IMG/VR virus record: IMGVR_UViG_3300010348_000820
Coordinates: 4,820 to 68,819 of that record
Strand: one strand, 5' to 3'
Length of the DNA: 64,000 nucleotides
Source of the DNA: a virus
Lineage: Duplodnaviria > Caudoviricetes
The notes below the pieces were generated by a model that saw only the letters and a list, made by a program, of their open reading frames with translations, did not search any database and was not told the origin of the DNA. Positions 1 to 64,000 of this stretch are shown piece after piece (position 1 is the stretch's first letter; each line of letters starts with the position of its first letter). Both the position numbers and the translations under genes were made by a program.

Positions 1-485
1 ATTCCGCTCGCACTAATCTGATCCGCCAAGTTAGAAGAAACTAATACCCAATATGTTCCGTCATATCTGAAAGTATACCCTCTGTTCTTCTTTAATTCGC
101 CAACTTCAAAACCGATAAGATTACCATCAATGTCATATCTTTTTAAATATTTTGTTCCTAAACTATTTATATTTAATCCTACTGCACCATCGCTATCAGT
201 GCTTAATGATAAAGATATAAACATATTTGTAGTATAAGCGCTTATATCCGTAGTTGTGGCTTCATAATAATTTGCACTAATATAAGAGCCCCTGACATAA
301 TGCAAACCTAATTGTGCTAAAGATAATAAAGACGCATTGGCACTTCCTACCCAACTATCTATTAAATTCATGTTAGAAGTAGGAGAAACTCCTGCCTGAT
401 CTCCACGATATGTTGCAAATGTAGCACTTGCATCCGTTGTACTATTATAAATTTTTAAAGCTAAATTTGGAGTATTTAAAGGCAT
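1..485 (-). CDS. Tail fibre/virion structural protein, 5' part only (runs off window edge)
   Basis: Not in ORF track. Hand translation from ATG at 485 with RBS AGAAAGGAGG: MPLNTPNLALKIYNSTTDASATFATYRG...ELKKNRGYTFRYDGTYWVLVSS, open to position 1; located after baseplate genes. Confidence 0.6.
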   Translation of the reverse strand, partial: MPLNTPNLALKIYNSTTDASATFATYRGDQAGVSPTSNMNLIDSWVGSANASLLSLAQLGLHYVRGSYISANYYEATTTDISAYTTNMFISLSLSTDSDGAVGLNINSLGTKYLKRYDIDGNLIGFEVGELKKNRGYTFRYDGTYWVLVSSNLADQISASG

Positions 486-498
486 AAATTCCTCCTTT

Positions 499-996
499 CT
501 AAGAAATTGTGTAATCTAAATCTTGCAATGTTTGAGTATCCATAGTTGCTAAAGTCTTACCATCATGTTCCCATAATTGATAAAATTTAGCTAAAAGCGG
601 ATTTGTAGTAAAAGATATTTTAGGAATTTTTATAGATATAGGATCTAATTTGTATATAAGTTTTAGCGTAGCCACTAAAAGCGTTTTAGGTATTACAATA
701 GTATTTGTAATTTTTAATAGTTGTTTCATTGTAAATGTAAAAACAGTTTTCTTTAGTTTTAAAGCTAAAGTAGGTTTTAAAAGAAATTTTATCAATGAAT
801 TACTAATTGTTAATTTAACCTTAGGTATTTTATTTAAAACTGATAAAGCTATAGTAAACGTAGGATATAATACTACCATTCTAAAATATTGTTTAAAATT
901 TATTGTCCAACTTGCCGTCACACTTAAACCAAATATAGTCAATTCAAAACTGTGCTTATTTCTTATATATGAAATAAACGAATGTTGTTGAGTCAT
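499..996 (-). CDS. Hypothetical tail-module protein
   Basis: 165 aa ORF with RBS, co-oriented in tail gene cluster. Confidence 0.5.
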   Translation of the reverse strand: MTQQHSFISYIRNKHSFELTIFGLSVTASWTINFKQYFRMVVLYPTFTIALSVLNKIPKVKLTISNSLIKFLLKPTLALKLKKTVFTFTMKQLLKITNTIVIPKTLLVATLKLIYKLDPISIKIPKISFTTNPLLAKFYQLWEHDGKTLATMDTQTLQDLDYTIS

Positions 997-1005
997 AATA
1001 ACTCC

Positions 1006-1425
1006 TTAAGCATTAGTCATGCTTACAGTAACTGCTCCTATAGCAAACTGTACTGTTGTTGCCGTTTGTACCGTTTTAGGCACCGATAATGCTTCAAAAT
1101 ACCATATATCAGCCGTACCAACAGTTGCGCTTGCAGCTAAAAACACATAAGTTATCGTACCCCATGAGGCAGTGCTTTCTGTAAATGTTATTGCTGCAGC
1201 ATTAGTAAGAGATGCCGCTGAAGCAGTAGCCCAGTTTGTTTTGTTATTAACAATTGCAACACGAGCATATGCTGTGCCTGAAGTTGAAGGTTCTGTTGCG
1301 CCTGTACCGTCATTAGCAATAGTTGTCGTAGATAATCCCATATACATTGTTGATAAATTTGAAAAGGCAGTTGCACCGAATAAATAATCTAATACTTTGT
1401 TTGCTGCTGCTGTAGTAATTGCCAT
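1006..1425 (-). CDS. Tail fibre/baseplate-associated structural protein
   Basis: 139 aa Ala/Thr-rich; motif pattern (YMGLSTT...EPS...YARVAI...ITF...WGTITY) typical of a widespread phage tail protein family; RBS GAAAGGAG. Confidence 0.6.
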   Translation of the reverse strand: MAITTAAANKVLDYLFGATAFSNLSTMYMGLSTTTIANDGTGATEPSTSGTAYARVAIVNNKTNWATASAASLTNAAAITFTESTASWGTITYVFLAASATVGTADIWYFEALSVPKTVQTATTVQFAIGAVTVSMTNA

Positions 1426-1441
1426 ATAATTCTCCTTTCAA

Positions 1442-1804
1442 TTACACTGTGGCGTTTCGCCCTAATATAATAAGAACGCCTTGTGCGGGTCTATATTCTT
1501 CCCCGTCATAATCCAAAACAACTGGTTGATGCGTAAATTTCCCTTGTAAATTTTCTGTGCTGCTTCCACTTATAGTTACCTTAAATTGGTTGATAACAGA
1601 CCCAGTCAACGTTCCGTTAATTGTTAAAGCTGCATACTGAGGATTCCCGTAAGGGCTCATTACCCAATAGCAGGTCGCATTAGATAAATCCAACGGGGCA
1701 CTTGCACTATCATATATATCAAATGTCAATTCTTGAAGCGTACCACCTATAAATTGAAAAGGTTCTAAAGTATACGCCGATAAACACTCAAAAGGATTTG
1801 CCAA
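1442..1804 (-). CDS. BppU-like baseplate upper protein, N-terminal Ig-like domain
   Basis: 120 aa; LTFDIYD...PLDLSNAT pattern typical of BppU-N-like domains; tail context. Confidence 0.5.
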   Translation of the reverse strand: MANPFECLSAYTLEPFQFIGGTLQELTFDIYDSASAPLDLSNATCYWVMSPYGNPQYAALTINGTLTGSVINQFKVTISGSSTENLQGKFTHQPVVLDYDGEEYRPAQGVLIILGRNATV

Positions 1805-1805
1805 T

Positions 1806-2012
1806 TTATCCTCCTTCTTTTGTATCTTTATTTAAATCAATTGACTGATTTTCCTTATTTTTTTGATCTTGTAAATCTTTTATAATTTGCTCTAATCTTG
1901 CAAAAGCGTTTGCTAAAGCGTAAGCATTGCTTGATCCATGCACTGTTATTTGATTTAAAAAATTAAAAGTTTCTTCTAATAATTGTATATTGTTTTCACT
2001 TATATAATACAT
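1806..2012 (-). CDS. Hypothetical protein
   Basis: 68 aa ORF abutting neighbours in tail operon. Confidence 0.45.
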   Translation of the reverse strand: MYYISENNIQLLEETFNFLNQITVHGSSNAYALANAFARLEQIIKDLQDQKNKENQSIDLNKDTKEGG

Positions 2013-2030
2013 AATAAAATTTCCTTTTTA

Positions 2031-4961
2031 TTATACTTGATAACTATTTATCAAAATGCCCTTACTAAATACGAAAGCTCTTGTTGAAGCGCCAGTCGTA
2101 ACTTGATATGTAGCAGTAAGTCCAGCACTAGTCCCAGCATATAAATTGCTATATACATAAAAATTTTGGGCAGAAGAAGTTCCGCTACTTGTAAAATTAG
2201 AATAAACTCTATCTGTAACCTGAAGAGTGCCATCTATATAAGCACTATCATTAATTCTTGTATAACCACCTATGGTAGTTGTTCCAACAACCTCTAAATT
2301 ATTATTTAGTTTAGTATTTCCAGTTAGATTAATACCATTGCCACCATACATAGTTATTATTGCAGAGTCTGCTCGAATTTGAGCACCACCCCCATTAATA
2401 TTAACCCCCGTATTTGCCGTAAGATATATCATATTGGTCACATCTAATTTAATGTTGGCGCCAGTACCGCTTCCATATATAACCCCGCCCATAATTCTAT
2501 CTCCGCTCATCGTGCCATAAGTTAACTTACCAGCATTTAACCCTGAACCAATTTGAGAATCAGCAAGAGTACCTGATATTTTACTCGCAATTAAAGAACT
2601 TATTTGATCACTTGTCAAATATCCATCTATTTTATTAGCATAAATTGTCCCACCAAAAGTTGCACTTGTAGGCGTAATTGTTAATAGCCCAAGCTTAATA
2701 TAGCCATCACTACGGATATAATTACCATGAGTATCTTGCAATCTATCTGAAAGAATAGCCCAACCACCAATTGAGCCAGAAGAGGCAATAATTTGTCCTG
2801 TCATAGTTACATTACCAGAAGGATCTAAATAAAATTGATCAGTCCAAGTACCACCTATATTCTTTTGTATTTTTATACCGTTATTAGGATCTAATAGTAT
2901 CTTGTTATTGCCAGAAGATGTTGCTAATGATAATGTGGCATTAGTCAATGTCGCCCCACTACTATCAAATAAGAATGAGTTGTTTTGGTTAGTCATATAA
3001 AGATTATTACCAATCAACATTTTACCAACTAAAGCATCACCAACTACTCCATAATATTTAGTGCCATTTACATCTACTTCGCCTAATGCTAAACTGGACG
3101 TTTGCCATCCATCTTTGGTAAAACAAATAATACCATTATTCATCCACAATTGTTTGGGATCATATATAGCAGAAGAACTTATCGTGCTTGCACTTATAAG
3201 GTTTCTTACTCTAATACCTGTTTGATCTATAAGAACATTTTGTGTACTACCGCTTACAACATTATTGCGAGCTGTATCTAAACTTGATATTATAAAACTG
3301 CTTACATCATCTTGATAGTTTTTAGTCCAGCTTGACCATTGCTCAGAATTAAAACTTGTTGAAATAGATGAAGTATTATTACTATTTAAAAGATCACTGA
3401 GTTGGAAATTGCTATTATCTATTCTTAACCTGTTTGAAAATGTAAGCGAGAAATCTGACGGGTTATCATAATTCATGGATATTTCTAATAATGCAGGATA
3501 TACCATAGTATGACTGCCAGACGATGATACATAATCGGATTCATAAATATTAGACTCTCCGCCAATGTCAAGCGTAACTATTGTTCCTAATTCCAACTGA
3601 TTAGTAAATGGGAGATATTCTTTTAATGAAGTAAAGTTTACAGCATTTAATGAAAATTCATAGCGTGGTTGTGCTATTTTTTTAAGCACTTTTACTGCTT
3701 GATCATATAATCCTTGTGCCTGATCTTGAATTTCAGAATTTGTCATAATAGATGTTTGTATAAAGTTTTCATTTGTATATGTACTTCCAAACATAAAATT
3801 AGATAATTCTTCTTGAGCTTCCGTTGAAAAATTAGTATCAAAACTTAATGCTGTATTTATATCAGTAAGATCGGAAGTTGTTGTAGTTATTTGAGATTGA
3901 GTCAGTAGTATTGCCGTGTTTTTAGCATCTATTTCTAATTGTTTTGAAGCAAGTTGGCTATTTATATCAGTCAAGTCTAATCCTTGAGATATTCTTGCTA
4001 ATTTGACATTTTCTAATGATTTATACTCGCTTTGAAGATCCGTCAATTCAGATTGCTGAGTCAACAATATTTCATTATAATTTTGTAAAGTCGTAAGTAA
4101 AGAAGCATAATTACTTTGATTAGATTCTATTAGGGCTTCCCAATTATTCAAAGATGTTATTAATGACGCCGACATCCAGTTTGTATTTTCAAAATATGAG
4201 AAGTCATATATATTATCTGTACCTAACGGATTAACTGAATTTATTGAAAGATTCCCACCACCAGTTACAGTCAAACAAGTAACTAATTCATCTGTAATTT
4301 CTTTTACTTCTGTTTCTTTTACTAAATTATCATAAGATATAAATATATCTGAATCAGTTGTTGCATTTTCTATTGTATAAGCTGATATAGTTTTATTCAA
4401 TGTATCAAACTTAAATATGCATTGATATGTTTCAGAAATATCATTTGTTAAGAAAGAATATAACGTAGTATCATCAATATCAAATGTTCGATATAATATA
4501 GCTAATTCTGTATCAACTGTTCCAATTGTCCATCCAGGAATATATCCTATTAATGTATTTAATAACGCTGGAGAGGCAGATGTACCTAATGCATCATAAA
4601 ACTGATATGTACCTTCAAAAGATGTTACTTTTTTATAATTCATTATTGATTCTAAAGATTGGCATTTTACTTCTTTATACTTTTTAATGCCATCCCCATA
4701 CTCATTTATTTCTGTTATAAGAAAGCACATAATCCCATCTATTAGCACTAAACGTTTTGATTGTATCAATGAATAATAAGGAGTTTCAACACCATTAATC
4801 ATATAAGGCGCAATAAATTCAAGAGAAGATAATGCATTAAATCTATAAGTAACTTTTCTATCATATACTGTTCCAAGCACCATAAGTTGATCACCTGATG
4901 GATTGCATAGAATCAAAGTTACATCATCTGCCTGATCATAATAATTAAAATTGACTAACAA
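2031..4961 (-). CDS. Tail spike / tail-associated hub protein (Tal-like)
   Basis: 976 aa immediately downstream of Dit-like gene; N-terminal prophage-tail-like region, central coiled coil, beta-rich Gly/Ser-rich C-terminus. Confidence 0.75.
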   Translation of the reverse strand: MLVNFNYYDQADDVTLILCNPSGDQLMVLGTVYDRKVTYRFNALSSLEFIAPYMINGVETPYYSLIQSKRLVLIDGIMCFLITEINEYGDGIKKYKEVKCQSLESIMNYKKVTSFEGTYQFYDALGTSASPALLNTLIGYIPGWTIGTVDTELAILYRTFDIDDTTLYSFLTNDISETYQCIFKFDTLNKTISAYTIENATTDSDIFISYDNLVKETEVKEITDELVTCLTVTGGGNLSINSVNPLGTDNIYDFSYFENTNWMSASLITSLNNWEALIESNQSNYASLLTTLQNYNEILLTQQSELTDLQSEYKSLENVKLARISQGLDLTDINSQLASKQLEIDAKNTAILLTQSQITTTTSDLTDINTALSFDTNFSTEAQEELSNFMFGSTYTNENFIQTSIMTNSEIQDQAQGLYDQAVKVLKKIAQPRYEFSLNAVNFTSLKEYLPFTNQLELGTIVTLDIGGESNIYESDYVSSSGSHTMVYPALLEISMNYDNPSDFSLTFSNRLRIDNSNFQLSDLLNSNNTSSISTSFNSEQWSSWTKNYQDDVSSFIISSLDTARNNVVSGSTQNVLIDQTGIRVRNLISASTISSSAIYDPKQLWMNNGIICFTKDGWQTSSLALGEVDVNGTKYYGVVGDALVGKMLIGNNLYMTNQNNSFLFDSSGATLTNATLSLATSSGNNKILLDPNNGIKIQKNIGGTWTDQFYLDPSGNVTMTGQIIASSGSIGGWAILSDRLQDTHGNYIRSDGYIKLGLLTITPTSATFGGTIYANKIDGYLTSDQISSLIASKISGTLADSQIGSGLNAGKLTYGTMSGDRIMGGVIYGSGTGANIKLDVTNMIYLTANTGVNINGGGAQIRADSAIITMYGGNGINLTGNTKLNNNLEVVGTTTIGGYTRINDSAYIDGTLQVTDRVYSNFTSSGTSSAQNFYVYSNLYAGTSAGLTATYQVTTGASTRAFVFSKGILINSYQV

Positions 4962-4996
4962 TATCTACCTCCTTTCAAGCAAAATTGAATACATAG

Positions 4997-5794
4997 TTAC
5001 GCTCCAATTTTTCTTGCAAATTGTGTCGTAATCTTTAATGTGCCTATTCCGCTTATTACATGAAGCTGATTCTTCCCGTTAATAAGTCTTAACCAAGATT
5101 TATTGAAATTATTTAGTCGAAGCAAACTCGTGCTTGAAACAATTGTCTTTAAAGAATTATCAACAACTATATTTTCGTTTGGTGATATTCCTGTAAAAGT
5201 AAATGCAGTATCTCCAGTTGTAACATTTGCAATACTAATTCCGTCACCAATAGAGTTTAATGTAAAATCAACTATAGGATATAAATATTCATCGGAATCG
5301 GAATCATTATAAAAATCAAATGTATAATTTTTAATCTGATCACCAGCAAATGTATGAGTAATTGTTTTTGGATACTCCCATCCCCAAGGCGAATCACATC
5401 TAAAATGTAATTTCAAACCTCTGTTTACATTACCAACATAAATACTTTTTGCGCTTGTACATATTGCATTAAAATATACATTGGATATATCGTCTTCGCA
5501 AATTTGTAATTTTTTGAAATTTCCACGACCTAATAGCCATTTTTCTATTTTACCTCTATCAAATCCAGGTATCGGATCAAAACTTGCAACTGAAAGATCA
5601 AATTCTAAAGGCGTATTCATTATGTTCCCATAATGATAGCTTTTAGATCGTCTATATATCCATTCTTCAATCGGCTCCGTAGTGCTTCCAGCATCTGTTT
5701 CCGCTTTATCGGATGTTTCAAAGTCTAATATATATAAGCCATATGTTTCGCTCGGAATTTGGTCGTATAAAAATGTTTTACCGTAGAAACTCAT
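4997..5794 (-). CDS. Distal tail protein (Dit-like)
   Basis: 265 aa directly after tape measure; C-terminal WLRLINGKNQL pattern characteristic of siphophage Dit proteins. Confidence 0.75.
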   Translation of the reverse strand: MSFYGKTFLYDQIPSETYGLYILDFETSDKAETDAGSTTEPIEEWIYRRSKSYHYGNIMNTPLEFDLSVASFDPIPGFDRGKIEKWLLGRGNFKKLQICEDDISNVYFNAICTSAKSIYVGNVNRGLKLHFRCDSPWGWEYPKTITHTFAGDQIKNYTFDFYNDSDSDEYLYPIVDFTLNSIGDGISIANVTTGDTAFTFTGISPNENIVVDNSLKTIVSSTSLLRLNNFNKSWLRLINGKNQLHVISGIGTLKITTQFARKIGA

Positions 5795-5811
5795 AAGCCT
5801 CCTTTACTTAA

Positions 5812-5833
5812 AGGGCTGGTTTTATCCAGCCCT
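5812..5833 (-). terminator. Intrinsic terminator-like hairpin after tape measure gene
   Basis: AGGGCTGG-TTTTAT-CCAGCCCT perfect 8-bp stem, short T run downstream on minus strand. Confidence 0.5.
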
Positions 5834-5836
5834 ACT

Positions 5837-8800
5837 TTATACGCTAAAGGAGCTTGCATTTCGCATTATTCCTTTATTTTTAATAATATTCATTAATGTA
5901 TTAGATACTACATCTTTTATCTCAGGTAATACTGATTTGTCTAAACTTCCTGCAACATTAAAACTTAAATTTATATCTCCTATACTTGTTGATCCAGCAA
6001 GAGTATTCGTAAGATTAGGTAGAGTATTATTTATAAAGTTTTTCATTTGAGATTCTGTAGTTACAACTTCGCCTTTAAGAAGTTTTGCATATTCTTCCGA
6101 TTCTTTTATCTTTGGAAGATTATCCCCTACAACACCGCCATCATGATAAATTCTTATCATACTTGTAGTGCCAGCAGCTTGCCCTGCTTTTAATTTTAAT
6201 GCTGCAATTTGCTTGTCTAATTCAGCCTTTTCACCATAGCTTTTAGTTGCCGTTACAAAGTCATATGTATTATAAGCCGACAATGCTGATTGTATTTTAG
6301 CAGCAGCAGAATCCGCAGCTCTACCAACCCCAGCTAATGCTGTTCCCGCAGTATTAGCATATTCATTCACACTATTACTTGCTATAGCCCACTTATCAAT
6401 TATATCAGAGTCAATACCACTCCCATATAAACGATTCCACGCTATAAGCGATTGATAAAAACTATCTGTTTTAGCTTGCATCAAATCTATAGCTTCGCTT
6501 CGTATAGATCCTTCTTGCTCAAGATATTCTTTTAAAGTATCAATTCTTTCTTGCATTGATTCTTCATAAGCATCATATTCATCATCAAGTGCTTGCTTTT
6601 GAATATCATAACTTCTATCTGCCTGAGTTTCGTTTATATCTTCAGTTGCTTTAGCACGCTCTTCTTCTAATTCTAAGCGTCTTTTCTTAGCTTTTTCGCT
6701 ATTATCAAATTGAAGTTGTAAAAGTTCGTTATCAATGTCAGATAAAATCTTGTTTTTATCAGCAAGATCTTTTTGATAATCTGCTTCTTCTTTTTCTCTA
6801 TCTAACTTTTCTTTTTGAGCATCTATGATCTTTTTGTAATTATCTAATTCTTCTTCTAATGCATCTATTTCATCTTGCTTTCTTTGTTTAAGCATTTTGA
6901 TAGTCATATCAAGAAGATCATTATATGCTTCTAAAGCCTTATTAGTTTCGTTTTGAGCACTACCTACATCACCGATAGATTCAGCTAAAGCATTGTTCCA
7001 ATATGTTTGAGATTGTACTTGAGCAAGCAATGCTTCCGCTATAGATAAATCTGTATTAGCTTGAGTTAATGCAATTCCTTTTGCTTTTAAAACTGCTTCT
7101 TCAGAAGCAATTTTTAGTTTTGCGGCTCTTAACGTAGTATATGCTTCAGCACTAACTGCTTCTCCTAAAGCTTTAGCTATATATATCTCTTGAGACTTAG
7201 CATTTATAATCGCCTTAGTAGCTCCTAAAGCGGCAGAAGCTTTAGCATATTCTGCTTGTGCTGTTGTAGCCGCTTCTTTAGCAGAAGCTACTGCGGATTC
7301 CATTTTAGCAACAAGCAATTCTTTTAAACCATTAACATTTAATTTTATCTGACCATTTTGTATGCTTATTGCTTTTGTATAATTATTAACTCCGTTTATA
7401 GCATCAGCAGGAAATAAATCTTTCAATGAAGATATTTGATCTATACCTAAAACATCACCATCTTTTAAAGAAGATAATAAACTTTCTACTCCGTTTACTG
7501 CCTTTTGCGCAGCATCATAAGTTGCATCCGCAGACTCTTTTAACTTCTCATAAGAAATTTGTGGGACAATTGGCTTTTCTTCTATTTCTTTTTTTGTATC
7601 AGTCCAATATTTCCCTAAAGCTATATTAAAATCGTCAAACGACTGTAACTGTTCTTTAAGTTTACTCTTTTGTTCTTCTGTCAAAATACTCATAGAGTCT
7701 ATGGTATTTTGAAGATATTCAAGATTAGTATCTTTATATTCGTTTATTTGAGATTGATAACTTTCTATTTCTTCTGGAGATAATATGAAAGTTAATGCTT
7801 TCTCTACATCAAAATAATTTTGAGACTCAGATAGTTTATTTTGCCAATAATATGAATCTTCTATTGCTTTATTTAGATCATTTATATTCTTTAGATTATC
7901 TTCATATGCTTTAGCATCAGCCTTAATTGATTTTGCCGCAGATAACTGAGATTCTTCTCGCTTAAGATTTATTCTCTCTTGTAATAGTTTATTATAAGCA
8001 ACATTGCTATCTAAAGAAGATTGATCTATTTGATAATTGCCTAATTCGTCTACTTTCCCTTTTAAATCAGGCAGTAACGTCTTAAGTTCATTTTGTATCT
8101 CGTTTAATCTTTTTTGGCTTTCAGCAGATTTATCTGTACTTTTTGTTAGTTCATCGAACTCTTCTTTTAATGATTTTATTCTATTTTTCTTGCTTTCGAG
8201 TTCTTCTAACTCAGACGAAACCTTAGTCAAATCTTCTGTCGCTTTATCTGCTTTTTTATTTAAATCATAAACATCTTTTATTGCCGTATATAAAGATCCA
8301 ATAACTCCTACAAGAGTTAAAACTCCAGCAATAACCATCGGAATTGCTGAAAGTGCACTTGTAAATATATTGGCAAGACTTGTTTTTAGTTGTCCTGCGT
8401 CTATAGCTGTTTTTAATGTTGTAAAACTTTTACTTATCCCATCAATAGCGGTAGCTATACTTTCTCTTTTTAAGGATATAAAAAGGGAAAGGGTAGTTAG
8501 TATAATAGGAGTAAGTCCTCCCATTTTACTTGTTAAATTTCCAACAGCAGATCCAATATCATAAAACGCTTTGATTGCGCCAGAGTTTATGGTTGCTTGC
8601 CATACGGCTTCCCATGATGCTTTAAATTTGTTCATAGAAGCGTTTACACTATCAAGGAATATTTCGTATCTACTTTTAGCAATACCTGCACTACTCGATG
8701 CTGTTTCTTGAGCTTTTACTACATCATCCCACCCATCTAAAAGTGAAGCAACAATGTTTATCTGCCTCTGCCCAGCAATTGCCGTTAAAATTTGTCCTTG

Positions 8801-10312
8801 TGCTACTGTATTTCCTGCTTCACCTAATTCTTTATATTTTACTGCTACTTCTGATAATACAGTGTCCATATCTCTGAATGTATTTAGCCCATCGCGTAAT
8901 TGTATTCCATTAGCAATAAGAACTTTTTCAACATCATTGATCGCTTCACCTTCGTTATCTATAGCAGCACCCGCTTTCACAGATTCCATTCTGGCAAAAA
9001 TCGTTTTTAAAGCTTGTCCTATAGTATCCCCTGACTGCTGTGTTCTACTTATTAAAACACCTACGTAAGCAGCCAAATTCTGATAGCTAACTCCTGCTTG
9101 TTTAGCCATGCTTGACGCCTTTTGCATACCATTCGCAATGCCCTCAGTGCTGGCAGCTAAACTATTATCCAAACTTACCAATGTATCTACGATCCCAATA
9201 GAATCTTTAGCTGAAACATTATAAGCGTTTATAGTAGCAGTTAATTTACTTGTTGCATCAGCCGAATCAATATTACCAAGTTTAGCGAGCATCGTACTAT
9301 TCTTTAATAGTAGCATTGTATCAGACATTGAACGACCCTGGCGTATCCACTCGGTTGCTCCCTTGGCAACTTCAACCGTGCTACTGCCTAATTCTTGAGC
9401 CATATCATTGAACTCATTAGCCATCCCAGCTAATTCAGATGTCGATTGTCCTGTTACAAGACCAATATTTGTTAATTCAGTATTTAAATCTTTTACATAC
9501 TGAACACCCTCTTTAAAATCTCTTAATATGCCATAAATTGCTCCAGTAGCCAAAGCCCACTGGACAACTTTGCCTATATTTTTTACAAGAGCCGTTGTAA
9601 AATTGTCAGTTTTTTCCCTCGCAGTATTAAAACCTTGCTCTACTTTTACCGTTTCTGTTTTAAGAGAAGTGAAAGCGTTTCTTATATCTTCTGTACTTGC
9701 TTTACCTTGTCTGAAAGCATCTATGAGATTTAGCAGTTTATTTTCTGCAGTAGTCATCTCGTTGCTACCTATAGAAAAAGCGTCTTTATGTTTTACCTTT
9801 ACATCGTCTAATGTAAGTTTATATCCATCAGCTAAATCATTTAACCTTTTTTGCTTTAGAGACGCATCACCTATAGATTTTTCGACACTTTTAGCATTGG
9901 TGATTACTTGCTCACCATTTTCACCAATTTCCACAGTGTATTTATCAATTGTTTTTATACCCTCTGCAACTTTATCTACAGATACGGAATATTTTTGGAT
10001 CTTTGTATCATCAAAAATTTTGCTTACACTTACATTTTCGCCTAATCCAGCGAAACTTGCTCGTATTTTATCAACTTCTGCTGACATTGTAGACATTTTA
10101 TTAGCAGCATCTGTAAAATCAACTCCAGCAGCGATTCTGCCAGACGCTTTCTTTTTAATTTGATCTATTTTATCTATTATTTGACCAGCACCTACTAAAT
10201 TCATATCAAGATTAATTTTCAAACCTTTAGTTTGCCGGTTTATTTCTTCCTGCGTCATTTTTTGTATTACTGCTTTTAGCAATACGCTATAATTATTGCC
10301 CCCCGTAGCCAT
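5837..10312 (-). CDS. Tail tape measure protein (TP901-family core)
   Basis: 1491 aa, mostly helical Ala/Lys/Glu-rich; LNTELTNIGLVTG...STVEVAKGATEWIRQG core; C-terminal YHDGGVVG motif; upstream of Dit. Confidence 0.9.
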   Translation of the reverse strand: MATGGNNYSVLLKAVIQKMTQEEINRQTKGLKINLDMNLVGAGQIIDKIDQIKKKASGRIAAGVDFTDAANKMSTMSAEVDKIRASFAGLGENVSVSKIFDDTKIQKYSVSVDKVAEGIKTIDKYTVEIGENGEQVITNAKSVEKSIGDASLKQKRLNDLADGYKLTLDDVKVKHKDAFSIGSNEMTTAENKLLNLIDAFRQGKASTEDIRNAFTSLKTETVKVEQGFNTAREKTDNFTTALVKNIGKVVQWALATGAIYGILRDFKEGVQYVKDLNTELTNIGLVTGQSTSELAGMANEFNDMAQELGSSTVEVAKGATEWIRQGRSMSDTMLLLKNSTMLAKLGNIDSADATSKLTATINAYNVSAKDSIGIVDTLVSLDNSLAASTEGIANGMQKASSMAKQAGVSYQNLAAYVGVLISRTQQSGDTIGQALKTIFARMESVKAGAAIDNEGEAINDVEKVLIANGIQLRDGLNTFRDMDTVLSEVAVKYKELGEAGNTVAQGQILTAIAGQRQINIVASLLDGWDDVVKAQETASSSAGIAKSRYEIFLDSVNASMNKFKASWEAVWQATINSGAIKAFYDIGSAVGNLTSKMGGLTPIILTTLSLFISLKRESIATAIDGISKSFTTLKTAIDAGQLKTSLANIFTSALSAIPMVIAGVLTLVGVIGSLYTAIKDVYDLNKKADKATEDLTKVSSELEELESKKNRIKSLKEEFDELTKSTDKSAESQKRLNEIQNELKTLLPDLKGKVDELGNYQIDQSSLDSNVAYNKLLQERINLKREESQLSAAKSIKADAKAYEDNLKNINDLNKAIEDSYYWQNKLSESQNYFDVEKALTFILSPEEIESYQSQINEYKDTNLEYLQNTIDSMSILTEEQKSKLKEQLQSFDDFNIALGKYWTDTKKEIEEKPIVPQISYEKLKESADATYDAAQKAVNGVESLLSSLKDGDVLGIDQISSLKDLFPADAINGVNNYTKAISIQNGQIKLNVNGLKELLVAKMESAVASAKEAATTAQAEYAKASAALGATKAIINAKSQEIYIAKALGEAVSAEAYTTLRAAKLKIASEEAVLKAKGIALTQANTDLSIAEALLAQVQSQTYWNNALAESIGDVGSAQNETNKALEAYNDLLDMTIKMLKQRKQDEIDALEEELDNYKKIIDAQKEKLDREKEEADYQKDLADKNKILSDIDNELLQLQFDNSEKAKKRRLELEEERAKATEDINETQADRSYDIQKQALDDEYDAYEESMQERIDTLKEYLEQEGSIRSEAIDLMQAKTDSFYQSLIAWNRLYGSGIDSDIIDKWAIASNSVNEYANTAGTALAGVGRAADSAAAKIQSALSAYNTYDFVTATKSYGEKAELDKQIAALKLKAGQAAGTTSMIRIYHDGGVVGDNLPKIKESEEYAKLLKGEVVTTESQMKNFINNTLPNLTNTLAGSTSIGDINLSFNVAGSLDKSVLPEIKDVVSNTLMNIIKNKGIMRNASSFSV

Positions 10313-10340
10313 AAATATTACCTCCTATTCTTGAGATATA

Positions 10341-10844
10341 TTATCCTTTTACTAGTTGTATTCCTAATTTCCCAAATTCTGATTTTGTATATTTATCAAA
10401 TAATTTCTCTATACCACCTTTGTCAAACATATCAGTAATAAATATATCCCAGTAAGGTTTTCTTGGTTTATCTAAATCAGAATCAGTATTTAATATGTCT
10501 GCAAGTTCTTGTCTTAAGTCACCTGATTCTGGATCACCATGCAAAAGAGTATTTGGATCGTAATCCATAGATTGCCAGTCATAATAAAGTTTAGATATAA
10601 ATTTATTTAATTTCTGATTTATATTACTAAATGTAAAAGCATCTAAAAATTGATAAGTTGGGTATCCTGTTTTATTATAGTAATCGTGGTTAGGAAGCTC
10701 TCCATAAGTATATTCAACAATATAATCTTCTAATACATATAGCATATCTAGTACAACTCTTCTAACAATTTCTCGAATTGTTCCTGAAAAAACTTTCAAT
10801 AATTCTTCATCATTTTTTATCACTAATGTACAGCCTCCTTTCAA
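10341..10844 (-). CDS. Hypothetical protein upstream of tape measure
   Basis: 167 aa ORF; true start probably a few codons downstream of called start. Confidence 0.5.
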   Translation of the reverse strand: MKGGCTLVIKNDEELLKVFSGTIREIVRRVVLDMLYVLEDYIVEYTYGELPNHDYYNKTGYPTYQFLDAFTFSNINQKLNKFISKLYYDWQSMDYDPNTLLHGDPESGDLRQELADILNTDSDLDKPRKPYWDIFITDMFDKGGIEKLFDKYTKSEFGKLGIQLVKG

Positions 10845-10853
10845 TATATAAAC

Positions 10854-11288
10854 TCAATAAATAAATGTTATTTCTGTTCTTGGATCTTCTTTGGAATAAT
10901 TACCTTTTATTGTAAGCGATTCCACATGATTAAAATCATCATCAACCAGAAGTCCAGATACAGTAAACGAATCAAATAAGTTTTTTGGCGTAAAGTTATC
11001 AGCATCATGCCGGTGCTTCGTTCCAAAAAAATATTCAATTATGATCTTGCATTTATCTAATTTTCTATTTTCTAAGTTGTAATATTTGACAACCCACGAT
11101 CCAAATTCTTTCCATGCTTGCTTTTGTGCATTCATTTTGAATCTTGGCATAATCATCCACTCATTCAAACTTGGTGGAATAGGACTATCAATAATTATTT
11201 TCTTTCTTTTAGGATATTTATCAAAATAATATTCATAATATTTCGATAATAATTCTTTATTTATTACAATTTTTATTTCATTTTTCAT
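10854..11288 (-). CDS. rusA: RusA-family Holliday junction resolvase/endonuclease
   Basis: PPSLN motif, RHDADN and DSFTVSGLLVDDDF acidic motifs typical of RusA family. Confidence 0.75.
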   Translation of the reverse strand: MKNEIKIVINKELLSKYYEYYFDKYPKRKKIIIDSPIPPSLNEWMIMPRFKMNAQKQAWKEFGSWVVKYYNLENRKLDKCKIIIEYFFGTKHRHDADNFTPKNLFDSFTVSGLLVDDDFNHVESLTIKGNYSKEDPRTEITFIY

Positions 11289-11515
11289 TAATTTCCTCGT
11301 AAATTTTAGTTAAAAAACATCATAAAACTATCTTTTTATGTAAAAAAAATAAGCACACGATGTCATATCGTATGCTTATTATTTACCCAAAATATTATCA
11401 TAAGTTTTAATTTTAAATTATCTCTTTCCTATAAATCCAGAGACGCATAAAAGTATGCTTAAAATTACAAATCCTATCATTACAATTATTATATATTCCA
11501 TATATAATCTTTTAC

Positions 11516-12217
11516 TTATACGTCTTCTATTAAAGGTTCATTCCCATCGTGCTGAGCTATCCAAAAAGGCTTATATACTTTTTGCCAAATATATCCGTTA
11601 GCTTCTTTAGTTTCATCACCTTTTAAGAATACTTCTCCTTTTGTAGCATAATATAGAAGATCGCCCGCTGGAGTATATCTTACACCGGCAGTATCAGCAC
11701 ATACTCGAATATTATGTGTTAATTTATTTTCTTCTGTCGGAACAACTATAGTATCACTTGTATCGGCAACTTCTTCTATAGGATTTTGGATATTTATAGT
11801 ATTTTCATTTCCATAATCAAGTATATACGATGTTGGATCAAAAAATTTGTTATTCGTATCTCTTACTTCAAAATGGAGATGAGTACCTGTAGAAAACCCA
11901 GTTGTTCCCATTATTCCAATAATCATACCTCTTGTAATTTCAAATCCTATAGGGAAATTAACTTCTGTAGAAAGATGAGCATATAAAGAATATCCCCAAC
12001 TATGTTTTATTTTAATATAATTGCCATATCCTTTTGCATCAAATCCTACCTTTTCTACAGTGCCATCGTCACAAGAACGTATGTTTCTATCATCAGAATA
12101 ATAATCTATACCGCCATTATAAGTAATCTCAGGGTGTTCTGAAGCATATTGCAGATGGTCGTTATAAGTATAAGTTACTTGATAATTACCTCTAACAGGT
12201 CTTTCTATATTTTCCAT
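11516..12217 (-). CDS. M23 peptidase endolysin with SH3b-like C-terminal domain
   Basis: YNGGIDY, SLYAHL, STGTHLHFEVR (HxH) M23 motifs; adjacent to two holin-like genes. Confidence 0.85.
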   Translation of the reverse strand: MENIERPVRGNYQVTYTYNDHLQYASEHPEITYNGGIDYYSDDRNIRSCDDGTVEKVGFDAKGYGNYIKIKHSWGYSLYAHLSTEVNFPIGFEITRGMIIGIMGTTGFSTGTHLHFEVRDTNNKFFDPTSYILDYGNENTINIQNPIEEVADTSDTIVVPTEENKLTHNIRVCADTAGVRYTPAGDLLYYATKGEVFLKGDETKEANGYIWQKVYKPFWIAQHDGNEPLIEDV

Positions 12218-12235
12218 TATACCTCCAGTCTTAGC

Positions 12236-12622
12236 TTACTTTATTGTGCCAAACCTAATAAATAAAAAAGCTAATGCAACCGTTTGAGTAACTATTGCTC
12301 CTATTATACATAATAGAATTGCCCATAATTTGCTATTAACTTGAGTTTTTCTTTCCTTTTCTTTCTTTTCATCTTTAAGATGCTCATCAAGTTTTGTACC
12401 TAATGTATAGCAACTGTCTGTAATCCTATTTTCTAAAACATGATAGTTATCTGCAAATTTATTCTCTAAACTATGATAATTTTCTAAAATTCCAGGTTTA
12501 CCATTACCAAAGAACGCTTTATCTAAACGATCAACTACATTTTCAATTACCGATAATCTTGAATCGATTTTGCTAATAATAAAAGCCATATCAATAGTTT
12601 CAGCATTTTGTGGATCTGACAT
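12236..12622 (-). CDS. Holin-like / XhlA-like membrane protein
   Basis: Coiled-coil N-terminus plus single C-terminal TM segment (LWAILLCIIGAIVTQTVALAFLFI); upstream of endolysin. Confidence 0.55.
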   Translation of the reverse strand: MSDPQNAETIDMAFIISKIDSRLSVIENVVDRLDKAFFGNGKPGILENYHSLENKFADNYHVLENRITDSCYTLGTKLDEHLKDEKKEKERKTQVNSKLWAILLCIIGAIVTQTVALAFLFIRFGTIK

Positions 12623-12647
12623 AGTTTCTCCTTTTATATGCTGAATT

Positions 12648-13094
12648 TTATTCGATGTTTTTTTCTATGGGCGCAGCAGAAGCCTTGCTTGCATAAACAG
12701 CAGCCTCAATACTTCCGTCTATAATGCTCTTAAGTTTTTCATCTTCAGTATTGATACCTGCTAATTTTAATGCATCATATACGTATTTAGTAGCAGCATC
12801 TTTTTTAGCCTGTCCTTTTTCTATTTTGCCTATTGCATTCAACTGCTCTGCATATTGATAACCCCTTTGGCAATATTCAATAATCTTATCAATAAGAGGC
12901 AAATATGATGTATTAGGTACAAATGTTTGTAAACTATCCACAACTTTATCCGCAGCATCTAAACCACTGGAAACAAGTTCCATCGTTTTATCAACATCAA
13001 ACCCTTTTTTCTTTAAATAAGGAAGCAATAAAACTAATACTGCAAACACAGCCAGCACAACACTAATAATAATCAATAAATCTTTAATTTCCAT
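12648..13094 (-). CDS. Holin (LL-H-like)
   Basis: N-terminal TM helix, GQAKKDAA...IDGSIEAAVY pattern typical of LL-H family holins. Confidence 0.65.
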   Translation of the reverse strand: MEIKDLLIIISVVLAVFAVLVLLLPYLKKKGFDVDKTMELVSSGLDAADKVVDSLQTFVPNTSYLPLIDKIIEYCQRGYQYAEQLNAIGKIEKGQAKKDAATKYVYDALKLAGINTEDEKLKSIIDGSIEAAVYASKASAAPIEKNIE

Positions 13095-13123
13095 TTATTT
13101 CTCCTTAATCAATAACATTAAAG

Positions 13124-13318
13124 TTATAATTCGGATTCATATTTTGCTGGGCGATTATGCTTATTTATAATCAATTTTTTATAGCCACATTCAATACATT
13201 TTTCATAATCTTCAGAATAACTTATCCCATCCTTGTCTTTACTAACTTCAGTGACTAATTCCAGCGTTCCAAAACATTCTGGACATTTCCTTTTTAAAGT
13301 CTTTCTAATTTTTCCCAT
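13124..13318 (-). CDS. Small zinc-ribbon protein
   Basis: 64 aa with CPEC and CIEC pairs. Confidence 0.55.
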   Translation of the reverse strand: MGKIRKTLKRKCPECFGTLELVTEVSKDKDGISYSEDYEKCIECGYKKLIINKHNRPAKYESEL

Positions 13319-13325
13319 ATAATAC

Positions 13326-13916
13326 TTATTCTTCTTTAGCTTTACCTTGCTTTTTTGTTAGCTTTTTTTCTTTTAATTCTATAGGAGCATTTTTTAACTC
13401 ATCAGTTTTGTCTTGAATAGATTTTAGTAATTTACTAATTCCTTCTTCAGATAAATCTAATGTACCAATATAATTTATAAGATCTATAGTCTTATTAGCA
13501 AGTTTATTTATTGAATTACCAATACTACGCTTTTGATATTCATAATTAACAATATTTTTCAAATCTAAAATAAAATCATTATAATTATCTATATTATTTT
13601 TGATTAAATCCCATAAGCCACCATTTACAATATTATCAAAATTTTCCACATCATAATCAACATTCGTATTCGATGATAAAATTCCAATAATCATTGACCA
13701 TTGTGCCTGATAGTAATTTTCACATATATTAAATTCTTCATTAAATAATGTTTCAATATAATTTTTAGATAAATCTAACTTGACTTCTTCTTTTAAATAT
13801 GGTAATATGATTATATCATTTTTCTGAAATTCAATAATTTTTTCTTTTTTGCCTTCAAAGGGAAATTTTACTTTATTTTCGACTTTTTTACCTTCTAAGG
13901 GAAACTTTTCTTTCAT
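13326..13916 (-). CDS. Hypothetical protein
   Basis: 196 aa; begins with duplicated KFP(L/F)EGKK motif. Confidence 0.55.
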   Translation of the reverse strand: MKEKFPLEGKKVENKVKFPFEGKKEKIIEFQKNDIIILPYLKEEVKLDLSKNYIETLFNEEFNICENYYQAQWSMIIGILSSNTNVDYDVENFDNIVNGGLWDLIKNNIDNYNDFILDLKNIVNYEYQKRSIGNSINKLANKTIDLINYIGTLDLSEEGISKLLKSIQDKTDELKNAPIELKEKKLTKKQGKAKEE

Positions 13917-13966
13917 GTTTAAATTTTCATCCTCTTTATTTGGGGAGGGGATTAAATCCCCTCCTT

Positions 13967-14152
13967 CTATTTTTTTACCTCAAAAAGTTTGCATACTTTA
14001 CCAGTACTATCCGTACCAGCCTCAAAGCAATTAAGTTTTTTACACCATTTTGCAAACTGGCAAGCATTTCCTTTGTTACTTTCATGAAAGCATATAAAGA
14101 AAATACCCGTTTCACCTTTCGGCGTTATCTGCTCGCCGTATTTGCATATCAT
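13967..14152 (-). CDS. Small Cys-rich hypothetical protein
   Basis: 61 aa, six Cys, follows tail tube gene with 5-nt gap. Confidence 0.5.
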   Translation of the reverse strand: MICKYGEQITPKGETGIFFICFHESNKGNACQFAKWCKKLNCFEAGTDSTGKVCKLFEVKK

Positions 14153-14157
14153 AGCAA

Positions 14158-15183
14158 TTACGCAACATTAATCATTACATAATCAACAAGCGATCCACTC
14201 GGATAATTCACATCGATTCGGATTGTTTCATCAATTGTAGTAGAGCTTGCTGAAGTACTAATTAAACCTGTAGTAGCTCCTACTGTAATTCCAGATCCTG
14301 AACTACCAGATCGCGTAAATGTACAATCAGAAGTAATATTTGTATTTGCATACACGCCACCTCTAATGCCTAAAACGCTAATCTGTGTAGATTCGGCTGT
14401 GCCCTTAGCCCAAGAAATTGTGCTTGGAACAGCGGCAATACTGGAATAAGTAGTTGTTGAAGAAACAGGAATATATGTAACTTTAGCATAATAATCGCCA
14501 GATGTACAATCATTAGCTGTAGAAACAAGTGCTTTACCTTCTAATGTTTCATTGCTAACACCATCGGCAGCAAAGTCTAAAGTGTAATTACCAGCAACTT
14601 GGAATCGCGGAACATTGATTTGCAAGTATTTCTTAACAGTTGTCTGATCACTTGCTCGAATTTCAGCGATTAATGTAAGGTCAACAATTGAAGGAGGCTT
14701 TACGGATTCAATAGTAATCTGATCAGCACTCTTGCTTGTCACATAGACAGCAGTAACAATCTGACTATTTGCTCCACTAACTGTAATATTTTTGACAGTA
14801 GGTGTTACAGTTTGAATAGAACCATCAGCTAAGAACACTTCGACATTACCAACTGGAGTAAGCGTAATCACGCCAGATCCTGAGGATGATAATGACACAC
14901 AATCGGTTTGAAGAACATTAACTGCCCCTGTAGAAACTGTTGCTCCAGCATTTAACGCTAAAATTGTTTCTGTAAAAATTGCTTGATTGACTGTAATTCC
15001 AAGCTCACGAGTATGATAGTAGCTATAGATTAGAGGGTTGTTAATACCAGCTCTAACATCTGCACTACTCATACTAAGATTAAAAGCAGAACTAATATTA
15101 GCCTTTCCGTAAGCAATCCCCGCCTTAGTTTGCGGATCTCTTAATATTACATCTGCAACTGAAACTAAAAATTCATTTGTCAT
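14158..15183 (-). CDS. Major tail tube protein with C-terminal Ig-like domain
   Basis: 341 aa beta-rich; INVPRFQVAGNYTLDF tail-tube pattern; position after neck genes; strong RBS. Confidence 0.7.
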   Translation of the reverse strand: MTNEFLVSVADVILRDPQTKAGIAYGKANISSAFNLSMSSADVRAGINNPLIYSYYHTRELGITVNQAIFTETILALNAGATVSTGAVNVLQTDCVSLSSSGSGVITLTPVGNVEVFLADGSIQTVTPTVKNITVSGANSQIVTAVYVTSKSADQITIESVKPPSIVDLTLIAEIRASDQTTVKKYLQINVPRFQVAGNYTLDFAADGVSNETLEGKALVSTANDCTSGDYYAKVTYIPVSSTTTYSSIAAVPSTISWAKGTAESTQISVLGIRGGVYANTNITSDCTFTRSGSSGSGITVGATTGLISTSASSTTIDETIRIDVNYPSGSLVDYVMINVA

Positions 15184-15200
15184 AATTTTATTTTCTCCTT

Positions 15201-16022
15201 TTAAGTAGATATTATTCCATCGCTGTTGGCATCAAAACCAGAGTCTTTCATAAAGCTCTTCGCATCAACCAAAATTGAAGCATAGCGTGATTTCGCGTTT
15301 TCGGTATGAGTAAGATAATGAGCGATTAATTCTTTCTTATTTTTTGATTGTATTTGTCCACTAATTTCCAAAGGTTTTAGCAATTTATAAGTAAGAAGCA
15401 TCGTTTCTCTCTCAAACCGATTCTTATATTGATATAGCGATAATTCGCCAACCTCATTTTCCGATAATCCGGTCATAGCACAAAAAGTATATATTTCATC
15501 TTTTAAATCAAGAGAAATATTGTTGTTCATAAATTCTAATCTTTTTTCTAACTCTGGATTATAAGATTCTATATAATCTAAGCTCGATCCATTTTGCTCC
15601 AATATGATTTCACGTATATCATCAAATTCTTGTTCATTAAAATCAGAATTTTCTATAAATATACGAAAACTAAGTTTCTCAAAAGGATCTTCAATTTCTT
15701 TTATTTCTTTGTATCTAATTTCAACATTTTCAGATTTTGTAACTTCTTGTAAAAGTGTTGCTAAATCTTCAATTAGATTTATATCTTCATATGCTTGTTG
15801 GATCACATAAAACAGAAATTTTAAGTAACTCATTCTCAAAACGGTTCTGTCTGGAATATAGTTTTTTGGATGCCACATTAATCGTTGATATTTTTCTTTC
15901 AATTCAATTTGATTTAATTTTATTGGATAAAATTTTATACCCTTATATATTTGTGGCAAACCAAAAATATCATTTTCTGGTTTATATATTTTTTTTACTT
16001 TATTATTCATTATCCAATCCAA
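15201..16022 (-). CDS. Hypothetical neck/tail assembly protein
   Basis: 273 aa in structural operon between neck and tail tube genes. Confidence 0.5.
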   Translation of the reverse strand: MDWIMNNKVKKIYKPENDIFGLPQIYKGIKFYPIKLNQIELKEKYQRLMWHPKNYIPDRTVLRMSYLKFLFYVIQQAYEDINLIEDLATLLQEVTKSENVEIRYKEIKEIEDPFEKLSFRIFIENSDFNEQEFDDIREIILEQNGSSLDYIESYNPELEKRLEFMNNNISLDLKDEIYTFCAMTGLSENEVGELSLYQYKNRFERETMLLTYKLLKPLEISGQIQSKNKKELIAHYLTHTENAKSRYASILVDAKSFMKDSGFDANSDGIIST

Positions 16023-16588
16023 TTCGTCATAACAACCATATTTCCTCTATAAGGAATATTACCTCCCATAGAAGTTACCATTTTACATCGGGCACTTGCT
16101 CTCGAATCAAAATGCAATCTTCCTAAATATCCTACTTCTGCTCCATTAAAAACTTCTATAATTTGCTGAGAAAGTACTTGTAATCTCGATTGATAATTGC
16201 TTAAAGTTGATATAGAAAAATGCGTATATATTTCAAATCCCATAAAGATTCTCCCATATATATGATTCGTAGGAGTTAATTCAATAGGTGTTATTCTTAA
16301 AATAGATATTTTCTCATTTATTGATTGATCCATTCCAAAATCGAAGAATATTCTAAATCTTGAATAATCGGGATCTAAATCTCCATTATTTACCATTTCA
16401 CCTTTTTCTTTTACCGTAAGATTAGGGTGTGCGCTATCATTTTTATAAGCATCTTTATCATTATATTTTAGCAATTTCCATATTAGCTCATTATTATCCA
16501 TCATATATTTTACGCAATTGTACGATATTAAAGGATAATCTTCATATTTATTGTATACATCTGCTCGCATATCTGTCATATTTACCAC
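16010..16588 (-). CDS. Putative tail terminator/completion protein
   Basis: 192 aa; synteny in head-tail connector block. Confidence 0.45.
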   Translation of the reverse strand: MVNMTDMRADVYNKYEDYPLISYNCVKYMMDNNELIWKLLKYNDKDAYKNDSAHPNLTVKEKGEMVNNGDLDPDYSRFRIFFDFGMDQSINEKISILRITPIELTPTNHIYGRIFMGFEIYTHFSISTLSNYQSRLQVLSQQIIEVFNGAEVGYLGRLHFDSRASARCKMVTSMGGNIPYRGNMVVMTNWIG

Positions 16589-17619
16589 CTTCCAAGTAAT
16601 GAAATTTCAAATATTCTGCTTCCAGAACTACCAGAGCATAATATATTTAAGGGATAGTCTAAATACATTTCTGTATTATCTACTTTGAAAGTGTTATCAC
16701 TTAAGACAGAAAAGTCATAATATTGTTGAGGGACATTATTATCTGCTATGGAAAATACAAAACTCCCTGATATAATGCTACTACCACTATAATAACGAAC
16801 GTCAAACGTTTGTGATTCTCCCTCTAAAATTTCTCCATTATTAGGATTAACTACAATCGCGCTTACTGCTGAAGAACTTCCAGATGTAATATAAAGATAT
16901 CTGTCTGCTATGCCATTTACTAAGTCATCTAAACTTTCATTCACATAATCAATTTCCATTTTCAATTCAAGCAATTTAGAGCTATTATTATCATAGGTAC
17001 TTGTATTTAGAAAATTGCGTATACCTCCCCCTGCAACTCTAAAGGCTACCCATTTATTCTGATTCCCGATAATAAATCTTCTGTTTTCTGTAATCGTGCT
17101 CGTTTTGCTATTCTGTTGCAAATAAACCTTTATTGCACCATTTGGTGTAACTAAATTATCAGAAGACATATTATTATCAGTGCCTGCTATTTCATATTCT
17201 ATAGCACAGGGTTCGGAATATACTGAAGATCCAGAAATAGACATCCATCGCAAAACATTATTACATCTCCTGACTGTTAAAGAAGAAGTTAGTGTTTTTA
17301 TATTTTCAAGATTCCATCCAATCCATGTATTATCTGAAAAAACATATTTTTTGCCAACAAATACTTCGTGAGTAATATCTGGAAATAAAATCCTTTTAAA
17401 ATCATCGCCTAATCTTGTCTGTGTAAGCACATCCAAAGCAGAGGTTATTCTTACTTTGCTTGTTACAAATGATCCTGATCCTATTATATTTTCTTCTTCT
17501 ATATAATAAATATCTGAACTAACATCAAATAGATCAACTACAGACGCCTGAAAATGATCTATTAATACTGCAGAGGCGCTCATGTTCTCGTTAGGCATAG
17601 GGTAATATTTAAGTCCCAT
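16582..17619 (-). CDS. Putative head closure/neck protein with Ig-like C-terminal domain
   Basis: Start re-called at ATG 17619 (MGLKYYP) with RBS AAGGAGG; C-terminal IVVNP...LEGESQTFDV Ig-like segment; many SGS motifs. Confidence 0.55.
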   Translation of the reverse strand: MGLKYYPMPNENMSASAVLIDHFQASVVDLFDVSSDIYYIEEENIIGSGSFVTSKVRITSALDVLTQTRLGDDFKRILFPDITHEVFVGKKYVFSDNTWIGWNLENIKTLTSSLTVRRCNNVLRWMSISGSSVYSEPCAIEYEIAGTDNNMSSDNLVTPNGAIKVYLQQNSKTSTITENRRFIIGNQNKWVAFRVAGGGIRNFLNTSTYDNNSSKLLELKMEIDYVNESLDDLVNGIADRYLYITSGSSSAVSAIVVNPNNGEILEGESQTFDVRYYSGSSIISGSFVFSIADNNVPQQYYDFSVLSDNTFKVDNTEMYLDYPLNILCSGSSGSRIFEISLLGRW

Positions 17620-17632
17620 CCATTGCACCTCC

Positions 17633-18112
17633 TTAGTAAACTGTGGTATCAAACATCTGATTATACCAATTGCCAAAATTGGTTCTTTTATATGAATAAT
17701 TTATCAATGCTTGACTTATTTCTTCTTGTAATGCGGAGTAATAATCTTGTTTGGACTTCAAATTCTGTGCCGCAGAGAATGTTTTAAAATCTCTATCACT
17801 AATAACATTGGAAATTTGCACAAGATCCTTAATTGTCTTTTCAAGCCAATATTTAGTCATTAATAATGATAGCATAACTTTATTTGGAATATTCAAATCT
17901 TCTGTAAAATATCCAATATTGCTCCCTGAACTTGTAACATAAGTTAATGTTTGATCTGCAAAATCAGAAAATTCATTAATTGCAAAAATCAACCAAGGCT
18001 CAACATAGATTGTTAAAGTAGAAGATCCAGAAGAAGAATATACAACGTCAAGTTTATGATCTCTTATTCGTGATAAAAATAAATCAACTATATCAGAACT
18101 TTGTGTAGACAA
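17633..18112 (-). CDS. Putative head-tail adaptor protein
   Basis: 159 aa helical; RDFKTFSAAQNL motif; synteny downstream of capsid genes. Confidence 0.55.
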   Translation of the reverse strand: MSTQSSDIVDLFLSRIRDHKLDVVYSSSGSSTLTIYVEPWLIFAINEFSDFADQTLTYVTSSGSNIGYFTEDLNIPNKVMLSLLMTKYWLEKTIKDLVQISNVISDRDFKTFSAAQNLKSKQDYYSALQEEISQALINYSYKRTNFGNWYNQMFDTTVY

Positions 18113-18179
18113 ATTTTCCTCCTTTCTATCGTTGTAATAGAAGAGAGTACCACTTTGACGCGATACTCTCTGTTGTAGT

Positions 18180-19277
18180 TTAAAATTTATAAGGTTTATC
18201 TATTAGTTTTTGATATAAATCAATTCTCTCTTTCACATGCAAATCTATATCTTGTGTTAAGGCAAATTGATAGCCAATATCTTCAGCTCTTTCTTTGTAA
18301 ATGGAAAGATTATCTATAGCATTAGAAATTGCATTTTCCCAATTTTCTTTTCCATTCTCTGTAAAAGAGCCATACTCACGTAAATGGTTATAATTGGGAT
18401 AGTCAGATGCAACAAAAGGAACTTTCAAAGCTAAGCATTCCAAAGGTTTAATTTGGCTTCTTCGTTTATCATATTCACCAGCTAAAGGAATTGTACAAAT
18501 ATCAATACTTTTAATTAATGCGGGATATTGTTGATCTGGGACAAAAGCACAAAACATTTTTTTATTATCTGCAATATCCAGTTCGTCATAAACTTTCTTA
18601 TCACCTGTAATAAGCACTTTTACATTAGGATATTTCTTGCATATTTTTCTATATGCCATCATAATCCCCGAACCTGCAAATGAATATCTATGTGATAAAC
18701 TTCCTGACCATCCAATCCAGATTTCTTTTTCAGAATGAGGGAATAAAGGTTTTACATCTTTATATCTATCTATTACTATATTATTATGAATGAAATACGT
18801 ATCATTCCAGTCAGCCCAATCATCGCATAATGCTTGTGATACCGTCTGTAAGCCTTTACTCATATGCACACCCCATTCCAATTGTATTTTCGGAATAGGG
18901 TTTATATAATTTATAAATTCTTCGCCTTTTTCATTCTTTCCTTTTATCTCTCCAAATTCCCAAAAATTATAAGCAGGATTGTCTTTATGCAATTTTCTAT
19001 AAGCATCATCAAATATTACACCAATACTTTTCCCACGAACTTTCCAAAACATCATCATTGTTAATGTATCTTGAAATAAATTTCTTTCAACCATAATAAT
19101 ATCTGCTTTAGAGCAAAGTTCTTGTGTTTCAGGGGAATTTCTTATAAATTCATTTATATGTATATACCGTGCAGTATGAACTCCTGTCTTATTAATAGCA
19201 TTCGTTGGATTTATACAATTGTGCAAGCTGCAATTAAATTCATGCGGTAAGTCCGCATATATATAGAGTACAAAAAT
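18180..19277 (-). CDS. Glycosyltransferase (GT-B fold, GT4-like)
   Basis: IGWSGSLSH and DICTIPL...RRSQIKPLECLALKVPFVASD motifs. Frame stays open upstream of the called TTG (19226) to an ATT at 19277 that lies 5 nt after TAGGAGGT, adding FVLYIYADLPHEFNCS. Confidence 0.8.
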   Translation of the reverse strand: MFVLYIYADLPHEFNCSLHNCINPTNAINKTGVHTARYIHINEFIRNSPETQELCSKADIIMVERNLFQDTLTMMMFWKVRGKSIGVIFDDAYRKLHKDNPAYNFWEFGEIKGKNEKGEEFINYINPIPKIQLEWGVHMSKGLQTVSQALCDDWADWNDTYFIHNNIVIDRYKDVKPLFPHSEKEIWIGWSGSLSHRYSFAGSGIMMAYRKICKKYPNVKVLITGDKKVYDELDIADNKKMFCAFVPDQQYPALIKSIDICTIPLAGEYDKRRSQIKPLECLALKVPFVASDYPNYNHLREYGSFTENGKENWENAISNAIDNLSIYKERAEDIGYQFALTQDIDLHVKERIDLYQKLIDKPYKF

Positions 19278-19312
19278 AATATACCTCCTATGTTATATTA
19301 TTTGAGAGTTAA

Positions 19313-20041
19313 TTATTCTGACTCTTTCATCATATTGTCTTTTATTTCTACACTTGCTTTTGCTTTTTCGACAATATTAACTCCACTAACTCGTGATAAT
19401 TTATCAATCAAATTATAATCAACAGGCTCATTGTTTATTATTTTCTTGATAATAAATTTTACAATCACTTCTTGCTGTTTCGGGTTAGCTTTCTGAAATA
19501 AGGATATAGCCGCTTCATCATTATTTAAAATCTTTTCAATTTGTTCTTTTGTCAAGATTTTCTTATAAGCGTCCTTTTTGCTTGCCATTGCAACTACCCT
19601 GTCATCTAATATGTAATAATAACCAGCTTCCAAAAAGTTTCTATGATGATTATTTATCTCCATAAGATCACTATATAGAATATCCTGCGTTTCGCCAAAT
19701 TCCTCAAAACTAAAAGTTTTCCCTAAACCGTGATCTCGTGTTGATAAATTTAATTTATTATCTATTAAACTCATAACCTTAATATATTCATTAGGCTGAA
19801 CTGTATTGACAATATTAGGATTAGGTTGATACTGTTGCGGAATTGTATCATGAGCATTGTTCATCATTGTTTGACTTTTAATAACTTCCAATTCCTTTTT
19901 TAACGATTCAATTGTTTCAGACAAGTTTTTAACTAATAAACTATCAGCAGTTAATTGATTTACTTCCTCATTATTTGTTTGTGCTTTTGTAGTTTTACGT
20001 TTAGAAACGACCTTGTCTAAAGACTCGGATTTTGTTTTCAT
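19313..20041 (-). CDS. Conserved post-capsid structural/assembly protein
   Basis: 242 aa directly downstream of major capsid gene, as in SPbeta-like phages. Confidence 0.5.
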   Translation of the reverse strand: MKTKSESLDKVVSKRKTTKAQTNNEEVNQLTADSLLVKNLSETIESLKKELEVIKSQTMMNNAHDTIPQQYQPNPNIVNTVQPNEYIKVMSLIDNKLNLSTRDHGLGKTFSFEEFGETQDILYSDLMEINNHHRNFLEAGYYYILDDRVVAMASKKDAYKKILTKEQIEKILNNDEAAISLFQKANPKQQEVIVKFIIKKIINNEPVDYNLIDKLSRVSGVNIVEKAKASVEIKDNMMKESE

Positions 20042-20127
20042 TTTTTCTCCTTACGCTATAGCGTAGTTTATAATATAAAGGGTGGATAAATATCTAATCT
20101 ATCCACTCTTTATTGTTCTTGATAAAT

Positions 20128-20159
20128 TAAGATAGTAGATATTTAATATCTACTATCTT
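20128..20159 (-). terminator. Perfect hairpin downstream of major capsid gene
   Basis: AAGATAGTAGATAT-TTA-ATATCTACTATCTT 14-bp inverted repeat; a second hairpin follows at about 20077-20112. Confidence 0.5.
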
Positions 20160-20177
20160 GTCATAATAGTACACAAA

Positions 20178-21296
20178 TTACAGAGTAATGAGTCCGCCTA
20201 CACTCGAAGTATGCACACCCGTTTTCCAGAACTTAGTTAATGTATTGGTCTGAGTGAGATTAGCATTAGCATATACATCGGATGTATTTGACATCATAGT
20301 TCCACCTATAACGCATTTAACAATTTTATCGGTACTAGGAGCAACAATCCATAAAGAAGTATCACTGAGCAGAGTACTAAACGGAGTTTCCCAATTTGCT
20401 ACCTGAGGAAGTTCTAATGTTGACATTGAACCTATTTGCCTTACATAACCTAATTTTACAAATGGGCTTTCAATATCATAACGATAGTTACCATCATCAG
20501 GAAAAACCTTGGACAAGGCAACTTTTGTACCGATCATAATAGGCTGAGCACCACCACTGAAAGCCTGAACTTTAGCAGCAAGTTTCATCATATCTTCCAT
20601 TGTGTAGCCTGTTACCTGCAATCCGGTTGTAGCATCTGTGCTTAAGGCTGACATTGCGGCAGCAAACGCATTATAAATATCTTTATACATTTCGGTTTCG
20701 ATTGAGCGCAGACATTTCGTGACAAATATGCCAAGAGATTCCTGTCCAGTTAAAACACGGAACAAAGATACATATGTTGAAACCATATGAGCTTCAGGAT
20801 TCAAAGTAACCTGACGTTCAAAGCCCTTATGAAGTTCAGCTTCGCGCATACCCATACGACCAGTTTTGGTTACTGGGAACAGATCACGAGAACGAATATC
20901 AAAGATGGCAGTTTCGCCCCAACCAACAGTACGAACTTCGCAGAAAGCAGAAGTTCCATCAATAATTGTTTGAGGAAGAACCGCATCAATTAATTGAGTT
21001 TCAATATTGCCAATAGCCCAGTTAATCATAGGATGGTTAGCCATTTGAGAAGGAGGCATAGATGTTACATCAATTCCTGAAAGTTTTGATACTTCTTTCA
21101 GAATAAGTTTCCCGAGGGCTTCCTCTTTTTGAGAAAAGCTAATCGGGTTGCCATCCTTGCCTGTTTTAGCATACGGATACTGTTTAGTGCCATTCTCTGA
21201 ACGATAGTGGTTCCAGAAATCAGCAAAATTTTCAAACAATGCTACAGATTCGTCATCTCTGCAAAAAGAGATAACGCTTTTTGGTAATTTAGTCAT
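20178..21296 (-). CDS. Major capsid protein
   Basis: 372 aa downstream of protease/scaffold and decoration genes; VRTVGWGETAIF and related SPbeta-like capsid features; strong RBS, downstream hairpins. Confidence 0.8.
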   Translation of the reverse strand: MTKLPKSVISFCRDDESVALFENFADFWNHYRSENGTKQYPYAKTGKDGNPISFSQKEEALGKLILKEVSKLSGIDVTSMPPSQMANHPMINWAIGNIETQLIDAVLPQTIIDGTSAFCEVRTVGWGETAIFDIRSRDLFPVTKTGRMGMREAELHKGFERQVTLNPEAHMVSTYVSLFRVLTGQESLGIFVTKCLRSIETEMYKDIYNAFAAAMSALSTDATTGLQVTGYTMEDMMKLAAKVQAFSGGAQPIMIGTKVALSKVFPDDGNYRYDIESPFVKLGYVRQIGSMSTLELPQVANWETPFSTLLSDTSLWIVAPSTDKIVKCVIGGTMMSNTSDVYANANLTQTNTLTKFWKTGVHTSSVGGLITL

Positions 21297-21358
21297 ATTT
21301 TATTCTCTCCTTTTTTATTATTAAAATATTAATTAGTCAGGTAAAAACATGACTGTAA

Positions 21359-21901
21359 TTATGCTTTATAAGCTTCTAGTTGGAATGCCACTATTCTTCC
21401 GTCACCAATTGCACTAGCTGACGCACAAGGAATATAAGTGGTTTTTAAATATTTCAAGCATTCGCCAGTAGACGGCGCAGCAGCCCATGCCCATTTAAAG
21501 TTACCAGTATCGTCAGGAACAGCATAAGCCTGAGGAGTTGCAGAGTCAAATGCTTCCGCAGTCAAAGTAATAATATCAACATTTGGCTCAAGTCTGAAAG
21601 CTGTAAAGACTTTACAAGCTGAAGTATAGAAATCCTGAATATTTCCAAGACCGTTATAAATATTATCCCCAGCAGTAGCAAAAGATAACTCAGGTTCACA
21701 TGCGATCCAGAGTCGAGTCTGGCTTGCACTTGACGGAGCTGTGGCTAAAAAGACTTCTCCTTCACCGGAAACACCTGTTTTTTGATTCAGGACAAAAATG
21801 TTTCCATTATCGATCGGTGAAGCACAAATTACAGGACGAAGCCGAGCATCAACATTTTTGGCTTCAACTTTACTCACTATTAAAACTGCATGATTTGCCA
21901 T
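21359..21901 (-). CDS. Head decoration/auxiliary capsid protein
   Basis: 180 aa beta-rich, between scaffold and MCP; IDNGNIF motif. Confidence 0.6.
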   Translation of the reverse strand: MANHAVLIVSKVEAKNVDARLRPVICASPIDNGNIFVLNQKTGVSGEGEVFLATAPSSASQTRLWIACEPELSFATAGDNIYNGLGNIQDFYTSACKVFTAFRLEPNVDIITLTAEAFDSATPQAYAVPDDTGNFKWAWAAAPSTGECLKYLKTTYIPCASASAIGDGRIVAFQLEAYKA

Positions 21902-21944
21902 ATTTTAAATTCTCCTTTTATATATATAATTAATAGGCTTTTAG

Positions 21945-23753
21945 TTAAAGCCAACCGTTTTCGAAATTACTTTCTGATTTAGGGCTGTTAAGCCAAGGCA
22001 TAGCAACTCTATTAATACCATCAGAAGGTTTCTTGTCTTTAGTATAAGAAAATGCGACTGCTTTAACTTTATTTTTCCAAGCATCAATATTTTCTAAACT
22101 AAAATTCTTACTATCTTCTCTGTACTCTGCAATCTTATCTTTTGGCATAGTATCACTAACTTCAGAAAGTGTAGCTTCTATTTCGAAAGCAAATTGTTTT
22201 GCTTCAATATCAGCTTTAAACCCTTTCAGAACTTCGTTTTCAGCTAAATAAGCTTCTTTATCTTTTTCAGCCTTTTCTGACATTTCGCATAACTTCGCAT
22301 ATAGCATTGTAGAAAGTTTCTGAAAATCCATATTGCCAGAATCATTTCTTTCAACAAGATATTTATAATCTTCAGTTTCAGCTTCTAAGATTTTAAGCAT
22401 CGCTGCGACATCAAGGTTCCCGTCTAAAGACATTTTTTCTTCTTTGTCTTCTTCTTTATCTTCCTGCTCTTCTGTTTCTTCTTCTTCATCTTTTTCTTCT
22501 ATTTCTGGCACTTCTTCTTTTGGTTCTTCTTCGAAGTCTTCTGTTTCTTGAGCTTTATTTTCAGTGGAACATACTAAATCTTTGTTTAAAACTTCATCTT
22601 CTTTATCCACAAATATTTCCTCCTTATCAGAGTCATCAGTTTCGCTTTCTGACATATCCTCTTTATTTTTTACCCATCTATTATTTTCAATATGATGAGA
22701 TTTTTTGAACTGCGATTTAGCAATAGCATAGCCATTCTTTTCTTTACTAACTCCTATACTATCAGCAACTTTTGCTATCTGATTGACTTGGTCTAAAGTT
22801 AAAGGAACTCCGTCTATCTCTTTCATGTTTTTCGGAGCATCTTTTAAAGATGTATAAGGAAAAGTTATAATTTCACCTTCCGAAAAATAAGGAGATTTCC
22901 GATTGTCAATCTCATCTATAGATTCTTTAATTTTTTTCATCCAAACACGTCCTTCTTCTCCACCATAAAATTCAGAAGTAGCATCATCAGGAGTAGTCTT
23001 TTTATTAAAGAATTTAGCCATTAATCTGATTTTTTCTGGATTAATCTTTTCATTATTTATTAGAAATCTCGCTATTGAAAGGGAAGCGCTATTTGCATTA
23101 GTTCCATGTGATTTATAGGATTCCAGCGCTTTTTTCGCTTTATTCTTTACGCTTTTAGGAATAGTAAAATCAATATCACTATATTTATCTGAAAATTCTT
23201 TAGCGTATTCTTCTTCATACTCTTTCGCAAATTGTAAAACCGTTGCTCTCGCCATTGGAATAGCTGCTTTTACACGGCTACCAAGTATAGTAACTGCTTC
23301 AAATTTATAGTCAGTTAATTCTTCTGATCCGTCATCATTCTCTTTTGAATCCAGCACAGTTAATTCTACAGATACTGGCTTATCACCATCTCTTTTGAAA
23401 AAGTCTAGAAGCTTTCCAGAATATTTCTTCCACACGATTGAGAGCACAGATAGCATCGTTCGCCCATCCTCTAATTTTTTACTTATTATTTCTGAACTTT
23501 CAGGAATAACACCACAAGGAACTTCTTCTGGATCGTGAGTCCCTATATCGTCAGAAAAGCAATCATATTTCCAAACTACAGGACAATTCTTTATAGTATT
23601 AGAGGTTTTTTTAAGAGTTTCTTCGGATACATATAAATGATGCAAATTATCTCCAGAAGCAAAAAAATCTAACAATATGGTGCTAAATGAAGAATCAGGA
23701 TCTTCTTTTATAAGTTTCGCATCTTCTACAGTAAAACTTAATTTTTCATTCAC
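21945..23753 (-). CDS. Prohead protease/scaffold protein with inserted domains
   Basis: 602 aa; N-terminal protease-like region (HD, SVEL, EAVTILG), very acidic linker, coiled-coil scaffold C-terminus; between portal block and MCP. Confidence 0.7.
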   Translation of the reverse strand: MNEKLSFTVEDAKLIKEDPDSSFSTILLDFFASGDNLHHLYVSEETLKKTSNTIKNCPVVWKYDCFSDDIGTHDPEEVPCGVIPESSEIISKKLEDGRTMLSVLSIVWKKYSGKLLDFFKRDGDKPVSVELTVLDSKENDDGSEELTDYKFEAVTILGSRVKAAIPMARATVLQFAKEYEEEYAKEFSDKYSDIDFTIPKSVKNKAKKALESYKSHGTNANSASLSIARFLINNEKINPEKIRLMAKFFNKKTTPDDATSEFYGGEEGRVWMKKIKESIDEIDNRKSPYFSEGEIITFPYTSLKDAPKNMKEIDGVPLTLDQVNQIAKVADSIGVSKEKNGYAIAKSQFKKSHHIENNRWVKNKEDMSESETDDSDKEEIFVDKEDEVLNKDLVCSTENKAQETEDFEEEPKEEVPEIEEKDEEEETEEQEDKEEDKEEKMSLDGNLDVAAMLKILEAETEDYKYLVERNDSGNMDFQKLSTMLYAKLCEMSEKAEKDKEAYLAENEVLKGFKADIEAKQFAFEIEATLSEVSDTMPKDKIAEYREDSKNFSLENIDAWKNKVKAVAFSYTKDKKPSDGINRVAMPWLNSPKSESNFENGWL

Positions 23754-23804
23754 GCAATATTACCCCCTTTCTAAAAGATATAACAAGATATCTTTTAAAG
23801 TTTT

Positions 23805-24008
23805 CTATTTAATTCTATCAAATTTAATAGCCAATTTTACCCAAAAAGGGGATAAATTTAGAATTTCTTTAAATAGATCAGTGTCTGCAAAATAATAAGA
23901 ATTCCCTTTCCTCGAAAGTAAAGGGAGATTTCTTTCTAAAAAATATTTTGCAACTAATTTATTACATTCTATTTTATTGCTTATTTTTTCAGGATTTACT
24001 ATATACAT
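23805..24008 (-). CDS. Small hypothetical protein
   Basis: Likely start MYIVN at 24008 with upstream GGAG; YYFADT motif. Confidence 0.45.
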   Translation of the reverse strand: MYIVNPEKISNKIECNKLVAKYFLERNLPLLSRKGNSYYFADTDLFKEILNLSPFWVKLAIKFDRIK

Positions 24009-24009
24009 A

Positions 24010-24531
24010 TTAACTCCAATTAGAAACAATATCTGGGAGAATTATCATATCAGCAATATCATGATCAAATCTCATCCAGTCGTTGTTATACGCTTTCCCC
24101 TTATCAACCAATAAAATACATTGATTTGTAATATGTGATAGCATCTTAATAAATTTCAATAGAAAAGAAGCAGTAGTAATATCTTCATCCTCAATAGCTA
24201 AATTATAGGACTCATAGCATAATGATTCTAAATCCGTCATAAATTCCAATATCTTCTCAAAGAACTCTTGCGGACTTCTATAGTCTGTATCGTCTAAAGG
24301 CGTAAATCCATAAACTGTAAGGCAATTTCTTTCAGACTGATATTCTGAAACAAAATCAGCTATTTGTGGAAATAGATGCGCTAATTTTTCATGTAGAATA
24401 CCGCTCGTTTGATTCATTACGAATTTAACATCAAGTACGCTCATCGCTCTATCGCAAACCCTGTTTCCAATAAAGCATTTTGTCACAATATCATTCAGTT
24501 TTGAATTAATTCTATCTGTAATCAAAGGCAT
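24010..24531 (-). CDS. Ferritin-like four-helix-bundle protein
   Basis: 173 aa; FFEKILEFMTDLE...AIEDEDITTASFL resembles ferritin/Dps helices C-D. Confidence 0.55.
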   Translation of the reverse strand: MPLITDRINSKLNDIVTKCFIGNRVCDRAMSVLDVKFVMNQTSGILHEKLAHLFPQIADFVSEYQSERNCLTVYGFTPLDDTDYRSPQEFFEKILEFMTDLESLCYESYNLAIEDEDITTASFLLKFIKMLSHITNQCILLVDKGKAYNNDWMRFDHDIADMIILPDIVSNWS

Positions 24532-24567
24532 AATCTTCCTCCTTCCTCAGGAAGTAATTCAAGCTCA

Positions 24568-24966
24568 TTAGAACGCAATGTAGGTTACAACATCGCCTGA
24601 AGCTAAAGGTAAAGGAGAACCACTTACACCACTTTCAACAATAATAGTTCCAGCCACAGATCCAGAAGTCCATTTTGCATTAATAATTGGGCTGCCACTA
24701 CGTAAATCTTGGCCAATAAAGCCCGTTACTTTTGCTAAACCAGTAACTAAAATAACTTTACTTGCAGAAGCTTCGCCAGATGTTACAACATGACTTGCAG
24801 AAACAGTAGCATTAGACTGTAATGTTGCAATACTGGTAGCAAGTGTACCTGTAGAAGAAGAAGCACTTGTAATCAGGTCGGAAACTATAGTACCAAGTAA
24901 AACATCTTTCGATGCTCTATTCATTTTATTTAAATTCTTTTTTTGTGATGCACTAATACTCGTCAT
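24568..24966 (-). CDS. Ser/Ala/Gly-rich putative virion protein
   Basis: 132 aa with seven S[AG]S motifs; RBS GGAGG; head module. Confidence 0.55.
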   Translation of the reverse strand: MTSISASQKKNLNKMNRASKDVLLGTIVSDLITSASSSTGTLATSIATLQSNATVSASHVVTSGEASASKVILVTGLAKVTGFIGQDLRSGSPIINAKWTSGSVAGTIIVESGVSGSPLPLASGDVVTYIAF

Positions 24967-25066
24967 TATTTATTCCTCCATTTAATATGAAAAATCCTAA
25001 TACTCGGAGCCAAGAATTATTTATTCCCGTTAAGTATTAGGCTTATACTACAATATATTATTGTAG

Positions 25067-26689
25067 CTATTTATTTGCTTTTATTTTTGATACGTTAGAG
25101 CCTAAAGATCGTGTGCTTTCTCCGCTTTCAGACAATTCATCATCTGATTCTTCAGGTCTTCCCCTATTATCTTCAGAATTAGCACTTTGTTGAAAAGCTG
25201 AAACAATAGGCGTCAAATTATTTGTCCATCCATTAACGCGCGCTTCATCGAGTTGCCTCTGGAATGTAATCGGACTTTTCCCAATAGCAGTAGCTATAGA
25301 TTGAGGTAAAACTATACCCATTTGCGCCAGCTTCATTACATTATCAAGTCTACGCTGACGGTCTAAGTATATATTAGATCCTTCCAGTTTTATAGAAAAC
25401 TTATAATTCTTTGTTCTCTTATTGATTTGATATTCAAGGAACTCCTCAAAGTAAGGATAGATTTCCTGTGCCGATAATACATCTGAATCAGACGAAAGCA
25501 TAGTTTCAATCGTATTCATACGATGATCGCCACCAGAGTACAATAAATTTGTGTTGACACCAGATGTACCTAATGTATTTCTTGTCCAACTGGATTGTAT
25601 ATCATTGCTACCATTAAACTCTACTCCGCGAATAGAATTTAAAGGTGCTACCGCTACATTAACCGCTTCATCTATTGCCGATTTTAATAATTGCAAGAAA
25701 TGGCTTAATAGCTCTGGCGATATAGCTACAGAATCTTTTACGCTTGCTTTTGTATCCTTATTTAAATAAGGAACTTCTCCTGTCAATAATTTAACTGCTT
25801 GGCTTGCATAAGAATTCCTTTGCAATGCCCTAATGAAATTTTGATTAACTAAATCAGGAAATAGCCCAGCAAAATAAGGAACACGTGTCGCAATTGTCGG
25901 ATTTAACTTCCAAGACCAGAATCCATCAGCAGGACTACAATCTGCATAATACACCCAAGTATTGCTACTTCTGTAATCAATATCTATTGATGGATTATAA
26001 TCTGTAGAACTTTTAGTGATTATCTTATTATATGTTTCTTTAAATATCTTTGGATATAAATCTAAATCTATACCCTGTCTTAGAAAGAAGGAATAATCAA
26101 AGCTAAATAATAAACCATAATCCCATCGACCAGTAATAAGACAATAATCAGGAGGAAGTTGTTGTAATATATATTTCTCCCCTTCATCTCGCAATACACA
26201 AAAGTAAGAATCAGTTCTATAAAGCTCTTTAGTTACTCTAGCAAATTCACTTTTATGATCAAAGGAATCCATAAATTTAGACATTATATCTAAATCTTTT
26301 TTATATTTAGTTGATTTATAATTAGACTCATCTCCGATATTCATACAAGAATAAGTCCAATCCCAAGATAATAAATCTGACATATAGCCAAGTAATCGTC
26401 TATAAGGCGTACTACTAATTTCAAAAGATTCAGACATTGCAAGCAAAGTCTTTTCTGATTCTTTCGGATTTTCTAATGCTTTGGAAATACTATCCGAATT
26501 AACTTTTGTACCAGTAGATGATAAACTTATATCTTTTAAACGACTATTTAGCAAAACAGGGTTAAAAACGTTTGGATATAATCCTGTGCGTTCAGAAAGC
26601 CTTTTTGCATAATTCAAAGCAAATAATATTTCTTCTTCAGTCGATAGGACTCCTTCTTCTTGTATTTTAGTTGTTTTATTCTTTGCCAA
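25067..26689 (-). CDS. Portal protein
   Basis: 540 aa directly after terminase; TTG start with GAAAGGAGGT RBS; C-terminal GRPEES tail typical of portals. Confidence 0.8.
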   Translation of the reverse strand: MAKNKTTKIQEEGVLSTEEEILFALNYAKRLSERTGLYPNVFNPVLLNSRLKDISLSSTGTKVNSDSISKALENPKESEKTLLAMSESFEISSTPYRRLLGYMSDLLSWDWTYSCMNIGDESNYKSTKYKKDLDIMSKFMDSFDHKSEFARVTKELYRTDSYFCVLRDEGEKYILQQLPPDYCLITGRWDYGLLFSFDYSFFLRQGIDLDLYPKIFKETYNKIITKSSTDYNPSIDIDYRSSNTWVYYADCSPADGFWSWKLNPTIATRVPYFAGLFPDLVNQNFIRALQRNSYASQAVKLLTGEVPYLNKDTKASVKDSVAISPELLSHFLQLLKSAIDEAVNVAVAPLNSIRGVEFNGSNDIQSSWTRNTLGTSGVNTNLLYSGGDHRMNTIETMLSSDSDVLSAQEIYPYFEEFLEYQINKRTKNYKFSIKLEGSNIYLDRQRRLDNVMKLAQMGIVLPQSIATAIGKSPITFQRQLDEARVNGWTNNLTPIVSAFQQSANSEDNRGRPEESDDELSESGESTRSLGSNVSKIKANK

Positions 26690-26761
26690 TTATTTATACC
26701 TCCTTTCGCTGAAGGTCTACATAAAATTTACCTTTTATACACATTTAATTATCCTAATCTT

Positions 26762-28911
26762 TTACCATACTTTTGTTATACTAGATAAAAATTCAAGATC
26801 ACTCATACTATTATCTTCTGTTTCTTTCAGTAATTCTTGATCAAAGAAAGATAATACCCAGTTGCAATAAGAAATTGTAGAATATCTATCTTTATAGCAT
26901 CCTGATTTTTCAGTCAATTTAACTCTACCATTAATCAAGCTCATATCAAGATTAATACATTCGCCAATCATAAGCCCAGTGTTTATATATGGATTAAGAA
27001 AGAAAGCTGTCAGTTCAGAATCATTAACGTTGTTTGTAAATTCTTTTACATTCTTAATTAAAAATTCTTCTGCTTCGCCATCTGAAATTAGAAAACTCCA
27101 TAATTTCTTTTGTAATGAAATCCTAAAAGCACTTGCCATTTGACTATTTAATTCCAAAGTTGCCGATATAGGAAAAATAACTTCCATAGGGTTCAAACTT
27201 CGGGTATGGTCTTTCCTTAATTCATACTTTTTGTCCTGATTAATAAATGTAAATTCATCTCCAACTACGCCCAATGCCGGATGTGTAATTCCTCTGTCTT
27301 CACACAAAGTAGGTTCTGTTAATGAATCAAAAACGCCTCAATTTTGTTGTCTATATAGTTTTTTATCTATATATTCTAATAATTTTATTCTTATTAGTTC
27401 GGCGTAAATCTTTATCTTTTTTGTAAAAATTGGTAGTTATATATTTATTTTTTAACATATCAACTCCTTTAAAAAAGATATCGCGGCCTCTTGCTATCAT
27501 TATATTCTCTGTTAGAGTTTCAGATAGTACGCTCTGCCCCTGAATAAACAATTTAGATTATTCTTCGGTTCGGATTGGCATCTCAGCTTTCCCGTTTAAT
27601 TCCGCAATTTATTACCTCAAAGTCACCAATGAGGAGGACAATTTAATTTATCCCAGCGTTTTGTACATCAAGTACAATATAATCAGCATTAAAATCAAAG
27701 AATATATCCTTTATCCTTCTTGCTTGCACTCCAACATCCCTACCTTTAAATGATTCGATGTAAACAAGATGACGCTCATATCCCTTGTTTAAAAGAGGGA
27801 TAGCGCGAATGCATAAGATAATACTGTTATCATTTGCTTTATTTGTTCTTGTAGCAATATCTGCCGCAACAAATCGAATTTCACCATCAACCTTTTTTAA
27901 ATCATATGGATTTTTCTTTAAATCATAATTATCATCTTTTTGAGGATAAAACGCTCTTTTCAACTTTCTTGGAAATAAACTTGGTTTGAAATAACTTTTA
28001 CCGCTTGATCCACTTGGAATATTCAAATATTCCATTTGTATAGAAACTTCATCCATGTCTCCCATTTCGTTTCTGATCATAGATTCTGTCTTTATATTGT
28101 GGTATAATGTTATCAAATAGTCAAACGCTAAAAAGTTGGCTGTTTCATCCCCCATAACCATTCTTTTTATGCAAGATTTTACATAAGTATACCAATATTC
28201 TGCACTATACCATGCTGAAGTTATATAAGAAATTCGGCCTTCTTCTTTTAATTCAGGAATATTTTCATATATTGGATTTAATCTATAAGGAGGCGTTCTA
28301 ACTTCCAAAAAAGGCTTTATAACTTGTTCCAATATTTGCTTTGGCACTAATCGAGATTCCTCTATTAATATATAATTAGCGCGAGCACCTCTTGCACTAT
28401 CAGAACTCGGCAATGTTCTTATTGTGCTGCCATTATGGAATGTCGCAACATTCTCATTTGTATTAGTTACAATATCCTCTATCTCTCGTGCAACATTAGG
28501 ATATGTAGTTCTTAATGCAGACAATTTATCACTAAGAATTAAAGCACCTTGTTTTATTGTTTTCGAACAAGCTATAACCTTAATTCCAGGATATAAAACT
28601 GCTAATGTAAGAGTCCATACCGCTATGATCCAAGTTTTAGCAGCTGCCCGACTTGCTACAATATAAGCTAAATTACTTTTTTGTAATGCGTATATTATTA
28701 ATATTTGATAAGGATGTAATTTTATGCCAAAATAAAATTCAATAAAACGATGTGGATTCCTTCTAAAAAAAGTAATCCATCTTTTATATCGTTCTCGCCT
28801 TTCATCTTCTATAGTCTTACTTCTAACCATAGAAATAGGCTGAACGAATAAGTTTTTTGAATTCATATTCTTGCGTTCTTGATTTTTATAAGGTCTGGGT
28901 GAAGTTGCCAT
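26762..28911 (-). CDS. Terminase large subunit, two exons (28911-27650 and 27338-26762), 612 aa after splicing
   Basis: Exon 1 has ASRAAAKT Walker A variant and ILIEES Walker B; joining restores nuclease motif LDVQNAGI|GVFDSL; combined length 1839 nt is in frame. Confidence 0.85.
27339..27649 (-). ncRNA. Group I intron (subgroup IA-like) in terminase gene
   Basis: 5' exon ends in U, intron ends in G; P1 GGGAU/GUCCU with U.G; P2 CCUCA..UGAGG with GUGA loop; P3 UUGCGG/CCGCGA; P7 GCGUA/UACGC; P8 UAUCUUUUUU/AAAAAAGAUA; P9 hairpins. Confidence 0.85.
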
Positions 28912-28913
28912 AA

Positions 28914-29930
28914 TTAAACCTCTTCGTTTTCCGTTCCTATTTGACCAAAATCAGGAATTCCTTCGCTTTCATTATCCTCATCTTCTATACTTAAGTCATC
29001 ATCTCCAACATCAGTTTCTACATTAAAATCTCTACTTTGTGTTACAAAATTCTTTAAAGGTCTGGTTACATACTTTTTGAAATAGCTCCCTATATTATCA
29101 AAATCTTTAAATAGTTCTTTATCTTTAAAGTAATCAGCAGGTTCTGTTTCTTCTATAATTTTTATTATATTAGAAAAAGTTTCTTGCGCTTTACCAGAAT
29201 TAGCAACAGATGTTTTAGCAGGATCTAAACTAGCCGTTTTCATTAGTTCTTGGAGTTCCTTTATAACTGATGCAGAAGCTCTGCCATCGTTTGCTTTTCT
29301 TTGCTTTCTAATCTCAAGCATCTTGTGGCATATTTCCTTTAATAAAGTTTCTTCTGCTTTCGTATCACATTTATGAGTTTTTTTCCAATCAGCTATTTCT
29401 CTTTCCAAAAACAAATAGTCCTCATAAGCGAGATTTTCTCCCCAATATTGCTTTAAATCACGGGCATCTTCAATATTATTTACGTCTACTTGACTTTCTA
29501 CATAGATTGATGGCTCTTTGAATGTAAAAGCACCATTTTTTAAATTGGTTTCAAAATCTCCACCACCTATAGTTGCAAGTTTAGCTTTATAAATGCTAAA
29601 GATATTCTCTGATCCTTTACCTTTTTCGTATATCTTCTTAAGTCTATCTAAAGTTTGCTCTACTAAAACTTCACTATAGCACACATTTAATTTTCTGCAT
29701 GTTCTAAGTATAGCCCTTGCTACATCGCTTTCTTCCTTATAATAATTATCATATATCTCTTGGCAACAATCTTTACAAATAGAAAAATATCCATTTGCAT
29801 CTAATTCTAAGTCTGTTGCTGTAAAGAAATCAGAATATTTTTTTGTAGTCATGCACCTTCGACAATAAATAGTATTGACCTCAATGCCTGTCTTGCTAAT
29901 ATTCTTTTTAACTTTTTTTTTACTTATCAT
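28914..29930 (-). CDS. Putative terminase small subunit (SPbeta YonG-like)
   Basis: 338 aa, N-terminal CRRC/CKDC zinc motif, immediately upstream of large terminase. Confidence 0.55.
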   Translation of the reverse strand: MISKKKVKKNISKTGIEVNTIYCRRCMTTKKYSDFFTATDLELDANGYFSICKDCCQEIYDNYYKEESDVARAILRTCRKLNVCYSEVLVEQTLDRLKKIYEKGKGSENIFSIYKAKLATIGGGDFETNLKNGAFTFKEPSIYVESQVDVNNIEDARDLKQYWGENLAYEDYLFLEREIADWKKTHKCDTKAEETLLKEICHKMLEIRKQRKANDGRASASVIKELQELMKTASLDPAKTSVANSGKAQETFSNIIKIIEETEPADYFKDKELFKDFDNIGSYFKKYVTRPLKNFVTQSRDFNVETDVGDDDLSIEDEDNESEGIPDFGQIGTENEEV

Positions 29931-29983
29931 CTACGCTCCAAAACGGATATAACCGTTCATTTAATTACCTTGAATTTTAGATA

Positions 29984-30787
29984 TTAATATAAATACGTAA
30001 ATATTTTACTAATCTCCGATCTTACATTGTCTTCTTCACTGTCAAATACGACAATACCCACATTTTCATTTCCTGCTAAATTATTTATAGCTCTTTTTAA
30101 ACCACTATATTTTTTATATTTATCTTGAGTAATTTGATCGTAATCTCCGACAAAACATATTGTACTATTAGCCGAAGTTCTTTGCCCTATCATAGCGAAT
30201 TGTTCTTCTGTGAGATCCTCACATTCATCCACAAGTATCCAAGCATTTTTTATATCTCTGCCTTTTAAATATTCTGGAGAATCAACTTCGACCATATTTC
30301 TAAATATTAACTCATCAATAGTATATTGAGTATCGTTATTGTCTTCAAAAAAACCAAGCCATCCCCTGATTTTGCTCATCTTATCGCCAGGAAGGTATCC
30401 ATTCTTTTCTCCAACACTGACATTATGCCTTATTACAAAAAATTTTTCATATATGCCTTTGTTTAAAAAATACATACCAAACATCATAGACATGCGACTT
30501 TTACCGCTGCCTGCCTTGCCCGCTATTAATTTGATGCCCACATTAGGATTAGCTAATAAATCAAATGCAAATTCTTGCTTTATTGTTTTTGGCTTGAAGT
30601 CTTTAAATTTAGTATATATGAGTTTAACGAACTTATGCCCATCCCATCGACCTTTATCTATTACATCATCATCTTTATTTTTTATAATTAAATATTGATT
30701 AGTTAATAAATTAAAAACATTATTACCTTCATAGAAAGAAGCTAAAGTTTCGTCATCAGGTTGAACTTCCATATAGCCATTATACAA
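29984..30787 (-). CDS. phoH: PhoH-family ATPase
   Basis: GKAGSGKS Walker A, YLPG, ILVDECEDLT, FVGDYDQ motifs. Confidence 0.9.
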   Translation of the reverse strand: MYNGYMEVQPDDETLASFYEGNNVFNLLTNQYLIIKNKDDDVIDKGRWDGHKFVKLIYTKFKDFKPKTIKQEFAFDLLANPNVGIKLIAGKAGSGKSRMSMMFGMYFLNKGIYEKFFVIRHNVSVGEKNGYLPGDKMSKIRGWLGFFEDNNDTQYTIDELIFRNMVEVDSPEYLKGRDIKNAWILVDECEDLTEEQFAMIGQRTSANSTICFVGDYDQITQDKYKKYSGLKRAINNLAGNENVGIVVFDSEEDNVRSEISKIFTYLY

Positions 30788-30892
30788 TTATAAACCTCCG
30801 TTTAAAAAGTTCCTAAATATAACTTAATAAAACTACGATTTTATATAAATAAAAAGAGACCCTTCATCACAGAGTCTCTTTTATCACGGCAT

Positions 30893-31531
30893 TCACACAT
30901 ATTCTATTTTTTTATCAGATTTCTCAAATACCCAGAAATAACTATGATATTTTCTTGCATTTTTCTGATTCTCTTTTTGCCAATCTGCAACAATTCTATT
31001 TTTCGCAAGCAAAATAAATAAATCTTTAGGATAAAATCCTAATTTGCAAGCCTCATTCATAATAAACACGTGGCTCATATATTGTTTTCCACTACTTACT
31101 TTATCTTGGCATTTGAATATAAGAATTCCTTTTGGCTTTAATATTCTATACGATTCTTTTAAACTATCAATATAAAATTGATGTAATTCCTTTTCATTTT
31201 TATAAACCCCAAATCTTTTATTTATAATATTACTATTATCATTTTTATATAAAGATTTTCCAGTAGTTGCTAAAAATGGGGGATCAAACATTTCACAATT
31301 TATAGATTCGTTATCTAATGGCAAGTTTCTGCTGTCACCATATTCTACATCCTCAATAGGATTTATATCAAAAATATATTTAGGAATATTTATTCCTGTA
31401 TTTTTATAAAAATTACCATAGCTAAAAGTAGGATCGCAATCTATTGTTGTATTTACAACATGCAATTCTAAAATATTTTTAATTATTTCAGATTGGTCGT
31501 ATGAGATAGATTTTATCACAGCCTTATCCAA
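30893..31531 (-). CDS. Amino-methyltransferase (N6A/N4C DNA methylase-like)
   Basis: DCDPTFSYGNFY SAM-binding-like motif and FDPPF catalytic motif; IFKCQD. Confidence 0.75.
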   Translation of the reverse strand: MDKAVIKSISYDQSEIIKNILELHVVNTTIDCDPTFSYGNFYKNTGINIPKYIFDINPIEDVEYGDSRNLPLDNESINCEMFDPPFLATTGKSLYKNDNSNIINKRFGVYKNEKELHQFYIDSLKESYRILKPKGILIFKCQDKVSSGKQYMSHVFIMNEACKLGFYPKDLFILLAKNRIVADWQKENQKNARKYHSYFWVFEKSDKKIEYV

Positions 31532-32846
31532 CTACTATATTTAATATATTTTCAATACCATTTTCTTTATCTACAATAAAGCATTGCGTCTTTTTTTCTG
31601 TTTGCACATATCCAGTATCATTAGTCCATCTTGACCAACCGCTTATTGTAGGCAATCGGTAAATTTCAACATATCCCTGCTTCTCATACACCATTCCAGT
31701 ATGTAAATGCCCTAATAGCCAATAAAAATGATTACATCTCGACCAATAATCTTTTGCTTCTGTTGACATTAATTCTAATGCTTTTTTTACTTGAAAGTTA
31801 TGTGCTAATCCAAAGATGTTTTTGCCAAAGCAATAGTATTTTCTTGGTAATGGTGAACAATCTATATCAATATTTTTATCATCTTTAAAATAATAAGATA
31901 CTGCCTTCATAATAGAATAGAATGATTGGCAATCATGATTCCCTTGCACAGAAATAACTTTAACTTTAGAAACTTCTGCAAGACTGAGTATAATCTCAAT
32001 AAGTAATTCTGTAGCATCATCTATTGCATCATACCATAAATTTGAGTTATCTTGAGCTGTACCTTTTGTTGTAGTTCCAACAAGATTATCAAAATTCAAA
32101 AAGTCATTCCCTGCAACAAATATTACTTCTTCAAACTCTTCATTCTTTACTCTAAGTTTTAATTCATTAATTGTATCCCAAACAAGATTTTCTGCAATTT
32201 CCTGATTATATGAATTTCCAGTTGTTTTATCTGTTGCCAATAAGCAATAATGGAGATCTGCTAAAGGGAATATAAGCGCCTTTCCATTTGTTTTATAATT
32301 TCTTGGATTTGTTTTGACTGGATGTAAATCTTTTACTTTTAAATTGTCAAATAATCTATCAATTGATTCTTCTGTCCATTTGGCTACAATAGGCTTTACA
32401 GTAATTTTACTTTGGTATAACAAAAGTCTACTACCACCTTTTTTAGCCATATGCCAAAGATTATTTTTAGCATTAACCAATTCAAAAGTATTAGGATTAA
32501 ATCCATGAGCCTTTAAAAGAATTTCTGGATTATGTTTATCCATTTCGCAGATTTCAATTAGTTTATCACTTGTAATGCTACCATCCGACTTTATTTCTTC
32601 ACTATCTTTATAATCTTGCTGATTATATGAGAAAGATGAATTTGCATTTTTATTAGGCAATCCTCTATTCTGTCTTTCCCTTTTAAAGCTGGATCTTAAA
32701 GCCTCTGGATTCGCATAAGAATACTTTTCAGAAAGAGTATTCCAAGTTTCTCCTAATTTCCAATCTGCTAAGTAATGTTTGTAACATTCTTCAAAAATTG
32801 ATTTTTCCAATTTTTCTCCTGTATATATATCTATCCTAAATAACAA
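31524..32846 (-). CDS. Calcineurin-like metallophosphoesterase (SPbeta YonJ-like)
   Basis: ADLH, GND, GNHD and GHLH motifs; N-terminal helical domain. Confidence 0.85.
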   Translation of the reverse strand: MLFRIDIYTGEKLEKSIFEECYKHYLADWKLGETWNTLSEKYSYANPEALRSSFKRERQNRGLPNKNANSSFSYNQQDYKDSEEIKSDGSITSDKLIEICEMDKHNPEILLKAHGFNPNTFELVNAKNNLWHMAKKGGSRLLLYQSKITVKPIVAKWTEESIDRLFDNLKVKDLHPVKTNPRNYKTNGKALIFPLADLHYCLLATDKTTGNSYNQEIAENLVWDTINELKLRVKNEEFEEVIFVAGNDFLNFDNLVGTTTKGTAQDNSNLWYDAIDDATELLIEIILSLAEVSKVKVISVQGNHDCQSFYSIMKAVSYYFKDDKNIDIDCSPLPRKYYCFGKNIFGLAHNFQVKKALELMSTEAKDYWSRCNHFYWLLGHLHTGMVYEKQGYVEIYRLPTISGWSRWTNDTGYVQTEKKTQCFIVDKENGIENILNIVVG

Positions 32847-32881
32847 TTTAAGAAATCAATATTATACATATTAATTTCTTG

Positions 32882-32952
32882 AGCCGATGAGAGGAATCGA
32901 ACCTCTAACCATTTTTTACAAAAAAATCATATTACCTTTATACTACATCGGC
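32882..32952 (-). tRNA. tRNA-Thr(UGU)
   Basis: Acceptor GCCGATG/CATCGGC, D arm GTAT/ATAT, anticodon arm ATTTT-TT TGT AA-AAAAT, T arm AGAGG-TTCGATT-CCTCT, U73; CCA not encoded. Confidence 0.8.
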
Positions 32953-33059
32953 GATTATACTGTATCACTCATATGATACAGTGCATTTTGCTCCACCAGC
33001 CGTCACAATGGTGAGTCCATTTGAAAAGAATAAATCCCCTATTCCATGAACTATTTAAT

Positions 33060-33371
33060 TTAGATACTTTTTACTTCTGTATCATCATCTTTATCTTTAC
33101 AAATCTTTACTCCATATTCGATTTGCATTTGCTGTAATTTAATTCCAGCATCTATCTCCATTTTCGATCTTATAATCTCTAAAATGCTATTTTCTGATAG
33201 ACCAATTTTATTGATGACTCCAATAAATCCCAAAAGATTAGAACCTTCTTTAATTCCTTCTTTTAATTCATCTTCTGAAGGGTCATACGATAAGGCAGGA
33301 TAATTAATATTATCACAATCACAGTCACAATTTTCTAATTCATCTTCGTATTTTAGGTTTTGTTCGCTCAT
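33060..33371 (-). CDS. Acidic hypothetical protein
   Basis: 103 aa ORF with RBS GAGG. Confidence 0.5.
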   Translation of the reverse strand: MSEQNLKYEDELENCDCDCDNINYPALSYDPSEDELKEGIKEGSNLLGFIGVINKIGLSENSILEIIRSKMEIDAGIKLQQMQIEYGVKICKDKDDDTEVKSI

Positions 33372-33383
33372 AATCCTCTCGAT

Positions 33384-33986
33384 TTATAGTAATTCATCTA
33401 CAATACCAAGCTCTAATGCTTGGTCTGCCCAAAAGAAAAAAGATTTTTGATGAGATACAATGTCCTCAAGATACTCTTTAGTAATTTTTGTGTTCTTTAA
33501 TAGAATGCCACTAACTAAATCCCACAATGCCTTATGCTCTTCGTAATTATTTTTTATATCTTCTTTAGATTGAAAACCAAAGTTATAGCTACCAATGTCA
33601 TGTATCATAAATCTTGTATATCTTTGTGCATATCGTTTAGACCCTGCACTTGCAAAAATTACTGCCGCTGACATGCAAGAAGCATATACATAAATATTTA
33701 TTTCATATCCTTGTTCTTTTGCTTTCTCAATAGCCGAAACCATACTTAAAGCAGACAGGACTTCACCGCCATTGGATGATAGTTTAATTGTAATAGGTAA
33801 TTTCTTTCCTTTAGTATTACAAAGATTTTCAAGCATACGATTAAAAATAAATGCAGTATTATCATTTATATCTTCCCAGACATAAATAGTTCTTTCATCT
33901 TTATAAGCATTTAATTTCATTTCACAAATAATAGATTCTCTCGCATCTATTTGGAACGGGTCATTATTTTCTGTAATGCAATCCAC
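33384..33986 (-). CDS. clpP: ClpP-like protease
   Basis: RTIYV..IND, SSNGGEV, CMSAA (Ser), FMIHD (His), ALELGIVD motifs. Confidence 0.85.
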   Translation of the reverse strand: MDCITENNDPFQIDARESIICEMKLNAYKDERTIYVWEDINDNTAFIFNRMLENLCNTKGKKLPITIKLSSNGGEVLSALSMVSAIEKAKEQGYEINIYVYASCMSAAVIFASAGSKRYAQRYTRFMIHDIGSYNFGFQSKEDIKNNYEEHKALWDLVSGILLKNTKITKEYLEDIVSHQKSFFFWADQALELGIVDELL

Positions 33987-34020
33987 AATAAATTGCCTTT
34001 CTAAAATAAGTTTGTATTAA

Positions 34021-34218
34021 TTATACTGGAGTAGATGGAAAATAAAATTCTGCCAAAGCTAAATCGGGTTTAATAATATACCACGTACCATTGTCTGTCA
34101 TATAAACAGTTTTTCCAATAAGGCTTGCACCAGCAATTGTGCTGGCAGAACTGTCTAAATCTGTAGATAATGCTAAAAAAGCAGGAAAACAATCTGCCCC
34201 TATATATTTTAATGCCAT
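34021..34218 (-). CDS. Small hypothetical protein
   Basis: 65 aa with RBS AGGAGG; GKTVYMTDNGTWYI motif. Confidence 0.5.
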   Translation of the reverse strand: MALKYIGADCFPAFLALSTDLDSSASTIAGASLIGKTVYMTDNGTWYIIKPDLALAEFYFPSTPV

Positions 34219-34260
34219 TGCCCCTCCTTATAAATTATTACCAATCATAAAATTCAAGTT

Positions 34261-35295
34261 TTATACTAAATCATCAGGCTTTGTACTTTCTAAGTGCTGT
34301 TTTAAATTTTCAAGTTCAGACCAAACTTTATCTTTTGCTTCAACATCGTCATATAAAAACACTAAATTTACGTCTGACCACCCGAACAATTCTTTAATTA
34401 ATTCCGGTTGTATTTTCTTTCTTCCTAAAAAGCTAACAGAATAATGACGAAGAGAATGACAATAAAAAGGTTTATCTAAATAGGATTGAACTTTATTTAC
34501 CCATCCTCGTGCTGTTGATTCAGAAGCAGGATCTCCGTTAGATTTTATAAAAATGGAATCATGATCTTTCCCGTTTTCTTTCAGAATTTTTTCTCTTATA
34601 AGAAGCCATTTCTGATATTTGTCCCAAAATATATCTTTGATGATATATTTCTTTAACTGCTTCCCAAATTTTCCGCGTCCTTTCGTCCTAATAGCTTTTG
34701 TAGTTTCTAAAAATATTCCTTCATACGCAGTATTGTTCTCATCAATAAGATTTAAAGTAAACCTTAAAAGTTCAGAAAATCTACATCCAGAAGCAATTGC
34801 TAAAGATAACCAACATACTATTTGAGTTTCTTCATCTTTTTCTAAATCAGTAATAAGTTTATTTATTTCTTCATCTGAGAAAACTGTTTTCTCGCGAACA
34901 AATTCTTTAGGCATCGGCTCTACTGCTTTTAGTATAATATTACGAAAATTTGGATATTCATCATCTAACATTCGTTCTATAAAATTAGACATAGAGCTTA
35001 AACAAGATTTCAATCTTGCATATCTCGCACTACCAAAATGCAATACTTCAGTTGCATAAATAAAAAATTCACTAACTTGCAACTTCTTAATATCTACAAA
35101 AAAAGTGTTATTATTATAAAGTAAATTCCACGTATAAAAGATCAGAATATCTGATTTATAATTTTCAATCGTCTTTTCGCTACTTCTCGATCCTTTATCC
35201 CTTAAGAATAAATTCATCAACTTTATATTTTCAGGATTTATTTGTTTTGTCAATTCGGGGTTCGTAATCTTTACTTTAATTGTTTTTCTCGGCAT
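34261..35295 (-). CDS. Tyrosine recombinase/integrase family protein
   Basis: SGCRFSEL (R), KGRG (K), HSLRH (HxxR), FGWSD (W), and LYDD (Y): full catalytic set appears present. Confidence 0.85.
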   Translation of the reverse strand: MPRKTIKVKITNPELTKQINPENIKLMNLFLRDKGSRSSEKTIENYKSDILIFYTWNLLYNNNTFFVDIKKLQVSEFFIYATEVLHFGSARYARLKSCLSSMSNFIERMLDDEYPNFRNIILKAVEPMPKEFVREKTVFSDEEINKLITDLEKDEETQIVCWLSLAIASGCRFSELLRFTLNLIDENNTAYEGIFLETTKAIRTKGRGKFGKQLKKYIIKDIFWDKYQKWLLIREKILKENGKDHDSIFIKSNGDPASESTARGWVNKVQSYLDKPFYCHSLRHYSVSFLGRKKIQPELIKELFGWSDVNLVFLYDDVEAKDKVWSELENLKQHLESTKPDDLV

Positions 35296-35326
35296 CTGTT
35301 ATAAGTCCCCCCTTTTTTATAATTTA

Positions 35327-35710
35327 TTATTTTTCTCTTTTGAAGTCTTCTTCTTCCCAATCAACTTTCTCTTCTTCGTATGATTCTAAATCTTCCTCGT
35401 CATCCTCGTAATTACCTACTTTGCCTTCTTTATAAATTCTTCGTAAGTTTTTACTCGGCTTAATTGTTAATCGCTTTTTCCCCTCAGCTAATTCATACGC
35501 CTTTGTGCCAACATTATAATACCGCGAAGATTTCATAATAGTACCATCGATATGAAAAAGTCCATAGTAATCAATTCGCTTTCCTTGTGCAACAAGTTCT
35601 TTAATGATTTGGTCAAATTCATCAAGAATTTCTTTAACATCTTTTTTAGTAAAAGAAGCTCTTTCAGCAATTTCTTTGATCACATACCTTTTATCGTATT
35701 TAATTTCCAC
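35327..35710 (-). CDS. hup: HU/IHF-like DNA-binding protein with acidic C-terminal tail
   Basis: IKEIAERASFTKKDVKEILD and G.F..  YYNVGTK..LTIKPSKNL HU pattern; position after RNAP as in SPbeta. Confidence 0.85.
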   Translation of the reverse strand: MEIKYDKRYVIKEIAERASFTKKDVKEILDEFDQIIKELVAQGKRIDYYGLFHIDGTIMKSSRYYNVGTKAYELAEGKKRLTIKPSKNLRRIYKEGKVGNYEDDEEDLESYEEEKVDWEEEDFKREK

Positions 35711-35804
35711 AATTTTCCTCTTTCTTTTTTTTTACCTATTCACTAAGCGTAATACACACTCTGATTAATATATTAGATATTTAATATATATTTAATTAAA
35801 TAAA

Positions 35805-36554
35805 CTATATTTTACTTTTTTCAATATGTTTTTTTACATTTTTGTTTACATCTTCTAATCTTTTTTTCTTATAGCACTCTTGGCACAAATTGTGCATTTT
35901 AGATATATTATCTATTGTCCTTCCACAAGAATCGCAGGTAATGACATAATGATCAACAATATTATCTAAACTTTGTATTGTTATAACAACTTCAGGATCA
36001 TCACAAGCAATATTTATTTCAAAATAACCATTAGGGAAAGTAGTAATAAATCCACTTTGCTCTAAGTTATAAAGTAAAACTTTTCTTTTATATTTCTCAA
36101 CATTAATTTTAGCCATTTTCAAAATCTTCAAAAAGTTATATGAATATACATAATATTTATTGTTTTTACTAATTTTATTTTTTGGGATATAATTACTTTT
36201 TAAATATTTAGATATAACTAACATTACGAATAATATTTTTTGTAAATGGTGATTCTTTAGCATTTTTATAGAATCAATTTCTTTTTTATTAATATTGATT
36301 TCTATATTCATTTTAGTTTTATGTTTTTTAGAAGACCTTATAGCATTAGATATTTTTTTTCTTGATAAAATTTCATTAAATCCTACTTGGCTTTTAGTAC
36401 AAAATTCATTCAATATATCTTTTATTTCTCTATCATTTTTCCCTTCCTCATCTCTGAAGTACTTTGCTAAAATAAACAATTCTTCAAAGTTCATAAAAGA
36501 AGTAAAACCATTTTCTAATATTTCTTCTGCTCGTTTTTTTTCATAAAATATCAT
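35805..36554 (-). CDS. Basic hypothetical protein with C-terminal zinc finger
   Basis: 249 aa, CDSC/CQEC; directly downstream of RNAP gene. Confidence 0.55.
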   Translation of the reverse strand: MIFYEKKRAEEILENGFTSFMNFEELFILAKYFRDEEGKNDREIKDILNEFCTKSQVGFNEILSRKKISNAIRSSKKHKTKMNIEININKKEIDSIKMLKNHHLQKILFVMLVISKYLKSNYIPKNKISKNNKYYVYSYNFLKILKMAKINVEKYKRKVLLYNLEQSGFITTFPNGYFEINIACDDPEVVITIQSLDNIVDHYVITCDSCGRTIDNISKMHNLCQECYKKKRLEDVNKNVKKHIEKSKI

Positions 36555-36580
36555 TCAATCCGTTTTCCTATATCTGTAAA

Positions 36581-39500
36581 TTAATAAAACTCCTCGTTAT
36601 ATTCATTTGCTATATATATTTTCTTTTTCGAATATTTTTTATCAAGATAATTAATTGCACCATCTTTATCTAAGAATGGTATTTGAATATCTTCCTGCTT
36701 ATTTGCTTTTATATTTTCAATCAATCCTTCACCAAACACTAACCACGCAAAAGACTTATTATCGCTCGGATGTAATTCGTAGCATATAACTACTGCTAAA
36801 GAAGCTAATTCTTCCAAATTAGGAGTAATTTTAAGTGCTTCTTGTTTTATATATTTGCAATATTGTTCAAGCGTTTTAAATCTTACTTCACCTGAATCCG
36901 CATCAATAGAATCGAAGTTTCTTTTACCTGATTTATACTTTTTATATACGGCATAAAGTTTATCTAATTTATCTTTGTCAACTTCAAAATCTTTTGACTT
37001 TAATAATTTTACAGTAGATTCTGTATTCTTACGCCTTACGCCTTGCCTAATTTCTTTTACTTTACTTTGCATATATTTAGATATATTATTAGTTGTACAG
37101 CTTGATTCAATTAAAGGATTATATTTATTGAATTTATTAATAGCTTCAATTTGTTCTTCAGATAATTCTGATTCATCTAAATTCAAAAGCTCTTCTAAAA
37201 ATAAGCAAAATTTAGCTTGAGAAAATGTATCATAATTTTCATAATGGCGTCTATATTCTTTAGAATAATTACTATAAACATTCGTCATAAATTTAGGACG
37301 TTTTGAAATTAGAATTCTATTATTGAATTCTGCTTTAGATTTTTCTTCCTCGCTCATATCATCAGTAATTTTATTCCAATTAGTCCAATGAGAAGGAATA
37401 GGTCTAATTACCAAACCTTTTGTAGCATCTATAATAGCGCCCTGCTCTCTACGACACTGCTTTAATCTTCTGATAATTTCTTTATATTCTGCACTTTCTG
37501 GATCAAACATTGGAAGCATAGAGTACATTGTTGTACTAAGATTCGTTAAAAATCCTACCTTAGTATTAAATCCGTTTATATCTGATTTATATAATTCTGA
37601 CTCAATTATCTTGCACTCTGGTGCTTTTTTAGTTTCATACATTACTGGCAATCCACCATATGCACCATTGATTATATCCTTTTGGTCTGTTAGGCATACA
37701 ATGTCTCCATCGTACCTTTATGTTAGCTTATAGTTACCTATAAGAGCAGAGCACATCATTATCCTGTTTTTATAAAAAAGTTAAAATAAACTATAAAATA
37801 AAAATAGGGTATTCGGCGCTTCTCAAGCATGAATTTCACATGCAAGATACATTCTTTCGAATTGCTCGTTACACTTTCCTTATTACAAGGCTTAGCACGG
37901 TATTGTCCTTGCTTACACAGTCGGAGTTCCACCGTTAGCAGATATTTTTATCCACACCTCAGATTTCTGAGTTCACCGAATTTTCATCTAAATGTTACCA
38001 TTTAGAGCGACTATTTAACTAATCGGCACCACCTAACACTGCCATATCCATTCCGTTTGCAGGGAATATACAGCAACAATTCAGATATTCATACCAATGT
38101 TCCATATTATCATCAGTTTTTAGATTCATCACATCAACTTCAGATCTCCAAACTAAAGGAGATCTCATCCCAGCAATCTTATTTATTCCTTTATCAAGCC
38201 AATATCTGCAATAATATTCTCCTCTTTCTAATAACCCTTTAACTGGTAAACTAAATATATGGTCAAGCATTGCGATTGGATCTGCAACCATAAACGTATA
38301 ATTGCCATTAACAATAAGATTTCCAATATAAGATTCTTTTATTTTTTTCTTTATAGAGTTTTGAATATGAGTCTGGATATACGGATCATAGATAAGCTCA
38401 TTATTTAATATAATCGCTTTTGTTACATTATCGCCAATCTTATCAAATATATATTCATCATATTCTTCATCACATAAATCTCCTAAAAGATAAAGCAAAG
38501 TATAATCTAAAGTATTTGTGCTTATATTTTTGAAATATTCAACTGTTTTTTTGCATAGAGATTTTATAGCTTTTTCATCTAAGTTTAATGCTTGTATAAA
38601 TTGATAATTTAAAGTTGTGTGATTTTTTTCTTGTTTCGGAGCATATCGTGTTACTCCCCACCCGATATTATTCTGTTTGCTATTTTTTACATACGATTTT
38701 ATATTATCGAAGGCGTTCCATAATTTAAATTGAGAAGCTGATAAAATTACATCCATATCTCGAATATTTATAGTATCCCCGTATATATCTTCAATAATAT
38801 GCTTACCAATGTAATCAGAATATTCTACAAAATCAACAACAACCAATAACCCTTTTATAAAATTAGACCTTACAATAAAACAACTTGGGATATAATCTAA
38901 TTCTAAATCCTCAGCCCATTGCTTAGCCATTCTTGGACTGATCAATCCTTGCCCGTCAAACAAATTAAATTTTATTTCCTTTTCAACTTCTTCTATTTTA
39001 TCATCACCACTCGGATCTTCTTCTACCCATTCTACTTTTTCTATACGTTTTATTTCACAGTCTTTTACAACTGTAAATAATGGTGTAGTTACTGGTAATG
39101 CAGTTGATGATGCTAAAGCAAAATAAGCATTGAACTTTGCGGGTACTATCGGAATATCTTTTCTTCCATTATTTAAAGTTTCTTTTGTTTGATGTTCTAT
39201 TTCAGAGTCAATTAATAGAACATTATTCCGCCTTGCTTGCCCAGCGCTACACATTAGTCTTACATATTTCTTGCCGTTTACAAATAATCCTTCATTGATG
39301 ATTTTTACATAATGGCGATTATCCTCAACAACCAAACTAATAACTTCTGGAACAAACAATATTGCATCAATTTCTTTTTCTATCTCATATAGTCTTAAAG
39401 GATTATCTAATTTCTTTTTTGCTATTTTCTTTTGTTCTAATAATTCATTTAACCGATTTTCATAATCAGTTCGATTCTTAATTTGTCGAATCGTAGTTAG

Positions 39501-39638
39501 TAATTGGGAATTACCTATTGATATTAATTCCCCATTCTTTCTTGCATCATTTATATTTAATTGTATATTTAATTTATCCTGGATTATCCTTTGACTACTC
39601 AATTTGTATATATAAAATTGCTGTAGTTTTTTTGCCAT
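36581..39638 (-). CDS. yonO: YonO-like single-subunit (RdRP-like) DNA-dependent RNA polymerase, two exons (39638-38022 and 37714-36581), 916 aa after splicing
   Basis: CSAGQAR, FDGQGLISP, QFIQAL, MRSP motifs; splicing restores catalytic GGAD|YDGD (DxDGD); exon 2 is in frame with the 356 aa ORF. Confidence 0.9.
37715..38021 (-). ncRNA. Group I intron (subgroup IA-like) in RNA polymerase gene
   Basis: Exon ends GAU, intron begins UAG and ends G; P1 CGAU/GUCG with U.G; P2 CUAAAUG-GUAA-CAUUUAG; P3 AUUCGG/CCGAAU; P7 GAGCA/UGCUC; extra stems between P7 and P3; P9 CUUAUAG-GUAA-CUAUAAG. Confidence 0.9.
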
Positions 39639-39649
39639 TTACCTCCATA

Positions 39650-39877
39650 TTAATCTTCGCTGGAATTAAATATATCCCATTCGGTAGGTTCGCCATAATC
39701 GGTCATTGTATCAGTATATTTGTTATAGCTAAATTCACTCCAATTATCATCACTCTCATCTTCCATAACATTAATTTCTCTTTCAATATAATTTTCACAA
39801 TAATCATAATACATAAGGAATTGTTTAATAAAGGGAGTGCAGATGCCATTTTTAAGACAATTATTGCACTCTATCAA
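39650..39877 (-). CDS. Small acidic Cys-containing hypothetical protein
   Basis: 75 aa with RBS AAAGGAG, directly upstream of RNAP. Confidence 0.5.
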   Translation of the reverse strand: MIECNNCLKNGICTPFIKQFLMYYDYCENYIEREINVMEDESDDNWSEFSYNKYTDTMTDYGEPTEWDIFNSSED

Positions 39878-39933
39878 ATTTATTCTCTCCTTTCTAATCA
39901 GATCAAATCTGATTAACTACATAAATAATGCTA

Positions 39934-40089
39934 TCAATTATTAGCATTTCTAATCATCATCCAAAAACTCACAAAACCGCAAGCAATTAATCCTACTTGA
40001 ATCGGAATTGAAAATCCTGCACTGCCAACTAATACGAAATAAATCGACACCAATAATCCGGCTAAACCAATTTTATAATATCTATTCAT
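39934..40089 (-). CDS. Small membrane protein (51 aa)
   Basis: Hand translation MNRYYKIGLAGLLVSIYFVLVGSAGFSIPIQVGLIACGFVSFWMMIRNANN; RBS AAGGAG. Confidence 0.5.
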   Translation of the reverse strand: MNRYYKIGLAGLLVSIYFVLVGSAGFSIPIQVGLIACGFVSFWMMIRNANN

Positions 40090-40468
40090 ATTATTCTCCT
40101 TAGTAACTTTTTATAAGCCAAATAAGCCATACGATTAGAAACTTTTTATAAGCCAAATAAATCATGCAATAAGTATAGCACCAAATATAACCGCTAAAAC
40201 TAACCACAGCGGGGAATTATCTAATATAACTTTTATAAGCCAATAGTGAATCATCCTACCAAATTAAAATTTGCATAACCAAAAACATTATACTAAAAAC
40301 AAGAAGCGAGATCAACCCAAATGCATCCATAAATTCAATCTCCTTTTAATGTCCTAAGAAGCGTTATTCATAATAAGTTTATATAAATATTTCAAATTTA
40401 AAAAAACAAGTATTAACCAAATAAGCATAATCATATCCTCTCCTAATAATAAATTATATTGCATATTC

Positions 40469-40497
40469 AATATACCACAAAAGTTGTTATTTGTCAA
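40469..40497 (-). promoter_or_regulatory. Sigma70/SigA-type promoter for leftward (RNAP) operon
   Basis: TTGACA-17 nt-TATATT. Confidence 0.65.
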
Positions 40498-40537
40498 TAG
40501 GCAATTTGTTACCTATTTCTTATGTATCATATATTTT

Positions 40538-40566
40538 AGTATAGCACCAATACTTATTCTTGTCAA
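40538..40566 (-). promoter_or_regulatory. Second tandem SigA-type promoter for leftward operon
   Basis: TTGACA-17 nt-TATACT with TG upstream of -10. Confidence 0.75.
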
Positions 40567-40619
40567 TAGTAAAAATCAATATCAATATAATTTCTAACAA
40601 ACTTCTTATAATTGTACTA

Positions 40620-40648
40620 TTGACATATATAAAGTTCTGTGATAATAT
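40620..40648 (+). promoter_or_regulatory. Divergent SigA-type promoter for helicase
   Basis: TTGACA-17 nt-TAATAT. Confidence 0.55.
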
Positions 40649-40836
40649 TATATTTGTAGGCTTGCTAATTGGGCTTGATTCTATTTAATGGATTGCAACT
40701 ATTAATAGAGTGACAAATTAGAGACTTATTCCTTTCCCTCTAAGCCCAATTTTATATAAGGAAAAGGAACTGTGCAAAAATATGGAGATAATTATATTAA
40801 GAAAGGACATTATTATGAAAGTTTTAAATAGTAGGT

Positions 40837-42303
40837 TTGTATATGCCTAAGCAATATATTTCAGATGTTATTACTAATGAAGAAATTGTTAAATGGCAAC
40901 AAGGGAATCGAATACTAATTCATTCTCAGACAGGTAGCGGTAAATCAGAATTTATAAAAACGAAGTTATATGATTACTGCAAGGATAATAATAAAAAGAT
41001 ATTACTTTTAAGTAATAGAATTTTATTGAAGAATCAGAACATTGTGGATATTGGTGATAAAACAGATATTATCAAAGTAACTAATTATCAAGCATTGCAA
41101 TCGCAGGTGTTGAGTAAAGAATCAGATCTTTTAGAATTAATAGAGCCATATGATTATATAGTTTTTGACGAGGCTCATTTTATGTTTGCAGATAGCACAT
41201 TCAATAAAAGCACATACTTATTACTTCCTCCAATAATTAATACGCCTTCTAATAAAATACTCATTCTCGTCACTGCTACTCCTCAAGAGTTATTGGGTTA
41301 TCAGAGCAAGTATGATTTTCAATATAATATGAAGTTTGACTATTCTTATATAAGCACACTATCTTTCTATAATAAAACAAGATATTCTTATATAATTCAA
41401 TCAATTATAAAAAATATTCCAGATAATGAAAAGATATGGTATTTCGGTAAAAATGCTCAAGACTGCTTTGATTTATCAACACAATTTGAAAATGCTAAAT
41501 TCATTTGTTCTAATTCTAATAAGTTAGCAATTAAATCCAGTCAAGAGACTATGAATCAGATTGTCTACAATTCTAAATTTGATTGCAGAATCCTATTCTC
41601 TACTTGTGTACTTGATGCCGGTGTAAATATTATAGATCCAGATTTGAAGCATATATTTATAGACACGCTCAATCCAATAACTTTTATACAAGCATTAGGC
41701 AGAAAAAGAATTGTTTCTGAAAATGATAAAATAAATTTATATGTAAGAAATTACAACAACGGAAATTTATGGTATATAAATAATGATCTTGAAAATAAAT
41801 TGAATATGATAAAAGATTATAATAATAAGGAAGTAGAAAAGTTTACAGATTATTATAAAGGGAAATCGGTTGACGATGTTTTGATGAAACTGTATATTGA
41901 AAATAAAGCAAAATCCCAACATTATAAAACTCAAAAAAGTATGATCCAAGAAATGATTGATATCAACAAAAATGATAATTACAAAAGATATATTTGCAAT
42001 ATATTGAATTATGACTATAATAGTATAAGAAAGCCAGACGAAGAGATAGAATTTGAAACTTTATATAATATATTGAAAGAATATGTGGGGAAAGGACTAA
42101 TAGATGCAGATAAAGAATATTTTAAAAACAGATTCTTTAGCAACATATTTTCTCCTAAAAAAGCTAACTATAAGGCAAGGGGTATAAATGTTATTAATCA
42201 AATAATAGATGAGGACGAATTGCCTTTCTTTGTTTATACACAAAGACAAACAAAAGGCAAATATAGAAATAGAAATTTCTGGTTAGTAGGAGAAAGAGAA
42301 TAA
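40837..42303 (+). CDS. Superfamily 2 DEAD/DEAH-type helicase
   Basis: SQTGSGKS (I), DEAH (II), TAT (III), LDAGVN (V), QALGRKR (VI). Confidence 0.85.
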   Translation: MYMPKQYISDVITNEEIVKWQQGNRILIHSQTGSGKSEFIKTKLYDYCKDNNKKILLLSNRILLKNQNIVDIGDKTDIIKVTNYQALQSQVLSKESDLLELIEPYDYIVFDEAHFMFADSTFNKSTYLLLPPIINTPSNKILILVTATPQELLGYQSKYDFQYNMKFDYSYISTLSFYNKTRYSYIIQSIIKNIPDNEKIWYFGKNAQDCFDLSTQFENAKFICSNSNKLAIKSSQETMNQIVYNSKFDCRILFSTCVLDAGVNIIDPDLKHIFIDTLNPITFIQALGRKRIVSENDKINLYVRNYNNGNLWYINNDLENKLNMIKDYNNKEVEKFTDYYKGKSVDDVLMKLYIENKAKSQHYKTQKSMIQEMIDINKNDNYKRYICNILNYDYNSIRKPDEEIEFETLYNILKEYVGKGLIDADKEYFKNRFFSNIFSPKKANYKARGINVINQIIDEDELPFFVYTQRQTKGKYRNRNFWLVGERE

Positions 42304-42304
42304 T

Positions 42305-42592
42305 ATGAAAACTCCAAATGTAAATTTAACTCCTATATTAAAAAAATACTTGTATAAAAAATTATTCAAAAAAGAGCAATATGTGTTCAAAGAAGAATTC
42401 TTTAGGGAATTATTTGATCCTATGATCCCTATAGACTATAGCAGACGTACAACTTTATTTATCAATACTGTTATATGTGAAGAAGGTCTGCCCTATCTGT
42501 TTGCAGTAAGAACAGAATTAGAAGGATCGCATAAAGGGGAAAAATATTGGTATCTTTATGAAGTGCAATCTCCTACTACATACAAATCTTAA
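42305..42592 (+). CDS. Stand-alone paralogue of the helicase C-terminal domain
   Basis: 95 aa aligning by eye with the last ~80 aa of the helicase (see findings). Confidence 0.6.
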   Translation: MKTPNVNLTPILKKYLYKKLFKKEQYVFKEEFFRELFDPMIPIDYSRRTTLFINTVICEEGLPYLFAVRTELEGSHKGEKYWYLYEVQSPTTYKS

Positions 42593-44501
42593 AAAACTTA
42601 GTTTGCCATTGACTACATACACCTTTCATTAAATTCAACTTTATCTCTATAAATTTAATAGAATTTTGCGCAGAATCTGCGATATACCAATATTAATGGT
42701 TGTCTGTGGTTTTTGCGCATTTTTTGTAATTTTAAATAGCACTGCTTTTTATCGGGTGCTATTTTTATTTTTAATATTATTATTATCAGTAGCACTATCA
42801 TATCGGTAGTGCTATTTTTATTTTAATACTATTATTATCTTTATATTGCTATTTTTATTTTATTACTATTATTATTTTTATAGTGCTATTTTTTTTTTAA
42901 AATTTTTCTTTAATTAATAATGTATATAATATATTAATATTAATTGGCATTTTTCATAGATCTGTATTTATCTATTAATATCCTATTTGTATTTTATCGC
43001 ATATATTCTTTTTCTTAATTATATCATCATCTATTTGTAAGTTTTCATATTTTACAATTTTACTTCTTTCTATTTGCAACCTATCTATATTTCGCAATGT
43101 TATATCATCTTGATCATAACTTTTCCTATTTCATAATCTCACTTCTTTCTATTTATAACTTTTCCTATTTCAAATTACCTTAATCATAACCTCCCTTATT
43201 TCGCATACTATTACCTCTTACCAGCTACCTCTGCATTATCTATTTACCCTTATTTCTATCCCTATCTATCTTAATAATCACTCTATACATCATGGTGCCT
43301 ATTTTGCATTGCATCTTATTATCCACGATGCATTTTGTATATTTTGCATTATATAGTTTGGCTTGCATATAATATCTTATCTTTGGATTATATTATGTAA
43401 ATTTTGACCTTTTTTTATGATTTTTGTAAGTTTAAACTTTGTTTTTGTAAAATTTTGGATTTGTTAAGGTTTATGATTTTTTTATGAATTTTATGATTTT
43501 TTATGGATTGAGATTTAGGGTGCGTGAATGAAAGTGCTAAGAGCATGGCTTCCTTTTTTATGCTGATCGAATACGTAAAATAGGGGCTGTCTGATATCTG
43601 TAGGTTATGATTATATCAGTCATAATCGAAACCTGGATGATCACCAGATCAGGAAGATCTGATTGAAAAGCGAATCAATCGATCGTAATTAAGTTCTGAC
43701 TAGACGAATTATTTATGGATAAAAATTAAAAACGACATGGGTGTCGTTTTTTCGATATAACACGGGGGGATTGTAAGAAGTATTGTAATCCATAATCAAC
43801 TAACAATTAATCGATTAACTATTAATCAATAATACTATGTCACACATAGTAAAGTTTACTTTACAAATCGATCAATCCAAAAACGCTTCTCATTGATCAA
43901 AAAAAGTCAGGGGTTATAAATATCTACTTTTTTAGTCAACAATTTGATTACCACGAATTGGATCAAAAGTCAATAGGCAATTTTTAAAAATCAAGTGCAA
44001 AGTCTAAAATATCATATGACAATTAAAAAAAACGATACGTCACAGAAAGCGCGTAGAGGCGTTTTAAGGCGTTTTTGTGTCGTTATGGTATATTTGATCA
44101 TGTGATCAATTTTCGTTGAAAATCGTCAATTTTACGAGTAAATTTACTGTGTTTTTAATGGTTAAAAATGGGGTGATGGTTTCCCATGTGTTTAAAAAAA
44201 GGTGACATTTATCGTAATGTAATAGCCAAAAGGGTGAGTATTTTTGTTACAAATAATTGTCATATTGACAGCTGTTTACCATTTACCGCCAACGTTTACT
44301 ATGGTACAATGATATTGTATAATCTTTGTAGTTGAGAGCGAGCCAGTTGTGAGCGAGGCGAAAGCCAAACAGCCAGCGGTAAACAGCCAGCACAAAAAAC
44401 AATTTTTTTTATCGTTCGATTGCACTATGTGAATAGTGCAATCCATAGGATAAAAAATATCCAAAAAAAATATTTTAGACAAAAAAAGAAAGTAGGAAGG
44501 A
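42593..44501. other. Large non-coding region: candidate replication origin and/or genome end
   Basis: No credible ORF; sharp C-rich to G-rich switch on + strand near 43350; short direct repeats; 10 GATC sites at 43565-44107. Confidence 0.55.
44295..44323 (+). promoter_or_regulatory. First early-region promoter
   Basis: TTTACT-17 nt-TATAAT with extended TG. Confidence 0.6.
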
Positions 44502-45683
44502 ATGAATACGACAGAATACAGTATAGCTATTGACGCGATCGAAGAAGTTGAAAAGAAACTGTCCGCTTTAAAACGTAAAGCGGATAAATATAATTGTAAA
44601 CTTAATTGGTTTTTTAATGACGTCGAAAAACCACTCACGGTTACAATTCGTGATAAAGATAATAATATTATTAATAAATATACAACATTATCACGGACGT
44701 TGACGATTGAGTCAGAAATTATCACTAATGGTAATTATGAACTTTGGGCTAAACTGGATCATAGTAACAATGGTAATATTGTTACCACTTTTGATAGTCA
44801 TGAAATTGATCAAAGATGGTTTACACTTGCGCCAAATTGCGAATGCTGCAGCACTAATCATCAACGCAGCGTAACATACATCGTACGCAACATTAATAAT
44901 AATACGTTTTTGCAAGTAGGCAGTAGTTGTTTGCACGATTACACAGGTATTTATCCTGATATGGCAATTGCATTTTTATCTTTATGTACGGAATTATATG
45001 ATTATTCGGCCGGCTTTTACGAGGAAAATTTTCCTCCATCCAAATTTTTTGAAGTTAGAATTGCTATTGCGTTAGCTGTAAAAAGTATTAATACAAATGG
45101 CTATATCAAAGCCGAATATCTAAATAGCACTAAAAACGCTATTTTGGAACTTGACGCCAATGACGTCACAAATGATGATTTATTAAAATCTGATGAAATT
45201 ATTACATGGTTAAAGTTAAATAGCTTTTCTGACGATTTTTTGACTAATTGCAAAAACATCACATCCCAAAGTTTTGTTAAAAAACAGTATTTGGGGTTTT
45301 TAGCCTATTTACCGATTGCATTCCGAAAATGGAATGAAAACCAGATTGAGGAAAGCAAAAAGCAGGAAAAGCGCAAAAACAGTAATTATGTCGGGAAAAT
45401 CGGTGATAAAGTTCAGTTTGAAATTAAAAGCTGGAGTCTTGTTTCAAGTTTTGAAACTATGTACGGCACATCGTTTGTTTATCGTTTTACGGACTATCAA
45501 GATAATGTTTTTACTTGGTTTACGTCCAGCCGTCCAGAAAATGAAGAATATACAGACTATGATAAAAATCGTCAACTGTATCGTACACGTGATTTAAAAT
45601 CGATTAAAGGTACAATCAAAGATCATAATGAATATAAAGGCGAAAAACAAACAATTTTAACTAGGTGTAAATTTACAGATTGA
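44502..45683 (+). CDS. Conserved phage hypothetical protein with zinc-binding motif and OB-fold-like C-terminus
   Basis: 393 aa; CECC...QVGSSCL; C-terminal YVGKIGDK...QTILTRCK pattern. Confidence 0.65.
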   Translation: MNTTEYSIAIDAIEEVEKKLSALKRKADKYNCKLNWFFNDVEKPLTVTIRDKDNNIINKYTTLSRTLTIESEIITNGNYELWAKLDHSNNGNIVTTFDSHEIDQRWFTLAPNCECCSTNHQRSVTYIVRNINNNTFLQVGSSCLHDYTGIYPDMAIAFLSLCTELYDYSAGFYEENFPPSKFFEVRIAIALAVKSINTNGYIKAEYLNSTKNAILELDANDVTNDDLLKSDEIITWLKLNSFSDDFLTNCKNITSQSFVKKQYLGFLAYLPIAFRKWNENQIEESKKQEKRKNSNYVGKIGDKVQFEIKSWSLVSSFETMYGTSFVYRFTDYQDNVFTWFTSSRPENEEYTDYDKNRQLYRTRDLKSIKGTIKDHNEYKGEKQTILTRCKFTD

Positions 45684-45779
45684 TTTTTTATCGTTCGATT
45701 GCATTACTCCCGTAGTGCAATCTATAGGATAAAAAAAACAAAAAAAATATTTTAGAAAAAAAACAGAAAAGAGGAAAAA

Positions 45780-45980
45780 ATGGACGTAGAGAAAATCAAT
45801 ATTGACAGACTGTCTGACATAGTGGCCGCGGCCAATAATCACGGCAAGACATATCATCGGGGATCAATGATACAGTTTATCCCAAATCCAACCAATGACG
45901 ATATTGCGCGCGCGCGCGCAATATATAATGTTGCAGGTATTTCGTGGATTGAAAAAGTGAGCATAGCTAAGCAGGGATAG
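45780..45980 (+). CDS. Hypothetical early protein
   Basis: 66 aa, RBS AGAGG. Confidence 0.5.
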   Translation: MDVEKINIDRLSDIVAAANNHGKTYHRGSMIQFIPNPTNDDIARARAIYNVAGISWIEKVSIAKQG

Positions 45981-46055
45981 ATAATTTTTTGCTTGACACC
46001 CCCCGTAAAATGAGGTAAAAAATAATAACAAAAAAAAAAAAGAAAGAGGTATACT

Positions 46056-46358
46056 ATGAGTAATAAAGTTTTCGATAAGATTGGTAATAACTGCGAAAGT
46101 GTTTTTGAAGACGTAAAAAAATTTACAGATGAGGAACTGTCAGAATTTTTATTTGATATTGTATTGTTAAAGGAAAATGTGGAGAAGTTAGAAAACGCAA
46201 ATAAATTGCTAGAAGAAAAAGTAAATAGAAAAGACAGTCAAATATTTTTACTAGAGGAGGAACAAAAAGATTTTAAAAATGATATTCGCCAATTTGAGCA
46301 CGACAAGATTTTGTTGGAAAATTTGATTATCCGATCTATGGGGAGGGGTGGTTTTTAA
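46056..46358 (+). CDS. Coiled-coil hypothetical protein
   Basis: 100 aa, RBS GAGGT, upstream TTGACA promoter at 45993. Confidence 0.55.
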   Translation: MSNKVFDKIGNNCESVFEDVKKFTDEELSEFLFDIVLLKENVEKLENANKLLEEKVNRKDSQIFLLEEEQKDFKNDIRQFEHDKILLENLIIRSMGRGGF

Positions 46359-46493
46359 TTTTTTTTGATCAATAAAGAAGTGTAAGCAGTTTAAAATATA
46401 TTTTTTCCGGATACATTAACAATCATATGTTAATGTATCCTATAAAATCTATATTTTATAGATAATTTTAGAAAAAAAAGAAAGTAGGAAAAA

Positions 46494-47126
46494 ATGAAAA
46501 AGAATTATGAGTTAATAACAAAAAATAACGGTATCGATGTAATCATCAAAGAGATGGGCAATTATAATTACTGGGATCATGATTACAATTACAATTATCT
46601 GGAAATTTCATACCTGAACGATAGTTTTGATATGAAAAAAATGAGGGTAATTCCTGAACAGGACAAAAAAATTTCATACCGGCGTATGCGAAATTTAACG
46701 GATAGTTCAGCGGACTGGAGGAGTAGAGATGACGCTTTATATTTTATAAGCGAACCGGCCATTACCGCAGCGGAAAAATTGCTAAAAAAGAATTTAAATT
46801 CTTATAATAAGAAAATAAAAAATGGTTTTAATAATCCCCTATTTTTACTTTTGAAACCAATTGTAGATTCAAAAGTAAAATATTATCAATCAGATTTTTA
46901 TCGTCATGATAATTTATTACTTCAGAGTAATCCCGAAAAGTTTATCTGGATCGTACGGGAATGTGGAACGTGGTTAATTCAGGAAAAGTCTAAAATTGCT
47001 TTTGGGATTATGGATTATTGCATAAAAAATAGTGATGATGATGATTATTATTTTTATTCTAATGGTAAACTTCAAAAAGTTCATAGTAAAAATATTATGA
47101 ACTTTTATAATCAACTACCTGAATAA
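46494..47126 (+). CDS. Hypothetical early protein
   Basis: 210 aa ORF with RBS. Confidence 0.55.
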   Translation: MKKNYELITKNNGIDVIIKEMGNYNYWDHDYNYNYLEISYLNDSFDMKKMRVIPEQDKKISYRRMRNLTDSSADWRSRDDALYFISEPAITAAEKLLKKNLNSYNKKIKNGFNNPLFLLLKPIVDSKVKYYQSDFYRHDNLLLQSNPEKFIWIVRECGTWLIQEKSKIAFGIMDYCIKNSDDDDYYFYSNGKLQKVHSKNIMNFYNQLPE

Positions 47127-47217
47127 AATTTTAATCTTTTATTATCTTGCAATTTGTTATAATTGCAAGATAAAATAAAGGTAAAAATTTTTAGAAAAAA
47201 AAAGAAAGTAGGAAAAA

Positions 47218-47418
47218 ATGGAAAACAGAGAAAATTTAAAAAATAAAATATTCGATCATATGGATAAGTTGAGAATTCCTGTATTTATTCAGGACGAATT
47301 TTTAGAACAAGAAGTATTTTATTCTACTGATTATTTAAAAAAAATGTTAACGTGGACATTATACCAATTTGAAAACTGGTATGATTCGCACTCTGATTAT
47401 TGTATGAGTAATTATTAA
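47218..47418 (+). CDS. Hypothetical early protein
   Basis: 66 aa ORF with the same leader as neighbouring genes. Confidence 0.5.
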   Translation: MENRENLKNKIFDHMDKLRIPVFIQDEFLEQEVFYSTDYLKKMLTWTLYQFENWYDSHSDYCMSNY

Positions 47419-47521
47419 AATATCAATGCTCGTAAAAGACAGATATTAATCTGTCTTTTTTTTGTTGTGCTATGCTAAAATTTTTTACACCAATTGGATA
47501 TAACAGATTTAAAATTGACTA

Positions 47522-47550
47522 TTGACATTATGATTATATCGTAGTAAAAT
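47522..47550 (+). promoter_or_regulatory. SigA-type early promoter
   Basis: TTGACA-17 nt-TAAAAT; similar promoters at 48189, 49257, 50494 (16 nt), 52696 (16 nt), 53126 (16 nt), 54454. Confidence 0.7.
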
Positions 47551-47577
47551 AAATTATAACAAAAAATAAAAAAAGAA

Positions 47578-48108
47578 ATGAGGATAACAAAAATGAATAA
47601 CAGTAAATATTTTAAAAATGTCAATTGTATTGAAGATCTTAAAAGTCAATATAAGCGTTTAGCTTTTACTTTTCATCCTGACATGGTAAAAGACGAAAGC
47701 CTTAAAGATTCAGCGCTGGAAGAAATGAAAATTATTAATGCTGAGTACTCCGAATTATTCAAAGTTTACAAAAACATCTATAAAAATTCAGAGGGTGAAG
47801 TATACGAAACAAGTCACCCCACTAATGAAATACCACAGGATTTTATTAATATTATTCAGGAAGTCATCCATATGCACGGAGTTAAAATAGAATTGTGCGG
47901 CCGATGGCTTTGGTGCACGGGCAACACCAAAGAATATAAAGATAATTTTAAAAAAATGGGGTTCTTTTGGTCATCCAAGAAATTAGCGTGGTATTATCAT
48001 AATCCAATGGATAAAAGCTATTCAAAGGAACGATATTCGTTGGATGAAATACGCGCGCGCTATGGTTCACGCGTATTCGAAAATGAATTAATACCAGAAT
48101 TAAGTTAA
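47578..48108 (+). CDS. J-domain (DnaJ-like) protein
   Basis: LKSQYKRLAFTFHPD...MKIINAEY: J-domain with HPD motif, plus C-terminal IELCGRWLWCTG domain. Confidence 0.8.
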   Translation: MRITKMNNSKYFKNVNCIEDLKSQYKRLAFTFHPDMVKDESLKDSALEEMKIINAEYSELFKVYKNIYKNSEGEVYETSHPTNEIPQDFINIIQEVIHMHGVKIELCGRWLWCTGNTKEYKDNFKKMGFFWSSKKLAWYYHNPMDKSYSKERYSLDEIRARYGSRVFENELIPELS

Positions 48109-48544
48109 ATACAGATTTTTCAATAGTATAACATTTCTGTTATACTATTTATAAAATTTATATTGATTAACAAATAAAAAATTGACTATTGACATTATAA
48201 AAATAATATAGTAAAATAAATATATAAATAAAAAATAGAAAAAAAAAATAAAGAAAAAAATAAAAATAAAAAGAAAGTGAGAATAACAATGATCATTAAT
48301 TCGACAAAAATACATTCTGGTATATTTCTTGAAACAATTTACAGGAATCAATATTATCATAAACTGTATATTGGTTATTCCCTGAGAGAATCGAAAAAAT
48401 TGTTCAAGGAGTATGTATTAAAAGAAGATTCTAAAATCTTCTATAATCAATAATAATTTTTTGCTTGAAGTTGACTATAACAATTTTGTTATAGTCAATC
48501 ATGAAGTAAAAAATTATAAAAAAAAAAAAAGAAAGTGAAGAATT

Positions 48545-48853
48545 ATGAAAAATGAATATTGTTTGTACGAAAAAAGAAAAAACAAAAAATATATTATTGC
48601 AGTTTGGTATCCTGATACAAAAAATACTTGTCGTGCCAATGCTGCCGATTGCTTTGAAATGCACGGATTTAAAACATATAACAATTATGACTTAACAGAT
48701 TATATTATATGTCAAAAATCGTTTGCTGGATATGATGAAAATTTCAAAAAATTTTATGATACCGTTGAGGATATTAATAAATTTATCGATAATAAATATA
48801 GATTAGAACGTATTGAATTAGAAAAGAAATTTAAAAATTTTAATGATGATTGA
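48545..48853 (+). CDS. Hypothetical early protein
   Basis: 102 aa ORF. Confidence 0.5.
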   Translation: MKNEYCLYEKRKNKKYIIAVWYPDTKNTCRANAADCFEMHGFKTYNNYDLTDYIICQKSFAGYDENFKKFYDTVEDINKFIDNKYRLERIELEKKFKNFNDD

Positions 48854-49037
48854 GGATTATTAAAATGTATAAAAATATTCGATTATTAATCGTCCCTTGT
48901 TTTTTCTTGCCGTTGATTCTGTCAATAACAGAATTAAATATGTGGAATATCAGTTTTATTCTTATCTTTTTTATGCTATGCTTTTATAGCATAATAAAAA
49001 TTCTATTCAACTTATAACAGAAACGGAGAAAATTATC

Positions 49038-49193
49038 ATGTTAAAAATTAATAAAAAATTACGTAATTTATTGCTCAAATTGTCAAATGAAAAATCAGAG
49101 TATTCCAGCCTTGCAGAAAATATCCTAGAAAATGGTTATATAACGGTTTTTGAAATGAATATTTTATTAATGTCAGGATTAAAGATAGCATGA
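49038..49193 (+). CDS. Small hypothetical protein (paralogue A)
   Basis: Hand translation, 51 aa MLKINKKLRNLLLKL...LAENILENGYITVFEMNIL; paralogous to 52507-52677. Confidence 0.55.
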   Translation: MLKINKKLRNLLLKLSNEKSEYSSLAENILENGYITVFEMNILLMSGLKIA

Positions 49194-49330
49194 ATTTTTA
49201 TACTGTGATAATGGTTAAAAAATAGATCATTGAAGTAATGAATTTCAAATTGGTACTTGACAATATTTTAAAAATGATGTAAAATAAATTATAAATAAAA
49301 ATTAGTTATAACAGAAAGAGAAAGGTTTAT

Positions 49331-49678
49331 ATGATGAACGCATTAGAACGAGAAGTTGAAAATATTTGTGAAGAAGAAGCAGAAAATTATGATGATGGCA
49401 TTCGAGGATTTATAAAAGATTTACATCAAGGAGGATGCTCTTCCGGTTTAGTTGGTTCCCTTGTCTATTATTCAGATACTACTGAATTTTACGATAAATT
49501 TGAAAATGAAATTCAAGAGTTAATTAATAATTATACTCAAGAATTCGGTTATAAAAATCAATTAGAGTTCATCTCTTCCCTTAACGGCGCTGAAAATGTA
49601 TATGGTAATGAACAATTAAAAAACTTGCTTGCGTGGTTCGCATTTGAGGAAACAGCTTTTCAGTTGTTTGACAATTGA
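49331..49678 (+). CDS. Conserved acidic phage protein
   Basis: 115 aa; DL..GGC.SG.VG.LVYY.DT..FY motif seen in many phage early genes. Confidence 0.6.
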   Translation: MMNALEREVENICEEEAENYDDGIRGFIKDLHQGGCSSGLVGSLVYYSDTTEFYDKFENEIQELINNYTQEFGYKNQLEFISSLNGAENVYGNEQLKNLLAWFAFEETAFQLFDN

Positions 49679-49762
49679 TAACAATTTTAATATTATAGAT
49701 TGTACTATAGCAATATAGTACAATCGATTAATAGTAAAATTATATAACAGAAAGGTTAAACT

Positions 49763-50197
49763 ATGGCAGGATATTTCGAATACTCAAAAAGTAATAACGC
49801 TATTGATGCAGAAAATAACGGATGTTTTCCGGCTACGATTTTAGCCAAAAAATTAGGCGTATCAAGCAAGGCTATAAAAGAGTTAATGATTCCTTGCGCC
49901 TATCATCATACTTCTTGCTGGTATAACAAAACTGATTATTATGATATGGAATATGCTTTAGAAATTTTAGATCAATTGAAAGCATACAAGCCAAAATTAG
50001 AATCAGAAAGTTATATTGCTGATGTAAACTGGATTGAATGGAAAGGTACAAGAAAATATCCTAAGGCTGTTAAACATCATGCAGAAAATATAGAAGTCAT
50101 TGAAACAGGTTCATTCTATATTTTCAAAACGGATGAAGGAGCTATCAAGAAAAAAATTGGTTCAAACGGTACAATTGTTAACAGAAAGGTAAATTAA
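49763..50197 (+). CDS. Conserved phage hypothetical protein
   Basis: 144 aa; MAGY...SKSNNA..AE and YHHTS.WYN motifs. Confidence 0.55.
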   Translation: MAGYFEYSKSNNAIDAENNGCFPATILAKKLGVSSKAIKELMIPCAYHHTSCWYNKTDYYDMEYALEILDQLKAYKPKLESESYIADVNWIEWKGTRKYPKAVKHHAENIEVIETGSFYIFKTDEGAIKKKIGSNGTIVNRKVN

Positions 50198-50556
50198 TAT
50201 GCAAACAAAAAATTTTACAAGTGGAAAAGATAATTATGAAGTTATTTTAAATAATGAAAATAGTTTAACTTTTGGCAGTAATGGTATTTATAAAACTGTA
50301 AAGTAATTGAACTGGATGATAATCATTATGATTTTATCTATCAACTGCAAAAACAAGAATTAAAGCAGATGGCAAGACTGAAGGATTATTTGATTTTATG
50401 AAAAAACATATTGAAAAAAATTTCGCTGTATACTATTGCAGGTTTATTATAAACTATACAATTGATAACATAAAAGAGCTAAAAAATTAATAGTTGACAG
50501 ATAATAAAAATCTGGTAAAATTATATTAAATAATAACAGAAAGGTAAAATAAAATC

Positions 50557-50808
50557 ATGAAAAGATATTATGCAGGAATTAACCATTATGGTGTAAACGT
50601 ATCGTATAAGTCAATGGGCTGGAGCGTAAAAGCTTTTGACACAAAAAACCAGCGTGATAATTGGGTATCAAAAAACTGGCATAATGATCAGGGTATTTGT
50701 GTCGCTGAAGTAATTGACAGGAGAGCGGTTATAGATATTTTGGGTGCGGGTACATGGGTAGAATTTGACGGGTTTTTGATTAACGAAAAAGATGATCCGA
50801 GAAATTGA
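50557..50808 (+). CDS. Hypothetical early protein
   Basis: 83 aa with own promoter (50494). Confidence 0.5.
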   Translation: MKRYYAGINHYGVNVSYKSMGWSVKAFDTKNQRDNWVSKNWHNDQGICVAEVIDRRAVIDILGAGTWVEFDGFLINEKDDPRN

Positions 50809-50908
50809 AAGGTAAAATAAAAAGTATATTTTATTTTCAGATTGTATTAACAGAAATGTTAGTACAATCGAATAAGTAAAATAAATTTTTAGAAAAGGAA
50901 TATAAAAA

Positions 50909-51163
50909 ATGGAAAAGTTTATTGTAAATTATGGTAACGGAGTTAAGATTGTATTTGAAGCTGATTTCATCGAGGATATTTTAGATGATATTGACGAAAC
51001 AATTAGTTATACGGGACAGTCAGTGATTGTATTCGATACAAATGGTCAAGAAGTTGCAAGAAGGAATTTTTATTCTATTGCATATGATGAGAGTGAGGAT
51101 TGTTGCGAAAATTCAATTGACTTTGGATCATTTGGCTTTTATGATGATTGGAGATTCGATTAA
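50909..51163 (+). CDS. Highly acidic small protein
   Basis: 84 aa, about 20 D/E versus 5 K/R. Confidence 0.55.
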   Translation: MEKFIVNYGNGVKIVFEADFIEDILDDIDETISYTGQSVIVFDTNGQEVARRNFYSIAYDESEDCCENSIDFGSFGFYDDWRFD

Positions 51164-51269
51164 TTTAAAAGACTATAGATAATAGCCATTTATCTATAGT
51201 CTTTTGTTTTTATAACAAAAAACACATTATAATTAACAGCGAAAGGTTTATATAGGATAGAAAATAAAA

Positions 51270-51482
51270 ATGAAAAATAATATTTCTTTGCACATTAGTC
51301 CATTTATGAATGTCGGAATTTGGAGTTATTATAAACATCCAATTACGGGCGATATCTATAGAATGCCTACTGATAGTAGTACGGCATATGATCTAATAAC
51401 AGGCATGCCATTAATGGCGCGCTGGTTATGTAGCAGCGAATCTTTTAATGAGTATAAGAATCTTTTTATGTATTATTTATAA
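51270..51482 (+). CDS. Hypothetical early protein
   Basis: 70 aa ORF. Confidence 0.45.
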   Translation: MKNNISLHISPFMNVGIWSYYKHPITGDIYRMPTDSSTAYDLITGMPLMARWLCSSESFNEYKNLFMYYL

Positions 51483-51548
51483 CAAGTTTAAAACATTACT
51501 TGACAATAATATAAATGTGATATAATTATAACAGAAAGATAATAAACG

Positions 51549-51992
51549 ATGAAAGCAATTTCTGGAAACTTACGAATTGATCAAAGTTATACCATGTCTG
51601 GACAAGAGTATAACGGAAAGTATAACGATGATGTGTGTGGTGAAACATGTGAAAATTGTGGAAAGTATATAACTAATATCGCAATTGTAAAGGGCTCGGA
51701 TGATAATAAATTTTATAGAATTGGTTTAGATTGTGCTAGTACTTTAACAGGTATTGAGCCTGATAAAATTGCTCAGGCCAAAAAGATTTTAAAACAAAAA
51801 GCAAAATTATACAAGGAACTTAATACAATTATTAAAACAGCAATTGTAAGCAATGAATATAATACAGCGTGGTTATATGATTATGATTTAGACAAATGGA
51901 GTACCGGCTTTCGTTGGCGTATAAATTACGAAGCATTTAAAGATATTATAAATAACGGTAAAATAAATATAATTATAGAAAAGAAGGTATAA
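51549..51992 (+). CDS. Zinc-binding hypothetical protein
   Basis: 147 aa; CENCGK...IGLDCA motif. Confidence 0.55.
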   Translation: MKAISGNLRIDQSYTMSGQEYNGKYNDDVCGETCENCGKYITNIAIVKGSDDNKFYRIGLDCASTLTGIEPDKIAQAKKILKQKAKLYKELNTIIKTAIVSNEYNTAWLYDYDLDKWSTGFRWRINYEAFKDIINNGKINIIIEKKV

Positions 51993-52230
51993 CATGAATA
52001 AAACAGAAGCATATAAACAGGCAATTAAAGCCTTATCGTTGAGAAAAGATGTTTTATCCAAAACAATTTTAGATTATATATCTATAACAGATTTTGATTC
52101 ATGGAATGACGACCATAATTTTACAAATGAAAATAATTATAAATTCTGCCATTAAAACGGGCAAAAACGGTGAAAAACAATTATTACAGGCAGATACTTA
52201 TTAACTGAAGGGATTTAAAAAGGTTTATAT

Positions 52231-52485
52231 ATGATAGAAAATAAAAATGAAAAATATTATGTAGTTATGACAGATAATTCAGATAAAATAAACACTGAAA
52301 ATAAGATTAAAAAAATTGTTTACGAATGTGACACAATGGCTGAAGCATTAAAAGTTAAAACTCATTTTTTGTATGATAGCACAAAATCAAATATTAATAT
52401 TAGAACTGGTAAACAGTTATTCAACTATACAATTTATGATGTAGAATTTATTACTCATCAAACGCATGGAAGTTTATATAAATAA
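52231..52485 (+). CDS. Hypothetical early protein
   Basis: 84 aa; YYVVMTD...YEC.T..EA..V pattern. Confidence 0.5.
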   Translation: MIENKNEKYYVVMTDNSDKINTENKIKKIVYECDTMAEALKVKTHFLYDSTKSNINIRTGKQLFNYTIYDVEFITHQTHGSLYK

Positions 52486-52506
52486 TCATTAACAGGAGTA
52501 TATATC

Positions 52507-52677
52507 ATGATAAAAGTAAATAAAATTTTAAAATCATATTTGATCAAATTGATCAATCCATCTGAAAACAAATTATCGATGCAATATACAGAACTTGCAA
52601 TTAAAATTCTTGAGCGCGGATATATAACAGATTATGAATTACATATGCTCAAAAATTATGGATATAAAGAAATGTAA
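52507..52677 (+). CDS. Small hypothetical protein (paralogue B)
   Basis: Hand translation, 56 aa MIKVNKILKSYLIKL...LAIKILERGYITDYELHML; RBS AGGAG. Confidence 0.55.
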   Translation: MIKVNKILKSYLIKLINPSENKLSMQYTELAIKILERGYITDYELHMLKNYGYKEM

Positions 52678-53200
52678 CGGATCAATAATAAACTATTGAC
52701 ATTTATAAATAAAGTAGTATACTTATATTATAAAATAAATTGGAGATAATAATATGAAAATTTATATAGCTTGCAATGGTAAAATAATTAAAGATTTTGG
52801 TAAAGAATTGGATATAGATAAGATATGGAATTATTATACTGAATGTCAAGTGTATAACGAGAATGCTTTATTATACTGTAATGGAAAATTGTTTACAAAA
52901 CAAATAATATCTATTTTATAAAGTTTAATAAAACATACGAATTATTATAAAATGATAGGATTGTTTTTGCTGGAAAGACAGATAAAGCACAAATTCCAGT
53001 TAATTTATATAATCGGTTAGAAATTTTATTCTATGCTGATGATAGGATTACAATATGGCTATAGAATTATTACAAAAGTTAAACATAAAGATTTTTTATA
53101 AATGTAATAAGTTTAAAATTGGTACTTGACAATATACCAACAAGGATTATACTTAAATTATAAATAAAATAAATTTATAAAAAAGAAAAGGATAAACAAA

Positions 53201-54229
53201 ATGGCACATAATTTATTTGGTGAAAGATTTTATGGAAATCGTCAACCCGCATGGCATGGCTTGGGAATTGTCTCGCAACAAGACGAATCAGCAATTGACG
53301 TTTTGGAGCAATTGGGAGATTACACAATTGAGAAAAGACCAGTTTTTGTAACATTAAATGGTCAAAATCAGGAAACAGGGGATTTTGCACTGATTCGCAG
53401 CGCAACAAAGGAAGATCAAAAAGAAGTTAATTTTGGATATTGCACTAAGCAGTACGCAGTTATGCAACCAAAAGAAATTGCAGAAATTTTCGATGATTCT
53501 GTAAAGCAACCAGTAGAAACAATGGGTATGTTAGGATCTGGGGAGAAGTTATTCTTAACATGGAAACTACCTGATATTGACGTAAAATCGGATGACAAGG
53601 TTCAAACTTACGGGTTCGTTGCCAGTGGATACGATGGAAAGTTTGGATCAAGTTTATCCGTTGTTACTACTCGTGTAGTTTGTCAGAACACTTTTAATAT
53701 CGCAATTAATGAGGGTGAAAACCAAAAATATAATGACACTGGAAAAGGGAAAGTTTGGTCAGGTCGCCATAATTCCAGTAATATGAAGCGTGATTTATCT
53801 ATTTGGATGGAACACGTGCAAGAAAAGGCGCTGAGAAAATCTGAAGAGATTAAAGAATCTCTCGAAGCGATGGCAATGTATCCGATTGGAAGCACAACTC
53901 AACTTGCAGAAATTCTTTTCAGTGTATATAATGATCCTCAACCATTACCAGCTGACTATCCTTCAAAGTTACGTGATGAAAAACAAGAAAAAATTGATAT
54001 GCTTGCAGAAAAAGCACGTAACGACAGATACCTTGTTGAAGAACTATTCAACGGAGCCGGTACTCAAATTGATAATACGATGTGGGGATTGTTTAATTCT
54101 ATAACAGAATACGAGAATTGGGGCAGAATGACTAAGAAACCGGCTGAGTATTCTATTGTAATGGGCAATCGTGCAAATACGATGGCTAAAGCGTATAATG
54201 TTATTACAAGTTATATTCAGAAACAATAA
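53201..54229 (+). CDS. DUF932-family phage/plasmid protein
   Basis: PAWHGLG, VETMGMLGSGEK, GYDGKFG, RVVCQNT, H..N motifs characteristic of DUF932. Confidence 0.85.
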   Translation: MAHNLFGERFYGNRQPAWHGLGIVSQQDESAIDVLEQLGDYTIEKRPVFVTLNGQNQETGDFALIRSATKEDQKEVNFGYCTKQYAVMQPKEIAEIFDDSVKQPVETMGMLGSGEKLFLTWKLPDIDVKSDDKVQTYGFVASGYDGKFGSSLSVVTTRVVCQNTFNIAINEGENQKYNDTGKGKVWSGRHNSSNMKRDLSIWMEHVQEKALRKSEEIKESLEAMAMYPIGSTTQLAEILFSVYNDPQPLPADYPSKLRDEKQEKIDMLAEKARNDRYLVEELFNGAGTQIDNTMWGLFNSITEYENWGRMTKKPAEYSIVMGNRANTMAKAYNVITSYIQKQ

Positions 54230-54516
54230 ATTGAAATATATGAAGATTGGTACACTTAGAAATAAGTGTACCAATATAAATTATAAAAAATTATAAAATA
54301 AAGGAAAATAAAATGAAAGTATTGGTAATGGGCAATTTAAATGACTTCCCTGAAAAAATGGATAAATTTAATTCAAATGAAAATTTAACAGATTAGGATA
54401 TGATTGTTTTTATAGTATGTTTTTTTGCTATGATAATTGCTATATTTGAGAGCTTGACAAATAAAAAATAGTATGTTATACTTGTATTAAATAAAAAAAA
54501 AGAAAAGGAAAACAAA

Positions 54517-55611
54517 ATGATTACATTAAGCAAAAAAGAATTAGTATCAGCATTATCGAAATGTAGTAAAGTTTTACCAAAAAGACCTTCTTTGGGATTT
54601 CTTAAAGGAATTAATGTGGTATGTAAAGATGGCGTATGCAAGTTTGTTGCAACGGATTTAGAAAACGAGATTACTATAAAATTAAACAGAGCCACATTTG
54701 ATAATGATATTAGTTTTGTTCTTATGGATATTGCATCATTGTCTAAAGCAATCAAGTTGTTCGGAGAAGTGATCACATTCGAGCAAGTTGATAATAGCAT
54801 TGTTGTAAGTTCTGGTTCAAAATCAATTAAGGTAAAATGCCTCGATAGTAAAGACTATCCTGACTATAATTTACTTGGAGAGTTTAAAGTAAATTCGCAA
54901 TTCAAAGTAAATGGCAAAGAATTATGCGAGCTTTGTAATAAAGTTGCTTATGCTGTAAGTAAAGAATTGGAAAGACCTGTTTTAACTACTGTATGCTTTA
55001 GAAAAAATTATGTTACTGCGACAAACGGATTTATAATTTCTAAAGTTGATAATAATTTTTTTGAATGCGAAAAAGATTTATTATTTTCTGATAGAGCTGT
55101 AAAACTTTTTGAATTAATTGGTAATGGAGATTTGTATATTGGAGTTTATAACTCGTCAGATTTAAAATATTGTTTAGAGGATGAAAATATATCGCTGAAA
55201 GGTATACTTCTTTCAGGAAACTTTCCTGATGTTGAATGTGTAATCCCTAAAAATATTTATAATTTTACAAAGTATACAATTAACAGAGGAGAATTTATTG
55301 ATGCTTTAGATTCTATGATTAAAATTAAAGCCCATTGCGTGAAATTATCTGGTAATAAAATTATTGCTCAGAAATTGGAACGTGAAAATGATATGGAATT
55401 ACCTGATTATGAAATTGAAATTGCTAATTTAAATGTGGAACAGGCATTTGCATTCAACCCGAAATTTGTATATGATGCTCTAAAAAATCAATTTACTTCT
55501 GATGAAGTTTTGTTTGAAGTAAATAAACCTAACCAAGCATTTGTGATTACAGAAATTGGTGATTCGGAGAAAGACGGCTTATTTGTTTGTATGCCTATAC
55601 ACTTAGGATAA
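54517..55611 (+). CDS. dnaN: DNA polymerase III beta-type sliding clamp
   Basis: 364 aa; LKGINV, ATDLE, RPVLTTV, VTATNG, GNFPDV, FNPKFV, C-terminal CMPI pattern. Confidence 0.85.
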   Translation: MITLSKKELVSALSKCSKVLPKRPSLGFLKGINVVCKDGVCKFVATDLENEITIKLNRATFDNDISFVLMDIASLSKAIKLFGEVITFEQVDNSIVVSSGSKSIKVKCLDSKDYPDYNLLGEFKVNSQFKVNGKELCELCNKVAYAVSKELERPVLTTVCFRKNYVTATNGFIISKVDNNFFECEKDLLFSDRAVKLFELIGNGDLYIGVYNSSDLKYCLEDENISLKGILLSGNFPDVECVIPKNIYNFTKYTINRGEFIDALDSMIKIKAHCVKLSGNKIIAQKLERENDMELPDYEIEIANLNVEQAFAFNPKFVYDALKNQFTSDEVLFEVNKPNQAFVITEIGDSEKDGLFVCMPIHLG

Positions 55612-55681
55612 AATTTTTATAATCGTACTGGTATAATAAATATAAAAAGTTTATTATACCAGTATAGCAGAAAAGAGTAGC

Positions 55682-55882
55682 ATGATAACAGAATTAGACA
55701 TAAGAGATATAAATTTACAAAAAATAGAACTGATAGATAAACTATTATCATCTATGAATGAAGACTTAGAATTAATTCGTAGTGACAATATGAAACCAGA
55801 ATTGCATTTGTGTTATCTTAGTTGTAAACTTAAAATTTTGCAGATGCAAGATATTATAAGCAGTAATAACTTGAAATGGTAA
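55682..55882 (+). CDS. Hypothetical protein
   Basis: 66 aa ORF. Confidence 0.45.
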   Translation: MITELDIRDINLQKIELIDKLLSSMNEDLELIRSDNMKPELHLCYLSCKLKILQMQDIISSNNLKW

Positions 55883-56070
55883 AATAAAAATGAGAATATT
55901 TATTGGTGTTATATTGTCGCTTATCGCTGGTGGGTTACCAATTATTTTAGGAGATTGGAATTTCTGGGATAGCTGGCAATGGTGGGTTATAGCAATTCCA
56001 ATATGGTTGCTTGCAGTGTGTGTTTTACGATGTGAGATAAAATAATAGTTTTATTTATAAGGAGATTAAA

Positions 56071-56529
56071 ATGGGATTAGATATGTATTTGAATAACAAA
56101 AAATATATTGGTGCAAATTATGATCACAACCACATTACTGGAAATATCGAATTATATCGCGATGGCAAAAAAATTGACATTAATTTTAATAAAGTTGTGA
56201 GCGTTGTTGAGCGCGTTGCACAATGGAGAAAAGCAAACGCAATTCATAATTGGTTTGTAACGAATGTGCAAGAAGGAGTAGATGATTGTAAAGAATATTA
56301 TGTATCATTAGAACAACTTGAAACACTGCTGAATGATGTAGATCAAGTACTTGAAAATCATGATCTTGCAGAAAGTATTTTACCTACAGAATCTGGTTTT
56401 TTCTTTGGCAATACTGAGTACGATGAATATTATTTTGACAATTTAAAATATACCAAAGAAATTTTAGATGAGATAATTCAAAATAAAAATTTATATCAAG
56501 ATGATTTGTATTATTCTTCAAGCTGGTAA
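56071..56529 (+). CDS. Conserved phage hypothetical protein
   Basis: MGLDMYL, WRKANAIHNWF, LPTESGFFFG..EYDEYY, YYSSSW motifs. Confidence 0.7.
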   Translation: MGLDMYLNNKKYIGANYDHNHITGNIELYRDGKKIDINFNKVVSVVERVAQWRKANAIHNWFVTNVQEGVDDCKEYYVSLEQLETLLNDVDQVLENHDLAESILPTESGFFFGNTEYDEYYFDNLKYTKEILDEIIQNKNLYQDDLYYSSSW

Positions 56530-56693
56530 TTATTTTTTGTTAGTACTATATAATCTTTAAAATAAATAAATGTATATTCTTAAAAAAAGATTTGCTGAAC
56601 AGTGATTTATGTATGTATACAAAATCAGATTGCTTAATGGATCAATGTAAAGAATGCGGTATAAATGAATAAAGATAAAACAGGAGTTTTATA

Positions 56694-56873
56694 ATGACAA
56701 TTAAATATGCAGTTATAATTAACAGAGAATTAGAAATAGCCGACATCGTGTCTTTTGAATGGGATAATGATGCTGACGATCCTTTGTATGCTTACGGGGA
56801 TGCGTGGTCATGGGTTGAAACATTTGATACGTATGAAGAAGCTGAAGAATATGCGGAAAATTTTAGATTTTAG
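56694..56873 (+). CDS. Highly acidic small protein (59 aa)
   Basis: Not in ORF track; hand translation gives 16 D/E versus 3 K/R; RBS AGGAG. Confidence 0.5.
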   Translation: MTIKYAVIINRELEIADIVSFEWDNDADDPLYAYGDAWSWVETFDTYEEAEEYAENFRF

Positions 56874-56909
56874 AAATAAAGATAAATAAAATTATAAAAG
56901 GAAACTAAT

Positions 56910-57608
56910 ATGCAGTATTTTGGCGGTAAGAAAAGAATAGCAAAACAGATAGTGAAATTTATATCTCCTTATTTAAAAAACAAAGATTATTATTTAGAAC
57001 CTTTTGTAGGTAGTTGCGCTGTTATTGAAAATATTGAAGGTATAAAAAGATATGGAAGTGATTATAATGAATATTTAATTGAACTATATAAAGCATTGCA
57101 AAATGGTTGGATACCTCCAGAAAATTTATCTGAAGACGAATATCAATATATAAAAAATAACAAGGATGATAATAAAGCTCTGACAGCTTTTGCTGGTATT
57201 GGGTGTAGTTATGCTGGGAAATGGTTTGCTGGTTATGCGAGAAATAAAGATAAAATGAATTATGCTTTAGCTGCTTATAATACTTTATTAAAGCAATTAC
57301 CTAAGATTCAAGGTGTTGATTTTTCTACAATAGATTATAAATTATTAAACCCTACCAATGCTCTGATATATTGCGATCCACCATATGCCAATACAAAAAC
57401 TTATGAAATATTTAAAAATTTTGATCATGAAGAATTTTGGAATGTTATGAGAGAATGGTCTAAGAATAACACTGTTTTTATTTCAGAATATATTGCGCCA
57501 GAAGATTTTACTTGTGCTTTAGAAATTACAACCAGAACAGTTATTAGAGATAAAAACAACGAAATGATTCCAAGAATTGAAAAATTGTTTACGAAAAATA
57601 ATATTTAG
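56910..57608 (+). CDS. dam: Dam-like (D12 class) N6-adenine DNA methyltransferase
   Basis: YFGGK, LEPFVGS, IYCDPPY motifs; specificity not determinable from sequence. Confidence 0.85.
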   Translation: MQYFGGKKRIAKQIVKFISPYLKNKDYYLEPFVGSCAVIENIEGIKRYGSDYNEYLIELYKALQNGWIPPENLSEDEYQYIKNNKDDNKALTAFAGIGCSYAGKWFAGYARNKDKMNYALAAYNTLLKQLPKIQGVDFSTIDYKLLNPTNALIYCDPPYANTKTYEIFKNFDHEEFWNVMREWSKNNTVFISEYIAPEDFTCALEITTRTVIRDKNNEMIPRIEKLFTKNNI

Positions 57609-57754
57609 TGTTAAATTTTACAAATAAAATTATGCTTTTATAAAGACGGAGGATATATAACAAATTAATAACATTTCATTATGTTTTATTAAATCAACAA
57701 AAACTCTTTAAAAATATAAAGAGTTTTATTTTATAAAATTTTATAAGGAGATTT

Positions 57755-59068
57755 ATGAATTACGCTGTAGAAAAACAAGGCTTTATGCCAAACGAGAGAC
57801 CGAAGATTTTGAAATTGCTTTTGTTCTCATTGCAAATTTTAATTTCTATTTTGCCCGCCACGATTATAGTTCCGTTGATTTTAGGGTTTCCTATTTCAAC
57901 GACAATTTTTACAAGTGGCATTGGTACTTTGTGCTTTATTGCTGTGACAAAAGGTAAAGTACCGTTGTATTTCGGAAGCTCATTTTCATTTTTAGGTGCG
58001 GTAGGATCGTTAATGGCTTCTTCTCAACTTGCAGAAATGACACAAACAGATAAGATTGCAATTGTTACATTTGGTATTGTTGTATCAGGATTGTTGAATA
58101 TTCTTGCAGGTTTGTTTGTTAAAAAAATAGGCGTACAATCCTTAACAAAAGTGATTACACCGTGCTTAATGGGCACAATTGCTATGTCTATTGGCGCAAC
58201 CTTGACAGCAAACGCAATCGGTGATAGTATTGGATCTGGTAGTAATTACGGAACAGCAGTAGCATTATTGACACTTCTTTCTATTCTATTGTTCTCAGTA
58301 TATCTTAAAGGATTCTTGCAACAAATTTCTTTATTGCTGGGTATCCTTGTAGGTATAACAGCGAGCTATTTTATTATGAAGGTAACAGGAGTAAACTTAT
58401 TTAGGGATGTAGTCTTAAATAATAATTCAGTTTTTAGTTTACCTCAAATTATTTTTCCGAAAGCAAACTGGATTGCTGTAATTGCTTTAGCCCCTGTGTT
58501 TTTAGCAACATTACCTGAGTCATGGAGCCACGCTTTACAGATTGATATTCTTATTGATAAACTTGCAGAAAGTAGAAAAGAAAAATCAAGTGGGATTAAA
58601 GAAAAGATTGGAGAAGTTCTTATTGGAGATGGAGTTGCGGATATTGTTTCCTCATCTCTGGGAGGTGTGGCATCAACATCCTATGGGGAATCTATTTCTC
58701 TGATGGCTATCACAAAAGTATATTCTATCTATGCTGTGATTGGTGCAAGTATTTTAGCAATTGCTATTTCATTCTTTACACCATTTATCAATGCTTTATA
58801 CGCAATTCCGTTGGTAGTAATTGGTGCCGCTGAAATTGTATGCTTTGGTGGTATTATTGCACAAGGAATAGCAATTATGAAAGATAAAGTAGATATTCTA
58901 AATCCAAAAGATTTATTAACAATTTCTACTGTATCGGTTATCGCAATTGGAGGTCAGTTTTATCAAGGTGGTATTATTACTTTGTTCGGGCTACAAATTC
59001 CTTGTATTGCTGGAGCTGCAATCTTTGGAATTATTCTGAATTTGTTGTTTAGCATCAAGAAACAGTAG
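57755..59068 (+). CDS. uraA: NCS2/NAT family nucleobase permease (UraA-like)
   Basis: 437 aa, many TM helices; GKVPLYFGSSFSF, E-x3-H in TM8 (ESWSH), TSYGESISLMAITKVYS NAT-signature variant. Confidence 0.85.
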   Translation: MNYAVEKQGFMPNERPKILKLLLFSLQILISILPATIIVPLILGFPISTTIFTSGIGTLCFIAVTKGKVPLYFGSSFSFLGAVGSLMASSQLAEMTQTDKIAIVTFGIVVSGLLNILAGLFVKKIGVQSLTKVITPCLMGTIAMSIGATLTANAIGDSIGSGSNYGTAVALLTLLSILLFSVYLKGFLQQISLLLGILVGITASYFIMKVTGVNLFRDVVLNNNSVFSLPQIIFPKANWIAVIALAPVFLATLPESWSHALQIDILIDKLAESRKEKSSGIKEKIGEVLIGDGVADIVSSSLGGVASTSYGESISLMAITKVYSIYAVIGASILAIAISFFTPFINALYAIPLVVIGAAEIVCFGGIIAQGIAIMKDKVDILNPKDLLTISTVSVIAIGGQFYQGGIITLFGLQIPCIAGAAIFGIILNLLFSIKKQ

Positions 59069-59085
59069 CAGTCAAAACGAGATGG

Positions 59086-59109
59086 AGCACTATAACAAAA
59101 ATAGTGCTC
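59086..59109 (+). terminator. Hairpin after permease gene
   Basis: GAGCACTAT-AACAAAA-ATAGTGCTC inverted repeat. Confidence 0.45.
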
Positions 59110-59131
59110 TAATAAATTATAGGAAATAAAA

Positions 59132-59335
59132 ATGAAAAAAAATTATCAATCGACATTGCATCCGTTGCCTTCTGGTTATGCTGAAGTAATAAAAAGAAAA
59201 AAGAATTGTTTCTATGTAGTATTTGATGACGATCCGAAACATAAATTTTGTATATCGTACTCAGATACGCTAATAGAAGATGAAATATTTTCAAATAAAG
59301 ATCTAAAAGATTTAAGATTGAAGGAGAATGAATGA
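59132..59335 (+). CDS. Hypothetical protein
   Basis: 67 aa, overlaps next gene (ATGA coupling). Confidence 0.45.
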   Translation: MKKNYQSTLHPLPSGYAEVIKRKKNCFYVVFDDDPKHKFCISYSDTLIEDEIFSNKDLKDLRLKENE

Positions 59336-59586
59336 TAATTCAATGCCAAAATAAAAATAGATTTATTGTTAGAGAAAAAATTACGGATTATAATATTGAG
59401 TATTACGGAGATGAAGAAGAAGGAATAAAAAATAAGTATTATTTATATGCGACTAATAAAAACGCTAATGATTCATTTAAAACGGAAATTCGAATAGGGT
59501 CATTTGATACTTATGAATTGGCGGAAGCATATCTTCGAGATATTGCAGAGTCATCTGTAGGCTTTTTTAGTTGGACAGGAGAATAA
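59332..59586 (+). CDS. Hypothetical protein
   Basis: 84 aa, translationally coupled. Confidence 0.5.
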   Translation: MIIQCQNKNRFIVREKITDYNIEYYGDEEEGIKNKYYLYATNKNANDSFKTEIRIGSFDTYELAEAYLRDIAESSVGFFSWTGE

Positions 59587-59587
59587 A

Positions 59588-60244
59588 ATGGGAGAATATT
59601 TATATGAAGATTATTTTACAGAAGAATGTTACGAGTTTGTATCACAAAAACTTGAAGAAATTAAAGCGTTTGCTTTGTCTAATATCCGCAAAGAGCATAT
59701 TGACGAAATGGATAGGCTAATTGCTGAAAATAAAGAGCTTAGAGAATTTCGAGATAGGAAAGAAGAAATTGAAAGGGAGCATTATCTGTTAGTTGCAAAC
59801 TTTGAAGAAGAAACAAGAAACGCAAAAAGTTTAGCAAAAAAAGCAAGGCTAAAAGAGCTTTTTGGAGATAATTTTGTTGAAGCGTGGGGAACAGAAATTG
59901 AATATATTATAAAGCCTAAATGTAATAAATGTGATGAAAAAAGATTTATTAATTTTAAATCACCAAGTGGGAGGGAATATAGCGAACCGTGCGAATGTTC
60001 TAAAAAAATAAAAATTTATAAGCCTATACAATTGCAATTAATAAAAATTGAGTCAGGTTTATCTGATTCAAATTATTATTATGTGCATTATGAAGGCAAT
60101 TATACTAATGGTGAAAGAATGTATGCAGTAAATGCGTATAAAAGAGAACCGTTTGAAGAAGTGTTTAGCAATACATATTTCTTAGATAAGGAAACTTGCC
60201 AAGCATATTGTGATTGGGAAAACAATAGAAATAATGTTTTATGA
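59588..60244 (+). CDS. Hypothetical protein with zinc-binding motif
   Basis: 218 aa; KCNKC...PCEC. Confidence 0.55.
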   Translation: MGEYLYEDYFTEECYEFVSQKLEEIKAFALSNIRKEHIDEMDRLIAENKELREFRDRKEEIEREHYLLVANFEEETRNAKSLAKKARLKELFGDNFVEAWGTEIEYIIKPKCNKCDEKRFINFKSPSGREYSEPCECSKKIKIYKPIQLQLIKIESGLSDSNYYYVHYEGNYTNGERMYAVNAYKREPFEEVFSNTYFLDKETCQAYCDWENNRNNVL

Positions 60245-60294
60245 TGTTGAGCATATTATAAAAAAGATATTTTATAAATAAAAAGGAATAGAAA

Positions 60295-60552
60295 ATGGAA
60301 ACAGTATTTGATCATTTATCAGGGGAAGAAAGTTTTACGATTACGGCAGAAGAAAAGTGGTCGATTAATCTCATCACACGTTTAAAAGAAAAACATCCTG
60401 ACGATGTTAAAATTTTATTTACTAATGAAGACGGAAGTTTGCTCGCACAAGTTCCTTATAAATGGGTTAAAATTAGACCACCAAGAGTAATGTCTGATGA
60501 AGAAAGAAAAGCTCTTGCGGAAAGATTAAATAAGAGTCTGAAGCGTGAGTAA
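60295..60552 (+). CDS. Conserved phage hypothetical protein
   Basis: 85 aa; NEDGSL.A.VP.KWVKIRPPR..SDEER pattern. Confidence 0.6.
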   Translation: METVFDHLSGEESFTITAEEKWSINLITRLKEKHPDDVKILFTNEDGSLLAQVPYKWVKIRPPRVMSDEERKALAERLNKSLKRE

Positions 60553-60778
60553 ATAAGATAAATTATTTATAAATTTGTAAGATAATTTGGTTTATGATAA
60601 TTTATATATCTTTAAATTATCATTCAAATTTTATAATGAAGGCAAGAACACCCATGATTTTAGTCATGGAATGAATTACAAGTAAAATTAGTGCGTATGT
60701 TAAAAATAATTTTTAAAATATCCTAATAAAGACTTGAAATTATTGTGTGCATATGTTAAAATATATATGGGTGATAAA

Positions 60779-60951
60779 ATGTCAAATGTATATAAAGGAA
60801 GATTCCAGATATGATAAAAGCGTTAAAAGGAGTAAGTAGAAAAAAATTATGGGGTAGGTATCTATGGAATCCATCTTATTTTGTGGCTACTGTTTCTGAA
60901 AATACTGAACAGCAAATTAAAGAATATATTGAAAATCAAAAACAGAAATGA
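60779..60951 (+). pseudogene. tnpA: tnpA (Y1 transposase) remnant
   Basis: MSNVYKGR start then, in another frame, [31 protein letters not shown]...IKEYIENQ; HUH-containing middle is deleted. Confidence 0.85.
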
Positions 60952-60961
60952 GGCGAATAAA

Positions 60962-62080
60962 GTGGAAAAAGCTTATAAATTTAGATTATACCCAAACAAA
61001 GAACAAGAGATACTAATTCAAAAAACCTTTGGATGTTCTCGTTTTGTGTATAATCATTATCTTGCTAAACGAATTGAAGTATACAAAACAGATAAATCTA
61101 GTATGAGTTATAATCAATGTTCTAATGATTTAACTAACTTAAAATCTGAGAATGTATGGTTAAAAGAAGTAGATAGTATTTCAATTCAGTCTGCTCTAAA
61201 AGATTTAGATACAGCCTATCAAAATTTTTTTAGAAGATTAAAACAAGGTGATAATAAAGCTGGTTTTCCTCATTTCAAATCAAAAAAAGATAATAGAAAA
61301 TCTTACAAAACTAAATATATAAATGGTAATATTCAAGTTTCGGAAAATAAAATTAAATTACCAAAGTTAGGGCTTGTTAAATGCAAAGTATCCAAAACTA
61401 TTGAAGGTAGGATTATAAATGCAACAATATCTCAAAATCCAAGTGGTAAGTATTTTGTTGCTGTATGTTGTACTGATGTTAATATTCCACAATATTCACC
61501 AACTGGAATATTAATTGGGCTGGATTTAGGAATAAAAGAATTTGCAACTACATCTAATGGTACAAACATTGAAAATCATAAATTTCTTAAAAGATCGGAA
61601 AAGAAGCTTGCTAAATTACAAAAACAGCTGTCAAGAAAAACAATTGGTAGCTCAAATCGTAATAAAGCAATGCTTAAAGTAGCAAGACAACACGAAAAAA
61701 CTTCTAATCAGAGAAAAGACTTTCTAAACAAATTATCTACGAAGTTAATTAAAGAAAATGATTTAATTTGTCTTGAAACACTTAAAGTTAAGAATATGAT
61801 TAAAAATCATAAGTTAGCAAAAAGTATTTCTGATGTGTCATGGGGTGAATTTGTAAGACAATTACAGTATAAAGCTGATTGGTATGGCAAAGTTATTCAA
61901 AAAGTTGACACTTATTATGCAAGTAGTCAAATTTGTTCAGTATGTGGCTATAAGAATATTAATACTAAACAATTAGCTATAAGACAATGGGAATGCCCTA
62001 TTTGCCACACTTACCATGATAGAGATATAAATGCCTCTAAAAATATATTAAATGAAGGATTAAGGCTGTTATCAGCCTAA
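60962..62080 (+). CDS. tnpB: TnpB RNA-guided endonuclease (372 aa)
   Basis: Start re-called at GTG 60962 ([10 protein letters not shown]); RuvC-I GLDLG, RuvC-II CLE, zinc finger CSVC/CPIC, RuvC-III DRDINA. Confidence 0.9.
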
Positions 62081-62232
62081 ACAATAAATACGATACCGTA
62101 GGAACTACGGAAATTTAAGCTTGTGGAGAATATGTAAGACTGTATTAGACAGCAACATTCTGTGAAACAAGAATCTCATCACTTTAGTGATGAGAGGTTC
62201 AAAAAAATTATCAATGAAATAGGAAGTTTATA

Positions 62233-62541
62233 ATGAGTGATACATTAAAAATTATATTAGCTTTTTTGTTTATTGTTATCTTTATTTCTTGGTGCTATTC
62301 TGAATATAAAAAAGAACAACGGTGGAATAAGGAAATGTCAAAGAGTATTTATGAATCTTTACATAAACGGATAGAAAACTCAGATGGTGATTTAGTATCA
62401 AATTATAAATATAGAGATATTACTGAAGATGCCGAATCTCTATTAGGAGATTGGGAGAGAGTTGGCGAATCTCTGCGATATGCCATGAGTGAAATGGATA
62501 AAGAACTTGCCGATAAAGATAAGAAAGAAAATGAGGAATAA
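62233..62541 (+). CDS. Membrane-anchored hypothetical protein
   Basis: 102 aa with N-terminal TM helix. Confidence 0.5.
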   Translation: MSDTLKIILAFLFIVIFISWCYSEYKKEQRWNKEMSKSIYESLHKRIENSDGDLVSNYKYRDITEDAESLLGDWERVGESLRYAMSEMDKELADKDKKENEE

Positions 62542-62644
62542 TTATGGAAATTAAAATTATTAATTCTAAAAATAAAATTCTAAAATAAAAGATAAGTTTT
62601 ATGGTAAAATAAAATACATATTTTATAAATAGGAGTAATTTATT

Positions 62645-62872
62645 ATGTGGGTAATAGACCAGAAAAAGAATAGTATTATAAATTTAAACCAATGTGTATA
62701 TATTGGATTTTACGATTATGGGAAAGCAACTATTGAAGTTGGGACACCAACTGCAAATATTATTGTTTTGGGTGAATTTAAAGATAAAACCCATGCAAAC
62801 GAAATATTCGAATTATTACTATCATCTATAGGTCGTGGTGATAATTTATTTGTAATGCCGGAGGAGAAATAA
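62645..62872 (+). CDS. Hypothetical protein
   Basis: 75 aa, RBS AGGAG. Confidence 0.55.
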   Translation: MWVIDQKKNSIINLNQCVYIGFYDYGKATIEVGTPTANIIVLGEFKDKTHANEIFELLLSSIGRGDNLFVMPEEK

Positions 62873-62873
62873 T

Positions 62874-63182
62874 ATGACAGAAACGATTCAAGTGTATAAA
62901 TTAGAGAATTGGTTTATAACGATGATTTTTGGATATACAGATCCAGAAATTAATCATCAGTATCTACGTGGCAATGTTTATGGAAATCCGAAGTTCGCAG
63001 ATGGGGAAAGTATTATAACTCCTCCGATTGCTGGAAGAAAAGGGAAATATATTCAAACATACTCAGGTTCATTGTACGAACTTGGCGTTGTTGATTCAGA
63101 ATATGAAAAACTATTTCCGAACGCATATGAAAGATTGATGAAATCTATGCCTGAGGTGGAGGAAGACGATGTGTGCAATTGA
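62874..63182 (+). CDS. Conserved hypothetical protein
   Basis: 102 aa; LRGNVYGNPKFADGESIIT...IQTYSGSLYELG motif. Confidence 0.6.
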   Translation: MTETIQVYKLENWFITMIFGYTDPEINHQYLRGNVYGNPKFADGESIITPPIAGRKGKYIQTYSGSLYELGVVDSEYEKLFPNAYERLMKSMPEVEEDDVCN

Positions 63183-63354
63183 GACAGAAAACGAATATCA
63201 GTCAAAACGTCTTGAAGCGTACAACCTGATGCGTGCTTTGTGCAATCATGCAAACGCTGGCAAGATCAGCGAAATTGAAAAACAATTATCCGAATTGGAT
63301 GATTTGTTAATTGCATGGGAAGACGAACATTACACGATGTATTATGAGGAATAA
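63169..63354 (+). CDS. Hypothetical protein
   Basis: 61 aa, overlapping neighbours. Confidence 0.45.
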   Translation: MCAIETENEYQSKRLEAYNLMRALCNHANAGKISEIEKQLSELDDLLIAWEDEHYTMYYEE

Positions 63355-63551
63355 TGGACACAAAATTATTAGTATCGAAAGCAAAAAAATATTGCAAAGC
63401 GCATAGGTGCAAAAAATGTATATTTGATTATTTAGGGCAATCATCATGTGCTTTAAATCTAATCGTTTTTGGCGATAAAGACGAATCACTTGATCTGGCT
63501 GATAATTTGATTTCCATTGTTGAAGAATGGAAAGAGGAAGAAGAAGAGTGA
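63354..63551 (+). CDS. Cys-containing small protein (tandem paralogue 1)
   Basis: MDTK..V.K....C...C..C...C ... VEEWKEE. Confidence 0.5.
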   Translation: MDTKLLVSKAKKYCKAHRCKKCIFDYLGQSSCALNLIVFGDKDESLDLADNLISIVEEWKEEEEE

Positions 63552-63742
63552 TGGACGCAAAAGAGTTTGTTGTGAAGTTGGTTAGGATGTGCAACGACAA
63601 TCTTATTTGTAATACTTGCATAGCAAAGGATTTCAAATACTTATGCCCTCAAGAACCATCGTTTTTTGAAGTATACTCCGACAAAGAATTGGGAAAAGTC
63701 GCGGAATATTTTGTTGGTATTGTTGAAAATTGGGAAGAGTAA
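63551..63742 (+). CDS. Cys-containing small protein (tandem paralogue 2)
   Basis: Start re-called at MDAKEFV; same Cys spacing and VENWEE end as upstream gene. Confidence 0.5.
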   Translation: MDAKEFVVKLVRMCNDNLICNTCIAKDFKYLCPQEPSFFEVYSDKELGKVAEYFVGIVENWEE

Positions 63743-64000
63743 GAAGAATGAATAGCACCAAAGAAACGATTGAATTTTACTCACGAGGTATCCGAAAAGG
63801 GAATCGTGTTTGATTGGTCTTTTTACAGCACAAATTAGCATTTCTGTAGCAATAGTTATTTGGTTGCTTAAATATTTTGGAATATTATAAATATTAATAA
63901 AACGGAGGTTTTAATCAATTGTATTTTATAACAACAATAACTAATTTATCGAATTATGGCAACTCAAGGTGTATAGGCTATTTTTCTGATCAAGAATCTG

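Follow-up and report, generated by a model that had tools for sequence, protein, structure and literature searches.

A candidate virion O-glycosylation system with an S-(G/A)-S acceptor motif in a family of uncultured siphophages

The phage whose genome includes the 64,000-nucleotide stretch analysed here (the window) probably encodes its own virion O-glycosylation system, as judged from protein sequences and gene content. In the reading that we favour, with a probability of roughly 0.55, soluble enzymes of the phage itself would act in the cytoplasm of the host, as the particle assembles or earlier, and O-glycosylate the serines of S-(G/A)-S tripeptides on accessory virion parts that are exposed. 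The tripeptide is enriched well above expectation and restricted to five or six outer virion proteins, and its sites are conserved. Among relatives it is co-distributed with a family of glycosyltransferases (GTs) that belongs to a multi-enzyme cassette and that, in the window's clade, has been relocated into the head/neck operon.

Results

Across 33 open reading frames of the window S[AG]S occurs 37 times against 9.6 expected, a count reached by none of 5000 composition-matched shuffles. The virion module (1-26700) holds 35 copies against 8.9 expected, and the remaining 37 kb holds 6 against 3.3. SGS is the most enriched of all tripeptides (21 against 4.3, z 8.3), and SAS is enriched too (14 against 4.8). 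When shuffling was confined to blocks of 8-20 residues, S[AG]S still stood at 32 against 4.6-6.4 expected, and in this local-composition analysis SGS (20) exceeded its own permutations SSG (10) and GSS (7), as SAS (12) exceeded SSA (6) and ASS (3); STS, SNS and SDS were not enriched. Since codon usage differs from site to site, the signal lies at the protein level. The original prediction had called the motif abundant in several structural proteins; a recount gave identical numbers for each protein counted (7, 8, 5, 6, 2, 2, 2, 0 and 0), and the enrichment survived every composition control, the composition-matched null included. It did not disappear when Ser and Gly content was controlled, the counts holding in the shuffles.

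The genes concerned are all on the minus strand. The 132-aa protein of the virion module, p132 (24568-24966), carries 7 S[AG]S against 0.8 expected. Its AF2 model (pLDDT 83) has helices at the N-terminus and a beta-sandwich at the C-terminus, and places all three SGS sites in loops; over 24 homologues, R-SGS at residues 90-92 hardly varies. A Foldseek search with this model gave no match below E 0.04, with a weak resemblance to phage fibre tips. The 180-aa decoration-like protein (21359-21901), encoded directly upstream of the capsid gene, has 2 SAS against 0.15 expected, and its family across the motif-rich genomes has 99 S[AG]S against 13.4. In the 159-aa protein at the adaptor position (17633-18112; 2 SGS against 0.17 expected), 25 motif-rich orthologues retain the residue-28 SGS, whereas the motif-poor ones have STT, SEP, SVP or similar.

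Eight S[AG]S, against 0.5 expected, are found in a 345-aa protein (16582-17619), for which the listed open reading frame reaches 17676 and homologues begin at the ATG at 17619. It had been taken for a neck/Ig protein; the Ig-like domain, which is C-terminal, is confirmed, but the fold is that of a lambda gpV-like tube, with Foldseek matches to lambda gpV and T5 pb6 (probability 1.0) and also to the gpV Ig-like domain. According to the AF2 model, seven of the eight motifs fall in a loop, a turn or the linker between the domains, and four are in the Ig-like domain. The 341-aa protein at the major tail/tube position (14158-15183; 5 S[AG]S against 0.9 expected), whose orthologue in Enterocloster phage PMBT24 bears the annotation major tail protein, carries four of its five sites within the final 50 residues. 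Its C-terminal 120 residues constitute an extra domain, because the PHROG 2729 match spans residues 8-220 only. Further sites are present in the 976-aa minor tail protein or spike (2031-4961; PHROG 6211, minor tail protein), with 6 S[AG]S against 1.5 expected (p 0.004), and in a 120-aa distal tail protein (1442-1804), with 2 against 0.10 (p 0.004).

The major capsid protein (20178-21296; 35% identity with that of PMBT24) and the internal tape measure protein (5837-10312) provide the negative contrast. Both are motif-free, with 0.4 and 1.8 copies expected, respectively, and over the whole capsid family S[AG]S occurs 8 times against 15.4 expected.

The set of relatives comprised 61 motif-rich and 48 motif-poor loci. 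At the motif-rich loci the motif stands at 5-12 times expectation in p132 and in the decoration, adaptor, gpV-like and tail tube proteins only, compared with 0-1.4 times in portal, scaffold, capsid and the three connector proteins p242, p192 and p273. With the window left out, motif-rich relatives have 87.7 SGS per 10,000 residues against 23.6 SSG and 19.7 GSS, and 45 SAS against 12 and 11 for its permutations, whereas in motif-poor orthologues all of these tripeptides are at 4-8 per 10,000 residues. Between the window and one relative (L012) 71% of the sites are retained as S[AG]S, compared with 22% for all triplets, and for a second relative (L020) the values are 38% and 7%; such alignments support purifying selection on the S[AG]S sites. 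The matching columns of motif-poor orthologues hold variable polar residues (STT, ADA, TPK or similar) and no conserved Gly. As the same folds in the 48 motif-poor loci do without both the motif and the Gly, the motif is not a requirement of the fold.

The motifs had been predicted to occupy exposed loops, and in the predicted structures the sites are indeed mostly in loops or turns, within accessory beta-domains. The turn sites are flanked by the beta-branched residues V, I and T. Small flexible residues are expected in any case in loops and turns beside such residues.

The glycosyltransferase of the window is a 365-aa GT-B enzyme (18180-19277), predicted to be soluble, which is encoded between the adaptor and a 242-aa protein (p242), the latter downstream of the capsid gene. 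It matches PHROG 7162 (glycosyltransferase) and, at 3e-8, Pfam PF13692 (Glyco_trans_1_4, GT4-like; 34.5 bits against a curated cut-off of 27), the Pfam match covering residues 205-320 in the C-terminal nucleotide-sugar-binding Rossmann domain. The 18180-19277 reading needs a rare ATT start, 6 nt past an AGGAGG; this ATT lines up with the Met of homologues, and the N-terminus is conserved among relatives. The gene appears to be real, with ATT as its start codon. Its 69 homologues (39-100% identity) share invariant residues in the N- and C-domains, and an alignment of 29 homologues (43-79% identity) has 38 invariant columns, including K240, E280 and G189-W-x-G-S. Its atlas neighbours are viral GT1/GT4-type clusters. 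The GT family profile matched none of the PDB sequences (E up to 1), tblastn of the GT against 50,697 GenBank phage records gave no match, and NCBIfam gave none for the GT or for cassette proteins c3, c13, c31 and c15. Pfam assigns PF13692 and PF00534 only, the GtfA-type DUF1975 being absent from the window GT, and no second GT-B that could be a paired GtfB adjoins it or lies within the cassettes. Neither the GT nor any of 16 cassette proteins has a transmembrane segment, defined as 19 residues reaching a Kyte-Doolittle value of 1.6.

In most relatives the GT-B sits in an all-soluble multi-transferase cassette away from the head/neck operon. This cassette contains GT17-like, GT25-like, GT2 and GT-B enzymes, with an FkbM methyltransferase or a NAD-dependent epimerase in some relatives, and its neighbours are an NT5C nucleotidase, a ribonucleotide reductase and a DNA adenine methylase, not late genes. 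In its predicted content of several GTs, a sugar methyltransferase and an epimerase, it resembles a protein-glycan kit. Judged by gene order, the GT-B has been relocated to the p242/adaptor junction in the head/neck operon in the window's clade only. Matches to the GT family HMM within 10 kb on either side of the capsid gene are confined to this clade, and a close relative (G024) has the cassette minus GT-B at 50-55 kb. The window's own record, which is 52% complete, contains the GT-B alone, with no GT2 or further cassette gene. The location between capsid and neck genes given in the original prediction stands, but the enzyme is a member of a cassette and not a stand-alone operon enzyme. The p242/adaptor junction is an insertion hotspot for homing endonucleases; the presence of other GTs in this gap in other phages was ruled out, the fillers being HNH and GIY-YIG homing endonucleases.

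The predicted co-occurrence of motif and GT across relatives is borne out. All 13 genomes that carry a GT of the A2 family, to which the window GT belongs, are motif-rich (observed/expected 4.2-8.6), while all 14 near-complete genomes without this family are motif-poor (0-3.2). A non-phylogenetic Fisher test on the 12 GT-positive and 14 GT-negative genomes of the tree gives p 1e-7. Mapped on the capsid tree, the GT and the motif each change state only twice, on the same two branches, and because there are just two independent contrasts a sign test cannot be significant. In a nested sister pair both traits switch together, L134 being GT-positive and motif-rich and L029 (91% complete) GT-negative and motif-poor. 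The four GT-negative genomes searched for these Pfam families, PMBT24, G007, G025 and G027, have no PF00535 or PF13692 enzyme either. GTs can have other functions in this group of phages, since the motif-poor G006 and G008 encode GTs that are unrelated to this family.

Motif-rich contigs in which no GT was found are G020 (63% complete), G005 (50%) and G003, G004 and G021-23 (at most 40%), and they are not decisive because all are incomplete. G020 was compared with G011 for a cassette beyond the end of the G020 contig, and the regions are not collinear. Loci L006 and L008-L019 lack the GT at the junction, which had suggested that the motif persists in GT-lacking relatives, contrary to the original prediction; this was dropped, since whole contigs show the GT elsewhere in those lineages. 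Three unrelated phages of ~100 kb with 30%-identical GT homologues have a genome-wide S[AG]S count of only 1.4-1.7 times expectation, not clearly concentrated in structural proteins, so distant GT homologues are not tracked by the motif.

Discussion

The proposal that S-[AG]-S is an acceptor sequon on the virion gains from the enrichment, the conservation, the loop positions and the match with the GT, and is tempered by the fact that only two independent changes underlie that match. The putative acceptors would be p132, the adaptor and decoration-like proteins, the distal tail proteins and, in each of the two tube-type proteins, the Ig-like domain. We infer that their serines are modified by the GT set, in which the GT-B at 18180-19277 would be one enzyme and the GT17-like, GT25-like and GT2 enzymes the others, in some phages with an FkbM-type methyltransferase or epimerase. 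The remaining cassette genes of the window's clade would lie elsewhere in the genome, beyond the 52%-complete record. The glycan could shield the particle from proteases, antibodies or host receptors, or could aid adsorption. A priming role for the GT-B is speculative, drawn solely from its move into the late operon. In a fuller version, to which we give somewhat less than even odds, a soluble multi-GT kit encoded by the phages would recognise S-(G/A)-S as a genuine minimal sequon for O-glycosylation. The kit would have been gained a single time in a large family of uncultured siphophages (~100-170 kb), some lineages having lost it and the sequon together, and the GT-B, placed in the late operon under a weak ATT start, would be the protein-priming enzyme.

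Motif and cassette might instead be unrelated and share a clade by chance, which we consider unlikely. The motif would then be a lineage-specific structural or interaction feature of the accessory domains, such as tight turns or contacts with another virion component, and the GTs would modify something outside the virion, for instance a host cell-wall polymer (teichoic acid, S-layer glycan) or a small molecule. There are just two independent co-changes on the tree, V, I and T border the sites, which lie in turns, the cassette of most relatives lies in an early/nucleotide-metabolism region, and G006 and G008 are motif-poor with unrelated GTs; soluble cytoplasmic GT-B/GT-A enzymes that glycosylate wall teichoic acid are also known, according to a report on TarS (PMC5156392). 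However, a requirement of the fold is unlikely given the 48 motif-poor loci, and the restriction of the middle residue to G or A with flanks of Ser, not Thr, indicates recognition rather than flexibility. In addition, the L029 lineage lost GT and motif together, and the cassette has no membrane or flippase component. The capsid alignment found no relative in one genome per species of 185,579 prokaryote species, and this absence of a prophage relative argues against lysogenic conversion.

It is improbable that S-(G/A)-S serves a modification independent of the phage GTs, such as host O-glycosylation, phosphorylation or another, with the motif-rich phages sharing a host group that has the machinery. 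Such a modification would agree with sites that look like a sequon (conserved, dependent on residue order, located in loops and on outer proteins) and with the fact that the sole cultured relatives, phages of Enterocloster, are motif-poor, but it leaves unexplained both the perfect GT-motif match across 27 genomes and the move of the GT-B to the late structural operon in the window's clade.

Lower still is the probability that phage DNA is what the cassette glycosylates, in a hypermodification that counters restriction, and that the motif is coincidental. The nucleotidase, ribonucleotide reductase and DNA adenine methylase beside the cassette fit this function, and the T4 glucosyltransferases have a GT-B fold. 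Against it, a hydroxymethylase of the thymidylate-synthase family (PF00303) is found in none of the 7 GT-positive genomes searched, all at least 91% complete, whereas 10 of 14 control genomes match, and a search without a positive control gave no TET/JBP match. To our knowledge, four or five GT families with a sugar methyltransferase are also atypical of known DNA sugar modifications, and the co-distribution with the motif would be left unexplained. Finally, an origin of the enrichment in Ser/Gly-rich composition or in low-complexity patches, suggested by the 10-18% Ser of the enriched proteins, is effectively refuted by the permutation contrast (SGS 2- to 4-fold above SSG/GSS, STS not enriched), with whole-protein and 8-20-residue block shuffles both falling short of the counts and orthologues with 7-8% Ser showing no ordering bias.

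We know of experimental demonstrations of virion glycosylation by phage-encoded enzymes in mycobacteriophages only. What is offered here is a sequence-defined candidate acceptor motif with a matching enzyme family, and a natural set of relatives with and without the motif, in a low-GC family of phages quite unlike these. If self-glycosylation of the virion is correct, sequence alone would suffice to predict both its occurrence and exactly which serines are modified, and phage self-glycosylation would extend far past the actinobacteriophages. Glycan coats would become readable from metagenomic phage genomes, with consequences for host range, for the stability of particles and for how immunogenic therapeutic phages are; virion glycosylation weakens the neutralising antibody response in mycobacteriophages, as stated in a paper citing Freeman 2023 (PMC11600133). 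A compact serine sequon with soluble transferases would also be of use in glyco-engineering.

Among known systems, the Gtr type, which builds envelope glycans on a lipid carrier, differs in that no membrane-embedded component, GT or flippase, is present among the GT-B and 16 cassette proteins here, and T4-type DNA hypermodification in that PF00303 is absent from the 7 GT-positive genomes. In Firmicute serine-rich adhesins with alternating serines, a GT-B primes and further GTs extend the glycan in the cytoplasm (PMC6973325, PMC5207161). The GtfA/GtfB adhesin system shares with the present one the alternating serines with one small residue between them, and a cytoplasmic GT-B with variable soluble GTs. 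However, the window GT is without DUF1975 or a GtfB partner, and here the sites are isolated tripeptides in folded domains, not long disordered repeats, with no accessory Sec export. SASSAS, a signature motif of Lactobacillaceae S-layer proteins, figures in a review's discussion of glycosylation (PMC10221546). It is likewise a Ser-Ala-Ser type motif linked to protein glycosylation, on a Firmicute surface-array protein, but it is a single host-encoded hexapeptide site in a non-viral system whose transferase is not identified. The chlorovirus PBCV-1, a giant virus of eukaryotes whose major capsid protein bears N-linked glycans, has enzymes unrelated to those considered here. A soluble multi-GT set of the virus's own is what is proposed here for virion proteins, and the virus-encoded multi-GT machinery of PBCV-1 likewise decorates virion proteins independently of host membranes, as described in a review (PMC9614988).

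In the mycobacteriophages Che8, Corndog and Myrna, capsid and tail-tube proteins are modified by tandem GTs encoded beside an O-methyltransferase, according to secondary accounts (PMC11600133, PMC12582341, PMC12894461) of Freeman et al. 2023 (Cell Host Microbe). The likeness lies in tandem phage GTs with an O-methyltransferase, in soluble enzymes, in capsid-associated and tail-tube acceptors (candidates in our case), and in tail-tube sites that cluster at the C-terminal end, as do four of five here. By contrast, the present phages are low-GC siphophages of ~100-170 kb whose sole cultured relatives infect Enterocloster, the motif is missing from the major capsid protein and present in a separate decoration-like protein, and the candidate sites form a short S-(G/A)-S motif over loops of at least five proteins, known from sequence alone. 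As in the mycobacteriophage type, several GTs occur with a methyltransferase in the relatives, the 52%-complete record of the window having the GT-B only, and the acceptor motif is found only alongside the GTs (13/13 against 14/14 genomes, in two independent contrasts).

Motif statistics in the virion module

The IMG/VR viral record (68.8 kb) is estimated to be 52% complete, and its closest cultured relatives are Enterocloster bolteae siphophages of about 100 kb, such as PMBT24 (35% capsid identity). A search of 185,579 prokaryote species genomes for relatives of the capsid family gave no match. The window has a G+C content of about 30% and carries all of its virion genes on the minus strand, in an order that starts with the portal (25067-26689) and continues with p132 (132 aa, 24568-24966), p173 (173 aa), a 602-aa protein in the scaffold position, a 180-aa decoration-like protein (21359-21901), the major capsid protein (20178-21296) and p242 (242 aa). 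The glycosyltransferase (GT, 18180-19277) lies between p242 and a 159-aa protein in the adaptor position (17633-18112), which is followed by a 345-aa gpV-like protein (16582-17619), by p192 and p273 (192 and 273 aa) and by a 341-aa protein in the tail-tube position (14158-15183). An M23-type metallopeptidase (11516-12217) separates the tail-tube region from the tape measure (5837-10312), after which come Dit, a 976-aa minor tail protein (2031-4961) and small distal tail proteins. A fibre protein resembling gp80 of podophage GP4 (PF23140, 5e-24) is encoded at 1006-1425, at the distal end of the tail module.

The original prediction proposed that the GT O-glycosylates the virion at S-[AG]-S motifs, and its motif counts were reproduced exactly for every protein. 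In the left arm (33 ORFs) there are 37 motifs, against 9.6 expected from shuffles of each protein's own residues, and SGS is the most over-represented tripeptide of all (21 vs 4.3, z = 8.3). The excess over Ser/Gly composition also survives shuffling in blocks of 8-20 residues (32 still observed, ~5 expected). In the window, SGS (20) is more frequent than its permutations SSG (10) and GSS (7), as is SAS (12) relative to SSA (6) and ASS (3), and this contrast between tripeptides of equal composition rules out composition as the cause. STS, SNS and SDS are not enriched in the window proteins. The codons at the SGS/SAS sites vary, so the signal sits in the protein. The virion module holds 35 motifs (8.9 expected) and the 38 other window genes 6 (3.3 expected). 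The S-[AG]-S pattern is real and highly non-random.

Conservation of the motif across relatives

Related loci were gathered around relatives of the capsid gene in three scans, and the portal-scaffold-decoration-capsid-p242-adaptor-gpV-like-p192-p273-tube module is kept throughout. Motif density is bimodal across loci, with 61 rich loci (at least 7.5 motifs per 1000 residues over five carrier proteins) and 48 poor ones (at most 3). The rich group contains 97 motifs in p132 (11.8 expected), 99 in the decoration protein (13.4), 55 in the adaptor (4.9), 262 in the gpV-like protein (22) and 152 in the tube (29), an enrichment whose size is partly circular, since the split is defined on these five carriers themselves. 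The bimodality is not circular, and neither is the contrast with the portal, scaffold, capsid, p242, p192 and p273 proteins, which in the rich group are at or below the expected number. Rich genomes other than the window contain 87.7 SGS per 10,000 residues vs 23.6 and 19.7 for its permutations, and in poor genomes all three tripeptides occur at 4-8 per 10,000.

The usual context of a site is [T/S/V]-S-[G/A]-S-[A/S/P]-[V/I/T]. Site conservation is far over background; in locus L012, for example, 71% of the window sites are still S[AG]S vs 22% of triplets identical. The same columns of poor orthologues show STT, ADA, TPK, SQT and similar triplets, with no conserved glycine. Selection therefore maintains the motif in some lineages, while the fold can do without it.

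Co-distribution of the glycosyltransferase family and the motif

Near the capsid gene (±10 kb), only the window's own clade carries the GT family, and motifs seemed to persist in GT-lacking relatives, which, taken by itself, is one of the outcomes that the original prediction named as refuting it. Whole-contig searches reverse this, as large relatives carry the same GT family elsewhere in the genome (36-64% identity). The co-occurrence expected from the original prediction was found across the relatives: 13 of 13 genomes with both GT family and virion module (the window, G024, G001, G002, G010, G011, G013, G014, G015, G016, G026, G028 and G029) are motif-rich, with observed/expected ratios of 4.2-8.6 for nine proteins summed, and 14 of 14 genomes without the family (88-100% complete; PMBT24, G007, G025, G027, G035, G038-G042 and G044-G047) are motif-poor (ratios 0-3.2). 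Four of the latter (PMBT24, G007, G025 and G027) were tested for Pfam families, and no GT2 or Glyco_trans_1_4 enzyme was found in them.

With phylogeny ignored, a 2x2 test on the 26 genomes of the capsid tree (12 with the GT, 14 without) yields p = 1e-7; G014 was left off the tree because its capsid gene is split. That gene matches two ORFs ~900 nt apart (G014:C1:22196-24014; loci L130/L131 and L137) in a complete genome with direct terminal repeats, and an intron or homing element probably interrupts it. On the tree, GT and motif undergo just two changes each, which coincide on the same pair of branches: both are gained at the base of the rich clade and lost in the lineage of G007 (locus L029), whose sister G011 (locus L134) has the GT and is rich. 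These two contrasts are independent and concordant, but too few for significance. In a larger tree, rich and poor states switch at least six more times, among short contigs that do not show the GT state. Rich fragments without a detected GT (G020, 63% complete; G005, 50%; five others, at most 40%) are not decisive, since complete genomes have the cassette at a distance of 30-95 kb from the capsid gene. Two poor fragments, G006 and G008, encode GTs unrelated to the window's family; it is therefore this family, rather than GTs at large, that is associated with the motif. The G006 enzyme is a 442-aa GT-B (L092, G006:C1:66777-67190), and that of G008 a 927-aa open frame with GT2 and GT-B domains (L093/L094, G008:C1:68143-70077).

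Glycosyltransferase gene and its relocation

The GT gene is real: its product scores above the cut-off for Pfam Glyco_trans_1_4, also hits a PHROG glycosyltransferase family, and has 69 metagenomic homologues (39-100% identity). The 365-aa reading requires an ATT start, 6 nt after AGGAGG (19275-19290, minus strand). In more distant homologues the initiator Met aligns with this codon, and two close relatives, L096 and L097, have ATT and ATC there, respectively, with the N-terminal strand conserved; translation appears to start at ATT. A start this weak could limit the enzyme to catalytic amounts despite the high expression of the late operon.

In the relatives, the GT family belongs to a cassette of soluble enzymes and proteins with the conserved order c13, GT17-like, GT25-like, c3, GT2 and GT-B (c13 and c3 being uncharacterised proteins), near which some genomes encode an FkbM methyltransferase or an NAD-dependent epimerase/dehydratase. 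A tyrosine recombinase of the phage integrase family lies directly downstream of GT-B in five relatives (L105, 12360-13286; L109, L112, L114 and L115). G024, a 100-kb close relative (82% capsid identity), has its GT-B at the head/neck junction, as in the window, and the remaining row is intact at 50-55 kb (L144, G024:C1:50000-55000), as c13, GT17-like, c31, GT25-like, c3, GT2 and then a DNA adenine methylase, the usual slot after GT2 being empty of GT-B. This arrangement indicates that one enzyme of the kit was transferred from the cassette to the late structural operon in this clade. The p242/adaptor junction, which bears the GT in the window (18113-19312), is empty in many rich relatives and elsewhere holds HNH homing endonucleases (L020, 12096-13136; L023, 12133-13143; L024, 12059-13126) or GIY-YIG/AP2-type endonucleases (L038, 12824-13603; L044, 11860-12546). 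The junction is therefore an insertion hotspot, which may explain the relocation. No GT2 is visible in the window's own record, 52% complete, and the other kit members are presumably in the unsequenced half of the genome.

Motif positions on structure models

The original prediction described the gpV-like protein as a neck/Ig protein. The Ig-like domain, at the C-terminus, is confirmed, but the body of the AF2 model (pLDDT 80) has a tube-protein fold, with Foldseek matches to lambda gpV, T5 pb6 and the isolated gpV Ig-like domain; the phage therefore has two tube-type proteins (16582-17619 and 14158-15183). Homologues begin at ATG 17619 rather than TTG 17676, so that the gene no longer overlaps that of the adaptor. 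Of the eight motifs in the gpV-like protein, seven fall in loops, beta-turns or the linker between the domains, and the Ig-like domain contains four. The p132 model (pLDDT 83) combines N-terminal helices with a beta-sandwich, all three SGS sites being in loops, and the R-SGS site at residues 90-92 hardly varies among 24 homologues. In the tube protein, four of five sites are in the last 50 residues, outside the structural-protein PHROG match. The two closest relatives with the GT (L003 and L004) have no BLAST-detectable p132 or p173, and their portal-scaffold interval (about 3105-3887 and 2894-3867) is 0.8-1.0 kb of different sequence.

Alternative explanations

Virion O-glycosylation by phage enzymes is the best available explanation, to which we give a probability of roughly 0.55, on comparative grounds provided by two independent evolutionary events. 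The GTs possibly glycosylate teichoic acid in the cytoplasm instead. Modification of the serines independently of the phage GTs would leave the co-distribution of GT and motif unexplained. The cassette might also glycosylate DNA, but a thymidylate-synthase-type hydroxymethylase is present in none of seven genomes with the GT (all at least 91% complete), whereas 10 of 14 control genomes matched, and a search run without a positive control gave no TET/JBP match. A purely structural motif fits poorly, as it is missing from orthologues with the same folds. Envelope modification via lipid carriers is unlikely, since there is no membrane component; no transmembrane segment was found in any cassette protein.

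Comparison with known systems

For virion O-glycosylation, the phage offers a defined candidate sequon and a soluble multi-GT kit, and its natural motif-plus and motif-minus relatives are a ready test set. By function, the closest system would be the virion glycosylation of mycobacteriophages, in which capsid and tail-tube proteins are reported to be modified by tandem GTs adjoining an O-methyltransferase (PMC11600133, PMC12582341). The proposed mechanism most resembles the glycosylation of serine-rich repeat adhesins, where a cytoplasmic GT-B primes alternating serines and a variable set of GTs extends them (PMC6973325). In contrast to the adhesin-priming enzymes, the window GT has neither a DUF1975 domain nor a GtfB partner, and is therefore not a member of that family. 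For S-layer proteins of Lactobacillaceae, a signature motif of the Ser-Ala-Ser type, SASSAS, has been described in connection with their glycosylation (PMC10221546).

Follow-up and report, generated by a model that had tools for sequence, protein, structure and literature searches.

A group I intron in the catalytic DxDGD motif of a YonO-type phage RNA polymerase gene

Introns in phage RNA polymerase genes are known from the jumbo phages, in which they interrupt genes of multisubunit enzymes near a conserved Asp. The beta-subunit intron of PhiPA3 encodes the HNH protein gp210 (PMC11620839), and gp273/274 of 201phi2-1 have been described as "separated by a mobile intron" (PMC2919709). More broadly, the classic subgroup IA introns of phages, which include those of T4 td, nrdB and sunY, the SPO1 and Bastille DNA polymerase genes, Twort, and SPbeta bnrdE and bnrdF (PMC11878797, PMC8270828), have in common a P1-P9 core with P7.1 and P7.2, and a survey of Bastillevirinae introns found phage IA introns to be more diverse than the current subgroups (PMC11878797). 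A different kind of phage polymerase is represented by YonO of SPbeta, an uninterrupted protein of 839 aa (PMC5467207) whose gene is followed by yonN and then by the late cluster (PMC8270828). Our literature search on YonO, introns and SPbeta, limited in reach, turned up no description of an intron in any gene of the YonO type, and a search on introns in phage RNA polymerase genes yielded the jumbo-phage cases only. The initial annotation of the locus analyzed here knew of no intron described in a YonO-type polymerase gene, which agrees with the literature searched; for other phage RNA polymerase genes there are the published jumbo-phage examples. Like those, the intron we describe is of group I and lies in the conserved catalytic-center region of a phage two-barrel polymerase gene; it differs from them in that the host gene is of the single-chain YonO/RdRP type, the site falls within the beta'-like DxDGD triad, and no endonuclease is encoded.

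The window, by which we mean the whole 64-kb stretch of DNA analyzed, is part of a 68.8-kb IMG/VR contig that is about 52% complete, and we infer that the phage is SPbeta/c-st-like with a genome of roughly 130 kb. Its polymerase gene lies on the minus strand. Exon 1 (38022..39638, 539 codons) matches the Pfam RdRP family PF05183 with 67.7 bits (E 1e-18; cut-off 23.8) as well as phrog_25339/8308, and tblastn aligns its residues 113-516 with SPbeta YonO in the SPBc2 records at 26% identity (E 1e-17). Other YonO-family and SPbeta-like phage records match down to E 2e-21, as do homologues in c-st, BUCT082, Enterocloster phage and Thomasclavelia phage. A profile built from 34 homologues weakly matches solved eukaryotic RdRP structures of the RDR2/QDE-1 type (E 7e-4); phmmer of exon 1 against the PDB gave no match, megablast of the polymerase gene against phage records returned nothing useful, and BLASTP of exon 2 against YonO gave a faint match only. 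These comparisons support the reading, already made in the initial annotation, of the host gene as YonO-like, that is, as a putative single-chain, two-barrel RNA polymerase of the YonO/cellular-RdRP type. With YonO it shares the RdRP domain, the DxDGD motif, about 26% identity over about 400 aa, and a following HU gene and late cluster; it differs in that the proteins of the window clade have 916 aa and are accompanied by a separate partner ORF of 249 aa.

That partner is a conserved gene (35805..36554, minus strand) directly downstream of the polymerase, found in synteny in all relatives. Its product has no Pfam or PHROG match, and its Cys-x2-Cys...Cys-x2-Cys end bears a faint resemblance to the C-terminus of YonO (weak BLASTP match, E 0.4). 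Beyond it is a gene for an HU-like DNA-binding protein (35327..35710, minus strand; phrog_379), comparable to yonN after yonO in SPbeta, and the same-strand order continues with recombinase, exonuclease, terminase, portal, tape measure and tail genes. As the gene order matches the SPbeta layout, the polymerase probably transcribes these downstream late structural genes from DNA, as YonO does.

The open reading frames of the gene are broken within its most conserved region. The N-terminal ORF (39638..38019, 539 aa) ends in GGAD followed by TAG, and the second ORF (37651..36581, minus strand, 356 aa) is listed by the ORF finder from an internal TTG. The C-terminal frame in fact already opens at 37714 and runs to its stop at 36581-36583 (minus strand), so that exon 2 (36581..37714, minus strand) comprises 377 codons and a stop and begins with YDGDIVC. 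Between the exons lies an insert of 307 nt (38021..37715, minus strand) that is preceded by U, opens with the codon UAG and ends in G. Exon 1 closes at 38022 with GGT GCC GAT, and exon 2 starts at 37714 with TAC GAT GGA GAC. Removal of the insert joins the 539 and 377 codons into a protein of 916 aa in which GGAD runs directly into YDGD, the expected sequence of the ligated exons being GGTGCCGAT joined to TACGATGGAGAC. The catalytic DxDGD loop of this polymerase therefore exists solely across the splice junction, with one D before it and YDGD after it. All of these figures, from the limits and length of the insert to the two ORFs and the 916-aa product, agree with those first given for the locus, as does the point that the UAG codon would leave the product of unspliced RNA without two of its three catalytic Asp residues.

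Comparison with uninterrupted relatives fixes the position of the insert. Exon 1 and exon 2 match directly adjoining stretches, with no gap between them, in Bacillus phage BUCT082 and Enterocloster phage PMBT24. Of the 120 best exon 1 homologues in the database, about 100 have 890-940 aa and a D-x-D-G-D, at residues about 505-555, that is contiguous at the junction, and about 20 stop exactly after the first Asp, in GG[A/S]D or HAD. An alignment of 34 homologues has Asp539, the last residue of exon 1, as an invariant position with D-G-D next, the whole of DxDGD being invariant or nearly so. These alignments place the insertion point immediately behind the GAU codon for the first Asp of the Mg-binding DxDGD motif. 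The 3' splice site is placed by protein homology and by the terminal G, which precedes exon 2 in every intron copy examined; P10 and P9.0 pairings were not identified in the window intron. The sole ORF inside the insert, of 57 aa, has no Pfam match, and no endonuclease ORF is present, as had been proposed.

An Rfam covariance search of the kind suggested in the initial annotation matched the insert (37715..38021, minus strand) to the group I intron model at a sub-threshold score. In a narrow scan of 751 nt, the full length of the RF00028 model (1-253) aligned end to end with 38031..37727 at 33.3 bits (E 1.2e-6), below the gathering score of 50. Scans of the whole 64-kb window, in both gathering and E-value modes, did not report the intron, the match being dropped by the filters, and blastn of the intron against phage records gave nothing useful. 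Inserts homologous to the intron were gathered from contigs of metagenomes and of IMG/VR, and an alignment was made of seven of them that have no ORF and the same core as the window intron. From this alignment RNAalifold, unaided, proposed P1, P2, P3, P4, P5, P6, P7.2 and two further hairpins, with compensatory changes at 32 of 50 pairs; the P7 pseudoknot, P7.1 and P9 were added before pairing statistics were computed. Over the resulting 13 helices, 94.5% of cells in the seven introns are paired, compared to 35-44% when partners are slid by 1-3 columns, and both partners have changed in 41 of the 65 pairs, compared to 6-13 in the slid controls. None of 500 shuffles reached any of the observed measures of pairing or covariation. 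The single-sequence minimum free energy fold of the window intron also recovers most of the helices. Covariation across the seven introns, taken with the end-to-end model alignment, confirms from sequence that the insert is a group I intron.

Individual elements can be followed along the minus strand. P1 (38008..38025) pairs exon CGAU plus intron UA (38025..38020) with the guide UAGUCG (38013..38008); the exon CGAU faces GUCG, with a U.G pair at the splice site in six of the seven introns, and the exon base at -4, in a third codon position where changes are synonymous, changes together with its partner in the guide (C-G, A-U and G-C). P2 (37988..38005), with a GUAA loop, is compensatory at 6 of 7 pairs. 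The 5' strand of P3 (UUCGGUG, 37974..37980) pairs with CGCCGAA (37818..37812) and is supported by covariation. Between it and P4 stand the two additional hairpins (37971..37958 and 37955..37938, together 37938..37971), each 100% paired with four compensatory pairs. The P4-P5-P6 domain (37873..37935; P4 ACGGUG/UACCGU) is supported by both the RF00028 alignment and covariation. The 5' strand of P7 (GAGCA, 37863..37867) pairs with UGCUC (37753..37749) to form the pseudoknot, and P3 and P7 are both 100% paired in the seven introns, with three and two compensatory pairs, respectively. P7 reads GAGCA/UGCUC in the window and in its relative L015, GAUCA/UGAUC in L006, and the usual GACUA/UAGUC in the other copies; because the pairing is kept across these variants, the unusual P7 of the window is a compensated variant. 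The insertion between P7 and the 3' strand of P3 (37823..37861) contains P7.2, which is 100% paired and compensatory at 6 of 7 pairs, and a weaker P7.1, 70% paired. P8 (37763..37808) is a long, A+U-rich hairpin drawn from the sequence and the minimum free energy fold, and a hairpin of variable length occupies this place in every relative. P9 (37727..37744) again has a GUAA loop and is supported by the RF00028 alignment and covariation; after it come 12 nt and then, at 37715, the terminal G. The P1 with its U.G pair, the GUAA loops of P2 and P9, P3 and the P7 variant had all been drawn by hand in the initial annotation, and each is present and supported by covariation.

By its P7.1/P7.2 insertion, the intron may be classed as subgroup IA-like. 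It shares with the classic IA introns the U.G pair at the 5' site, the terminal G, the early in-frame stop, a conserved motif of an essential gene as its site, and a loop in which an endonuclease ORF is optional. It departs from them in the two extra hairpins between the P3 5' strand and P4, in a P7 of GAGCA/UGCUC rather than GACUA/UAGUC, and in its sub-threshold Rfam score.

Evidence of mobility is found among the relatives that share the site. Of the 65 IMG/VR loci surveyed that have both exons, 9 contain inserts (259-1082 nt) where the window has its intron, in agreement with the about 17% of protein-database homologues that break off at this site; overall, about 15% of homologues carry an intron there. 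The longer inserts contain endonuclease ORFs of the HNH_3+NUMOD4 (L014), NUMOD3-type (L008) and LAGLIDADG (L011 and L013) kinds, and together with a GIY-YIG enzyme in Goe11, four homing-endonuclease families are represented among related introns. The window's nearest relative, L014, with a protein 93% identical, has the same 5' part of the intron and an HNH ORF inserted after about 105 nt, and L015 (81% identical) has an ORF-less copy of 306 nt. The intron of L016 is a mosaic of a core like that of L007 and a 3' end like that of the window. Every intron-bearing allele has GAT before the intron, and intact genes have GAT or GAC. The signature motifs of the intron family occur only once within the 64-kb window.

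The reading that we hold to be very probably correct is that of a resident, self-splicing group I intron, IA-like in subgroup, whose homing-endonuclease gene has been lost or was never there. Splicing is predicted here from the sequence. The pre-mRNA would fold, an external guanosine would attack after the U of GAU at the U.G pair of P1, and the terminal G would then direct exon ligation to yield the mRNA for a 916-aa single-chain, two-barrel polymerase, so that removal of the intron would be a precondition for polymerase production. Ribosomes on unspliced RNA would halt at UAG, the first intron codon, and this early in-frame stop would keep them off the ribozyme. Work on the T4 td intron reportedly found such an early in-frame stop to help folding. 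Because related introns carry endonuclease genes, the intron probably arrived by homing, and it would persist through splicing rather than through regulation.

Regulation was, however, what the initial annotation proposed, with late transcription gated by Mg2+/GTP-dependent splicing. In a fuller form of this idea, splicing efficiency, set by GTP, Mg2+, folding and translation state, would determine the amount of active polymerase and so time late transcription. Such a gate would suit an enzyme that probably drives the late genes, an immediate in-frame stop (a stop codon directly starts 12 of 19 first-Asp-site introns), and an ORF-less intron that is retained over long divergence. We find it improbable, and comparison with relatives lends the claim no support, as about 85% of homologues are without the intron, close ones at 63-68% identity among them, and the related copies are typical mobile introns with homing-endonuclease genes. 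Retention is explained by the need for precise splicing, imprecise loss being lethal, and neither a sensor-like element nor another sign of regulated splicing is evident in the sequence. A selfish element on whose splicing the survival of the phage depends is the simpler account.

Less probable still is that the insert is a decayed relic that no longer splices, the polymerase being a pseudogene in a defective phage, as the absent endonuclease gene, the sub-threshold Rfam score and the contig's completeness of about 52% might suggest. The window copy retains all 81 columns that are invariant across the seven aligned introns, along with every core helix, and both exons are intact and 65-93% identical to those of homologues. 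Moreover, the intron has diverged at the pace of its exons, and by compensatory changes: from the window to four relatives, intron identity compared to that of the flanking exons is 83 versus 83/80%, 79 versus 78/75%, 70 versus 73/72% and 72 versus 72/72%. That intron identity tracks exon identity indicates that the ORF-less intron has long been passed down together with the gene while its fold was selected for and, with the full-length open exons, fits long residence under selection for splicing. Finally, although PHROGs and public annotations list the halves as distinct proteins and the 249-aa partner gene is truly separate, it is scarcely credible that the two ORFs encode naturally separate subunits, with the 307 nt staying in the RNA as an intergenic spacer, when exon 2 has no start codon at YDGD and its first in-frame start comes 21 codons later, past the catalytic residues, the supposed spacer carries a covarying ribozyme fold, the break would divide the Asp triad one to two between the chains, and intact homologues are contiguous.

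The resident-intron reading gains context from other YonO-type genes that are split at other sites. In phage c-st, an intron of 317 nt lies two codons further on, after the second Asp of the motif (DMD before the intron, GD after it); it scores 25.4 bits against Rfam in a narrow scan and was missed in a scan of three loci, and the flanking CST179 and CST178 are annotated as separate proteins. At the same second-Asp site, the human fecal phage MT835481 has an intron that contains an HNH gene and has a 3' end resembling that of first-Asp-site introns, the fecal-phage intron at the second Asp (L003) carries HNH_3+NUMOD4, and four protein clusters terminate in SDFD. Two pig-gut contigs have an intron of the window family after the third Asp (DFDGD before it, IVF after it), where the guide GUCUCC pairs with exon GGAGAU. 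Each Asp codon of DxDGD can thus precede an intron, and at the first, second (c-st) and third (pig-gut) positions, these introns always follow GAU. Outside the motif, the Spbetavirus phages Goe11 and Goe14 have an insert of roughly 1.3 kb after Asp625 that carries a GIY-YIG ORF and splits the gene, as annotated, into yonO_1 and yonO_2; it shares P1-P3, both extra hairpins and the 3' core with the window's intron family. These genes are, like that of the window, YonO-type genes split by a group I intron, and they differ from it in site and, in Goe11 and Goe14, in the GIY-YIG ORF. None of the public records of c-st, Goe11 and Goe14 annotates the insert as an intron.

A separate observation, made outside the window, is that an extra C recurs within the motif, between the codons for the second Asp and Gly (GAC-C-GGN), in loci that include complete gut-phage genomes, such that [F/Y]-D is read in one frame and G-D-I-V and onward in the +1 frame. 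The allele occurs in loci without an intron (L036, L043 and L076), with a first-Asp-site intron (L067, L070 and L073) and with a third-Asp-site intron (L104 and L105), and also in L106, across five codon contexts. Fifteen clusters at 90% identity from Logan and ENA terminate in DxDR, and three IMG/VR records with the extra C are 100%, 100% (with terminal repeats) and 90% complete. The CGG that the extra C creates in the zero frame is nearly the sole CGG, a codon used 0.5 times per 1,000 in these loci, compared to 34 for AGA. A systematic base-calling error was rejected, as intact GACGGA/GACGGT occurs in the same sample and the allele is present in both Logan and ENA assemblies, and so was a single inherited clade, as L036, with the extra C, is 96% identical to L037, with an intact motif. 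The members of such pairs differ mostly in a zone that reaches about 120 nt upstream of the motif and 50 nt downstream of it, the pattern that conversion tracts around a homing site would leave. A search of three complete genomes for a tRNA with an odd anticodon, in an abnormal anticodon loop, found none. In loci with a first-Asp-site intron, there is no in-frame start near the junction for a separate C-terminal protein, so a +1 shift after Asp would be the simplest route to an enzyme. We offer, tentatively and as a possibility that we rate well below even, that the 15 bases of DxDGD are a contested homing hotspot, with introns of one family behind each of the three Asp codons, at least four endonuclease families and mosaics of conversion tracts around them, in which the extra-C allele needs +1 recoding at the rare CGG for any full-length enzyme and may persist by destroying the target of the endonuclease or intron. 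If truly recoded, the allele would be a rare bacterial or phage +1 frameshift within an active site.

The window intron, then, is real and unannotated, one more instance of a genetic parasite well known from phages, and it recurs widely in YonO-type genes. Gene callers split such polymerases into two "hypothetical proteins," as in c-st and Goe11/Goe14, and PHROGs has, beside a full-length family, one family for the N-terminal half (558 aa) and another for the C-terminal half (354 aa), which indicates that split annotation of the polymerase is common. Surveys of YonO-type enzymes would consequently miscount them and miss the catalytic motif. At its usual thresholds, the Rfam model for group I introns fails to detect this intron family, so that censuses of phage introns would likewise undercount it, and our seven-sequence alignment could seed a better covariance model. 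For the phages themselves, the endonuclease-bearing copies could mediate competition between co-infecting SPbeta/c-st-like phages, comparable to that between PhiPA3 and PhiKZ.

Introns of the family found in the window also interrupt genuine Spbetavirus yonO genes. In Goe11 (MT601272; positions 4495-5799 of locus L082, numbered, as for all loci here, within the homologous polymerase-gene locus) and Goe14 (OL580764; L083), a ~1.3-kb intron of this family follows Asp625 and carries a GIY-YIG/NUMOD3 ORF; the records label the split region simply yonO_1, hypothetical protein, and yonO_2. Group I introns likewise follow the second Asp codon of the catalytic motif (DxD/GD) in Clostridium phage c-st (AP008983; L001:4172-4488), where the polymerase halves are annotated as a conserved phage-related protein (CST179) and a hypothetical protein (CST178), and in fecal phage MT835481 (L003, about 2087-3033), whose intron contains an HNH/NUMOD4 ORF. 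Two pig-gut ENA contigs carry an intron, belonging to the window's family, that follows the third Asp codon (DxDGD/IVF; L104:3157-3500, also L105), with a P1 in which the guide GUCUCC pairs with exon GGAGAU. This insertion is a third intron site within one motif.

A conserved additional C separates the second Asp codon of the DxDGD motif from its Gly codon (GAC-C-GGN GAY), placing the downstream remainder of the polymerase gene in the +1 frame, and is adjoined by a near-unique CGG codon. It occurs at 5148-5160 in L036 and L043, 5144-5156 in L076, 1716-1728 in L067, 6165-6177 in L070 and L073, 3144-3156 in L104 and L105, and about 3141-3153 in L106. The allele is found in complete gut-phage genomes and in 15 Logan/ENA protein clusters, on both intron-plus and intron-minus backgrounds. 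The extra base might be explained by +1 recoding or by resistance of the allele to an endonuclease.

Directly 3' of the polymerase gene in all relatives is a conserved 249-aa ORF (window 35805-36554, minus strand), whose c-st counterpart, CST177, is annotated "YonO homolog, C-ter only." The CxxC…CxxC end of the window's protein faintly matches YonO 799-821, which suggests that the YonO C-terminus may be a separate protein in this polymerase clade. Also on the minus strand are a tyrosine-recombinase/integrase-like gene (34261-35295; phrog_1, E 2e-27), placed within a putative late block between an HU gene and packaging genes, and a single phage tRNA, tRNA-Thr(UGU) (32881-32952).

In a gut-phage subclade, the polymerase frame is interrupted again at two more conserved positions, about 94 codons downstream of the motif (L036, L037, L043, L053, L067, and L076) and about 88 codons upstream (L068, L070, L073, and L076); these breaks are probably additional introns. 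Among introns at the window's own site, that of L016 (5115-5373) is a mosaic when compared with those of L007 (4118-4384) and L006 (4115-4383), having a core almost identical to that of L007 but a P7', P9, and 3' end of exactly the type found in the window/L006 lineage. Such a structure implies that intron lineages have recombined at a single site.
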